This document shows, in pieces, positions 1-64,000 of a stretch of DNA of 64,000 nt. Made by a program: the position numbers and the translations under genes. Where the stretch lies: NCBI GenBank assembly GCA_032718475.1, contig JAUCBJ010001772.1, forward strand, positions 8,254 through 72,253, in the 5' to 3' direction. Under the pieces are notes generated by a model. That model did not search any database and was not told the DNA's origin. It worked only from the letters and a program-made list of their open reading frames with translations. Position 1 is the first letter of the stretch. Every line of letters begins with the position of its first letter. Source of the DNA: Nemertoderma westbladi (lineage: Eukaryota > Animalia > Xenacoelomorpha).

Positions 1-1
1 A

Positions 2-397
2 GTTATCACCTACCACAGTATGGGAGTAACCGCCATCCAGCGGCACCCAAGGGAACCCAACCTCCTGCTGAGCGGCTCCTACGATGAGACCTGCGGGCTG
101 TGGGACCCGCGGAACTATACCGCCCCTCTCGCTGTGACGCAAACTAGCGGCGGAGTGTGGCGGTTACGATGGGAACCCGCTCATTGTGAGGTAGTAGCCG
201 CAGCTTGTATGTACGGTGGGTGGAACGTTCTAGAACCGAGGACATCCACTGTGTTGGGTTCAATACCACTGCGTAACGAAGGTTCTCTGGGTTATGGCGT
301 GGACTGGATGTTTGGTAGGGAAACCGGTACCGCTATTATAGCCTGTTGTTCGTTTTATGATCATACTTTGGGCATCTGGTCATATAAATTTAACTAG
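2..397 (+). CDS. DPH7: Diphthine methyltransferase/methylesterase DPH7 (WDR85), 3' part; 5' end lies outside the window
   Basis: Frame is open from base 2: VITYHSMGVTAIQRHPREPNLLLSGSYDE...WDPR...GGVWRLRW...AACMYGG...SLGYGVDW...CSFYDH...W. These are the characteristic C-terminal WD40 motifs of DPH7/WDR85. Stop TAG at 395-397. Confidence 0.9.
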   Translation, partial: VITYHSMGVTAIQRHPREPNLLLSGSYDETCGLWDPRNYTAPLAVTQTSGGVWRLRWEPAHCEVVAAACMYGGWNVLEPRTSTVLGSIPLRNEGSLGYGVDWMFGRETGTAIIACCSFYDHTLGIWSYKFN

Positions 398-525
398 AAT
401 GTATTGTTTTGAAATTATTTTAGAATTAACAAATTGACTGAAAAATATTGATTAGAAAATTTTTATTGTTAAGAAAAATATAATATTGGAGATAAATAAT
501 ATAATTATTGGGACGAAAACTGAGT

Positions 526-1080
526 CGGGACAATTGCGACCCGGACAATTGCGACCCGGACAATTGCAACCCGGACAATTGCGACCCGGACAATTGCGAC
601 CCGGACAATTGCGACCCGGACAATGGCGACCCGGACAATTGCGACCCGGACAATTGCGACCCGGACAATTGCGACCCGGACAATTGCGACCCGGACAATT
701 GCGACCCGGACAATTGCAACCCGGGGAATTGCGACCCGGACAATGGCGACCCGGACAATTGCGACCCGGACAATTGCGACCCGGACAATTGCGACCCGGA
801 CAATTGCGACCCGGACAATTGCGACCCGGACAATTGCGACCCGGACAATTGCGACCCGGACAATTGCGACCCGGACAATTGCGACCCGGACAATTGCGAC
901 CCGGACAATTGCGACCCTGTCAATTGCGACCCAAGCATTTTAGAAAAAATTCGACTGGGTCTCAATTCGACCGGGTCGCAATTGTCCGTCTCGGACAATT
1001 GCGTCCTGGTCGCAATTGCGTCCCAGGAGTTTCGCAATTGTCCGGGTCGCAAATTGTCCGGGTCGCAATTGTCCGGGACG
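526..1080. mobile_element. Foldback/MITE-like element built from a 15-bp unit (GGACAATTGCGACCC): ~27 direct copies followed by several inverted copies
   Basis: Tandem 15-mers at ~526-933 and reverse-complement copies (GGGTCGCAATTGTCC) at ~972-1080. This explains the low-complexity ORFs in several frames. Confidence 0.7.
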
Positions 1081-2933
1081 CAATAAATTGTCCTAATTCC
1101 GACGAAAACATAGATTTTAGTGAATTTTAAGAAAAAATATAAATTTTATTGAACTTAAAAAAACATGTATTAAATATGCAATGCACATGGAGAAAACTAC
1201 TGTCAGACGTTTGAAGAATAAAGTTCAACAATATAAGTCTTTCCCACCAAATATTTATTTTATTATATTATCTTTATATTTAATTTTTATTATATATATA
1301 TATATTTCTTCTATTATTTCACCAATATTATCGAAAATTATTATTTACAACTGCCCAATGACAAGATGTTGACAATAAATCTGCCTAGAGACCCCGAGAT
1401 AAGAATATTCTAAGGGCCCTGGAAAGCATATGCGTATCTCCTGGAGTTAGATTAGGTTAGGTCAAGGTGTGGGGTAGGTCCAGAGTCCAGTTTCAATACG
1501 ATGTTCCAGTATCGAGATAGGATGAATCGGTCTTAGTCTATAGGTGTTGTTGTAAAGGTTATTCAAGTCGAAAACAATAAATATGGGTTTGTTTACTATT
1601 AAATATTGAGTGACGTTTACCAGTTTGGACTGGTACCAGTGTGATTGCGGTGCTGTGGTCCATATAGCATACACCTATAGATAGATACACTATCTGTTCC
1701 AATAGATTCGATTGTCGAAGCCGTGCGCGCTTGTCTTGTCTCCTGTGTTATTACGCCGCTCAGTGGTTGATTGGGTTTAGGTTTGCTCTACTACTACGGT
1801 GCGGTTGAATCTCGCTACGTTTTAGTTCATTCAATTAAGGCTTTATAATTGTTGAACTCATTTCCGTGATGCAGTTTCATAATAGAGACTAAATTTATTT
1901 ACTTTTTCAAGTTTCGGTCGCGGATGTTGTTTTATTATATTTTTATTGAGAATGGAGGTGCAATATTATTATTAACATAAGTGATCAACTGGCGCCTCGC
2001 CTCGCCTATTATATCGAAACAATGTTGCTTTTGGAACAATAGCACCGTAGAAGTTATTCATCAACCACCAGCCCAGCCATCAGCCCTCACTGTCTGTATG
2101 GCTGTTGTAAGTAGTCATACTACATAGTCGAGTCGTATATGGCTATCTCTGGCCTTAATTACGTGTAACTTTATCTATAAATCAACCATTCAACCAACCC
2201 ACATGGGATAACCAAAGCACAAAGGCCAAGTACAAGTACGTCATCTCAACATAACGTGAATCAGGGGTCTTAAAAATTGCGGATTACTTTAAGTTATATA
2301 ATCTTTAATCTCTAAAAACCTCCCACACTATTGGCACTTTAACTATCTGCTCTACAGCTGGTACGACTACAGGCTAATTGCAATGAGTCAAACTTTTAAT
2401 TGGATACAGAAACTCAGACATGTAATGTTGATGTAACTACGCATGTGGGCTCCTTGACTGGTTAATTCCTTGGAATAAATACTCATCTAAGCCTATACTG
2501 TAACAAAGTTTGTGATTGGTTGGTTGGCTCTGTTGGTTAGCCAACCATTACCAGCTGGCTATTGTAAACCTTACAGCACTGCAGGTAATGAATGCCAGAG
2601 TTAACCTACACAAACTATTGGGAAGAAACTGCTATTTACTATAAAGGCTTGCCCTACCCTCTTGCTAGCACTAAAGCTAATTTGTTTATGGTAGCACTTT
2701 TACCATTATCCTGTCGCCAACTTATTAACTTTCACCTGTGAATAACTCATTTTACATTGCAGCGTTGGCCAAGTCCGTTATTTTTATTATCTTTTATATT
2801 TATTCGTAATAATATATTTATTTAGTTAGCAAGATGACTTAATATGTCAATTATATTATAAAATACAATTTATATAAGGCATCTCAGCGAACAATAATAA
2901 TAATTATACCTCGGCAAGTTAGTTATACCGGCC

Positions 2934-3150
2934 CATGTGAATTAGAATTATACCAGACTTTCTGCTGTTATTTTTCACTTTGCAGTTACCCCATGTGAAG
3001 AATACCAGGTTTTCACTAAAACCACAGGTTTCAGAAGGGATGATTCGAACCAAAACAATAAACGAATAAGTATTTATACAGGTTATAACAGTATAAGACG
3101 AAATAACGCCCATGTCGACCGAAAAGTGAAAACCTGTATTCTTCACATGG
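2934..3150 (+). repeat. Dispersed repeat carrying a single copy of the 54-bp unit that is amplified at 49501-51097
   Basis: ATACCAGACTTTCTGCTGTTAT...CACTTTGCAGTTACCCCATGTGAAG followed by AACCAAAACAATAAACGA. The same order of motifs occurs at ~40200-40390 and 49501-51400, and a partial copy at 10636-10685. Confidence 0.7.
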
Positions 3151-4444
3151 GCGGTTATACCCTCCCCACCCCCCCCCCCCCTCCCTCCCCCTTTTTAGGC
3201 CCTGGACATTAAATAAATTTTTAAAATTTTGCTCCTTTACTAACCAACATTTAAAATATATTAACTATTTTTATTGTTTTGGTCCCCCAAAAACCCACCT
3301 TTATAAGAACTGTAACATTATTCTTTACTAATGTGACTACAAATGCAATTAGTATTTATATTTTGTTGCCAATCAATTTTATATGGGGGGGGGGGGGGGG
3401 GGGGGGGATTGATCCATAAGGGGCAAGTGAGGTTCTATAGGGCCGGATTTAGGCATAGGCAATTAGGCCTTAGCCTAGAGGGCCTCACACAAAAATAATT
3501 TTATAAGAAACATTTTATATAGGCCTATATAATATACTACTTCAATATTGTTATGTTAATAAACCTTATTATAATAAATTTTCGGAAATATATCATCAAT
3601 TCCTTACAATTAAATAGGGGCTCTGAGACCGAGGTGCCCCAAAACCCTAGCCTCACCTTAACAGAGACAAAACAAGCCATTTTATATTTGCAATACTCAA
3701 TACCCAATACTAAACTAACGTTAATTATTTTTCGCTCACTTTGCTCGCGATGGTCACATTTTACTAAACATACATTTAAAGATTTTCTTTCCTACCTGTG
3801 GCTAAGTGCGATTAAATGACCAAATAATATGAACTATAACGGGCGGTGCGTGGATCGTGGAATAAGTAAACTATAAAAAAAATCATGCTACGTTGGTTTG
3901 AGCATATCTGGGTGAGACGAGACCTGAGGGAGACAAATTCACTAGACTACCACAATATCACAACAAACTGTTGTAGGTGTAGGTAGTGTGTTGTGTATCT
4001 GGTCTGGTCCTCGTCATGTATTTATTTTTATTACTGTTTTAGATTAGTAAAAATGCTGCTTGAATCACTACCGGTTCTGTATTGAAACTTTTGTTTGTAA
4101 ACCAGTCATCTTTTTTTTTATTTATATTTATTTTATACATTCACATATCAGACATGTCATGTCCTACAGCTACAGACACATGTATGGAACAAAACTGGAA
4201 CTCGTCAGACAAAGTTACTCTATGACTAATATATATAATACTTAAATAAGCTATTACAGGATAATTCTACATTATGTCTGTCTAGGGGGCCCTGTTTTTG
4301 TATAGACCAGTTGTAGACGGCACGGGGAATAATATCATTTTAGCTTAAACTTTTCATATTACCCATCCAAACTAACTGTTCAAGGCACACAATTGAATAT
4401 TGCTATTATTTGCAACTATTTTTGTTACTCGGTACAGTCCTAGT

Positions 4445-4782
4445 CCTACAAATGCAATACACAGATACAGCAGCAATACAAAATACTACATTTTTATTAA
4501 TTTACAAGTTTGTACAGTGAAGTTGTTGAGGCTATGGCTATGAGGATTGTATATTATTGGTATATTTGGTTTATTACAGTATATTAGTTAGGGTTAGTTG
4601 GTCAGGCCTTAACCATAATTAAAACTGTCATGTAACCCTAACCCTAAGTCATAATCTAAAAAATACCGCTAAATTTCTTATTATGACTTAGGGTGTAGGG
4701 TTAGGGTTATATGACAGTTTCAATTAGTGTTTAGTTCGCCACTACTGTAAATACGACTGTATTTTGTATTGAATTTGTAGGT
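4445..4782. repeat. Nested inverted repeat (MITE-like) with TTAGGG-like motifs in the arms
   Basis: AAAACTGTCATGTAACCCTAACCCTAAGTCATAAT pairs with ATTATGACTTAGGG...GGGTTAGGGTTATATGACAGTTTT. Outer arms are CCTACAAATGCAATAC / GTATTGAATTTGTAGG. Confidence 0.55.
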
Positions 4783-5337
4783 TAGTAGGTACCCCCTACT
4801 CACCCCTACCCCCGTGACATTCCCTACTCTTACTTACTACTTATTACTTATATTTCTTATTACTTATTTCTTACTTACAACTGAATACTAAAACTATATT
4901 TCATCCTCCCTTGCTATCCATTAATCGTTATTGATTGTACATATTTACGACATTACGTCACATTACGCGCTTTCGTTACAATGAGTCACTCATTATCTTC
5001 TCATAAAACAATAAAAATACTCATATACACCCTATGCAAATACAATTGATTGAGTATTTGCAGTCTGTCACCTAACACTGTGGCACCTAATTAGTAGCTC
5101 CTTAGGCTGAGGTATTGCAGTACCGGTATTTTTACTGTTAAGTTTAAAGGATAAGGCATAAATTTACATTTCCGTCTGCGTTGCTTGTTCAGTTCAGTTC
5201 AGCAGTTTGTTACGTAATTATTGTTGGGTTTAACTTTGGTATTAATCTTTAAATTATTTGTCAATTATTTTTAAATGTATATCTAATCTTATCGTCACAT
5301 ATATTCGATTATTTGGGTGTTTTGTGATACTATCGCG

Positions 5338-8300
5338 ATGGGTACCGGTAATGAAGAGTGTTTGAATCTTAAGTTTCTTCTAGTTGGAGAGGAAGGTTCT
5401 GGGAAGACGGCATTGGCCTTAATGTTTACTAGTGGAAAATTCCCGGTGGTGAGTTTAATTAATATTAATAATTAGTTTATATGATGTGATAGGCTAGCCA
5501 AATACATACCGGAATGTAGCTATAATATCTTTTTATAAGTATTTACATACTTGTGTGTAAAGTAGCACTTTACAGTGTGATGATCTGAGTTGGTTTGTTA
5601 CACGAACGAACGTTAGAGAGTGAGTAAAAATAAAGCCACGAGGATCAGAACACTGTAAAGTACTTTGCAACAAGTATGTATGTAGTTTTATTCCAAAATT
5701 TTAACATTACGAAATGATTGTACATATACATTATAAGTGATAGAAACTGTACAAATTATATTAGTTGCTGTATAAATAAATGTAAAAATGACATAAATTA
5801 TGTTATAAATAAGTTAGCTTATATTCTTGGAGCCATGTTATAATAATATACTGTAGCTTGGCCCTACTGGTTATTAATAGCTATACCCCGCCTACCGGTA
5901 GGTAATGCAGTAGGCCTATCTGGCTGTCAGGCAATTAATTATAAATGTCACCTATTGTTTACGTGGTAACCAATGACGCCGTAACTTTACAGCTCGCCGT
6001 CATTGGTTACCACATAAACAAGGGACATTTACAACACCAATACAATACTAAATGTACAGGCCAAATACAATGCTGTAATGTCCTCTAAAGTTGCCAAGTG
6101 CTAAATAACAACTCGCTGTTAATACTAACGGCGTTGAGTAATGTTACAATTTTGGAATAAAATTATTTTTTGAACATCGAATAATTGTAAGTTAATTTTT
6201 TCTTTTAGGTTTACGCGCCGACAATGTTTGAAGTTTATACTCGGACATTCCCAGTCGATAAACAATCCATTGCAATCACAGTGTGGGATAATTCAGGTAA
6301 AAATAAAACGATATAGGAAGATTTCATTCCTGGTTCATTTGTTTAATGGCCAGAGTTGTGGTAATCGTGTTAATTTTTTTACTTGTTTTTGTGATTACAT
6401 ACCGGTATAGTTTTGTAATCAAAATCACATTTCTTAGTTGAGTTTACTGACAACCTGCGTAGCTTGCAGTGCCGGATTAACCTTAAGGCATATAAGGCAC
6501 GTGCCTTAGGGCCAGCCGAAAATACGGGCCATTTTTTATCAACGAGTCATTCCTAAGGCACATTCCTAACGAGTCATTTGTAGAAAACAGAGCAAGAAAG
6601 TGCATCTTTCGACTACTTTCTATCCCTAAATTTGTGATAGAAAGTGAAAATTTTGCTCAGTCGAGGGGTCAGCTGCTGTGTTATTAGTTCGAGACCTGAT
6701 GGCAGGGAAATAATAAAACATTGGTAGTAAAACTTTAAAGTGCTAATTATGAACAATGGATAATTTAATGGAATTTTTTTTTCAATTTAATTTTAATTAT
6801 ATTTGTCGTTATGCTCTTAAACTTTCTAGAACAACCACATAATTTTAGTTGTAGATAAAATAGTTGTTGATAAAGAAGTAACTTCTTGTTACTACTGTAA
6901 TTTAATTTAACCGAAATTCAGATGTTCTGCCCTCGTGTGTATCGCATTTTGCATTCGATGGCATTTTGGGTGCAATTCCTGCAAAACCTAAAACTCTCGG
7001 ACAGCATAATTGAATTTGGGTAAATTAAAATTAGTGACAAAAAGTGCTTATTTCCAAGACTGTTATTATCTTATCGAAGAACATTACTTTCTCAGCAAGT
7101 CCAAATCTAGATCAGAAATATTATATCTTTGCACTAAGCCCACACTTTTGGTGTGTTATATTTCTCAGCAAGTCCTGTAAAGATAAGTACCCTGCGAAAC
7201 CTACCCTACAGAAAATAAATAACACAGTCCCACGATCCGATCAAAATTGTCAAATGCTACAGGGACCAGTCAGCCATAAGGGGGCCAACTATAACCCCTA
7301 CAGAAATGAAATTTTCGAAAATTTACAAATTTTTTTGTAGTTTGATAGAAGGGCTTTCATAAGGTGATATCGGTTTTCAACATTGAATTATTTTTTGACC
7401 TCAAAACTGCTCTTTTCAACAACATAATATATTGCGGATATTTATGACTCTCCGTGTAACAAACCTTTTTATCAGTTTGTCCATTTTGACTTTTTTCATT
7501 ACTAAATTCCCTAACTACTATTTTCTTTTTTACTCAATTGCCATCAAACATATACCAAAATGTTCAGCAGCTTTAGGACTACTATCGTTGGTTTTGTAAA
7601 GCATTGGCATTTGGATATTCTAGAACCGATGTTGTAACTGCTACACTTTGTCTATCACAAAATATTTGATTCCCAAAATATAGCCCGGAAATACTAAAAC
7701 CCCCATAAATTTTTAAAAAACAATAATTTTGTGCTAATAAATAAAATTGTTTTAAAGTTTTCATAGAAGATGCCTACATATCTAGGTCCATTTTACCAAA
7801 GTCTTCGGTCAAGAACTTCAATGCAGGTGGTATTATAGATCCTTAAATATGAGCTAATTTACATAGAAATGCCTCAAAATTTAGAGAATTTTTGAAAAAA
7901 ACCGACCTGCTCAAAAAGTGCCATATTTTTCGAACAAAGAGTTTATGAAGCTATCTATACTCAGTTTTCATAGTAAAACTTCACAGATCATTGTGTTAAA
8001 CTTTCAGAATAGTAGCTTTATAAATAAAACAAATAGATTTGGGGCAATGGTCCCATTAATATATTAAAAATTAAAGCCTGAAATTCTACCAAAAGCATTA
8101 CACTTTTTATAGCAAAGGTTTTATAGGAATAGCATAATATCCCATTTAGTAATGTTACAATTCTTGATGAAAACTATTTTTGCAAAGTACTTATTATTAA
8201 AGTACTTATTGGCACGCAGTCATCAAACGAAAATACTTTATATTTCCTTCACAACATTTTCACAATTTCAGTTGTTTTCAGCAGCTTTTTCTTTTGAAAG

Positions 8301-11300
8301 GGTTTGCGGAAAAATATCAATTTTCGGGCCATTTTTGGAAATTACTAAAATGTGCCTTAGGGCCACCAGAGGCTTAATCCGGCACTGGTAGCTTATGAAA
8401 CTTATATATTTCTTTTTATAGGTAGCCATGACTACGACTCAGTCCGTCCTTTGGCTTACCACGACACCCACGTCATTATATTATGTTATGACGTCACCCA
8501 TCCGGATTCATTGGCAGCTTGTGAATATAGGGTGAGAGTCAAAATCTGTTATATATACCGTAATGGTTGGACGATGCTTTCCGAGGCGTCATGGTTACAA
8601 TCGTGATTGATAAGTGCGGGAGTAAGGGTCTATGCCTCGATACCAACAAATATAAATATTAAATTAATTATTATTTCCAATACGCATTTCGGGCGTCACA
8701 TCCGTCTTCAGGGCTAATTAAAAACAAAAAAGAACAAATTTAAATAAAATAATCATAATTTACTACAATATAGTACGATTATAAACTATCTATTTTACAT
8801 ATTATATTGTCGTAAATCATTTTATTTAAATTTCGGGCGTGACGCCCGAAATGCGTATTGGAAATAATAATTAATTTAAAATTTATATTTTTTGGTATCG
8901 AGGCATATATAGACCCTTACTCCCGCACTTATCATTCACGATTGTTTCAAAGTTTGTTTTTGAAGATACGTGGCGCAAATAGCAAGTGAAAAATGTGTTA
9001 CATATGAAATAAAGTTTCATTTGTTGCTTTGGTTAGAAAACACCGCCGCTGTAACCTGCTCTTTTCCCTTAATGATTTCATTTAAATTAATTTAAACCTC
9101 CCGAACACTTACCATTAATTAATTAATTATTTATTTGTAGTGCCAATAAAGTCACTAATATCAAACATTTATATCACATGTTTTTTTTCAATGTAATTGA
9201 ACTACTACTGGGTCGAGCGAACTCAGACATTGGAAATGAGATCCTTCCAGGCTTCCCGATTATTCGTTTCTCTCAAATGATTTCGTTTCTCTCAAGTTCA
9301 GTATCCATTTCAAGCTGGTCTATATCGGCGTTTGTCATGTGTTGTCTCCAGCTGATGTTTAGGGCTGCCCTTAGTAGTCTTGTGTAGCAACCATCAATTC
9401 GATGTTCAAGTGATTTAGTCAGTGTCCAGGTCTCACCCCCGTATAAAAATACACTTTCCACTGTGGCTCGAAAGAACTTAGTCTTCAGGTGCCTGGAGAG
9501 ATCTGATTTCCAGATGGTATCCATTTTTGATAGAGCTACCCAAGCCTTTGCTTTCCTAACTTCTATGTCCTTTTTGCTACTCTCTATCCATGATCCAAGG
9601 TACTGGAAGTCGTCAACCTTCCTTAGTTGATTATTATCAATGGTTGTCAAGTTTCCATCAACATTAAAGGTCATGAATTCGGTCTTTGTAGCATTTATAT
9701 GCAATCCAACGTCCTTAGCAGCCCTCTCTACTTTATTTAGTAGAAGCTGTGCATCTGCTAGCGTATTAGAGAGCAGGGCGATGTCATCCGCAAAGTCGGT
9801 GTCTGTGACTGTAGTTTCGGATATCTACTACTTCTGAGTTTTTGTAGTGTGAATCCAAGTTGTTCTCCATTTGTAGCCATCCTCATTTCATAATCTAATA
9901 CGATTATGAATAGTAATGGCGCCAATGTGTCCCTTACCTTGCAATACTCCAGCCAGGATGGAGAATAACTCAGTTTAAGTTTAAAGCAGCAATAGAAACA
10001 GTAAGTCTATAATGAACTCTAAAAACTGCATAGGACACCAAATCTCTGGATGGCACATTCACAAGAATGCTACGTCGGGTTCATTGTGTCAAGTACAATG
10101 CACACATCTCCAACCAGACACTATATAACATTGGAGGTGTCTCATTGGTTCCCCCAAGCTTGACACTAGAACAAAATCGCCTCCGCTTTGCAGGACATTG
10201 CTTTCGCCGTGAGGACCAGCCAGTGCATAATCTTGTACTTTGGCAGCCTCATGGAGTGAATAAGCATGGTGTACAGCCCATGACTTTCTTGAGACGCATC
10301 TTAAAGGACACTGGCCTTGAAAATGCGGATGATCTAGCAAATGTCAAGGGTGATAGGGAGTTGTGGCGGCGCAATTTTCACGATAAGCTGGCATCACATT
10401 CTTAATGCACGCTGCATTACTGCATGCCGATTTTGGCATTATAGTGGTGGCACAAATTTATTGTTATTCAGATAAAATTCATTTGACATTCGCAAGTTCG
10501 AGGTGATCGAATTTGTATATGTATACCCAACATTTTAATATAATATAGGCTGTCACATGTTTAAATCGTTGAAACCCCAAGTTGACAATGTTTATAAAAA
10601 TATATGGAACGAAAATAGAACCACAAATCGGCCAATGTGAAGTATACCAGGCTTTCTGGTGTTATATTTCACTTTGCAGTTTACCGGTTACCCGGTGTAA
10701 TTTTATTAAATTTCGGTCGGATTTGTTTTAGTGGTACGAAGAGATTCGTCAGTATTGTCCCAATGTTCCGATAGTTCTAGTCGGTTGTAAATCAGATTTA
10801 AAATCGGACAGAAGAACAGTCGAGTCTTTGGTGAAAAACGGCCAACTGCCAACATCGGCCAGTCAGGTGAGTCGGGTGGGACCTACCATCGGTGAGGATT
10901 AGCCAATCAGGTGAGTCGGGTGGGACCTACCATCGGTGAGGATTAGCCAATCAGGTGAGACGGGTGGGACCTACCATCGGTGAGGATTAGCCAATCAGAT
11001 GAGACGGGTGGGACCTACCATCGGTGAGGATTAGCCAGTCAGCATGCGGGTGTGGTGGTCAGCAGTTCTGATTCTGTGCAGGGATGGCATAACGAAACTA
11101 AAAAAATACATACAAATAAAAATAACGAAACGAAACGAAATAATAAGTGTTTCGATTCGTTTCGTGTTTCGTTAATTAAAAAAGTAATTAATCATAACGA
11201 TATAAATTTATTAATATATTTAAATAATTAAAAAGTTATAAATAATAATAATAATGATATTCTCCTTAATTGCTGTAATGTAAACAGAGTAAATTATTTC

Positions 11301-12682
11301 CTTCAATAAAGCAACCTTTATTACCAAGCAGTTTCCGTTATCATTGTAATGCAACAGTCTAGGGCGGACTACAGTAGAACTGTAATAAGGTACTAAAGGC
11401 AATACTGTACTGATAGTAAATTAGTACATACAATAAAACAACTGGTATACCTGGCATTTCACCTGCCGGGACATTACGAATGTTACCCCTATAGTGTATG
11501 AAACTCAAAAGGGGAATACTGCAAAACGTTTGGGGAGGGGGGGGGGGGGGGTGGTCAACACCGGACCGGTTCTACATTTTACTACAATATCATGGTGTTG
11601 ATAAAGGGGCGGTTATATTTAAAACTTTTATTTGATAAAATCAAAAATTTTAGAAGAAAACGAGACGAAACGAAAAACGAATTTAAAGTCTATGAAACGA
11701 AACGAAAATTTATAGATTGATACAAAACGAAACGAGTATTTGATCGGATTTGTAAAAACGAAACGAAATTGAAATTTCTTTCGTTTCGTTTCGTTTCGTT
11801 TTGCCATCCCTGATTCTGATTTGGTAGTCGGACAATTTAATAGTTTTGAACACTAAATATCAATCTATAGAGCATTTCACCAAATATCTGTCTGTCCGTT
11901 TCAAGGTATCTTAAGAACGGCTGAACCGATTGCCTCAATTTTTGTCAAATTGTTGTAAATTCAATGAGTCACCATCGGACCTCTGCGCCTCCGTTACCTC
12001 TGGAGTCCGTATTAACTTTCGCACTGAATGCGTTGGATGGTGACTCATACAAAAAATACCTTGAAACGGACAGACGGACGGACAGACAGGCAGACAGACA
12101 TTTGGTGAATATATTTGGCTCTATAAATTGATATTTAGTGTTCAAAACTATTAAAATGTCCGTCTACAAAATTTCGATGTGTTTTTATAAAAATTAAAGT
12201 TTGTATAGCATTTTACATGGACGCGCACATGTTTTTTTGACAACCCAATATTTTAATAAATTTTCAACGTCATTTTCATATTCGAACAAAATAATTATAA
12301 TTATATTTATATTTATGCTTTTATTTTTCGTACACGCATGGTGTTATTGTTTATTTTATTTCAATAGATATATTTACCGGTAAATAAATATTCTTCCATG
12401 CAGGGTATGCAGACTGGTATTCGAGTGAAGGCGACAGTGGCCCTAGAATGTTCCGCCATGACCGACAGTGACTCAGTAGACTCGGTATTTAGATGGGCTG
12501 CCCTCTCTGCGATCGGCCAGAAACACAGTCTGAAGAACGCCGAGTGCTCATTGCCAAGACGACGCTATTCCTTGCGAAGGTCTCCCGTAGTAACAAACTA
12601 TCAGGGGATTGGTGACGTCCCAAAGAGAAAAGCCGCGACCACAGAGGACATCAAGAAGTCGTCGTCCTGTGTCCTGCAATAA
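5338..12682 (+). CDS. Rho-family small GTPase, Rnd/RhoE-like (atypical, predicted GTPase-deficient); 5 coding exons
   Basis: join(5338..5448,6209..6296,8422..8531,10732..10866,12404..12682); all introns GT-AG and phase-consistent. Motifs: KFLLVGEEGSGKT, YAPTMFE, WDNSGSHDYDSVRPLAY, LVGCKSDL, ECSA and C-terminal CaaX CVLQ. Confidence 0.9.
5942..6031. repeat. Short palindrome/hairpin (~35-bp arms) in Rho intron 1
   Basis: TAAATGTCACCTATTGTTTTACGTGGTAACCAATGACG ... CGTCATTGGTTACCACATAAACAAGGGACATTTA. Confidence 0.65.
6467..8387. mobile_element. Non-autonomous hAT-like DNA transposon in Rho intron 2
   Basis: 14-bp TIRs CAGTGCCGGATTAA / TTAATCCGGCACTG; 8-bp TSD GTAGCTTG / GTAGCTTA (7 of 8 match); subterminal GTGCCTTAGGGCC at both ends; no transposase ORF. 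Confidence 0.85.
8597..8945. mobile_element. Inverted pair of Penelope-like terminal repeats with a hammerhead-like core
   Basis: Arms 8597-8699 and 8839-8945 are reverse complements. The minus strand reads CTGAAGA-cggatgtgacgccc-GAAA-tgcg-TA around 8681-8711. Confidence 0.55.
9200..9975 (-). mobile_element. RTE-clade LINE reverse transcriptase fragment (decayed)
   Basis: TDFADDIALL...GLHINATKTEFM...DFQYLGSWI...FRATVESVFLYGGETWTL...YTRLLRAALNISW; frameshifts upstream. Confidence 0.85.
9978..10430 (+). mobile_element. Second RTE-clade LINE 3' fragment, opposite orientation
   Basis: LDGTFTRMLRRV...RLRFAGHCFRRED..VHNLVLWQP...DRELWR is the typical RTE C-terminus. Confidence 0.75.
10858..11042 (+). 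repeat. 44-bp tandem repeat x4 copying the exon 4 end and 5' splice site of the Rho gene
   Basis: Unit GTGAGTCGGGTGGGACCTACCATCGGTGAGGATTAGCCAATCAG begins exactly at the donor (10867). The unit ends in GCCA(A/G)TCAG, matching the exon end GCCAGTCAG. Confidence 0.9.
11079..11812. mobile_element. hAT-like MITE with (AACGA)n subterminal repeats
   Basis: TIRs CAGGGATGGCA(T/A)AACGAAAC / GTTTCGTTTTGCCATCCCTG; imperfect 8-bp TSD ATTCTGTG / ATTCTGAT. Confidence 0.8.
11824..12167. mobile_element. Inverted-repeat element with Helentron/DINE-1-like (CTGT/CCGT)n microsatellite
   Basis: ~85-bp inverted arms (TTTAATAGTTTTGAACACTAAATATCAAT / ATTGATATTTAGTGTTCAAAACTATTAAA), with TCTGTCTGTCCGT and AACGGCTGAACCGATT motifs. 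Confidence 0.6.
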
Positions 12683-13267
12683 TTCTGTACCGGTAACGGT
12701 AATAGGCCTCTATCTCAATATAAACATGTTTTAATTAATTTTTAAATTCATTTTGTGCAAATTTTGATATGAATGTCAATAGAAAAGATTTTTTACAATA
12801 AATTCCCTGTTTCACCAACAGATTAATTATTATTAACATCCACGATCACCGACACAACCCCGTGAGAGCGACATCTGGGAGGGAGGGGACTTTCTAGGCT
12901 CGACGCAATACAAATTTATCCCCTCCAGGGTAAAATCGACGGAAATAACAGCTGATTACTCCCAAAAATAAAACTGTATAACCTGTTCTACATTTCCAGC
13001 CAATTTTGAATCTTACCATGGCCTACTTAAATATTTAAGTAGGCCATGATCTTACCTTCTGCAAAATTATACTGCCTATACATTTATTTAACTTATTGCT
13101 ATCAGCTTATTGTTTGATTTGATTGATTGATTGGTGAGCTCGTGTATTTGCTTAATAATATACACCCCCCCCCCCCCCCCCCCCCCCCACCGTTGGTACA
13201 CCATTTTGGTCCAAAATATGTCGAAATTATTTTTATGATCTATTATAATGCACGATTAATCAGAAAA

Positions 13268-13498
13268 CCGCTCAATAGCTCAGTTAGTTGAGCGGCGGGC
13301 CTGCAATCTATTGGTTGTAGGTTCAGCCCCGCCAGGGTCCACTCAGCCTTTCATCAACTGGGATCGATAAAATGAGTACCAGTTAAATAACTGGGAGCAA
13401 AACTTGGGATAGGAGTAGCGCCCACCCCTACCCTCGGGTAGCAGCTATCGAGAGAGGAGCCTTTGGGTGGCCTCCGGCTTCGGCCGACTGTTTGCTTG
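13268..13498 (+). mobile_element. tRNA-derived SINE with a conserved central domain
   Basis: A box TAGCTCAGTTAG; B box GGTTCAGCCCC; core ACTCAGCCTTTCATC...GATAAAATGAGTACCAG; tail GCTATCG..GAGGAGCCTTTGGGT...CCGACTGTTTGCTT shared with 51145-51370. Confidence 0.75.
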
Positions 13499-13707
13499 AT
13501 ATATAATGAAAGGTCGATTATCTCCAAATATTTTTTTTATGAAATTGTCAACTTCAAATCCCTACTACTTTTACAATTTTTGAGCAATTTGTCTGAAACA
13601 ATCCGGTGGGTGTCTACATAGCCACCCTGCATAAAAGTAGCAGACAACTTTTCGAAATTTTATGTTAATAAAATTTAATACTATTTATACTGTAACAAAC
13701 CTTAATT

Positions 13708-13727
13708 TGCAGCGCCACCTAGCGGTG
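13708..13727 (-). promoter_or_regulatory. CTCF-consensus-like site between the convergent Rho and SPAG6 genes
   Basis: TGCAGCGCCACCTAGCGGT (reverse complement ACCGCTAGGTGGCGCTGCA) resembles the bilaterian CTCF core. Motif match only. Confidence 0.4.
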
Positions 13728-14023
13728 CCGAATTATTTTCACAAAATTTCGCCTGATAGTTATGTTGCCCCTTCTTTGATCTATCATATAAAAAAACTTT
13801 CATGTGATTCGATTCAAAACTGTAAAAGCCTTAGGGTTTTAAGCGCAACCAAGTTTTTTTTATTGTTAACTAGTATTAACTAATATTAAATAGCGAAAAA
13901 AAAATTTTTCTGACCTGTCATGTAGAATAGCATCTTAGGCACCTATATTCCAAATTTTAGCCAAAACCAAACAATTTTGAAACGCTGAGAGTGATAAATC
14001 GAAGAGTTGTCCGAAAATGTTGT

Positions 14024-14059
<36 letters not shown>

Positions 14060-14440
14060 CGTACCTATTAATAATGGAACTAGACTCTACCCTTCTGTAA
14101 ATCCAACTTCGCCTGGTAATCCACACTTACAAAGCATCGCTTGTGCGCATGGGAGGATCCCAAGATCAAGTATTTTGGAGAAAATACATTTAATTTAATT
14201 TATGTTGCTTTCATTATAAATATACGAACAGGTAAAAGTTTCAAACATAGAAATTAATGACGGTTATGACACGAGTTGTTGTCTTATATTTAAATTATTA
14301 TATATCTATTTTAATTATATATTTATTCTGAGTTGTAAGAGTCGATGACGATTCGTTTACATCTGCGTTTAAATTGAACCAATTGTACTGACATATTCTA
14401 GGTTTTCGTATTTATTATGATGTAAGATTTTCAGATAGGG

Positions 14441-15193
14441 CACAGTGCGTTTTAACCAACTTTTAGTCGAAAAAAAAATACCCATCTCCAATTTTTTTTT
14501 CAAAATTATAAATTATTATAATTATATTAATAATATTATAAAACTTTAAAAAAATTACCCTACCCATTCCTAATTTTCGATTTATTTGCAGTCTGCATGA
14601 TGTATTAGTTTAAATTTAGCTTGAACTAACATATTTCATCGGGCTATTGGCCTTCAATACACAGTAAGTAAATGGCTCATATTGAAATACGTAGCCGTAA
14701 AGAGAATTATTTTACATTCCGCCTAAAATATTACTTCTAATGATCCCACAGACTCAAACATAGTTCCATTCGAATCGCAATCATTTAGTTGGAGTAAAAA
14801 CCATCAGAATAAGACTAGGGCGCTTAGTTCTCGAGATATTGTAGAAAAGGTGTACTTTAGGCTTACTATGCGCCTTTTGTACACACAACTCTATATACAC
14901 CTTTTGTGAAATATCTTGAGAATTAACCGCTCTACTCTTTTTTTGGAGGTTTCTTCCGCAACTAAATCGATGATTGCGGTTCGAATGGAACTATGTTAGA
15001 TTCTGTGGGATCAATAGAACATTATTACTGAAATTTATTAGTAATTTATTTATTACTTATTTGTTACTGAAAATAATACCTACAGACTCAAAAAATTGTT
15101 TTTTCTGAAATAACTAGTGGATGTGGTTGTTATGAAAAAAAAATTGGAGATGGGTATTTTTTTTCTACTAAAAGTTGGTTAAAACGCACTGTG
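14441..15193. mobile_element. MITE with CACAGTG termini (Transib/Chapaev-like), ~60-bp TIRs and internal inverted repeats
   Basis: CACAGTGCGTTTTAACCAACTTTTAGT..AAAAAAAATACCCATCTCCAATTTTTTTTT at the left end and its near-exact reverse complement at the right. Inner inverted repeat ~14741-14890 / 14895-15015. TSD is not clean. Confidence 0.8.
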
Positions 15194-15835
15194 AGGTGGA
15201 AAACTGGACGCAATAAAAATTCATCCCTCTCCAGGGGAAATTGGACGCAAATAACAGATGATTATTCTCAAAAATAAAACTGTAACCTGTTCTATTGTGT
15301 TTAGTTTATTGGTTAAAATAACGTGTCACTGTAACCTGTTCCATTCCCTAAATTGAGAATTTAACATTGAGGCGGGATTATTAATTCGCAAAGGCGGGTT
15401 TGGCGTCCTGTTTCACCCCCTGTTTCAAGATATTTGGGGTTCATTCTTCCTTCAAAACATCAAAGTAAACAGTTTGGCAACGATAGGCACTCAGAGACTG
15501 GCCATGACGATATTGGTTGTATCCGAAATACAGTTAGTATCCAAACTTTGAAAACTACAGTAATTAGGCCAATTTAATGTTCATGTTTACCAATAATTTT
15601 ATTTTAATCAGATATAATTAGTCAATAACGCAGCACCGCAGCACTGGTAGCGACCTATTTAAAACCAAAGGACGGACACAATTAATACGGGTTATACAAA
15701 ATAATGATAACAGTACAAATTAAAAGAGTTTGTAGGTAATAATAATTAATAGTTTCACATTATCTAATCAATAAAGATGTTCCTTTTTCTCTGCATCAAT
15801 GATCATATTTGGTTGATAGTTTATATGGATTCCTC

Positions 15836-18800
15836 TCACATCGCGCTCACTGGTTGGTAGTGTTCCACACGGTCTAATAGTTCATCCGAATATCCAGGGG
15901 TGTAGTACCTAATTAATAAATAAATTAATATTACCAAATAAATAAATAGTACCAAAATAAATAAATATTTACCAAAATAAATAAATAAAGTAGTACCAAA
16001 ATAAATAAATAAATATTTACCGTAATATATAATAAATAGTTACCAAAATAAACAAATATATACGTAGTACCAAAATATATAATTAAATAGTACCAAAAAA
16101 ATAAATGAATTAGTCCGGAGTATTATCTAAAAAATTAATAAAAATAAATAGTATCGAATATGGAATAATACCAACTGAACACTAGGTCTATTATCTATAA
16201 GTTCTATCTATTATTTATAAGTATACATTATCTATGGTCTATAAGCTTTATTATTAGTAATTATTTATAGCGGTGATGCACTACAACTCTACTCACTTGA
16301 CTATCTCCTCTGGGTAGCAGTTATTTATAGCAGTGATGTACTACAACTCTACTCACTTGACTATCTCCTCCGGGTAGCAGTTATTTATATCAGTGATGCA
16401 CTACAACTCTACTCACTTGACTATCTCCTCCGGGTAGCAGTTATTTATATCAGTGATGCACTACAACTCTACTCATTGACTATCTCCTCTGGGTAGCAGT
16501 TATTTATAGCAGTGATGCACTAAACTCTACTCACTTGACTATCTCCTCCGGGTAGCAGTTATTTATATCAGTGATGCACTACAACTCTACTCACTTGACT
16601 ATCTCCTCTGGGTAGCAGTTATTTATATCAGTGATGCACTACAACTCTACTCACTTGACTATCTCCTCCGGGTAGCAGATATTTATATCAGTGATGCACT
16701 ACAACTCTACTCACTTGACTATCTCCTCCGGGTAGCAGTTATTTATATCAGTGATGCACTACAACTCTACTCACTTGACTATCTCCTCCGGGTAGCAGAT
16801 ATTTATATCAGTGATGCACTACAACTCTACTCACTTGACTATCTCCTCTGGGTAGCAGTTATTTATAGCAGTGATGCACTACAACTCTACTCACTTGACT
16901 ATCTCCTCTGGGTAGCAGTTATTTATATCAGTGATGCACTACAACTCTACTCACTTGACTATCTCCTCTGGGTAGCAGTTATTTATATCAGTGATGCACT
17001 ACAACTCTACTCACTTGACTATCTCCTCCGGGTAGCAGATATTTATATCAGTGATGCACTAAACTCTACTCACTTGACTATCTCCTCCGGGTAGCAGTTA
17101 TTTATATCAGTGATGCACTACAACTCTACTCACTTGACTATCTCCTCTGGGTAGCAGTTATTTATAGCAGTGATGCACTACAACTCTACTCACTTGACTA
17201 TCTCCTCTGGGTAGCAGTTATTTATATCAGTGATGCACTAAACTCTACTCACTTGACTATCTCCTCCGGGTAGCAGTTATTTATATCAGTGATGCACTAC
17301 AACTCTACTCACTTGACTATCTCCTCTGGGTAGCAGTTATTTATATCAGTGATGCACTACAACTCTACTCACTTGACTATCTCCTCTCGGGTAGCAGTTA
17401 TTTATAGCAGTGATGCACTACAACTCTACTCACTTGACTATCTCCTCCGGGTAGCAGATATTTATATCAGTGATGTACTACAACTCTACTCACTTGACTA
17501 TCTCCTCCGGGTAGCAGTTATTTATATCAGTGATGCACTACAACTCTACTCACTTGACTATCTCCTCCTGGGTAGCAGTTATTTATAGCAGTGATGCACT
17601 ACAACTCTACTCACTTGACTATCTCCTCCGGGTAGCAGATATTTATATCAGTGATGTACTACAACTCTACTCACTTGACTATCTCCTCTGGGTAGCAGTT
17701 ATTTATAGCAGTGATGCACTACAACTCTACTCACTTGACTATCTCCTCCTGGGTAGCAGTTATTTATATCAGTGATGCACTACAACTCTACTCACTTGAC
17801 TATCTCCTCCTGGGTAGCAGTTATTTATAGCAGTGATGCACTACAACTCTACTCACTTGACTATCTCCTCTGGGTAGCAGTTATTTATATCAGTGATGCA
17901 CTACAACTCTACTCACTTGACTATCTCCTCCGGGTAGCAGTTATTTATATCAGTGATGCACTACAACTCTACTCACTTGACTATCTCCTCTGGGTAGCAG
18001 TTATTTATATCAGTGATGCACTACAACTCTACTCACTTGACTATCTCCTCCGGGTAGCAGTTATTTATATCAGTGATGCACTACAACTCTACTCACTTGA
18101 CTATCTCCTCTGGGTAGCAGTTATTTATAGCAGTGATGCACTAAACTCTACTCACTTGACTATCTCCTCCGGGTAGCAGTTATTTATATCAGTGATGCAC
18201 TACAACTCTACTCACTTGACTATCTCCTCTGGGTAGCAGTTATTTATAGCAGTGATGCACTACAACTCTACTCACTTGACTATCTCCTCTGGGTAGCAGT
18301 TATTTATAGCAGTGATGCACTACAACTCTACTCACTTGACTATCTCCTCCGGGTAGCAGATATTTATATCAGTGATGTACTACAACTCTACTCACTTGAC
18401 TATCTCCTCCGGGTAGCAGTTATTTATATCAGTGATGTACTACAACTCTACTCATTGACTATCTCCTCTGGGTAGCAGTTATTTATAGCAGTGATGCACT
18501 ACAACTCTACTCACTTGACTATCTCCTCCGGGTAGCAGATATTTATATCAGTGATGTACTACAACTCTACTCACTTGACTATCTCCTCCGGGTAGCAGTT
18601 ATTTATATCAGTGATGTACTACAACTCTACTCACTTGACTATCTCCTCTGGGTAGCAGTTATTTATATCAGTGATGCACTAAACGCTACTCACTTGACTA
18701 TCTCCTCCGGGTAGCAGTTATTTATATCAGTGATGCACTACAACTCTACTCACTTGACTATCTCCTCTACTGGGTAGCAGTTATTTATAGCAGTGATGCA

Positions 18801-21800
18801 CTACAACTCTACTCACTTGACTATCTCCTCCGGGTAGCAGATATTTATATCAGTGATGCACTACAACTCTACTCACTTGACTATCTCCTCTACTGGGTAG
18901 CAGTTATTTATAGCAGTGATGTACTACAACTCTACTCACTTGACTATCTCCTCTGGGTAGCAGTTATTTATAGCAGTGATGTACTACAACTCTACTCACT
19001 TGACTATCTCCTCTGGGTAGCAGTTATTTATATCAGTGATGCACTACAACTCTACTCACTTGACTATCTCCTCTGGGTAGCAGTTATTTATAGCAGTGAT
19101 GCACTAAACTCTACTCACTTGACTATCTCCTCTGGGTAGCAGTTATTTATATCAGTGATGCACTAAACGCTACTCACTTGACTATCTCCTCCGGGTAGCA
19201 GTTATTTATATCAGTGATGCACTACAACTCTACTCACTTGACTATCTCCTCTGGGTAGCAGTTATTTATAGCAGTGATGTACTACAACTCTACTCACTTG
19301 ACTATCTCCTCTGGGTAGCAGTTATTTATATCAGTGATGCACTAAACGCTACTCACTTGACTATCTCCTCCGGGTAGCAGTTATTTATATCAGTGATGCA
19401 CTACAACTCTACTCACTTGACTATCTCCTCTGGGTAGCAGTTATTTATATCAGTGATGTACTACAACTCTACTCATTGACTATCTCCTCCGGGTAGCAGT
19501 TATTTATATCAGTGATGCACTACAACTCTACTCACTTGACTATCTCCTCTACTGGGTAGCAGTTATTTATAGCAGTGATGCACTACAACTCTACTCACTT
19601 GACTATCTCCTCCGGGTAGCAGATATTTATATCAGTGATGTACTACAACTCTACTCATTGACTATCTCCTCCGGGTAGCAGTTATTTATATCAGTGATGC
19701 ACTACAACTCTACTCACTTGACTATCTCCTCTACTGGGTAGCAGTTATTTATAGCAGTGATGCACTACAACTCTACTCACTTGACTATCTCCTCCGGGTA
19801 GCAGATATTTATATCAGTGATGTACTACAACTCTACTCACTTGACTATCTCCTCTGGGTAGCAGTTATTTATATCAGTGATGTACTACAACTCTACTCAT
19901 TGACTATCTCCTCCGGGTAGCAGTTATTTATATCAGTGATGCACTACAACTCTACTCACTTGACTATCTCCTCTACTGGGTAGCAGTTATTTATAGCAGT
20001 GATGCACTACAACTCTACTCACTTGACTATCTCCTCCGGGTAGCAGATATTTATATCAGTGATGTACTACAACTCTACTCACTTGACTATCTCCTCTGGG
20101 TAGCAGTTATTTATAGCAGTGATGCACTAAACTCTACTCACTTGACTATCTCCTCTGGGTAGCAGTTATTTATATCAGTGATGTACTACAACTCTACTCA
20201 TTGACTATCTCCTCCGGGTAGCAGTTATTTATATCAGTGATGCACTACAACTCTACTCACTTGACTATCTCCTCTACTGGGTAGCAGTTATTTATAGCAG
20301 TGATGCACTACAACTCTACTCACTTGACTATCTCCTCCGGGTAGCAGATATTTATATCAGTGATGTACTACAACTCTACTCACTTGACTATCTCCTCTGG
20401 GTAGCAGTTATTTATATCAGTGATGTACTACAACTCTACTCATTGACTATCTCCTCCGGGTAGCAGTTATTTATATCAGTGATGCACTACAACTCTACTC
20501 ACTTGACTATCTCCTCTACTGGGTAGCAGTTATTTATAGCAGTGATGCACTACAACTCTACTCACTTGACTATCTCCTCCGGGTAGCAGATATTTATATC
20601 AGTGATGTACTACAACTCTACTCACTTGACTATCTCCTCTGGGTAGCAGTTATTTATAGCAGTGATGCACTAAACTCTACTCACTTGACTATCTCCTCCG
20701 GGTAGCAGATATTTATATCAGTGATGTACTACAACTCTACTCACTTGACTATCTCCTCTGGGTAGCAGTTATTTATAGCAGTGATGCACTACAACTCTAC
20801 TCACTTGACTATCTCCTCTACTGGGTAGCAGTTATTTATAGCAGTGATGCACTACAACTCTACTCACTTGACTATCTCCTCCGGGTAGCAGATATTTATA
20901 TCAGTGATGTACTACAACTCTACTCACTTGACTATCTCCTCTGGGTAGCAGTTATTTATAGCAGTGATGCACTACAACTCTACTCACTTGACTATCTCCT
21001 CCGGGTAGCAGTTATTTATATCAGTGATGTACTACAACTCTACTCACTTGACTATCTCCTCTGGGTAGCAGTTATTTATATCAGTGATGCACTACAACTC
21101 TACTCACTTGACTATCTCCTCTGGGTAGCAGTTATTTATAGCAGTGATGCACTAAACTCTACTCACTTGACTATCTCCTCTGGGTAGCAGTTATTTATAT
21201 CAGTGATGCACTAAACGCTACTCACTTGACTATCTCCTCCGGGTAGCAGTTATTTATATCAGTGATGCACTACAACTCTACTCACTTGACTATCTCCTCT
21301 GGGTAGCAGTTATTTATAGCAGTGATGTACTACAACTCTACTCACTTGACTATATCCTCTGGGTAGCAGATATTTATATCAGTGATGTACTAAACTCTAC
21401 TCACTTGACTATATCCTCTGGGTAGCAGATATTTATATCAGTGATGTACTACAACTCTACTCACTTGACTATCTCCTCTGGGTAGCAGTTATTTATAGCA
21501 GTGATGTACTACAACTCTACTCACTTGACTATCTCCTCTACTGGGTAGCAGTTATTTATAGCAGTGATGCACTACAACTCTACTCACTTGACTATCTCCT
21601 CCGGGTAGCAGATATTTATATCAGTGATGTACTACAACTCTACTCACTTGACTATCTCCTCTGGGTAGCAGTTATTTATATCAGTGATGTACTACAACTC
21701 TACTCATTGACTATCTCCTCCGGGTAGCAGTTATTTATATCAGTGATGCACTACAACTCTACTCACTTGACTATCTCCTCTACTGGGTAGCAGTTATTTA

Positions 21801-24800
21801 TAGCAGTGATGCACTACAACTCTACTCACTTGACTATCTCCTCCGGGTAGCAGATATTTATATCAGTGATGTACTACAACTCTACTCACTTGACTATCTC
21901 CTCTGGGTAGCAGTTATTTATAGCAGTGATGTACTACAACTCTACTCACTTGACTATCTCCTCTGGGTAGCAGTTATTTATATCAGTGATGCACTACAAC
22001 TCTACTCACTTGACTATCTCCTCTGGGTAGCAGTTATTTATAGCAGTGATGCACTAAACTCTACTCACTTGACTATCTCCTCTGGGTAGCAGTTATTTAT
22101 ATCAGTGATGCACTAAACGCTACTCACTTGACTATCTCCTCCGGGTAGCAGTTATTTATATCAGTGATGCACTACAACTCTACTCACTTGACTATCTCCT
22201 CTGGGTAGCAGTTATTTATAGCAGTGATGTACTACAACTCTACTCACTTGACTATCTCCTCTGGGTAGCAGTTATTTATATCAGTGATGCACTAAACGCT
22301 ACTCACTTGACTATCTCCTCCGGGTAGCAGTTATTTATATCAGTGATGCACTACAACTCTACTCACTTGACTATCTCCTCTGGGTAGCAGTTATTTATAG
22401 CAGTGATGTACTACAACTCTACTCACTTGACTATCTCCTCTGGGTAGCAGTTATTTATATCAGTGATGCACTAAACGCTACTCACTTGACTATCCCCTCC
22501 GGGTAGCAGTTATTTATATCAGTGATGCACTACAACTCTACTCACTTGACTATCTCCTCTGGGTAGCAGTTATTTATAGCAGTGATGCACTACAACTCTA
22601 CTCACTTGACTATCTCCTCTGGGTAGCAGTTATTTATATCAGTGATGCACTACAACTCTACTCACTTGACTATCTCCTCTGGGTAGCAGTTATTTATATC
22701 AGTGATGCACTACAACTCTACTCACTTGACTATCTCCTCTGGGTAGCAGATATTTATATCAGTGATGTACTACAACTCTACTCACTTGACTATCTCCTCT
22801 GGGTAGCAGTTATTTATAGCAGTGATGCACTACAACTCTACTCACTTGACTATCTCCTCTGGGTAGCAGTTATTTATATCAGTGATGCACTACAACTCTA
22901 CTCACTTGACTATCTCCTCTGGGTAGCAGTTATTTATATCAGTGATGCACTAAACTCTACTCACTTGACTATCTCCTCTGGGTAGCAGTTATTTATATCA
23001 GTGATGTACTACAACTCTACTCACTTGACTATCTCCTCTGGGTAGCAGTTATTTATATCAGTGATGCACTAAACGCTACTCACTTGACTATCTCCTCCGG
23101 GTAGCAGTTATTTATATCAGTGATGCACTACAACTCTACTCACTTGACTATCTCCTCTGGGTAGCAGTTATTTATAGCAGTGATGCACTAAACTCTACTC
23201 ACTTGACTATCTCCTCTGGGTAGCAGTTATTTATATCAGTGATGCACTAAACGCTACTCACTTGACTATCTCCTCCGGGTAGCAGTTATTTATATCAGTG
23301 ATGCACTACAACTCTACTCACTTGACTATCTCCTCTGGGTAGCAGTTATTTATAGCAGTGATGTACTACAACTCTACTCACTTGACTATATCCTCTGGGT
23401 AGCAGATATTTATATCAGTGATGTACTAAACTCTACTCACTTGACTATATCCTCTGGGTAGCAGATATTTATATCAGTGATGTACTACAACTCTACTCAC
23501 TTGACTATCTCCTCTGGGTAGCAGTTATTTATAGCAGTGATGTACTACAACTCTACTCACTTGACTATCTCCTCTACTGGGTAGCAGTTATTTATAGCAG
23601 TGATGCACTACAACTCTACTCACTTGACTATCTCCTCCGGGTAGCAGATATTTATATCAGTGATGTACTACAACTCTACTCACTTGACTATCTCCTCTGG
23701 GTAGCAGTTATTTATATCAGTGATGTACTACAACTCTACTCATTGACTATCTCCTCCGGGTAGCAGTTATTTATATCAGTGATGCACTACAACTCTACTC
23801 ACTTGACTATCTCCTCTACTGGGTAGCAGTTATTTATAGCAGTGATGCACTACAACTCTACTCACTTGACTATCTCCTCCGGGTAGCAGATATTTATATC
23901 AGTGATGTACTACAACTCTACTCACTTGACTATCTCCTCTGGGTAGCAGTTATTTATAGCAGTGATGTACTACAACTCTACTCACTTGACTATCTCCTCT
24001 GGGTAGCAGTTATTTATATCAGTGATGCACTACAACTCTACTCACTTGACTATCTCCTCTGGGTAGCAGTTATTTATAGCAGTGATGCACTAAACTCTAC
24101 TCACTTGACTATCTCCTCTGGGTAGCAGTTATTTATATCAGTGATGCACTAAACGCTACTCACTTGACTATCTCCTCCGGGTAGCAGTTATTTATATCAG
24201 TGATGCACTACAACTCTACTCACTTGACTATCTCCTCTGGGTAGCAGTTATTTATAGCAGTGATGTACTACAACTCTACTCACTTGACTATCTCCTCTGG
24301 GTAGCAGTTATTTATATCAGTGATGCACTAAACGCTACTCACTTGACTATCTCCTCCGGGTAGCAGTTATTTATATCAGTGATGCACTACAACTCTACTC
24401 ACTTGACTATCTCCTCTGGGTAGCAGTTATTTATAGCAGTGATGTACTACAACTCTACTCACTTGACTATCTCCTCTGGGTAGCAGTTATTTATATCAGT
24501 GATGCACTAAACGCTACTCACTTGACTATCCCCTCCGGGTAGCAGTTATTTATATCAGTGATGCACTACAACTCTACTCACTTGACTATCTCCTCTGGGT
24601 AGCAGTTATTTATAGCAGTGATGCACTACAACTCTACTCACTTGACTATCTCCTCTGGGTAGCAGTTATTTATATCAGTGATGCACTACAACTCTACTCA
24701 CTTGACTATCTCCTCTGGGTAGCAGTTATTTATATCAGTGATGCACTACAACTCTACTCACTTGACTATCTCCTCTGGGTAGCAGATATTTATATCAGTG

Positions 24801-27800
24801 ATGTACTACAACTCTACTCACTTGACTATCTCCTCTGGGTAGCAGTTATTTATAGCAGTGATGCACTACAACTCTACTCACTTGACTATCTCCTCTGGGT
24901 AGCAGTTATTTATATCAGTGATGCACTACAACTCTACTCACTTGACTATCTCCTCTGGGTAGCAGTTATTTATATCAGTGATGCACTAAACTCTACTCAC
25001 TTGACTATCTCCTCTGGGTAGCAGTTATTTATATCAGTGATGTACTACAACTCTACTCACTTGACTATCTCCTCTGGGTAGCAGTTATTTATATCAGTGA
25101 TGCACTAAACGCTACTCACTTGACTATCTCCTCCGGGTAGCAGTTATTTATATCAGTGATGCACTACAACTCTACTCACTTGACTATCTCCTCTGGGTAG
25201 CAGTTATTTATAGCAGTGATGCACTACAACTCTACTCACTTGACTATCTCCTCTGGGTAGCAGTTATTTATATCAGTGATGCACTACAACTCTACTCACT
25301 TGACTATCTCCTCTGGGTAGCAGTTATTTATAGCAGTGATGCACTACAACTCTACTCACTTGACTATCTCCTCTGGGTAGCAGTTATTTATATCAGTGAT
25401 GCACTACAACTCTACTCACTTGACTATCTCCTCTACTGGGTAGCAGTTATTTATAGCAGTGATGTACTACAACTCTACTCACTTGACTATCTCCTCTGGG
25501 TAGCAGTTATTTATATCAGTGATGCACTAAACTCTACTCATTGACTATCTCCTCTGGGTAGCAGTTATTTATATCAGTGATGCACTACAACTCTACTCAC
25601 TTGACTATCTCCTCTGGGTAGCAGTTATTTATAGCAGTGATGCACTACAACTCTACTCACTTGACTATCTCCTCTGGGTAGCAGTTATTTATATCAGTGA
25701 TGCACTAAACTCTACTCATTGACTATCTCCTCTGGGTAGCGATTATTTATATCAGTGATGCACTACAACTCTACTCACTTGACTATCTCCTCTGGGTAGC
25801 AGTTATTTATAGCAGTGATGCACTACAACTCTACTCACTTGACTATCTCCTCTGGGTAGCAGTTATTTATATCAGTGATGCACTACAACTCTACTCACTT
25901 GACTATCTCCTCTGGGTAGCAGTTATTTATATCAGTGATGCACTAAACTCTACTCACTTGACTATCTCCTCTGGGTAGCAGTTATTTATATCAGTGATGC
26001 ACTACAACTCTACTCACTTGACTATCTCCTCTGGGTAGCAGTTATTTATAGCAGTGATGCACTACAACTCTACTCACTTGACTATCTCCTCTGGGTAGCA
26101 GTTATTTATATCAGTGATGCACTACAACTCTACTCACTTGACTATCTCCTCCGGGTAGCAGTTACTTATATCAGTGATGCACTACAACTCTACTCACTTG
26201 ACTATCTCCTCTGGGTAGCAGTTATTTATAGCAGTGATGCACTACAACTCTACTCACTTGACTATCTCCTCTGGGTAGCAGTTATTTATAGCAGTGATGC
26301 ACTACAACTCTACTCACTTGACTATCTCCTCTGGGTAGCAGTTATTTATATCAGTGATGCACTACAACTCTACTCACTTGACTATCTCCTCTGGGTAGCA
26401 GTTATTTATAGCAGTGATGTACTCAGCCAGAGCGCTCCCCGGCTCAGAGTTGATTTCCTGGACTTTCTTCAGACCCCCGCTGGTAACAAATAGCCGTCTC
26501 GCCTTTGGATCGTGTGGCAATACCTGCATTTATTATTATATAAGGGTGAGTTTTACATCTATAATAAATTTTTGTGAGACGAAGTTCTAGTGGGACATGG
26601 TTTCCTCGTGTTTCGCGCTGTTATGTACAGACAGACCGTTCTATATAATGTATTGTGTGTCAGGTAATCATCTGGGGTGAGCCACGCACCTTGCTGAACT
26701 GTGCGACAACGTGTTTGAGTATATTAGGAGGGGCGTCCCGTAACAATGGCTCCAGAGAAGGTAAGTGGACGCACTTCTGTAAAATATTCTTCAACGCCGT
26801 CTTTGACTTCTCCTATAAAACATACAAATACATATGTAGCAACAATTTAATTATTATTCTATTTTATGAACTATATTGAAAGAATAGGAATAAAATACAA
26901 TTTCCATTAATTTAATTGCTCATTACTTTTCTAGGTAAAGAAAATTCGTGTTGTAACAGTTAAGGATTTTATTGAATTCATTTTAAGGGATTTTAATATT
27001 CGCTGCTTTCAAACTACTCATAAATTTACGACTGAAAATTATAGAGATTTGATGCAAACGATTTTTTAAGCATACATAATTGCACAGCAGACAAACCCAT
27101 ATAAATAATACCATGTAAGGCAGCTAGTTGAGTTAAAGCAGTAAGCATTGTCGTCAGCGAATGACAACAGATTATTCTAAAAATGGAAAATATAAAAAAA
27201 AATTAAAATAGAAAACTAACTACAGTTTCTAACAATCTGGCGCATTTTAATTAAAAAAAAAAAAAAAAAAACACGGGACGTTATAGGAACCCTGTCGTTA
27301 GAGCCTCGGTTTTTCAATCGGAAGGTGGTGATTTCGAGTCCCACCATGGAGCAGTTAACTATAAGGAACTAGCTTCAGCCTCCCTAGCTGTGGTGGCTGG
27401 AATATGTTAGGGGAGTAAAAAATTGTTACATAATGAGAGTATTGGACCTTGGGAGTTGGTGTGGCACCATCCCTGCCTTACAGGTATCGGCCAAGAGAGA
27501 GGAGTTTATGTGTTTCAGTTCACCAATAACTATACGTTACTGGTTGCCAAGTAACCTAGACGGGTTGCTTAGCGACCTACCTGCAGATCCTCCGATGCGT
27601 CCGCCCGTAGGTAGCACGCCAGTAACCTAGGCAACACGTTAGCGGCGGCCACGGCCTTGGCGTGTTCCGGAGTATGGCGACCGATCTGTCCGAGCCCCCA
27701 AGCGGCCGATCCCTGAACATGGTCTTCAGTCTCCTCCATTAGGGTAATGGCGAGTTGTTGGACGCCCTGGAAATGATTTCACATTGCAAATAACCAAAAC

Positions 27801-30800
27801 AATAAACACCATCGACCTTACATATTAGCAAACTTACCTTCGATAAAATAAACTTACCTTAGATACAATAAACTAACCCTAGATACAATAAACTTACCTT
27901 AGATACAATAAACTTACCTTAGATACAATAAACTTACCATAGAATAAATAAACTTACCTTAGATACAATAAACTTACCTTAGATACAATAAACTTACCTT
28001 AGATACAATAAACGTACCTTAGATACAATAAACTTACCTTAGATACAATAAACTTACCTTAGATACAATAAACTTACCTTAGATACAATAAACTTACCTT
28101 AGATACAATAAACTTACCTTAGATACAATAAACTTACCTTAGATACAATAAACTTACCTAGATACAATAAACTTACCTTAGATACAATAAACTTACCTTA
28201 GATACAATAAACTTACCGTAGATACAATAAACTTACCTTAGATACAATAAACTTACCTTAGATACAATAAACTTACTTTAGATACAATAAACTTACCTTG
28301 GATAAAATAAACTTACCTTAGATACAATAAAGTTACCTTAGATACAATAAACTTACCTTAGATACAATAAACTTACCTTAGATACAATAAACTTACCTTA
28401 GATACAATAAACTTACTTTAGATACAATAACCTTACCTTAGATACAATAAACTTACCCTAGATACAATAAAGTTACCTTAGATACAATAAACTTACCTTA
28501 GATACAATAAACTTACCTTAGATACAATAAACTTACCTTAGATACAATAAACTTACTTTAGATACAATAAACTTACCTTAGATACAATAAACTTACCTTA
28601 GATACAATAAACTTACCTTAGATACAATAAACTTACCTTAGATACAATAAACTTACATTAGATACAATAAACTTAACTTAGATACAATAAACTTACCTTA
28701 GATACAATAACTTACCTTAGATACAATAAACTTACCTTAGATACAATAACTTACCTTAGATACAATAAACTTACCATAGAATGAATAAACTTACCTTAGA
28801 TACAATAAACTTACCTTAGATACAATAACTTACCTTAGATACAATAAACTTACCATAGAATGAATAAACTTACCTTAGATACAATAAACTTACCTTAGAT
28901 ACAATAAACCTCCCATAGAATAAATAAACTTACCTTAGATACAATAAACTTACCTTAGATACAATAAACTTACCATCGAATAAATAAACTTACCTTAGAT
29001 ACAATAAACTTACCATAGAATAAATAAACTTACCTTAGATACAATAAACTTACCTTAGATACAATAAACTTACCTTAGATACAATAAACTTACCTTAGAT
29101 ACAATAACTTACCTTAGATACAATAAACTTACTTTAGATACAATAAACTTACCTTAGATACAATAAACTTACCTTAGATACAATAAACTTACCTTAGATA
29201 CAATAAACTTACCTTAGATACAATAAACTTACATTAGATACAATAAACTTACCTTAGATACAATAAACTTACCTTAGATACAATAACTTACCTTAGATAC
29301 AATAAACTTACCTTAGATACAATAACTTACCATAGAATCAATAAACTTACCTTAGATACAATAAACTCACCTTAGATACAATAACTTACCTTAGATACAA
29401 TAAACTTACCATAGAATGAATAAACTTACCTTAGATACAATAAACTTACCTTAGATACAATAAACTTACCATAGAATAAATAAACTTACCTTAGATACAA
29501 TAAACTTACCATAGAATAAATAAACTTACCTTAGATACAATAAACTTACCTTAGATACAATAAACTTACTTTAGATACAATAAACTTACCCTAGATACAA
29601 TAAAGTTACCTTAGATACAATAAACTTACCTTAGATACAATAAACTTACCCTAGATACAATAAAGTTACCTTAGATACAATAACTTACCTTAGATACAAT
29701 AAACTTACCATAGAATGAATAAACTTACCTTAGATACAATAAACTTACCTTAGATACAATAAACTTACCTTAGATACAATAAACGTACCTTAGATACAAT
29801 AAACTTACGATAGAATAAATAAACTTACCTTAGATACAATAAACTTACCTTAGATACAATTAACTTACCTTAGATACAATAAACTTACCTTAGAGAAAAT
29901 AAACTTACCTTGATATACAATAAACTTACCTTAGATACAATAAACGTACCTTAGATACAATAAAGTTACCTTAGATACAATAAACTTACCTTAGATACAA
30001 TAAACTTACCCTAGATACAATAAAGTTACCTTAGATACAATAACTTACCTTAGATACAATAAACTTACCATAGAATGAATAAACTTACCTTAGATACAAT
30101 AAACTTACCTTAGATACAATAAACTTACCTTAGATACAATAAACGTACCTTAGATACAATAAACTTACGATAGAATAAATAAACTTACCTTAGATACAAT
30201 AAACTTACCTTAGATACAATTAACTTACCTTAGATACAATAAACTTACCTTAGAGAAAATAAACTTACCTTGATATACAATAAACTTACCTTAGATACAA
30301 TAAACGTACCTTAGATACAATAAACTTACCTTAGATACAATAAACTTACCTTAGATACAATAAACTTACCTTAGATACAATAAACTTACCCTAGATACAA
30401 TAAACTTACCTTAGATACAATAAACTTACCTTAGATACAATAAACGTACCTTAGATACAATAAACTTACCATAGAATAAATAAACTTACCTTAGATACAA
30501 TAAACTTACCTTTACAATTAACTTACCTTAGATACAATAAACGTACCTTAGATACAATAAACTTACCATAGAATAAATAAACTTACCTTAGATGCAATAA
30601 ACTTACCTTAGATACAATTAACTTACCTTAGATACAATAAACTTACCTTAGAGACAATAAACTTACCTTGAGATACAATAAACTTTCCTTAGATACAATA
30701 AACTTACCATAGAATAAATAAACTTACCTTAGATACAATAAACTTACCATAGAATAAATAAACTTACCTTAGATACAATAAACTTACCATAGAATAAATA

Positions 30801-33800
30801 AACTTACCTTAGATACAATAAACTTACCATAGAATAAATAAACTTACCTGAGATACAATAAACTTACCTTAGATACAATAAACTTACATTAGATACAATA
30901 AACTTACCTTAGATACAATAAACTTACCATAGAATAAATAAACTTACCTTAGATACAATAAACTTACCATAGAATAAATAAACTTACCTTAGATACAATA
31001 AACTTACCTTAGATACAATAAACTTACATTAGATACAATAAACTTACCTTAGATACAATAAACTTACCATAGAATAAATAAACTTACCTTAGATACAATA
31101 AACTTACCATAGAATAAATAAACTTACCTTAGATACAATAAACTTACCTTAGATACAATAAACTTACCTTAGATACAATAAACTTACCTTAGATACAATA
31201 AACTTACTTTAGATACAATAAACTTACCCTAGATACAATAAAGTTACCTTAGATACAATAAACTTACCTTAGATACAATAAACTTACCCTAGATACAATA
31301 AAGTTACCTTAGATACAATAACTTACCTTAGATACAATAAACTTACCTTATATACAATAAACTTACCTTAGATACAATAAACGTACCTTAGATACAATTA
31401 ACTTACCTTAGATACAATAAACTTACCCTAGATACAATAAAGTTACCTTAGATACAATAACTTACCTTAGATACAATAAACTTACCTTGGATACAATAAA
31501 CTTACCTTTGATACAATAAACTTACCTTAGATACAATAAACTTACCACAGAATAAATAAACTTACCACAGAATAAATAAACTTACCTTAGATACAATTAA
31601 CTTACCTTAGATACAATAAACTTACCATAGAATAAATAAACTTACCTTAGATACAATAAACTTACCATAGAATAAATAAACTTACTATTAGATACAATAA
31701 ACTTACCTTAGATACAATAAACTTACCTTAGATACAATTAACTTACCTTAGATACAATAAACTTACCTTAGATACAATTAACTTACCTTAGATACAATAA
31801 ACTTACCATAGAATAAATAAACTTACCTTAGATACAATAAACTTACCATAGAATAAATAAACTTACTTTTAGATACAATAAACTTACCTTAGATACAATT
31901 AACTTACCTTAGATACAATTAACTTACCTTAGATACAATAAACTTACCTTAGAGACAATAAACTTACCTTGAGATACAATAAACTTACCTTAGATACAAT
32001 AAACTTACCATAGAATAAATAAACTTACCTTAGATACAATAAACTTACCTTAGATACAATAAACTTACCTTAGATACAATAAACTTACCTTAGATACAAT
32101 AAACTTACCTTAGAATAAATAAACTTACCTTAGATACAATAAACTTACCTTGGATACAATAAACTTACCTTTGATACAATAAACTTACCTTAGATACAAT
32201 AAACTTACCACAGAATAAATAAACTTACCACAGAATAAATAAACTTACCACAGAATAAATAAACTTACCTTAGATACAATAAACTTACCTTAGATACAAT
32301 TAACTTACTTTAGATACAATAAACTTACCTTAGAGACAATAAACTTACCTTGAGATACAATAAACTTACCTTAGATACAATAAACTTACCATAGAATAAA
32401 TAAACTTACCTTAGATACAATAAACTTACCTTAGATACAATAAACTTACCTTAGATACAATAAACTTACCTTAGATACAATAAACTTACCTTAGATACAA
32501 TAAACTTACCTTAGATACAATAAACTTACCTTAGATACAATAAACTTACCTTAGAAACAATAAACGTACCTTAGATACAATAAACTTACCATAGAATAAA
32601 TAAACTTACCTTAGATACAATAAACTTACCTTAGATACAATAAACTTACCTTAGATACAATAAACTTACCATAGAATAAATAAACTTACCTTAGATACAA
32701 TAAACTTACCATAGAATAAATAAACTTACCTTAGATACAATAAACTTACCTTAGATACAATAAACTTACCTTAGATACAATTAACTTACCTTAGATACAA
32801 TAAACTTACCTTAGATACAATAAACTTACCCTAGATACAATAAAGTTACCTTAGATACAATAAACTTACCTTAGATACAATACACTTACCATAGATACAA
32901 TAAATTACCTTAGATTCAATAAACTTACTTTAGATACAATAACAGCCATGGATAGATTCTCAGAGTGAGCGGCTACGTATCCTAGCAACATGACTCCCGG
33001 CAACCTTACGTTGCCCTTGGTGTCTCCTATGAAGTCTACGATAGCGGCCACCCCTCCCGCGTTAACGACTAGTTGGGCCAACTCCGGTGTGTGTTTAGCA
33101 ATCTCTCGGATGAGCGTAGCGACGTTCTTCTTAACGTAGTCGTCCGGGTCTCTCAGACAGGTCAGTACGGCCGGGAAGATCTCGGCCTCCACCACCATCT
33201 CGGCTAGGTCTACCGAATGTTTGGCGATCTGCGACAGCGCTGAGAAAACTTGGCGCTGAAATGGGAGACAGAAATATTAACGGATTAGAGGATATGGAGA
33301 CTTAATATATTATCAACACATATGAGAGTTTCGGTGGTAAACTATTAATTGCAATGAGTAAATTAGGACGTATTTATTAGTTATACTGTAGGTGTATAAA
33401 GTTAAAGTTCATAAATAACATAAAGTAATTTTCTTTATTGTTTGTCAATTTATTCAGAATGTTAATTAATCAATTTCTCAAGTAAATAATATAGAAAACA
33501 AATAGCATTTTTCCTTACGATGCCTCGAAGTATAATTAACTTCGATCGTTACGCTCGCGTAGCAGAAGCTGCGGGAATATCAGCCATTCTAAGGAAAATA
33601 AGTTCCCTTTATTTCACTTCCTTCCATATATTTCTAGGAAAGTCCAATAATACTTATTCCTGAATCATCGCTTATAAAATAATATATATTATTAATATTA
33701 ATATTATAGTACGGAATAATATTATTAAGATACAACGATTAGGCCTACACAGTGAAACATAATTACAAAACGCTTCTCATGAAAAAGTAATTAATTATCT

Positions 33801-36800
33801 TACATTAAATAAATAATCGATATTTTTTATTCATATTATTAGAATTATTATAAGCCAACGTTTATCTTACTTCAATATTACAAATATTTGTGCAGCATCA
33901 CGCCTTTACTGCGATTAAGTAGATGTACTTAGGACTAAGTTAAGTTAAATACGAAATCTGGTTAATAATATAAATTAGATTTCGTTTTTCTACTAGTTTG
34001 CCAACCTTTAGCTTTTCGTCGTTATTCAATATCATCTGGGCGAGATGGGCGACCGCGCCCGCGTCCACCACGGTCTGGGCGAGTTCGGGCGAATGTTTCG
34101 CTATATCGCTCACGCTGCTCGCTGCGATCCTCTTCAACCCCAACTCCGGTTCCTGGATACACAACACTAACAGCGGCACGGCGCCGGCGTCCACTACAGC
34201 CTGGGCCAGTTCCGCGTTGTGTCTGGAAAGAAATACAAACTCAAATAAATTTTAACAAATATTGTATTGAAACGTAATTAAATTATAGTGGAGTTATTCA
34301 ATAACTATTTAATAATATCTGTTAATTAAGATTGCCTTTAAGATTGATTACTCCCAAAAATAAAACTGTAACCTGTTCTATTGACTTCAGTTTCTAGTTT
34401 TGGATAAAATAACGTGCCACTGTAACCTGCTCCCTTCCTTCCCTATTGGTATCTAACTTTGAGACGAGAAATGAATTCGCCGAGATGGGATTTGATTGGG
34501 GGTTGATGGTAACTTAGAAACACACTACTTACCTAGCGACGTAACCTAGTAACGGACAACTTACCTAGCACGTAACCTAGTTACAGACAACTTACCTAGC
34601 GACGTAACCTAGTTACAGACAACTTATCTAGCGACGTAACCTAGTTACAGACAACTTACCTAGCGACGTAACCTAGTAACAGACAACTTACCTAGCGACG
34701 TAACCTAGTAACAGACAACTTACCTAGCACGTAACCTAGTTACAGACAACTTACCTAGCGACGTAACCTAGTTACAGACAACTTACCTAGCGACGTAACC
34801 CAAAGCCCATGCGGCGGACTCCTTAACCGAAGGATCGAATTCTTCCAGACATATAACCAAGGCGTCCAGAGCCCCGCAGTCCACCACTGATTGGGCCAAC
34901 TCCGGACTGTGTCGCGCCACCGCGCGGAGAACAAACGCAGCCGCTTTCTTATAGAATCGCTATGAATCGAAAAAAATGAGTTACTAATAAAATAAAGCAG
35001 TACTTTATAGCACGGTAACGGGATATAAACAACAACTTTTTACAACAGTAATTATGATACTAAGTTGCGAAATTAATTAAATAAATAAAAGTTACAATAT
35101 AATACGTTAACAAAAAGTAAGTTAAGTTATATAATTACACCGATTTGCAATATTTAAATCCAAATATAATAGGTATAATAGTTAAAACAAATGACTTACA
35201 TTTTGTTCGGCCAACGAGTAAACTAATTGAGGTAAAATATCACCCTTGACTACAGCTTCGGCGAGATCGTCGTTGTGATTGGCTAGACGTCCCAATGCGA
35301 GGGCAGCCGTCTGCTGTATGGTTGGCACGATGTCCAATAGGAGAGGCCGAAGTAATGACATGACCCCGGCATTCTGTAGAGTTTCGATATTCTGGGGTCG
35401 GGTCGCCAATTCAGCGACCGTTTGTACGAATGTTGTCCGCGCTTTCTGGTATTCCTCAAACGCTGCGTGTTGGAAGGAATAGTATATATTGTGTTAGACC
35501 TAGGAATTTTAAATGTACTAAATAACTATTAGCATTGGATTAAAATTGAAAACAGATTAAATATAGAAAATTAGAAATTTGACTGAAACGAAAGAGAACG
35601 ATTTAAATGGAAGACAGAGAAAAGAGAATAGCTGGAATTACAGTCTTAGTACGAAATAAATCAATGCTAAATCTACCAAAACAACAACAACTGGTGAACT
35701 AAATAATTACCAATCGATTTAATGACACTAATGAGGTCTGTCAGTGTAGTTAATATGTAATAATTATTACCTTTAATTATTGGTCGATCTTTCTTTTTAA
35801 GTTCAAAATCCCCCCTTGGAACTTCCATCGTGTGAGAGGAAATTCCTGGGCTTGAGTTTTAGTAAAATGTTTGTAATTTTTGGATGGAATTGCAATTGAC
35901 TTTGTATACAAGTACCGTAATGGAATCGGACGCAAACAATATCTGTTAGTAGGTCAATTAGAATAACCTAAAATACAACACATAACATTTACGTTTATTA
36001 AAAAGAAATAGCAAATAAAATCATTAAAGCATTTTTAAACCAAATCATGCAGAAGTTAAATATAAAACTACCGTAGCAACAAACTAAACTATATTAAAGG
36101 CAAACAGTTAATATCGAAGATTTTAAGTAAAATATTTAAAGCGTCTTGGTAAATTACTCCTAAAATGTAGACTACAACGGTCGTAGATGTATAGACACGA
36201 CGTAGGCCCACTTCCGGCCATTGACGTTTTGCAAGCCAAAGGGCAGGAAGTCTCAACCCGCTGCTGCCGTAGTTAGGCAACCCCATGTGATAATTGTTGG
36301 AATAAACACACACAAATATAGTATATTAAGAACAAACGAAAATTGGAAAAAGTAATATTAGACAAAAAGACGGCAGAACAAGCTAACCAACTACAACAGT
36401 AATAACAGTCCTGATTCATAAATAGTTGGTCAAACTTAAATTGTTGCCACAAAAAAAAAGAGTAAAGTTTTCAACGGCGGTTAGGTCAGGGTTTACGCAC
36501 AAAGTCTGACAACTTATTTGCAGCGCGGTCCCCCCAGAACTATACTCCCGAGAGGAAACTTCCTTACTCATTTAGCTACTATTTAAGGATGCAAGGCGCC
36601 GCCCTGGCTAGTCCCTTTAAATCATTCCTGTCGAATCGACAACTGCCCTCACATAAGGAGATAGAACCCACGACCTCCGGAGAGATGTAAATTCAATGCA
36701 ACGGATTTAATCACTACGTTTAATCGGTATTTGCATGTAATTCATTGGTATTTCAATCAACTGTCTAAATATAAGAAAATTTATCAACTGGTGACATGGC

Positions 36801-37444
36801 GTCAATGAGCAAATAACCGCCAATTAAAAAACAAAATAAATGCCGCTATTTATTAAATTAAAATAAACAATTAATAAAGGCTATCAATAATTTATGTCAC
36901 CCACATTACCCCGTATTTATATGCAGTATCGAAATGTTGCAACTTGGGAACAAAGAATGTATATCTTGTATTTAGATAGGTAGTGGCAGCACAGACCGTC
37001 GAAACCAAGACAATAAACAACGATTTGATTTACTACTGTATTTTAAGAAATGAGCATTCAACAGTTTCAGAAGTTGGTTTAAATCTACCTACCCGCAAAT
37101 ATAGTTTAATACGGAGAAACGATAGCCGAATAAACACAGAAAAATAGTGTTAAATTCCGTTGTAAAACAAAAAAAAGTACCGGTAATATTATAATGTATA
37201 AAATGTTGATATAATAAATACAAAAATGTTAGCTATTTTACGGTCCCCCTAGCTATTATGATTGCTCGCTACTATGTTTTTGTTTTACAAAATTTATCAC
37301 ACTACATTACGTTTACCGATAACATTGCTACTGAGATGCAACCTGCAAGGAAAATGACAATAATGGCACAGTGATTATTCATACCGTTAGGGAATATCAT
37401 CAATCACAGCGGTACTTACACTGCAAAACTTGTCTGGAACTCAT
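15836..37444 (-). CDS. SPAG6: Sperm-associated antigen 6 (PF16, armadillo-repeat axonemal central-pair protein), 9 coding exons, 510 aa
   Basis: complement(join(15836..15908,26378..26523,26690..26812,27581..27766,32929..33255,34006..34222,34787..34959,35200..35462,37420..37444)); all introns GT-AG and phase-consistent, total 1533 nt. MSSRQVLQSFEEYQKART...ATRPQNIETLQNAGVMSLLRPLLLD...RFYKKAAAFVLRAV...VLPHDPKARRLFVTSGGLKKVQEI...NCYPEEIVKYYTPGYSDELLDRV. Confidence 0.97.
15902..16150 (-). repeat. Degenerate ~20-25-bp repeat copying the 3' splice-site region of the last SPAG6 intron
   Basis: The authentic junction on the + strand is GTAGTACCTAATTAATAAATAAA. About 8 copies read (G)TAGTACCAAAATAAATAAAT or TTACCAAAATAAATAAAT. 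Confidence 0.6.
16261..26423 (-). repeat. 60-bp minisatellite (~170 copies) = last 44 nt of SPAG6 exon 8 plus first 16 nt of intron 8
   Basis: Sense unit T(G/A)CATCACTG(C/A)TATAAATAACTGCTACCC(A/G)GAGGAGATAGTCAA|GTGAGTAGAGTTGTAG. The first copy encodes YITAINNCYPEEIVK. Confidence 0.97.
27830..32942 (-). repeat. 20-bp minisatellite (~255 copies) = end of SPAG6 exon 5 plus 5' splice site
   Basis: Sense unit TATTGTATCTAAG|GTAAGTT; the authentic junction is GTTATTGTATCTAAA|GTAAGTTT (VIVSK). Confidence 0.97.
34527..34800 (-). repeat. 32-bp tandem repeat (~8.6 copies) = end of SPAG6 exon 3 plus 5' splice site
   Basis: Sense unit GGTTACGTCGCTAG|GTAAGTTGTCTGT(A/T)ACTA. The first copy encodes GYVAR. 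Confidence 0.95.
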
Positions 37445-37656
37445 TCTGTTTTCACTGCGTGGTAGGAGAATCCAGTGTTATCTTATAGCAGCAATGAGTA
37501 AAAAGTATTTGATACAGTAACTTATAAGCAGGGAACCGAAATCACCTCAGACCAAAACAAATTCGTGATATGCAAAGGCAAACACAGATACCGGTAGCTA
37601 CAATACTAATTACAGAAAGCTGATTGTTAGAAAATTAATAATGTTGTTTGTATTTA

Positions 37657-37703
37657 GTTGCTAGGTAGCACCCTTTTTAAATCTCCCGCGAGATACTCAT
37701 TGG
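37657..37703 (-). promoter_or_regulatory. Candidate SPAG6 promoter: RFX X-box-like site plus CCAAT box
   Basis: GTTGCTAGGTAGC at 37657-37669 and ATTGG at ~37699-37703, about 210-260 bp upstream of the ATG. Ciliary genes are known RFX targets. Confidence 0.5.
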
Positions 37704-38812
37704 TCAAACATAGTATCAGGTATTCACGACATCCATGATGTTCCAATAAGTAAAGCCCTGCACCCCAGTCATGTCAGGCACCCAAATACCTGAAAGTCAA
37801 CTATCTGAGGTGCCTCCGGCTGTCCTTGTCTTACATCACAGCATCACTAGGCCTCAGTTAGGCAAAACAGCAATATTGTACATTCATAAAGCAATATAAA
37901 ACCAGTCAATTGGCAATTAATAAGAAATAATAATGCTTTTGAAGTACTGCGTTACGAACTGTTATAAAATTAGAAAAGAAACACTTTGTAGAGCCACATT
38001 GCAGTATTGATTCCCCAAGCTGCTACGGGTTACAGTTTATAAACTCCGAACACATTGGCTTTATTATATACACTGCGGTGGCGGTGTGCAGTAGAATAAA
38101 CGTTGACCCGAAAATTTCGCAAAGGTTCACGATTACGGCAAAGAACGGTCAAGGCAATCACCGAATGTATCCGATACCGACTCCTCCACCACAACCTCGG
38201 GGATCCGAGGGACTAAATCAAATCGGACAATGGAAATTGGTTGTCGATGGCAGAATGACCGACATTTAACGTACATCCAGTCGTCGGACTTTATCGAAGG
38301 GGGGCGGTTGGTCTTTTAGAGATCTTTTAGATCCTTTAGAGATGACAAATATCCAAGCCCGATACGAAATGTGTGGGGTACATTTTAAAGCACATGGGCA
38401 CTGGGATAATGTGAACCCTAACTGTTCTAATTTTGATAAAATTCAAACCACTATCTCTGGACTGGACTGAGCTATTGAGATGCAGTTTTTCCTATGGTGG
38501 TTCTCCATTGTTTTATAAATACAATGAGAGTGAATTTGAGCACCGGTGCCCAAAGGCATTCCCACAAAATGTAATTAACAAAAAGTAAATTGTTGAGCAC
38601 CGGTGCACAATCCGCAGTAACAAGCGGTACTGCAACATATTTATAATATTTAATAAATTCTATTTGGCTATAAATTATTATTAATAAGAATATTAATCAC
38701 ACGATTACTGTATGTGCGACCATCAAAGTTACCGTTAGATAAAGTTAGAAAGTTCGATCGATTCGTTACCAATTAAAGTTGAAATTATAAATAATGCAAT
38801 ATAAATAAATAA

Positions 38813-41800
38813 CTATGAATTGTTAGACCTTTTAGTGTCTCTATAACTGAATACCCTGAGTGTTCCAGACCGATACTCGGTGACTGCAGCGCAATCTCTC
38901 GGAGTCAAACACATTCCTTGGGGCCAATGGAAACCCGAGATGGACCGCAGATGGGTCACCGGCGTGGAAACCAGGACGCCATCTAGCGGCGCGTCGCGTT
39001 TATAGATATGAACTTTATCGCCGCACATTTCGGACACGAGGACGTACCAGTTGGGATCGGCGACGGCGGAGTACGGGATGTAGACGACGGGTTCCCCGGA
39101 AGAGAACGAGTTGTAAACCGAATCGAAGAAGAATAAAAACTCACCCGAGTCGCTGAACACTTGAACGCGTTTGAACCCGGGGTCCGCTATTATTATCTCG
39201 TTTTCGGGGCCGAGTTTTAAACTTCGAAAATTCCCGAATTTACCGAGTTCTGGACCGAATCCTCCGAAACGCGAGATCTGTTTCCCGCGGATGTCGAAGA
39301 CGAAAACGGTGTTGGTGGTCCAGTAGCCGACGACTATGCGGCCCGTGGTGGTGCAGACTACACTCCCGGGACCGCGGATTGTATCCCCGTCGGACTGCGG
39401 GACCAGCGCCTTAGTAACGCGACCGTTTCTACGGACGCGGACAACGTTGGCGACCCCCGAACGGACGACTACGAACTGCTGGTTGTCGCGAGTGGCCGCC
39501 ACCGACGTCACCGCTCTTCCGGCGTCGTCGTCCGACGGGAGTACCTCGTGGAGTTTCTCGCCGGTTTCTCCGTAGACCGTCGCTCTGTCGGATTCCTCGC
39601 GACAGACAATCATATTACCGGAGGAATCGACAGCGACATCTAGCGGATGGCTGCGTATTCCTTCTGGTAGTTGGACTACCATGACTGTACGTTGGGGGGC
39701 GGTTAGGGAGCTCCTCCCGGCGCTTACTGAGGATGAGTCACGCCGGGAGGAGGAGGGGCGTCGTGGGGTTGCTATGGTATCGGGAATGCGGTTGGGGGGC
39801 GGCTGAGGAGTTAGTCTCAGAGTTGGTGCGTCTTCATTTGGATCCTAAAACATAATAATTTATAATTTACTTCACGTATCATCAGCTCCCGTCCCCCGGC
39901 CGCATATTACTGTACCAATTGGGGTGTCGTTTCAGCATATTTTTTACATATTAACTTAATTTTGCGAATATTTAATCTCGATATTTATTACCATTAAATA
40001 TACCATTTAAAGACCTTTTAAAGGAAAGTAGCAGGTCATAATGGCAGGCTTTTCTAACCAAAATAATAAACTAAATTTAGGAACACAGTTTACAGTAAAA
40101 TGTCTACTTCTAAGAAATAATTTTTCAATATTAATTTAACATTACCCCTATGGGAAGGCTGAAACGACATTCCAATTGGAAATTTACCCTCCGGCGATTG
40201 TGAGGTATACCAGACTTTGTATTTTATTTTCACTTTGCCCCCAATGTGAAGAATATCAGGTTTTACTAAAAACCAAGGTTACAGAAGAGCTGAATTTAAC
40301 CAAAACAATAAACGAGTTAGTATTTCTACAGATAATAAAAAAGAAACGAGCGATATAAAACACTTTTAAATAAGGAGAAATTAATAAAAATATAAATTGT
40401 TCATTGGGTAGACGAAAAATAGCACCTAAAGCCGGTGCCTCTCTGATACATCACGTGGGAACGTGATTATATAATAATAATAATAACCAGTTATTATTAG
40501 AGCGCCCTAAGTCCATGAAGTCGGGTTGGAAGGCGTTAGGAGAGGGGGAATACAGCTGAATAGTCCTGTTCCTGTTGAATAGTTCTGTTTTAGACCACGC
40601 CGGGAGGTATTGAGATCTGTAGCAGTTCTAAGGGATAGCGGTAAGCTACTAAAAACGACAGGTGCTGAGTAAGAGAATGAGCGAGCGCCAAAGGATAGTA
40701 GGTAGTAACGGGGATTCTTTAAAGTCCATAGAAAAGTGTCACGGGTGGGATTGTTATTTGGTAAGTCGTGAAGGCATTCAGGTGCATATCCATTTAAAAC
40801 CTTCCAGGCTTTAGGCTAGAAATGCAAATATTGTATTCTATGCGAAAGTAGATTGGCAGCCAGTGCAATGCATTCAGAGCGTCTGTAATATTGGCTCGAC
40901 TTGGCGGTTAATAAATGAGACGAGCACATGAGTTTAGAACCATTTGTAGGCGGTTGATTTCATTTCCGTACAATAAAGAGTTATTTAGATCGAGTCTAGA
41001 TATAATTAACGAATTAACTAAACGGATTGTGTTGCTTGAGTTAGATGGTGTCTGATGTTTCTACGATAGTTTACCGAGGAAACAATCTTAGAAATATGTG
41101 TACGTAGGCGAACCTCAATATTATGAAAAATAACACGGAGAGTTTTTAATGAGGATTTGGCTAAAATTTGTTTTCCTCCAATCGTAACCGAGAAGTGAGA
41201 ATATAAATTCTAGAACTCCTGTCCCCTACCAATTAACAAAATGTCGGGCCTATTGTCATTTGCATTATCATTAAAGGCTATCGAGTTCAAGTTTAATTAA
41301 TTGTATTAATGCAGGTTTGGATGACGATCTAAGAGCGGACACATCTAACTCAGTTGAAGCTGAAGCTCAATGATTCTAAAACGGACATTTTATTAATTGG
41401 TAGAGGAGATCAGTTTACAGAGTTTGCATCTAGTTTTTCAGTTAATCTCGGGGGAAAAGTAATCCACGCAGACACGTCTATCAAAACACTCGGAGTGACA
41501 CTTGATAGCGATCTCAGAATGAATACTCATGTTAACAACATAATTCGCATACTTAATAAATTATCACCTGAGGAACATAAGGCGCATTCGTAAACACCTT
41601 TCCACTGTAAACTCAAAGAAATTAGTAAACGCCCTTATAGCCTCACGTCTAGATGCGAACAACTGTTTATTATATGGTATTACTGAGGATAAACTTGATA
41701 GGCTTCAAGTGGTTCAAAATGCTTGCGCCAGGCTAATCTTTAACCTGCTCAAGTCTGCTCACATCACCGATATTACCTCAAGCTATTACATTGGCTCCCT

Positions 41801-44800
41801 GTGAGATCGCGGATCCAGTTATTTTTAACAGACTACCATTGGAACTAAGAACTTGCACTGACCTTAAGAAGTTCAAATCTGATCTGAAAACCGAACTATT
41901 CACCCGTCATTACCAATAACTACTTAGGAATTATGTACCGCTGTGCATACTTTCAAAGCGCCTTTGAACCTTCTTGGTAAAGGCGCTATATAAATATATG
42001 TTTTATTATTATATAATATTATATATAATATTAATATTATATAATAATAAAACATATATTTATATAGCGCCTTTACCAAGAAAGTTCAAAGGCGCTTTGA
42101 AAGTATGCACAGCGGTACAAATTCCTAAGTAGTTATTGGTAATGACGGGTGAATAGTTCGGTTTTCAGATCAGATTTGAACTTCTTAAGGTCAGTGCAAG
42201 TTCTTAGTTCCAATGGTAGTCTGTTAAAAATAACTGGATTAAAAAAATAACGGGATAAAAAATCTAGGGATTCAAAGAACAAAACGTGTTGGTTGTCTAA
42301 TAGCGTACGAGTATGGTAGCTGATTTGCAATACGTCGCAAGCAGCAAGCAATACAGCAGCATATCGTATGCTGCTGTATTTGCTATGTTTATACACAACA
42401 TCCTTAAAACGTCTGTAAATATAATCTTTGTCACTATTTTGATTATTCTTGGTGCCGAAAAACAAATATTCCCAACCTTTAAAGTCCAATTAAACTAAAC
42501 TTGGCACATATTTCAGGAAAAATGGCATAAGTTTTCAAAAATCCCGCATTTTCAATTTCATAGGGTTGAGCTTGAGCACGCAGTGGCAGCATGTGATGGT
42601 ATTGACGGATGGGAGGCGGAAAATTGGGGATATACAAGGTATCAGGTAGTATGGTAATGGTTAGAGCGTCATACTTCCGTCCCGGAGGTCGCCAGTTCGA
42701 TCCCACCTGGACGTCATTGACGACTTTGCAAAGCTGTGCCCAACAAAAGTTATAATAAAATATCAGGTATTCAAGGATACCACTATGATACTTATTTTAT
42801 GTAAATTTAATAATCTTGGTAAAATCTTGGCCGACTACAGTCGGGGAGGTATAGACATTCCTCCACACAGTTTTGTAATATTACCTTGGGGGTGTATTAC
42901 TTATGAACAGTATGTAACGCCCTTGTCAGCTTGTGTAAAACTGAATATTATTTAAAGCAAAATGTTGTTCAATTTTTATCAAACATACCGGTATTATTAA
43001 ATAATTGGTAAAATAATAATTAAATACTGTTTCAATTAACTTCTCACCGATAATCATGCGTTATATAATATTTGATAATTCAGCAATCAGCCCACAATAA
43101 TTTCGCAGGCTAAGTCCTTGTCATGGCCTGTTATTTAGATGGTCTTGGCAGTTACCTATAAAGCACGCTATACCCTCCAAACCTTTCTTTACTCCCCTCC
43201 CCTTCTTACTGTTCTATAAAACACAATCGGATACAGTCGTAAATAATAACAATTATATCCCACTGAGTATTAAACAGAATTTATGTGACTCACGGCTGCA
43301 CCACCAGTTGGCACTGTCGAGGGATACAACCGGTGGCCCGGGCGATGGAACGGCATTCGTTCCATAGTCTGTATATACTTGTCGCTTAGCGACAGACCCT
43401 CGTTCATACCGGTGGAGCCGGCGCGTTGTCTCGCCCCTCTGTGCACCGGTGGTGCGGGTTGGTGGGACAACAACCCCCGCGGGTTGTTGTATTTCCTATC
43501 GTAATCGGATTTGCTGACGTAAACTATACCTTTTTTAGTTGCGATTCCAAACCTGCGGAAATAACATTTTAGAATTAAATAAATAAACTGGATTTTGTTG
43601 ATATTATTTTTTTTTACTTTTTATTATTTTTTTCACTTTTTATTATTTTTTTTGACTTTTCATTATTTTTTTTTACTTTTTATTGTTTTACTTTTTATAA
43701 TTTTTGTACTTTTTATCATTTTTTTTTACTTTTTTTTATGATTTTTTTTTTAACTTTTTTATGATTTTTTTTTTACTTTTTATTATTTTTTTCACTTTTT
43801 ATGATTTTTTTTTCACTTTTTATTATTTTTTTTACTTTTTATTATTTTTTTACTTTTTATTATTTTTTTTTCCTTTTTTTTGCTAATTATTATTTTTTGT
43901 ACTTTTCATTTTTTTATTTTATTATTATTTTTTTACTGGTATTTAATTTTAATTGATAATATGATGCCTATAGAGCGTATCTATTGGCTAACACTGCGTA
44001 TCTAACCCAGAATCACTCTACCCACCTTGTGGACCCATGTAACACTATCACTGGTTTCTCTTTCCGTTTGATATCAACGCTTTTAATCGGGTCAGAAGGT
44101 TTCCTGTAAACCGTAAAGACACGTCGCCTTGACAACGCCTCCTCGTTACCCTGGGTTAACGAGCGTTCCTTACGTTCCGTTAACGAGCGTTCCTTCTCCG
44201 CTAAGGAACGTCGTTCCCTCTCTATCAACGAGCGTTCCTCAGCATCAGTTAACGAGCGTTTAGCTCTGGGATGAGCGACAACGGTTGTCACTTTCAATGT
44301 CGATAGGCGTTGTTCAATATCAACATCATCGTGGCTGCGATTAGTAAAGATATAAACGAACTATTAATTTACATCGTACCTTAACATACTGTAGTAAGGT
44401 AAAGGTACTTGTTACCTTGCTTTCGTCACAAGGATTCTAATATGTAACTTAATGCCGGAGTACCCCCCCCCCCCACCCCCCCTGAACACTTTTTTTAAAG
44501 GTCTACAATTTCTACTGAACTTCAAATTTCCAGTCGCCCTCTAGCGGCAATGAATGATTCGCGGTTAAAATGCTACTAGTCATTCAATTTTATGTGAAAT
44601 TGTCTGAAACCAATTTTTTCGAATTACGGATGTACTCCACAAAAGTTATCGGTTAAAATTTTTTGTTTTGCCTTTTAATTAATTAATATTTATTAATTAA
44701 TTAAAAAAAAATTAATTAATAAATTTTTGGCTTTAATCTGAAAAATTCGCTGTAAAAACATAAATATAAACATTTCAACAGGTAACTTTTAAAGACCATC

Positions 44801-46863
44801 CGAAACCCTTTCGAATGAGCCAAAAATAAAGAAATTTGGTTAAAAAATGGCGGAGTAGTATTTTGAAAAATGTCATTCCGAGATAATTGCCTTCAAAGTT
44901 TAAACCTTCCCGGGTGGTCTGGTTGGTTAATTATGAAGGAAACACACCACCGTGCTAAAACTTTCATTGTGGGGGTTTTCGGGGTCGTGGATTAAATTTC
45001 CGATGTCAGTTTTAAATTTTGGGGCAATCTAGTCTGTCTGTCTTACAATTTGACTGATTATTCCGACTGATTATTTGATTGATATTCCGTTATGGAATAT
45101 TGTTGCCAGCTCTGGAACCCTTACCTAGTGCGTGAGATCAATGTGCTAGAGGACATTCAACGGTACTTCACAAGAAAAACTCGCTTCCTCCGAGACAAGA
45201 CATACTGGGAGAGGTTCAAAATCCTAGAAATATATTCGCTCCAACGTAGGCGAGAAAGATATATAATAATTTATATCTGGAAAATCCTAGAAGGAAAAGT
45301 GCCGAACCCATTGGATAAATACAACTACCCCCGAATTAAAGTAACAGTCAATGAACGACGAGGAAAACTGTGCCTGATCCCGAGCATTGTATCCCATGGA
45401 AGGTTAGGAACATTGTCCGACAGCAGCTTCATGGTTCAAGGACCAAAATTATTCAACGTATTACCACGAGAGATTCGGAATCTATCTGATTGCGCTATTG
45501 AGACATTCAAGAAGAAACTAGACAATTATCTCGTGTTGGTTCCCGATCAACCTAGATGTAGCGGTTATACAGCCCAATCATTGTACCAGTCAGACTCACT
45601 GATTTATGTGATCCCCAGCTGGAAGAACGGCGATCATTAAAATTTTAATTTTTCAAGAAACTATTCCGTTTTAAATATTTTTAAGATTTAAAGGGGGATT
45701 TGTTTTCTTCTTTCTTTATTATATTATTTTAAATTATTCATATTTTTTAGGTGAGCTCTCCGATCAAACCATCCACGCTAATTTTAAACTTAGTGCTAAA
45801 ATTTTTAAATAAATAAACGACCGTCATACAGAAAAACAGCGATAACTCGAGAACTAAGAGTTTTCGCTAGGCGGTTTTCAGATTTGAAATCCTCATTAAA
45901 TTCAGCTATAGGGGGTGGGTACTCCCCCCTTAAAATGTCTGAGTTTCGATTGTCTGGATTTCAAAGATTACAAGAATTATCGTTCGCTTGACTCTTGAAG
46001 CCATTTATTATATTTAAAAATTACACAATGTTCTGGAAAATTTTGTTTATGATGTGTAGCTACACAATAGAGATATAAGCATATTATAAGATATTATAAG
46101 ATATAAGACCAGTCAGTGTGGCAGTGTCCGAGTGGAAACGCCGCCTGAACTGCTTACACAATAGTGTTTGGTGGCAGAGGTTCAAATCCAACTAAAAGAT
46201 GTAGAAATTTCGCACTGTTGTGTCCCTAGGCAAGACACTTTAGACATTAGTGCCTTCGCCAACCCAGTGGTAAAATGGGAACCTGGCTTTGCTGGGGTAA
46301 TAATAATAATAAAAGCGCTTTGAGTATGCTGAGCGTAGAAAAGCGCTATATAAATAACCTATATTATTATTATTATTATATTAATAATACGTTCTAGAAT
46401 GTTATGTAGGCCTATTTATTACATGGAATAATAAATTGTCCTACAGCAAACGATAATTCTTGCAATCTTTGAACGCAAATACAGTATTTCCGCTGTTTCT
46501 CAACAGCGGAGATTTTAAAAAAATTAGAGGGGTGGGGGCTCCGACCCTCTAAAAACGGTTGATGTATTTATTAAGGGAGACGTGTATACTGTACGTGACG
46601 CAACATCACTGACTCATTACTTCTCTTCTACCGAACCTTCCATCAAGATATACTGCAACAGTATGACTTAGTAAACAAATTAGTAATCATTGTAGACAAA
46701 TTAGGGGGGGGGGTGGGGTTGTCATCAGAAGTAGGCGAGTCATGGTACCGGTATACCGTATGCGTCGTGTAGAGCAGTTGACAATACCGTAGTATTATAG
46801 AGAGAGTACGTACCTGTCGTTAGATGTATTGTAAAAACACGGTGAACTATCAGCAGCCTCCAT
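38813..46863 (-). CDS. NHL-repeat (beta-propeller) protein with a low-complexity N-terminal region, ~549 aa, 4 predicted exons
   Basis: complement(join(38813..39844,43294..43552,44026..44334,46814..46863)); GT-AG and phase-consistent. The last exon has NHL repeats (HPLDVAVDSSGNMIV, FGGFGPELGKF, IIIADPGFKRVQVF, FHWPQGMCLT). The three upstream exons rest on splice signals and frame only. Confidence 0.75.
40470..41290 (-). mobile_element. L2-clade LINE 3' fragment (decayed)
   Basis: Minus strand has DILLIGRG, ITDALNALHWLPI and FSYSAPVVF-like segments, ending in an L2-type tail with (TTA)n. Confidence 0.7.
41310..42021 (+). mobile_element. L2-clade LINE 3' fragment with an internal deletion
   Basis: LKLNDSKTDILLIG, LGVTLDSDL, SRLDANNCLLYG, LQVVQNACARLI, LHWLPVRSRI, KFKSDLKTELF; tail AAAGCGCCTTTG...GGCGCTATATAAAT(TTA)n. 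Confidence 0.85.
41813..42239. repeat. Near-perfect palindrome (~210-bp arms) formed by inverted duplication of the L2 3' end
   Basis: 42033-42239 is the reverse complement of 41813-42021 with only ~2 differences and a short AT spacer. Confidence 0.9.
42645..42740 (+). mobile_element. tRNA-like SINE head (degenerate)
   Basis: TGGTAATGGTTAGAGCGT...GGAGGTCGCCAGTTCGATCCCACC has A/B-box spacing but no intact cloverleaf. Confidence 0.45.
43600..43940. repeat. T-rich low-complexity repeat (~20-bp TTTTTACTTTTTATTATTTTT units)
   Basis: Seen directly in the sequence, within intron 2 of the NHL gene. Confidence 0.8.
45092..45800 (+). mobile_element. CR1-like LINE 3' fragment (ORF2 C-terminus and 3' UTR)
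   Basis: EYCCQLWNPY...LEDIQRYFTR...YWERFKILEIYSLQRRRERYIIIYIWKIL...GPKLFNVLPREIR...FKKKLDNYL. Confidence 0.85.
46113..46380 (+). mobile_element. tRNA-derived CORE-like SINE with an L2-type tail
   Basis: A/B boxes (TGTCCGAGTGG, GGTTCAAATCC); core GTGTCCCTAGGCAAGACACTTTA...GTAAAATGGG; tail AAGCGCTTTGAG...AAAGCGCTATATAAAT(TTA)n resembling the L2 tail at 41955-42010. Confidence 0.75.
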
Positions 46864-49019
46864 AATTATAATTGCAAGATAATTAAAAACATGACGCTCT
46901 TAATTAATCAACAACACGAAGACAAAATGTATTTGCAATTACTAGGCCTACCTACTACCGGTAAGGAAGCGGTTTTTATTGTGCCTATATACGAACAAAT
47001 TAGGGCCTACATTTCCAGCCCATTTATCCGCATGTTAGTGGTCAGATTCAGATAGTACGCCATACTACCGGTATGTACTGTTAGTCTTATAAACACAGAT
47101 TGTTTGCTTTACAAATAAAAAGCTGCCGTTAACGGTACAAGTTTATTTGGCAGTTGTTTCAGTTTACAGCCACATAACTTACAACTGTAGGCCCGTACAA
47201 CTGTACATGTGCACAGCTTTAGGTCAATGGGTACAAAGGTCAATGGGTACAACGAGTCTAAGGGAACAAAACGAGTCAAAGGGTACAACAGGAAAGGGTG
47301 CGATGAGACAAAGGGTACAAACCAGGCGGTCAAGTGAGTATTTATTTTATTTATTTATTATTGCGGTGAGTATTTATGCCAATTTTTCTTCAATTTTTCG
47401 TAATGGTATTGTACCTTTTGGGCGTAAAAAGTGACTATTTTTTTTAATTGGGAGAGTTAAAATCTAGATAGATTTATTTATACATTATGTAAAAACAATA
47501 ACAAATACACCAAACAATGTACCGGTATAAAGGTATTGTCCAACATAACATATAGGATTACCCCTAAAGCTTTGCAGCTTATTTCCAAGGGGGTCCTTTA
47601 TGTTACTTGGTTACAAATACAATATTACACTACGCTAACCTAAAACCAATATAAAACGTAATTACATTATGTACACGTACAACTTTACCGAGAGCGTGAC
47701 AATGTGTCCGACTCTACGATAAAGATGTAATGTACAAAACAATTGAAAAGAAGTCTCGCCTCAATAATAATGTACCAGTTGCCCTTCAAATTAGGTTAAT
47801 ATAGTGTATAATATTGTATGCCAGCACATCGAGGTACAGTATCAACTAAAATACAAGAGTGACACGTTTCTTATAGCAGTATAAGCCTACTAATCCTTAC
47901 ATACACAAAACAAACTTACTATATGCTTAATGAGATTATAACACATTGTGGTTAACAAGATTTGATACGCTCTGGTTGTTTTTATGGAATGATTGGGTTA
48001 ACGACATCCCCTGAAATAGATGTACAGCTCAGGTCGCTGAAATTAGCCAAGAAACAATATATAGTTGATGAACTAACAATAGCATACATACTGTACATGC
48101 GGATGTTGGCACAAGTCTTATCTCTTTGTGGAGTTACATTACCAGCTTTTGTAAATAAATATAGTAATTCAACCCAGCAACAGGTGGCACTATTGTTGTT
48201 AGTTCGTTTGCTGTGTCAGTTATTATTGTGCCTAGTTAAGTATGGGTATGGACACACACACTTGAGAATGTTCTGCTGTTTCTATTGTACTGTATCTCAT
48301 AGCATTGCACTACTAATGTACTGCACTACTACTCCCACCCATTCTCCCCTTATCGTTTTGGTAAGGCAATGACTGAATGATTATCAATAATTTGTGCTAC
48401 CTTTCCCACATCCTTGGGGTGTATTGTAGAGGTTTAATCTGTTTACTGAATTGACATATTTGATTTTGAGACCAGACGTCGTAAAATTTTACTTTTTTTA
48501 TATGCGATGTACTTTTTTATTTTTAAAATTATCAAAGATTTATACTACTTCAGTGGGAAATTCCTGATATGCCGCTAATACTACGGCTATATTATGTTCA
48601 GTAGATAAATTTTGATCAGCGTTAATATAATGACATCCCATGTCAGTGAACTTAATTTACAATCAATACGATCAAGGACTTCCAGAGTATCGTTTTTTCT
48701 AGTGTTATACTGTAGTACTTTAGAACTGTAGTACTGTAAGAACTTTAGAACTGTAGAACTTTAGTACTGTAAGTGCTTTGATAAAGGAACAACTAATCAG
48801 ATTAATCATTTTCATGCCTTAAAATAATTTACACTGGTACTGGTGTTATTATAATAAAATTCACACATTGAAAAAAAGTTAACGTAAATAGTTTTCTTCT
48901 TCTAGGTATTACACACAGGGAAATAATTATGACGACTTATTCAGTGCGGCCCCCCCAGAACTTTATCCCCATGGGATACTATTCGAGCTGAAACGATAAC
49001 TGATCTTGCTTCAATGTGG

Positions 49020-49495
49020 CTTAGCTGTTCAAATAAGGTCGGAATTTATCAATTAAATGTGGTTCATACATAGCCTTCTAATAAGTTCCATTTCGACAAC
49101 AAAAGAATGGGGCCACTTTAAATTGGTTTTCCCCGCAGTTGTGTAAGTGTTTGCTCCACCTTAAATGTCCATTACGGTCTCTGACTATTTGGTTCCTGTG
49201 GAGATTAATTCGGTGTCTGAACTCCATTGTCTGACCAATATACGTTTCGGGACAGTTCCGGAAATACATTACGTATACAAAATTGGTGCTTCTGTAGGAA
49301 CATTTGGATTATATGTTATCTTTTTCTTTTTGATTCGAAGTTTAGTTAAAGACGTTTTCCGAAATTTTTTGCTTTGCTTACAATTCCGCGATTGATCAGA
49401 TCAGCTGGGTATTATTTTTCTCAGGTCTTCGTTTTAGCTCTGAAAATCAAGTTTCTCTTATCCCCTTGTCATCAACAATCATTCCAACTTGCGGG
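49020..49495 (-). mobile_element. Penelope-like element GIY-YIG endonuclease fragment (decayed)
   Basis: NFVYVMYFRNCPETYIGQTMEFRHRINLHRNQI...SKHLHNC. Confidence 0.75.
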
Positions 49496-49500
49496 TAAGG

Positions 49501-51097
49501 TACCAGACTTACTGTTGTTATATTTCACTTTGCAGTTTACCCCCATGTGAAGTATACCAGTCTTACTGCTGTTATATTTCACTTTGCAGTTTACCCCCAT
49601 GTGAAATATACAGGTACAAGACTTTCTGCTATTACATTTCACTTTGCAGTTTAGAGTTTACCCCCATGTGAAGTATACCAGACTTACTGCTGTTATATTT
49701 CACTTTGCAGTTTACCCCCATGTGAAATATACAGGTACCAGACTTTCTGCTATTACATTTCACTTTGCAGTTTAGAGTTTACCCCCATGTGAAGTATACC
49801 AGACTTACTGCTGTTAAATTTCACTTTGCAGTTTACCCCCATGTGAAGTATACCAGACTTTCTGCCGTTATATTTCACTTTGCAGTTTACCCCCATGTGA
49901 AGTATACCAGACTTACTGCTGTTATATTTCACTTTGCAGTTTACTCCCATGTGAAGTATACCAGAATTACTGCTGTTATATTTTACTTTACAGTTTAGAG
50001 TTTACCCCCATGTGAAGTATACCAGACTTACTGCTGTTATATTTCACTTTGCAGTTTACCCCCATGTGAAGTATACCAGACTTACTGCTGTTATATTTCA
50101 CTTTGCAGTTTACCCCCATGTGAAGTATACCAGAATTACTGCTGTTATATTTTACTTTGCAGTTTACCCCCATGTGAAGTATACCAGTCTTACTGCTGTT
50201 ATATTTCACTTTGCAGTTTACCCCCATGTGAAGTATACCAGAATTACTGCTGTTATATTTTACTTTGCAGTTTACCCCCATGTGAAGAATACCAGACTTT
50301 CTGCCGTTATATTTCACTTTGCAGTTTACCCCCATGTGAAGTATACCAGACTTTATGCTGTTATATTTCACTTTGCAGTTACCCCCATCTGAAGTATACC
50401 AGACTTTATGCTGTTATATTTCACTTTGCAGTTTACCCCCATGTGAAGTATACCAGACTTACTGCTGTTATATTTCACTTTGCAGTTTACTCCCATGTGA
50501 AGTATACCAGCATTAATGCTGTTATATTTTACTTTGCAGTTTAGAGTTTACCCCCATGTGAAGTATACCAGACTTAACTGCTGTTATATTTCACTTTGCA
50601 GTTTACCCCCATGTGAAGTATACCAGACTTACTGCTGTTATATTTCACTTTGCTGTTTACCCCCATGTGAAGTATACCAGACTTACTGCTGTTATATTTC
50701 ACTTTGCAGTTTACTCCCATGTGAAGTATACCAGAATTACTGCTGTTATATTTTACTTTGCAGTTTAGAGTTTACCCCCATGTGAAGTATACCAGACTTA
50801 ACTGCTGTTATATTTCACTTTGCAGTTTACCCCCATGTGAAGTATACCAGACTTACTGCTGTTATATTTCACTTTGCAGTTTACCCCCATGTGAAGTATA
50901 CCAGACTTAACTGCTGTTATATTTCACTTTGCAGTTTAGAGTTTACCCCCCATGTGAAGTATACCAGACTCCCTGCTGTTATATTTCACTTTGCAGTTTA
51001 CCCACATGTGAAGTATACAAGACTTACTGCTGTTATATTTCACTTTGCAGTTTAGAGTTTACCCCCATGTGAAGTATACCAGACTTACTGCTGTTAT
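49501..51097. repeat. 54-bp (variant 61-bp) tandem repeat, ~29 copies, internal to a dispersed element
   Basis: Unit GTGAAGTATACCAGACTTACTGCTGTTATATTTCACTTTGCAGTTTACCCCCAT, with or without a 7-bp insert. Single copies at 2934, 10636 and 40200. Confidence 0.92.
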
Positions 51098-51144
51098 GAT
51101 TCCACCTTTCCGGGTTACGGAAAGGTTAAATCTAACCAAAACAA

Positions 51145-51370
51145 GGCGGGGTTGCTCAGTTGGTTCACCATCGGGCCTTCAATACTGTTGATTGGTTGTT
51201 GGTTCTGCCCCGCCAGGGTCCAGTCGTTGAAATGACAACCAGTTACTGTAAATTTCTGGAGAAAAGCAATAGAAAGGAGTATTGAGCTAGTAGCGGGTTG
51301 TACTGTAGTAGCTATCGGAAGAGGAGCCTTTGGGTCGCATCCGGCATCGCCCGACTGTTTGCTTTTTTTT
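51145..51370 (+). mobile_element. tRNA-derived SINE with a 16-bp target-site duplication
   Basis: TSD AATCTAACCAAAACAA at 51129-51144 and 51371-51386; A/B boxes; T-rich end; related to 13268-13498. Confidence 0.85.
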
Positions 51371-51748
51371 AATCTAACCAAAACAATAAACGAATTAGTA
51401 TCTGTACAGATTATAAAATAGTAATAAGCGCTATGAAACACTTAATAAGGAGAAATTAAAAAAATACAAATTCTTGATATATACAATTTCAAATTAATTT
51501 CGACCGGAAAGTGAAAATTTGCACGGGGGGGGGGGGAAGGTTGGCAAAGGCCAAATTTTTGCCCCCTTTGCCCCCTTTGCTAATACAACACCCTCCTCCC
51601 CACCTAACAAATAAATAAAATGTAATATATCAAAATTTGGATAATTTGGGTGATAATTGAAAAGTGTCGAATTTACTTTCGGTCAAGGAGTGTAGCCTAG
51701 GATAAACCATGAGGGTGAAAGTGTATAAACTTTAAAAATGACGTTGAA

Positions 51749-54700
51749 AGACACAACGGTGTGGCAGGGCTACATATGAAAGCAGATGATATGAAGGAGG
51801 AGGAGGGAGACACAACGGTGTGGCAGGGCTACATATGAAAGCAGATGATATGAAGGAGGAGGAGGGAGACACAACGGTGTGGCAGGGCTACATATGAAAG
51901 CAGATGATATGAAGGAGGAGGAGGGAGACACAACGGTGTGGCAGGGCTACATATGAAAGCAGATGATATGAAGGAGGAGGAGGGAGACACAACGGTGTGG
52001 CAGGGCTACATATGAAAGCAGATGATATGAAGGAGGAGGAGGGAGACACAACGGTGTGGCAGGGCTACATATGAAAGCAGATGATATGAAGGAGGAGGAG
52101 GGAGACACAACGGTGTGGCAGGGCTACATATGAAAGCAGATGATATGAAGGAGGAGGAGGGAGACACAACGGTGTGGCAGGGCTACATATGAAAGCAGAT
52201 GATATGAAGGAGGAGGAGGGAGACACAACGGTGTGGCAGGGCTACATATGAAAGCAGATGATATGAAGGAGGAGGAGGGAGACACAACGGTGTGGCAGGG
52301 CTACATATGAAAGCAGATGATATGAAGGAGGAGGAGGGAGACACAACGGTGTGGCAGGGCTACATATGAAAGCAGATGATATGAAGGAGGGGGAGGGAGA
52401 CACAACGGTGTGGCAGGGCTACATATGAAAGCAGATGATATGAAGGAGGAGGAGGGAGACACAACGGTGTGGCAGGGCTACATATGAAGCAGATGATATG
52501 AAGGAGGGGGAGGGAGACACAACGGTGTGGCAGGGCTACATATGAAAGCAGATGATATGAAGGAGGAGGAGGGAGACACAACGGTGTGGCAGGGCTACAT
52601 ATGAAAGCAGATGATATGAAGGAGGAGGAGGGAGACACAACGGTGTGGCAGGGCTACATATGAAAGCAGATGATATGAAGGAGGGGGAGGGAGACACAAC
52701 GGTGTGGCAGGGCTACATATGAAAGCAGATGATATGAAGGAGGGGGAGGGAGACACAACGGTGTGGCAGGGCTACATATGAAAGCAGATGATATGAAGGA
52801 GGGGGAGGGAGACACAACGGTATGGCAGGGCTACATATGAAAGCAGATGATATGAAGGAGGAGGAGGGAGACACAACGGTGTGGCAGGGCTACATATGAA
52901 AGCAGATGATATGAAGGAGGGGGAGGGAGACACAACGGTGTGGCAGGGCTACATATGAAAGCAGATGATATGAAGGAGGGGGAGGGAGACACAACGGTGT
53001 GGCAGGGCTACATATGAAAGCAGATGATATGAAGGAGGAGGAGGGAGACACAACGGTGTGGCAGGGCTACATATGAAAGCAGATGATATGAAGGAGGGGG
53101 AGGGAGACACAACGGTGTGGCAGGGCTACATATGAAAGCAGATGATATGAAGGAGGGGGAGGGAGACACAACGGTGTGGCAGGGCTACATATGAAAGCAG
53201 ATGATATGAAGGAGGGGGAGGGAGACACAACGGTGTGGCAGGGCTACATATGAAAGCAGATGATATGAAGGAGGGGGAGGGAGACACAACGGTGTGGCAG
53301 GGCTACATATGAAAGCAGATGATATGAAGGAGGGGGAGGGAGACACAACGGTGTGGCAGGGCTACATATGAAAGCAGATGATATGAAGGAGGAGGAGGGA
53401 GACACAACGGTGTGGCAGGGCTACATATGAAAGCAGATGATATGAAGGAGGAGGAGGGAGACACAACGGTGTGGCAGGGCTACATATGAAAGCAGATGAT
53501 ATGAAGGAGGGGGAGGGAGACACAACGGTGTGGCAGGGCTACATATGAAAGCAGATGATATGAAGGAGGAGGAGGGAGACACAACGGTGTGGCAGGGCTA
53601 CATATGAAAGCAGATGATATGAAGGAGGAGGAGGGAGACACAACGGTGTGGCAGGGCTACATATGAAAGCAGATGATATGAAGGAGGGGGAGGGAGACAC
53701 AACGGTGTGGCAGGGCTACATATGAAAGCAGATGATATGAAGGAGGAGGAGGGAGACACAACGGTGTGGCAGGGCTACATATGAAAGCAGATGATATGAA
53801 GGAGGGGGAGGGAGACACAACGGTGTGGCAGGGCTACATATGAAAGCAGATGATATGAAGGAGGAGGAGGGAGACACAACGGTGTGGCAGGGCTACATAT
53901 GAAAGCAGATGATATGAAGGAGGAGGAGGGAGACACAACGGTGTGGCAGGGCTACATATGAAAGCAGATGATATGAAGGAGGGGGAGGGAGACACAACGG
54001 TGTGGCAGGGCTACATATGAAAGCAGATGATATGAAGGAGGAGGAGGGAGACACAACGGTGTGGCAGGGCTACATATGAAAGCAGATGATATGAAGGAGG
54101 GGGAGGGAGACACAACGGTGTGGCAGGGCTACATATGAAAGCAGATGATATGAAGGAGGAGGAGGGAGACACAACGGTGTGGCAGGGCTACATATGAAAG
54201 CAGATGATATGAAGGAGGAGGAGGGAGACACAACGGTGTGGCAGGGCTACATATGAAAGCAGATGATATGAAGGAGGGGGAGGGAGACACAACGGTGTGG
54301 CAGGGCTACATATGAAAGCAGATGATATGAAGGAGGGGGAGGGAGACACAACGGTGTGGCAGGGCTACATATGAAAGCAGATGATATGAAGGAGGGGGAG
54401 GGAGACACAACGGTGTGGCAGGGCTACATATGAAAGCAGATGATATGAAGGAGGGGGAGGGAGACACAACGGTGTGGCAGGGCTACATATGAAAGCAGAT
54501 GATATGAAGGAGGAGGAGGGAGACACAACGGTGTGGCAGGGCTACATATGAAAGCAGATGATATGAAGGAGGGGGAGGGAGACACAACGGTGTGGCAGGG
54601 CTACATATGAAAGCAGATGATATGAAGGAGGGGGAGGGAGACACAACGGTGTGGCAGGGCTACATATGAAAGCAGATGATATGAAGGAGGGGGAGGGAGA

Positions 54701-57531
54701 CACAACGGTGTGGCAGGGCTACATATGAAAGCAGATGATATGAAGGAGGGGGAGGGAGACACAACGGTGTGGCAGGGCTACATATGAAAGCAGATGATAT
54801 GAAGGAGGAGGAGGGAGACACAACGGTGTGGCAGGGCTACATATGAAAGCAGATGATATGAAGGAGGAGGAGGGAGACACAACGGTGTGGCAGGGCTACA
54901 TATGAAAGCAGATGATATGAAGGAGGGGGAGGGAGACACAACGGTGTGGCAGGGCTACATATGAAAGCAGATGATATGAAGGAGGGGGAGGGAGACACAA
55001 CGGTGTGGCAGGGCTACATATGAAAGCAGATGATATGAAGGAGGGGGAGGGAGACACAACGGTGTGGCAGGGCTACATATGAAAGCAGATGATATGAAGG
55101 AGGAGGAGGGAGACACAACGGTGTGGCAGGGCTACATATGAAAGCAGATGATATGAAGGAGGGGGAGGGAGACACAACGGTGTGGCAGGGCTACATATGA
55201 AAGCAGATGATATGAAGGAGGGGGAGGGAGACACAACGGTGTGGCAGGGCTACATATGAAAGCAGATGATATGAAGGAGGGGGAGGGAGACACAACGGTG
55301 TGGCAGGGCTACATATGAAAGCAGATGATATGAAGGAGGGGGAGGGAGACACAACGGTGTGGCAGGGCTACATATGAAAGCAGATGATATGAAGGAGGAG
55401 GAGGGAGACACAACGGTGTGGCAGGGCTACATATGAAAGCAGATGATATGAAGGAGGGGGAGGGAGACACAACGGTGTGGCAGGGCTACATATGAAAGCA
55501 GATGATATGAAGGAGGGGGAGGGAGACACAACGGTGTGGCAGGGCTACATATGAAAGCAGATGATATGAAGGAGGAGGAGGGAGACACAACGGTGTGGCA
55601 GGGCTACATATGAAAGCAGATGATATGAAGGAGGAGGAGGGAGACACAACGGTGTGGCAGGGCTACATATGAAAGCAGATGATATGAAGGAGGGGGAGGG
55701 AGACACAACGGTGTGGCAGGGCTACATATGAAAGCAGATGATATGAAGGAGGAGGAGGGAGACACAACGGTGTGGCAGGGCTACATATGAAAGCAGATGA
55801 TATGAAGGAGGAGGAGGGAGACACAACGGTGTGGCAGGGCTACATATGAAAGCAGATGATATGAAGGAGGGGGAGGGAGACACAACGGTGTGGCAGGGCT
55901 ACATATGAAAGCAGATGATATGAAGGAGGAGGAGGGAGACACAACGGTGTGGCAGGGCTACATATGAAAGCAGATGATATGAAGGAGGAGGAGGGAGACA
56001 CAACGGTGTGGCAGGGCTACATATGAAAGCAGATGATATGAAGGAGGGGGAGGGAGACACAACGGTGTGGCAGGGCTACATATGAAAGCAGATGATATGA
56101 AGGAGGAGGAGGGAGACACAACGGTGTGGCAGGGCTACATATGAAAGCAGATGATATGAAGGAGGAGGAGGGAGACACAACGGTGTGGCAGGGCTACATA
56201 TGAAAGCAGATGATATGAAGGAGGATGAGGGAGACACAACGGTGTGGCAGGGCTACATATGAAAGCAGATGATATGAAGGAGGGGGAGGGAGACACAACG
56301 GTGTGGCAGGGCTACATATGAAAGCAGATGATATGAAGGAGGAGGAGGGAGACACAACGGTGTGGCAGGGCTACATATGAAAGCAGATGATATGAAGGAG
56401 GAGGAGGGAGACACAACGGTGTGGCAGGGCTACATATGAAAGCAGATGATATGAAGGAGGATGAGGGAGACACAACGGTGTGGCAGGGCTACATATGAAA
56501 GCAGATGATATGAAGGAGGATGAGGGAGACACAACGGTGTGGCAGGGCTACATATGAAAGCAGATGATATGAAGGAGGGGGAGGGAGACACAACGGTGTG
56601 GCAGGGCTACATATGAAAGCAGATGATATGAAGGAGGAGGAGGGAGACACAACGGTGTGGCAGGGCTACATATGAAAGCAGATGATATGAAGGAGGGGGA
56701 GGGAGACACAACGGTGTGGCAGGGCTACATATGAAAGCAGATGATATGAAGGAGGAGGAGGGAGACACAACGGTGTGGCAGGGCTACATATGAAAGCAGA
56801 TGATATGAAGGAGGAGGAGGGAGACACAACGGTGTGGCAGGGCTACATATGAAAGCAGATGATATGAAGGAGGATGAGGGAGACACAACGGTGTGGCAGG
56901 GCTACATATGAAAGCAGATGATATGAAGGAGGGGGAGGGAGACACAACGGTGTGGCAGGGCTACATATGAAAGCAGATGATATGAAGGAGGAGGAGGGAG
57001 ACACAACGGTGTGGCAGGGCTACATATGAAAGCAGATGATATGAAGGAGGGGGAGGGAGACACAACGGTGTGGCAGGGCTACATATGAAAGCAGATGATA
57101 TGAAGGAGGAGGAGGGAGACACAACGGTGTGGCAGGGCTACATATGAAAGCAGATGATATGAAGGAGGGGGAGGGAGACACAACGGTGTGGCAGGGCTAC
57201 ATATGAAAGCAGATGATATGAAGGAGGAGGAGGGAGACACAACGGTGTGGCAGGGCTACATATGAAAGCAGATGATATGAAGGAGGAGGAGGGAGACACA
57301 ACGGTGTGGCAGGGCTACATATGAAAGCAGATGATATGAAGGAGGATGAGGGAGACACAACGGTGTGGCAGGGCTACATATGAAAGCAGATGATATGAAG
57401 GAGGGGGAGGGAGACACAACGGTGTGGCAGGGCTACATATGAAAGCAGATGATATGAAGGAGGAGGAGGGAGACACAACGGTGTGGCAGGGCTACATATG
57501 AAAGCAGACGATATGAAGGAGGAGGAGGGAG
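51749..57531. repeat. 59-bp highly homogeneous minisatellite, ~98 copies
   Basis: Unit AGACACAACGGTGTGGCAGGGCTACATATGAAAGCAGATGATATGAAGGAGG(A/G)GGAGGG. Variation is almost confined to GAG/GGG/ATG-type variants in the purine tract. Confidence 0.97.
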
Positions 57532-58396
57532 GTATTAGAATTTGGAGAGGAAATTGTGGATGTGACTATAATTCGAAATATAAATATTAATTATATAAGT
57601 AGATGTGTATAATAAGGAAGACAATGCGAGCGGAAATTTTCTAGCAATGCGAGCGGGAATATAATACTTTAATTAAACTGATGGTTTTACATTACCGGGT
57701 CTGTATAACTCAATTGGTAAAGTTGTCGTTTATTGTTTTGGTTAGAAAAGCCAGCCTCTGTGACCTAGTCATCCTTTCCCTCAATTGGAAATGTGATAAT
57801 TTATTGTTTTGGTTAGAAAACCCTTCGCTGAACGTGGTCCTTTTCCTCAATTGGTAAAGGGAGATTGATAATTTATTGTTTTGTTTATAAAATATCGCCT
57901 CTGTGGGTGGGGTAACCTGCTCAACCTTTCCCTCAATTTGTAATTGTTTTTGGTTAGAAAATGAGTATTTTATATTGTTACAGTCATATTTAAATCGACT
58001 ACCGAGAACATTCAGGGTTATTAACTTTTAGAGTCTTTAGAGGCATAGGGTAATCTATCGATTAGTCCAGAAATCATAAAATTTTGTATGTTTTGTAAAG
58101 CAACATATTCCTGTGTTCCCATATTGCCTGATCAGCTGTACACTGTACAGTGGGCTGGGCTACCTGGCTGGCTACCATGAACTGCAGTACTGATGTACAG
58201 GTGTATTTCCGATTCCACATTCCAGGCATCCGGGCATTCAGCAGTTCTGACAGTCTGAAGTTCAGAAAAAGTGTTGCCAATTGTTTTACCGGTACCGGTA
58301 CTGCGGTAGGTTTGACGAAATTAATTTTTGAATAGAACCTTACAAAATATAGAAATCAGGAAATATAGAAATATACTCGTAAATAAACTGATAAAT

Positions 58397-60133
58397 ATGA
58401 GTGAATACACAGAATTGGATAGCAGCAACCAGAGTACGCCTCTGATAGTTCCGGAGGGTCGTAGAAAATCCCGCCAAATGAAGAACGTGTTGGTCAACGT
58501 GCCCGACACGTCTGGGGACGTTTCCTCCCAGAACGACCTCCAAGCACCGGAACCGACCCAACCCAAACACCGCCTCCCGTATCACATGCCCCCCCAACCA
58601 GACGCAATCAGCATCACCTCGACGCACAGACGCCATTCCGCTGCAGATCTCGCGTCCATCCAACGCTACCGGTACTACAACCGACTAACCAACCCCAGCA
58701 CCGCGGAACGCCACCGTCTCGTAATGCCTGACCACGTGATCCCTCGAGAATTCTTTGTAAAGTTCCTCAATCTCTCGGCAACCCCTGGAACTCAGACCTC
58801 GGTAGTCACTATATTCGCTATGTGGAACACAATGTTAGGAACATCTACTCTAAGTCTTCCGTGGGCAGTTGGACAGTCTGGCTTCAGTGGCGGTATCATC
58901 ATCATCTTTCTCACAGCCATCCTCACTTTCTACACCGCTAACATCGTATTAAAATCCACAAACGCGCTTCCAAGTAAACCATCTAACTCCGGGATGGGGG
59001 GTAACGACGATTTTGTAGATTTCTCCGATGTTTGTAAGAAGTTTATGGGACCTGTAGGGGAGGCCGCCTCTATAATCTTCTCTCTAATCACTCTACTGGG
59101 GTCCACATCCGCTTTCTGGGTCCTTATGAGTAACTTCCTCTATAACATAGTCCTCTTCTCTTACAAGTCTGCAGTCACGGGGGGATCCAATGTGCGATCC
59201 ATCAATCAATGGACGGATTCCTACTGCCCTGGTGCCACTAACGCCTCCGGTAACGGTACCGTCAACCTATCCGACCACATCGACCCCAATGGCGTCCAAT
59301 TCGCCGCCATCTGGTCCAACCCTGAAACTGTCCCCTTCTTCCTTGTCCTCCTAATCTTCCCGCTTGTCAACCTCAAATCCCCGACTTTCTTCACAAAATT
59401 CAACTCACTTGGCACCGTCTCAGTCGCATTCATCGTCCTTTTAATCGCTGTTAAATCTATCTTCTGGGGAATCAACTTTGACTTTGACATCTCCGGTCAA
59501 CCTCAGAACGTCCCAGAGATTACCTCGAAGTTCACCGTGCTCACCGGCATAATGTCCCTCGCTCTCTTCTCCCATAACACCGTCATACCTATAGCCCGAA
59601 ACCAACGCAACCCCGAGAATAACTCCCGGGACCTGTTCATATCTTACCTACTAGCCGCTCTCACTTACATGTACGTAGGCGGCATTTTCTACGTCGCATT
59701 TCCCGAACAGAAGTCATGCATCGCTTCTAACTTCCTAGATAACTTTCTTCCTTCTGACATCCTCGCCTTTATAGCTCGCCTATGTCTTCTCTTCCAGATG
59801 CTTACTGTCTTCCCACTATTGCTGTACATCTTTCGCATTCAGTTCCTCTACGCAGTTTTTAAGAACATCTACCCGAGTATATTCCACGTGTTGGTCCTTA
59901 ACGTTGTTCTCGTTGGATTCTGCTGCACCATCGCTCGCTTCGTTCCCGATATTGGGACCATCATCAGGTTCTCCGGCGCTTTCTGCGGACTCGCTTATGT
60001 CGCCGCTCTTCCCTGTCTGGTTTATATTCTCGATCAGAGGGAGAAAGGCACTTTAACTTACTTCAAACTCATCGTTCATTGTCTCATTATTGTCGTGGCA
60101 GTTGCAAACTTTGTCGCTCAATTTTTTATATAA
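58397..60133 (+). CDS. SLC38A9: Lysosomal amino-acid transporter/arginine sensor SLC38A9, 578 aa, single coding exon
   Basis: First ATG at 58397. N-terminal RYRYYNRL and PDHVIP motifs; SVVTIFAMWNTMLGTSTLSLPW, WVLMSNFLYN, KSPTFFTKFNSLGTVSV, PENNSRDL, CIASNFLDNF, FQMLTVFPLL, IGTIIRFSGAFCGL are family-diagnostic. Confidence 0.95.
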   Translation: MSEYTELDSSNQSTPLIVPEGRRKSRQMKNVLVNVPDTSGDVSSQNDLQAPEPTQPKHRLPYHMPPQPDAISITSTHRRHSAADLASIQRYRYYNRLTNPSTAERHRLVMPDHVIPREFFVKFLNLSATPGTQTSVVTIFAMWNTMLGTSTLSLPWAVGQSGFSGGIIIIFLTAILTFYTANIVLKSTNALPSKPSNSGMGGNDDFVDFSDVCKKFMGPVGEAASIIFSLITLLGSTSAFWVLMSNFLYNIVLFSYKSAVTGGSNVRSINQWTDSYCPGATNASGNGTVNLSDHIDPNGVQFAAIWSNPETVPFFLVLLIFPLVNLKSPTFFTKFNSLGTVSVAFIVLLIAVKSIFWGINFDFDISGQPQNVPEITSKFTVLTGIMSLALFSHNTVIPIARNQRNPENNSRDLFISYLLAALTYMYVGGIFYVAFPEQKSCIASNFLDNFLPSDILAFIARLCLLFQMLTVFPLLLYIFRIQFLYAVFKNIYPSIFHVLVLNVVLVGFCCTIARFVPDIGTIIRFSGAFCGLAYVAALPCLVYILDQREKGTLTYFKLIVHCLIIVVAVANFVAQFFI

Positions 60134-63100
60134 ATTTTAAATTCCCTGAAGAATGAAGTAAATGTACAGTATGCTTTTCATTCTTCATGTAAGTTGTAAT
60201 GTTTTGGTTGTTTTGATCGCCAAATTAAGCTTCAGTGAGTCTGACTTCTGACACACCACATCCCTTTTGTAACTTATTCATAAGGGCCGTTTTTTGTCAA
60301 CATGTTTTGCCATTGATCTCCAAATGCGAGGATTACTTATATTTATTTATAGTCTCAGTTTGGTAAAACTTTGATAACTAAATTCGTACACTTACATGAA
60401 CGAAGTTCACTTTATTTAAGAAGTAATTTTGCCTTAATCTGTAATCTGATTAACTGAGTGCCTGACTTGCAGTCTGATGATGCCTCCCCTTCCCAGGATT
60501 GGTCTCAAAGAATTTCCTATAGTAATTTGGTGCTATTAATATTATTATTTATTATAACCGATCATTTATTTAACAGCACGTTATGAAAAATGTGACGCCG
60601 GTTTGAGGTACTATTAGATTGTTGGGTGCCCGAGCGAAGCGAGGGGAGTAAAGTAGACGAGTTTATTATTCTGGAAAATTTGTTTTTACGCCACGAATAA
60701 CTAATTTGGTTTTCAAATAGATTGTTCAACATTTAATGTATAAATTATATTGTTGTACTATGGCCATGTAGCTATTTATAGCCAAGATTGAAACATAATA
60801 ATGCTATAATATATTAAGGAACATACTGTATGTGATCGACTTGCAATTCTATGAGTTTTCCCATACATAAATCATGATTATTGGTAACTACGTATTCAGT
60901 TACGTTATTCTGTTATTATAATAAATCACCAATTTATATTGGTTCAGGTTTCAGGGCATTGCTAACTGTAGGTTAAACACCCATGGAGGTTTAAAGCGTT
61001 GCTGTTAACTAATACGACTAATGATAATGGTTATAGCTTTTGCAATAATATTCTGTGAAGTTGTACAGTAAGTAATAAACAATATTAGATTGTATTATAT
61101 TATTACTTTAAGTATTTTTAATTGATATGAATGTATTTTGTATGTCTTCCACTACCTTATTCATTGTTCATAATAATTTTTATAGTACTTAATTTTTAAT
61201 TCAAAGCACAATATTGCAGTATAACTTGGAGCAGCACATTATTATATCAATTCCTAATTTGTTATGTGATTAATACCATTATTTATATATTAAATGAATT
61301 GTAATAAATTATATTTTAATTATGATATTATATTTAATCTCTACACCCCCAATGGGGTAACTGGTAAGACTGTGGATCACATAATTAAAATTAAAATATA
61401 CATTAAATTATTAGTAATTTTACAGTTAAAATCAAGGGCTTATTTATTAATTGTGCTTGGATTGGGGCTAGCCACTATAGTTAGTATTACTATAATTAAA
61501 CCGGGAAAGAGAAAATAAAGAGTTCATAAAATTTGAGGTTTCAAGACTTTATTAATTGAGGTCAGTTTACCTTGTATGTCATCCTTAGTAGTGATTTTTT
61601 TAATGTAATATCAACTAAATATAAAAAAATTATAATTGCGGTAAATATATATTATATATTTACTGCAATTATAATTTTTTTCGGTTCTCATTCCTCCCTA
61701 TTGCAGGAAGTTCTAATAGACACATGTTGATCCATTTGAATTCATCTTCCGATTATATTATAATTTCTTCTGTAAAACCATCGCATCAGCTTCAATAGAC
61801 AACCTTCCTAAATTTTCTTCCCTTTTCCATTAAAAGTTAGAGTTGACAAACAAGTCTGGTATTAACTACCTAAACACAAACTACACGACACTTAATACAA
61901 ACAATTGCTACTTGAATAGCTAATGTGTTTGTTTTTATAAATGGACACATCTGAGTGCCAGATGATTCATTAGCTTTACTATAACCATTGCCACTGTATG
62001 TGGTTGTTTTTAGATTGATTTAAACAAATTAATACCACTTGTACTTTTGTCTGTGGTCTCATGATGGATCAAGGCCGTCTTATAATTTATGTGGATGTTA
62101 TTTTATATCATAAAAAATGTCTACAACATGAAATTATCTGTGATCAACTTTCGATCATTTCTCTTGTAGAAGAAATTGATTCAATCAAAGGTACCCAATG
62201 AAAAGAAAATTAACGGTGTAATATATTTATTGAGTCCTTTGCTTTTCATCCATTTACAATTACAATATATATATATTAATTGACTATGAAATCAAACATT
62301 ATTTATTAACTGTGCTGATTAGGCCTAAATAAACCTTTTTTAGTAAATATTTCCTAAACTTAAGAGACGAAACTTACAGTAAATAATAAAAGCCAAATAA
62401 TAAATGTTTTACGTACAAGCACAATAAGGTTACTTTACTATGTAAAATACTTTTTCTTACACCCTAGAGTTTACTCTTTTTCACCCTAAATTCCTTACTC
62501 CAGTTTGTTGATTTTGGTTGCTCACAACTGCCTCTCTAAAACCTACCTTTCACCAACCTTGACACTGCAATACACCATGTCCTGGAATATAGTGTCGTTA
62601 TTGTGGTACATGGACCCCCCCCCCCCCCAAATTTTTCTAGAAATCGTAATGAGATTGCATGAAATTTGAAACAGAGTTAGTTTCATCTCCCTCCTCCTTA
62701 CTGGGTGAGCCAGAATTTTTATTTTTGCTTTCAATCTTTAGCTACAAGCGTTTAAAAAAAGTGTCTCCATCGATATTGCACCAGTTACACCGCAGTTATT
62801 CTTCAACGATATAGTGATTTGTTGGTACTAGTGGAAAGCTGACTGTGCAACGATTCCAAATTTGTAAAAATATTAGAATTTGGTTGGAAAATAGCGGAGA
62901 TATGGGCATTCGAAATTTGCATGTACTTGCTACCACTGCAGGTCATTTTTTCTATTAAATAAATACACAATGTTCTAGAACATTTTGTTTATCTCATAAG
63001 TAGCTTGGCAACAATCTAATGCCTACATGATAATACTAGTATAAGGATATAAAAAATACGATATACGAAGGCTATAAAATTTCGCCGTGGCGGTCGTCTC

Positions 63101-63139
63101 GCCCACGACGATAAACTTTATTATAATGGAAATCTAATA

Positions 63140-63760
63140 CAGTTTGTCAACTCATTTAATTATCTGGGGGTCGTGCTCGGAACTAAGAACACATCTTTTG
63201 GTCACTATAATCACCTATACCACCGAGAAATTGCTTCGTGCATGCGTTTAGCCACATCAGTTGAACTAGCCGCCATATCAATTGAATCCGTTAGGAAACT
63301 TTGGTCCCTTGTAGTGTTTCCAGCATCCAGCTACGGTTGTTTAATATTTTCAGACGCCACTCAAGAACAGTTACTCGAGCTGGAACATATAAGAAAATGC
63401 CGAGGTTTTTTCTGGAAGCTCTGGTGTGGTGTTAGTAAATTTTCATCCACGACTAATATTTTACGAGCCGTTGCGACTGCCCGACGCATCCCCATCTTTG
63501 GAAAATCTAACTCTCAAAAGGCGACCGTGCTGCCGCGCAATTCCTATCGAACGGATTTCACCACAAGATTTGCAACAAAAAATCATGTTGGCGTCCTGAT
63601 GAGATCTGTGTTTGTCGCTATTGCGGTAATACAGCTGCTGAGATGGATGTCCTCGATTGCCATGAATTCTCTAACATTGCCTCAGCCATGACGCTTGCTG
63701 TTAAATCTGTAAATTATACAATGCCCTTTAGAGTTAATTTCAGACATCCCGTATTTTATA
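63140..63760 (+). mobile_element. Non-LTR retrotransposon ORF2 3' fragment (decayed)
   Basis: FNYLGVVLG...LWSLVVFPASSYG...FWKLWCGVSKFSST; an alternative frame gives a Cys/His-rich C-terminus (HHKIC...CVCRYCG...C). Confidence 0.55.
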
Positions 63761-64000
63761 TATCTATTATTTACTAATTTAATTTAATTTACTTATCTAT
63801 TTGTTATATAGTGGTACTTCTATTTAATTGTCAAGCAGTGAAGTAAAACCTTACCGGTAGGTATGCAGTACAAATGAAACAGTAAAAAAGCAACTGACCT
63901 GTAGACGTTGCATGCAATTAGTGATCAGCTGATACCTACCGGTAAGGTTTTTACTTCATTGCTTGACAATTAAATAAAAGTACCACTATATGTATATTGC

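Follow-up and report, generated by a model that had tools for sequence, protein, structure and literature searches.

Splice-junction minisatellites in two neighbouring genes of Nemertoderma westbladi as a probable case of very large mirage repeats

Why should tandem repeats within introns start on the very splice junctions of their host genes? The question is raised by a stretch of 64,000 nucleotides of Nemertoderma westbladi DNA (the window, meaning all of the DNA analysed), in which a Rho-like GTPase gene and SPAG6/PF16 carry such arrays (Table 1). These are here interpreted as "mirage" minisatellites, in which the host's own exon-intron boundaries were copied by duplication at the DNA level, amplified, and tolerated via the choice of the first donor or the last acceptor. 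The probability of this reading is estimated at roughly 0.65. The SPAG6 and Rho arrays are likely a very large and harmless example of a known repeat type.

Table 1. Gene models and junction-spanning arrays, in window positions.
Feature	Position	Strand	Description	Host donor
Rho-like small GTPase gene	5338..12682	+	predicted 5-exon model, 240 aa, CVLQ at C-terminus	
Rho-like gene exons	5338-5448, 6209-6296, 8422-8531, 10732-10866, 12404-12682	+	predicted	
SPAG6/PF16 gene	15836..37444	-	9-exon model, 510 aa	
SPAG6 exons 1-5	37444-37420, 35462-35200, 34959-34787, 34222-34006, 33255-32929	-		
SPAG6 exons 6-9	27766-27581, 26812-26690, 26523-26378, 15908-15836	-		
44-bp donor array, Rho intron 4	10858..11042	+	x4.2; 9 nt exon tail + 35 nt intron head	10866/67
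32-bp donor array, SPAG6 intron 3	34509..34800	-	x9.2; 13 nt exon tail + 19 nt intron head	34787/86
20-bp donor array, SPAG6 intron 5	27830..32942	-	x256.1; 12 nt exon tail + 8 nt intron head	32929/28
60-bp donor array, SPAG6 intron 8	16261..26423	-	x169.4; 42 nt exon tail + 18 nt intron head	26378/77
Acceptor array, SPAG6 intron 8	15902..16110	-	~23-bp degenerate units: U-rich tail + exon 9 head	

The SPAG6 model has GT-AG at all eight introns and a stop-free reading frame, and the junctions of introns 2-8 (seven of eight) are present in one spliced contig from run X4. Solved SPAG6/PF16 chains match exons 5 and 8 up to the last residues of each exon, and the array units are therefore copied from conserved coding sequence. 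In the Rho-like gene, Pfam Ras matches are found in four of the five exons, two of them under the curated cut-off. The best identity of SPAG6 exon 5 to a named sequence is 89%, while the neighbouring SLC38A9 reaches 48% at best and 45% versus Branchiostoma proteins; the animal has no near relative among annotated species.

Tandem Repeats Finder, run over the 64-kb window, recovers the four donor arrays of the first-pass annotation where they had been placed, with unrelated sequences and periods of 44, 32, 20, and 60 bp, and the host donor lies inside the first unit of each. In the Rho array, the predicted real donor is followed by two intact copies, which are its only true spare donors, by one copy with GT changed to AT, and by a closing 9-nt copy of the exon tail. 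Partial exon-tail copies also close the 32-bp array (5 nt) and the 60-bp array (~18 nt), which counts in favour of the mirage explanation. The 32-bp array keeps seven of eight spare donors and has lost GT in one. The 20-bp array comprises 255 units of 42 types, with 232 spare GT(A/G)AG donors and GT itself kept in 252, and the 60-bp array has 169 units, of which 157 of the 168 downstream ones hold an intact spare donor and 11 have lost the G. AG|GT is present in the 20-, 32-, and 44-bp units and absent from the 60-bp unit. As had been claimed, the two large arrays dominate SPAG6, making up 70% of its 21.6-kb coding span with the coding sequence intact. The figure of more than 400 decoy donors in this gene depends on the definition, as the strict GT(A/G)AG count is 7+232+157 = 396 and the inclusion of any retained GT gives ~415.

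The arrays extend only into the intron. This part of the earlier description stands as a pattern but not as independent evidence, since any duplication that crosses a donor looks the same if the first donor is used. A fifth array, absent from the first list, lies at the acceptor of SPAG6 intron 8 and is the mirror image of the donor arrays, with the real junction as the last unit. AG is replaced by TG or CG in all eight upstream copies, and the stretch free of AG is 216 nt long, compared with 15-50 nt at the other 11 acceptors, and the X4 contig uses the last copy. The acceptor array shows that both exon edges duplicate, and it strengthens the case for a junction-focused process. The proposal of such a mutational process is plausible. 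On the other side, this array is a single AT-rich case, and its 12/14 match to the junction word alone has a background rate of 1.3%.

How far the junctions are enriched can be stated for this one window, which was picked after the fact for this very pattern, a choice for which the P values carry no correction: arrays are found at four of the 12 donors versus 0.1-0.2 expected (P ~1e-5); an intron-side copy of the junction word with 13-14 of 14 matches is present at 4/12 donors, versus 0.4% of 14,854 background positions; 0.11 donor-overlapping arrays are expected window-wide among 11 arrays (P for at least four = 5e-6); and the expectation within the two genes is 0.16-0.20 (P = 3-5e-5). The selection of the window is one reason to consider that births are not biased at all, with arrays arising anywhere in a repeat-rich compact genome, exonic ones being purged, and chance donor overlaps having led to the choice of this window. 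Six of the 11 sizeable arrays in the window lie off any modelled junction, and SPAG6 introns 5 and 8 measure only ~70 and ~200 nt without their arrays, both of which fit this account. However, when exons are excluded, 0.20 arrays are still expected where four are seen, and the probability that each of the five arrays in these genes falls on a junction is ~2e-6. Amphioxus genes with such arrays have moreover been reported repeatedly (PMC3087553, PMC3902484). Unbiased birth is judged improbable.

In the mirage explanation, each unit consists of a conserved exon edge and the adjoining intron, as seen in the units themselves. A segment of 20-60 bp may have duplicated across the junction, aided by short direct repeats at the segment ends, and the array would then have grown as any satellite by slippage and unequal exchange, which the higher-order repeats suggest. 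Satellite turnover is favoured by exact runs of 34 and 17 units and by 32-42 unit types; the 34-unit run is a higher-order duplication of a ~2-kb block inside the 60-bp array. Within the arrays, 91-97% matches and these repeated runs indicate concerted evolution, and the first and last exon-tail copies of the Rho array share a base absent from the middle three. The end homology of the 20-bp array is just 2-3 nt, which counts against this explanation. Amplification also occurs away from splice sites, as in a 54-bp array at 49501, which has an unamplified relative at 2945-3008 with a 7-nt direct repeat at its bounds.

The junction bias may best be explained by the sudden change, between haplotypes, from a conserved exon to a divergent intron, at which strand exchange would stall and slip. 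In favour of such a step, intron 6 accounts for 17 of 24 listed letter differences and exons 6-8 for none. The step is uneven, though, with two of seven listed differences elsewhere being exonic and intron 4 holding just two plus one small insertion. Births could instead be coupled to transcription or splicing, if slippage is focused by polymerase pausing, R-loops, or breaks at the splice junctions of genes expressed in the germline. Pausing and R-loops may offer a route to duplication, the flagellar gene SPAG6 holds four of the five arrays, and donors (four) outnumber acceptors (one). The donor excess is explained as well by a harsher filter on acceptor copies, and such coupling is considered quite improbable.

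Tolerance of mirage arrays would depend on the use of the upstream-most donor, as seen in one SPAG6 contig and by experiment in human F7. The first-donor rule proposed earlier agrees with the X4 contig, which joins at the first donor in all three SPAG6 array introns (3, 5, and 8) and keeps regular splicing at the genuine sites of introns 2-8; this evidence is one assembled contig from one sample, contigs drop rare isoforms, and the arrays of that animal may differ in length. Exon 5 ends in AAG in the X4 allele and in the weaker AAA in the window and in run X1. First-donor use in X4 thus bears on the AAG allele and not on the AAA haplotype of the window, in which 147 of the 232 spare 20-bp donors are nearer the U1 consensus than the real AAA|GTAAGT donor. 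By computation, every later donor tested leads to a premature stop, and nonsense-mediated decay would eliminate most such errors. Twelve extensions in SPAG6 and Rho end at or near a GT or AT copy; 11 of them lie upstream of the final junction by more than 50 nt, and the Rho +44 case by only 8 nt. Acceptor copies, being upstream of the real site, would persist best after loss of AG. Two other roles were considered and ruled out: pseudo-exon use inside a unit, as the intron parts are just 8-35 nt, and an in-frame "dial", as the 60-bp unit keeps the frame and brings a stop at its first codon.

The first-pass annotation also raised selection for arrays of U1 sites, which would suppress premature polyadenylation or reinforce exon definition. 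U1 is reported to suppress early polyadenylation (PMC3826338), and it can promote inclusion of an exon when it binds downstream of the donor (PMC4822034, PMC3349419). The retention of GT in the 20-bp units and the weaker real donor of exon 5 in the window haplotype are in line with this idea. Nevertheless, the spare donors vary about like other positions: differences average 4.8% at the nine U1 positions and 3.1% at the remaining ones in the 20-bp array, 1.5 and 3.3% in the 60-bp array, and 1.4 and 3.3% in the 32-bp array, in a weak test with units that are not independent. The kinds of variants per U1 position equal or exceed those at other positions, and some units in all four arrays have lost the donor G. 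Sense AATAAA/ATTAAA motifs number zero in the arrays and zero and one in introns 5 and 8, compared with 7-10 in array-free 2-kb introns; without their arrays introns 5 and 8 would be short. Nor does the acceptor array follow a U1 design. Selection of this kind is thus very improbable.

That the arrays are assembly artefacts is hardly credible: neither large array is spanned by any long read or contig, the assembly itself may derive from X1, and the 2-kb block is exactly repeated, but contigs made of units from either large array far exceed flank or single-copy depth in all three DNA runs from two studies, an X2 contig links a 60-bp unit to the distal flank of its array, and a 62-nt contig covers the first 32-bp repeat junction in X2 and X3. 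The exact lengths of the large arrays could still be off. Contig depths of the arrays vary between runs, and depth in short-read contigs is not copy number; an estimate of copy number from it was rejected, given a ~40-fold gap over the 20-bp array between two runs of one sample. Runs X2 and X3 have zero cover at 34562-34737, which might reflect a shorter 32-bp allele.

The history of the introns was compared across 80 related SPAG6 loci, of which 26 have intron calls and most others look like transcripts. Intron gain by the arrays, a proposed route mentioned before, is not supported for introns 5 and 8, which sit at positions also found in distant relatives: c.1005 is common to loci L018, L019, L020, and L074, and c.1460 to L018 and L019. 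Introns 3 and 6 have moved upstream of the relatives' position by 11 and 6 nt, respectively, each after an exonic AG, and no repeat remnant tying either shift to a mirage was seen. The position of intron 3 is new, yet it is not a duplicate of a whole exon segment as in intron gain by tandem duplication. In contrast to introns gained or moved by duplication, the two largest SPAG6 arrays occupy conserved intron positions. No long donor arrays were seen among the Tandem Repeats Finder rows of the 80 loci, which provide no control, as short-read contigs break at arrays. In a bolder extension, exon edges throughout this animal's genome would be hotspots of tandem duplication, equally at donors and acceptors and filtered only by splicing polarity. 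They would both inflate introns of 70-200 nt to 5-10 kb and relocate introns to nearby exonic AGs, as in two of the eight SPAG6 introns, with mirages as a main engine of gene-structure change in the lineage; this is unlikely.

A genome with arrays on one donor in three within a single window could decide why repeats arise at splice junctions. The 255-copy array, together with the natural A/G variant at the last exon base of the real donor (32929), offers an extreme natural setting in which to test first-come donor choice. Junction arrays also make introns larger and can be a source of error in gene annotation.

The design itself is known. The earlier impression that no genome-wide system had been described is borne out only in that no genome-wide count of junction-spanning arrays was found in literature searches, and the available parts of PMC10078293 and PMC12783039 hold nothing on such arrays. 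Amphioxus "mirage" minisatellites are reported from Adh3, the globins BflGb6 and BflGb9, troponin C, and PGBD5 (PMC3087553, PMC3902484). They consist of tandem copies of exon-intron boundaries at 5' and 3' boundaries with units of 10-160 bp, many of which keep GT or AG; splicing is normal, and concerted evolution leaves the ends less homogenised (PMC3087553). The same work calls their origin unclear and suggests them as a path to new intron positions (PMC3087553). The present arrays share the boundary-spanning units at both edges, found in all five (with SPAG6 junctions backed by the spliced contig and Rho by the model), the regular splicing seen in that contig, and the retention of signals in many but not all copies, as GT is kept in 157/168 60-bp, 7/8 32-bp, and 2/3 Rho copies. 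They differ in scale, with 169-255 copies and 5-10 kb in the large SPAG6 arrays versus 3-6 units in amphioxus BflGb6, in that SPAG6 alone holds four arrays, and in that the host is not Branchiostoma.

Five human donor-spanning minisatellites are also described, namely F7 IVS7 (37 bp, 5-9 copies), IFI6/6-16, CBS IVS13, LMNB2, and PDGF (PMC1557585). In F7, the most upstream donor is used by experiment, even versus stronger pseudo-sites, while in 6-16 and CBS some leakage occurs to the two copies that follow (PMC1557585). As in the F7 type, the first unit lies over the exon-intron junction, identical pseudo-donors follow, and the upstream-most donor is chosen (3/3 in SPAG6, in one contig). The human cases, in contrast, have one array per gene and at most ~25 copies in the account available (PMC1557585). 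New here are the size and density of the arrays and the two SPAG6 introns displaced by 6-11 nt; the class of repeat is known.

Four donor-side arrays are present in the window with the periods and positions proposed in the first-pass annotation, and in every one of them the real donor lies inside the first unit, as claimed there. The SPAG6/PF16 coding sequence, also held to be intact, was rebuilt as nine exons and eight GT-AG introns with an open frame of 510 aa, while the host of the 44-bp array encodes a 240-aa Rho-like GTPase. The 20-bp and 60-bp arrays together occupy 70% of the SPAG6 coding span, in line with the earlier estimate of about 15 of 21.6 kb. Reduced to one unit, they would leave introns 5 and 8 with ~70 and ~200 nt. 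Alignment of exons 5 and 8 to solved SPAG6 and PF16 chains reaches the last residues of both exons, and thus the repeat units were copied from conserved exon ends. The arrays are real, unusually large and dense examples of an already known kind of repeat, and are likely neutral and tolerated.

Features of the window (spare donors, downstream GT(A/G)AG copies of the real donor)
Feature	Positions	Strand	Remarks
Rho-like GTPase gene	5338-12682	+	
SPAG6 gene	15836-37444	-	
44-bp donor array, Rho intron 4	10858-11042		2 true spare copies
32-bp donor array, SPAG6 intron 3	34509-34800		7 spare donors
20-bp donor array, SPAG6 intron 5	27830-32942		232 spare donors
60-bp donor array, SPAG6 intron 8	16261-26423		157 spare donors
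Acceptor-side array, SPAG6 intron 8	15902-16110	-	
SPAG6 intron 3	34786-34223		
Dispersed-repeat fragment, SPAG6 intron 3	34345-34474		
Exon 5 last base	32929		A/G variant
SPAG6 intron 6	27580-26813		
SPAG6 intron 6 head	27580-27540	-	
54-bp array	49501-51105		28.5 copies
Single-copy 54-bp relatives	2945-3008; 10632; 40199		first flanked by 7-nt direct repeat
59-bp array	51749-57531		98 copies, 98% alike
SLC38A9-like gene	58397-60133	+	uninterrupted 578-aa frame
Frame with NHL repeat matches	38813-39844	-	343 aa
15-bp array and inverted set	528-1084		27 copies, then inverted, more degenerate set of same unit
Coding stretch	1-390		directly upstream of 15-bp array

The locus is present in five runs from three studies, and contigs were compared for four of the six listed runs (X1-X4) over two stretches of the window. 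X1 may be the source of the assembly itself. Contigs of the 20-bp and 60-bp units are far deeper than their flanks in X1, X2 and X3, an X2 contig joins the 60-bp unit to the distal flank of its array, and a 62-nt contig in X2 and X3 crosses the first 32-bp repeat junction. The arrays therefore exist outside the assembly; the lengths given here are as assembled and provisional. X4, labelled DNA by guess, contains a 2266-nt contig joining SPAG6 exons, which is read as a transcript assembly. It omits introns 2, 3, 4, 6 and 7 at the modelled sites, and its record positions and loose-end letters connect exon 5 to exon 6 and exon 8 to exon 9 with zero extra bases. The proposed first-donor rule thereby gains support, as the first donor is used in all three SPAG6 array introns, in one contig of one sample in which rare isoforms are invisible; in intron 8, the same contig uses the last acceptor. 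Exon 5 ends in AAG in X4, as in most array units, and in AAA in the window and X1. On this AAA haplotype, 147 spare donors are closer to the U1 consensus than the real donor (identity count, G-U pairs left out); first-donor use was seen on the AAG allele of X4. The variant is synonymous, with A giving the weaker donor, and the A allele probably arose after the array. Splicing from later donors gives early stops by computation, and such erroneous transcripts would be cleared by NMD.

A fifth array precedes the acceptor of SPAG6 intron 8. In it, the acceptor junction (U-rich tail and first bases of exon 9) recurs eight times in degenerate form before the real junction, which is the last unit; all five minus-strand occurrences of the array's 7-mer core in the window fall within it. 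TG or CG replaces AG in all eight upstream copies, which leaves 216 AG-free bases before the acceptor, compared with 15-50 at the other 11. As this array mirrors the donor arrays, it argues, from one AT-rich case, that duplication strikes exon edges generally and that splicing polarity decides which copies survive.

Near-exact copies of the junction word occur on the intron side of 4 of 12 donors (background rate 0.4%) and on the exon side of none of 24 junctions. When each array is counted as a single unit, chance predicts 0.11 donor overlaps window-wide among 11 arrays (P = 5e-6) and 0.16-0.20 within the two genes (P = 3-5e-5), values that overstate the case because they come from one window chosen for this very pattern.

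Array birth would involve a short duplication across the splice junction, aided by end homology: three of the four donor arrays finish with an incomplete exon-tail copy. Growth would proceed by slippage and unequal exchange; higher-order repeats comprise runs of 34 and 17 units. The genome amplifies other, non-junction segments in the same way: the 54-bp array lies away from modelled splice junctions and has grown from a dispersed repeat. For the preference for junctions, the favoured explanation is the abrupt change between haplotypes where a conserved exon meets a divergent intron, since intron 6 holds 17 of the 24 letter differences listed for one of the two stretches, and exons 6-8 hold none. 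Counter to this, the other stretch lists two of seven differences as exonic and only two in intron 4; births coupled to transcription or splicing are the main alternative explanation. Selection for U1-site arrays, which the first-pass annotation had offered, is not supported: GT is retained in 252 of 255 20-bp units, but the nine positions that pair with U1 show about the same variation as the remaining ones (higher in the 20-bp array, lower in the 60-bp and 32-bp arrays; a weak test, as units are not independent), the donor G is missing from some units in all four donor arrays, poly(A) hexamers are absent from the sense strand of the arrays, array removal would leave the host introns short, and long array-free introns contain 7-10 such hexamers. 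In the 20-bp consensus unit, AATAAA lies on the antisense strand, while sense-strand AATAAA is absent from the whole array; arrays with poly(A) signals in sense orientation may be eliminated.

Introns were compared across 80 related loci, 26 of which gave intron calls. The intron 5 position is common to three loci from distant relatives and to L074, and that of intron 8 to two such loci. Intron gain by the large arrays is thus not borne out for these introns; the arrays grew in old ones. Intron 3 lies at c.461, 11 nt upstream of c.472 in all four loci with a nearby intron (L018, L019, L027 and L074, the first two near-duplicates), and intron 6 precedes its L074 counterpart by 6 nt. Both are candidate near-intron pairs. 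An exonic AG precedes each new position, as a duplication route would predict (PMC2891723, PMC3087553). No remnant linking these shifts to mirages (minisatellites whose unit spans the host gene's own exon-intron boundary) was seen. A bolder reading, in which exon edges throughout the genome are hotspots of duplication and introns are relocated by it as well, is unlikely. The intron 6 head holds two GTY..GCAAC motifs that resemble RFX X-boxes, and a 10-nt match to part of exon 6. Intron 3 contains a short fragment of a very high-copy dispersed repeat (summed contig depth >1e5 in three DNA runs).

Elsewhere, the 59-bp array lies upstream of SLC38A9. Its minus-strand units carry an acceptor-like pyrimidine tract ending in TAG, and no exon associated with this array was found. 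The SLC38A9-like transporter shares at most 48% identity with the relatives listed, and its single frame possibly reflects intron loss or a retrocopy.

The first-pass annotation knew of no description of this design as a genome-wide system. The design itself has been described; no genome-wide count of junction-spanning arrays was found in a search of open-access literature. According to PMC1557585, donor-spanning minisatellites occur in human F7, 6-16, CBS, LMNB2 and PDGF, and F7 minigenes choose the upstream-most donor even against stronger pseudo-sites. Amphioxus mirages (PMC3087553, PMC3902484) consist of tandemly duplicated exon boundaries, both 5' and 3' (Adh3, globins, troponin C, PGBD5), with normal splicing and an origin termed unclear. 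Like these, the arrays described here have a unit spanning the boundary, many copies that keep the splice signal, normal SPAG6 splicing (in one contig) and concerted evolution.
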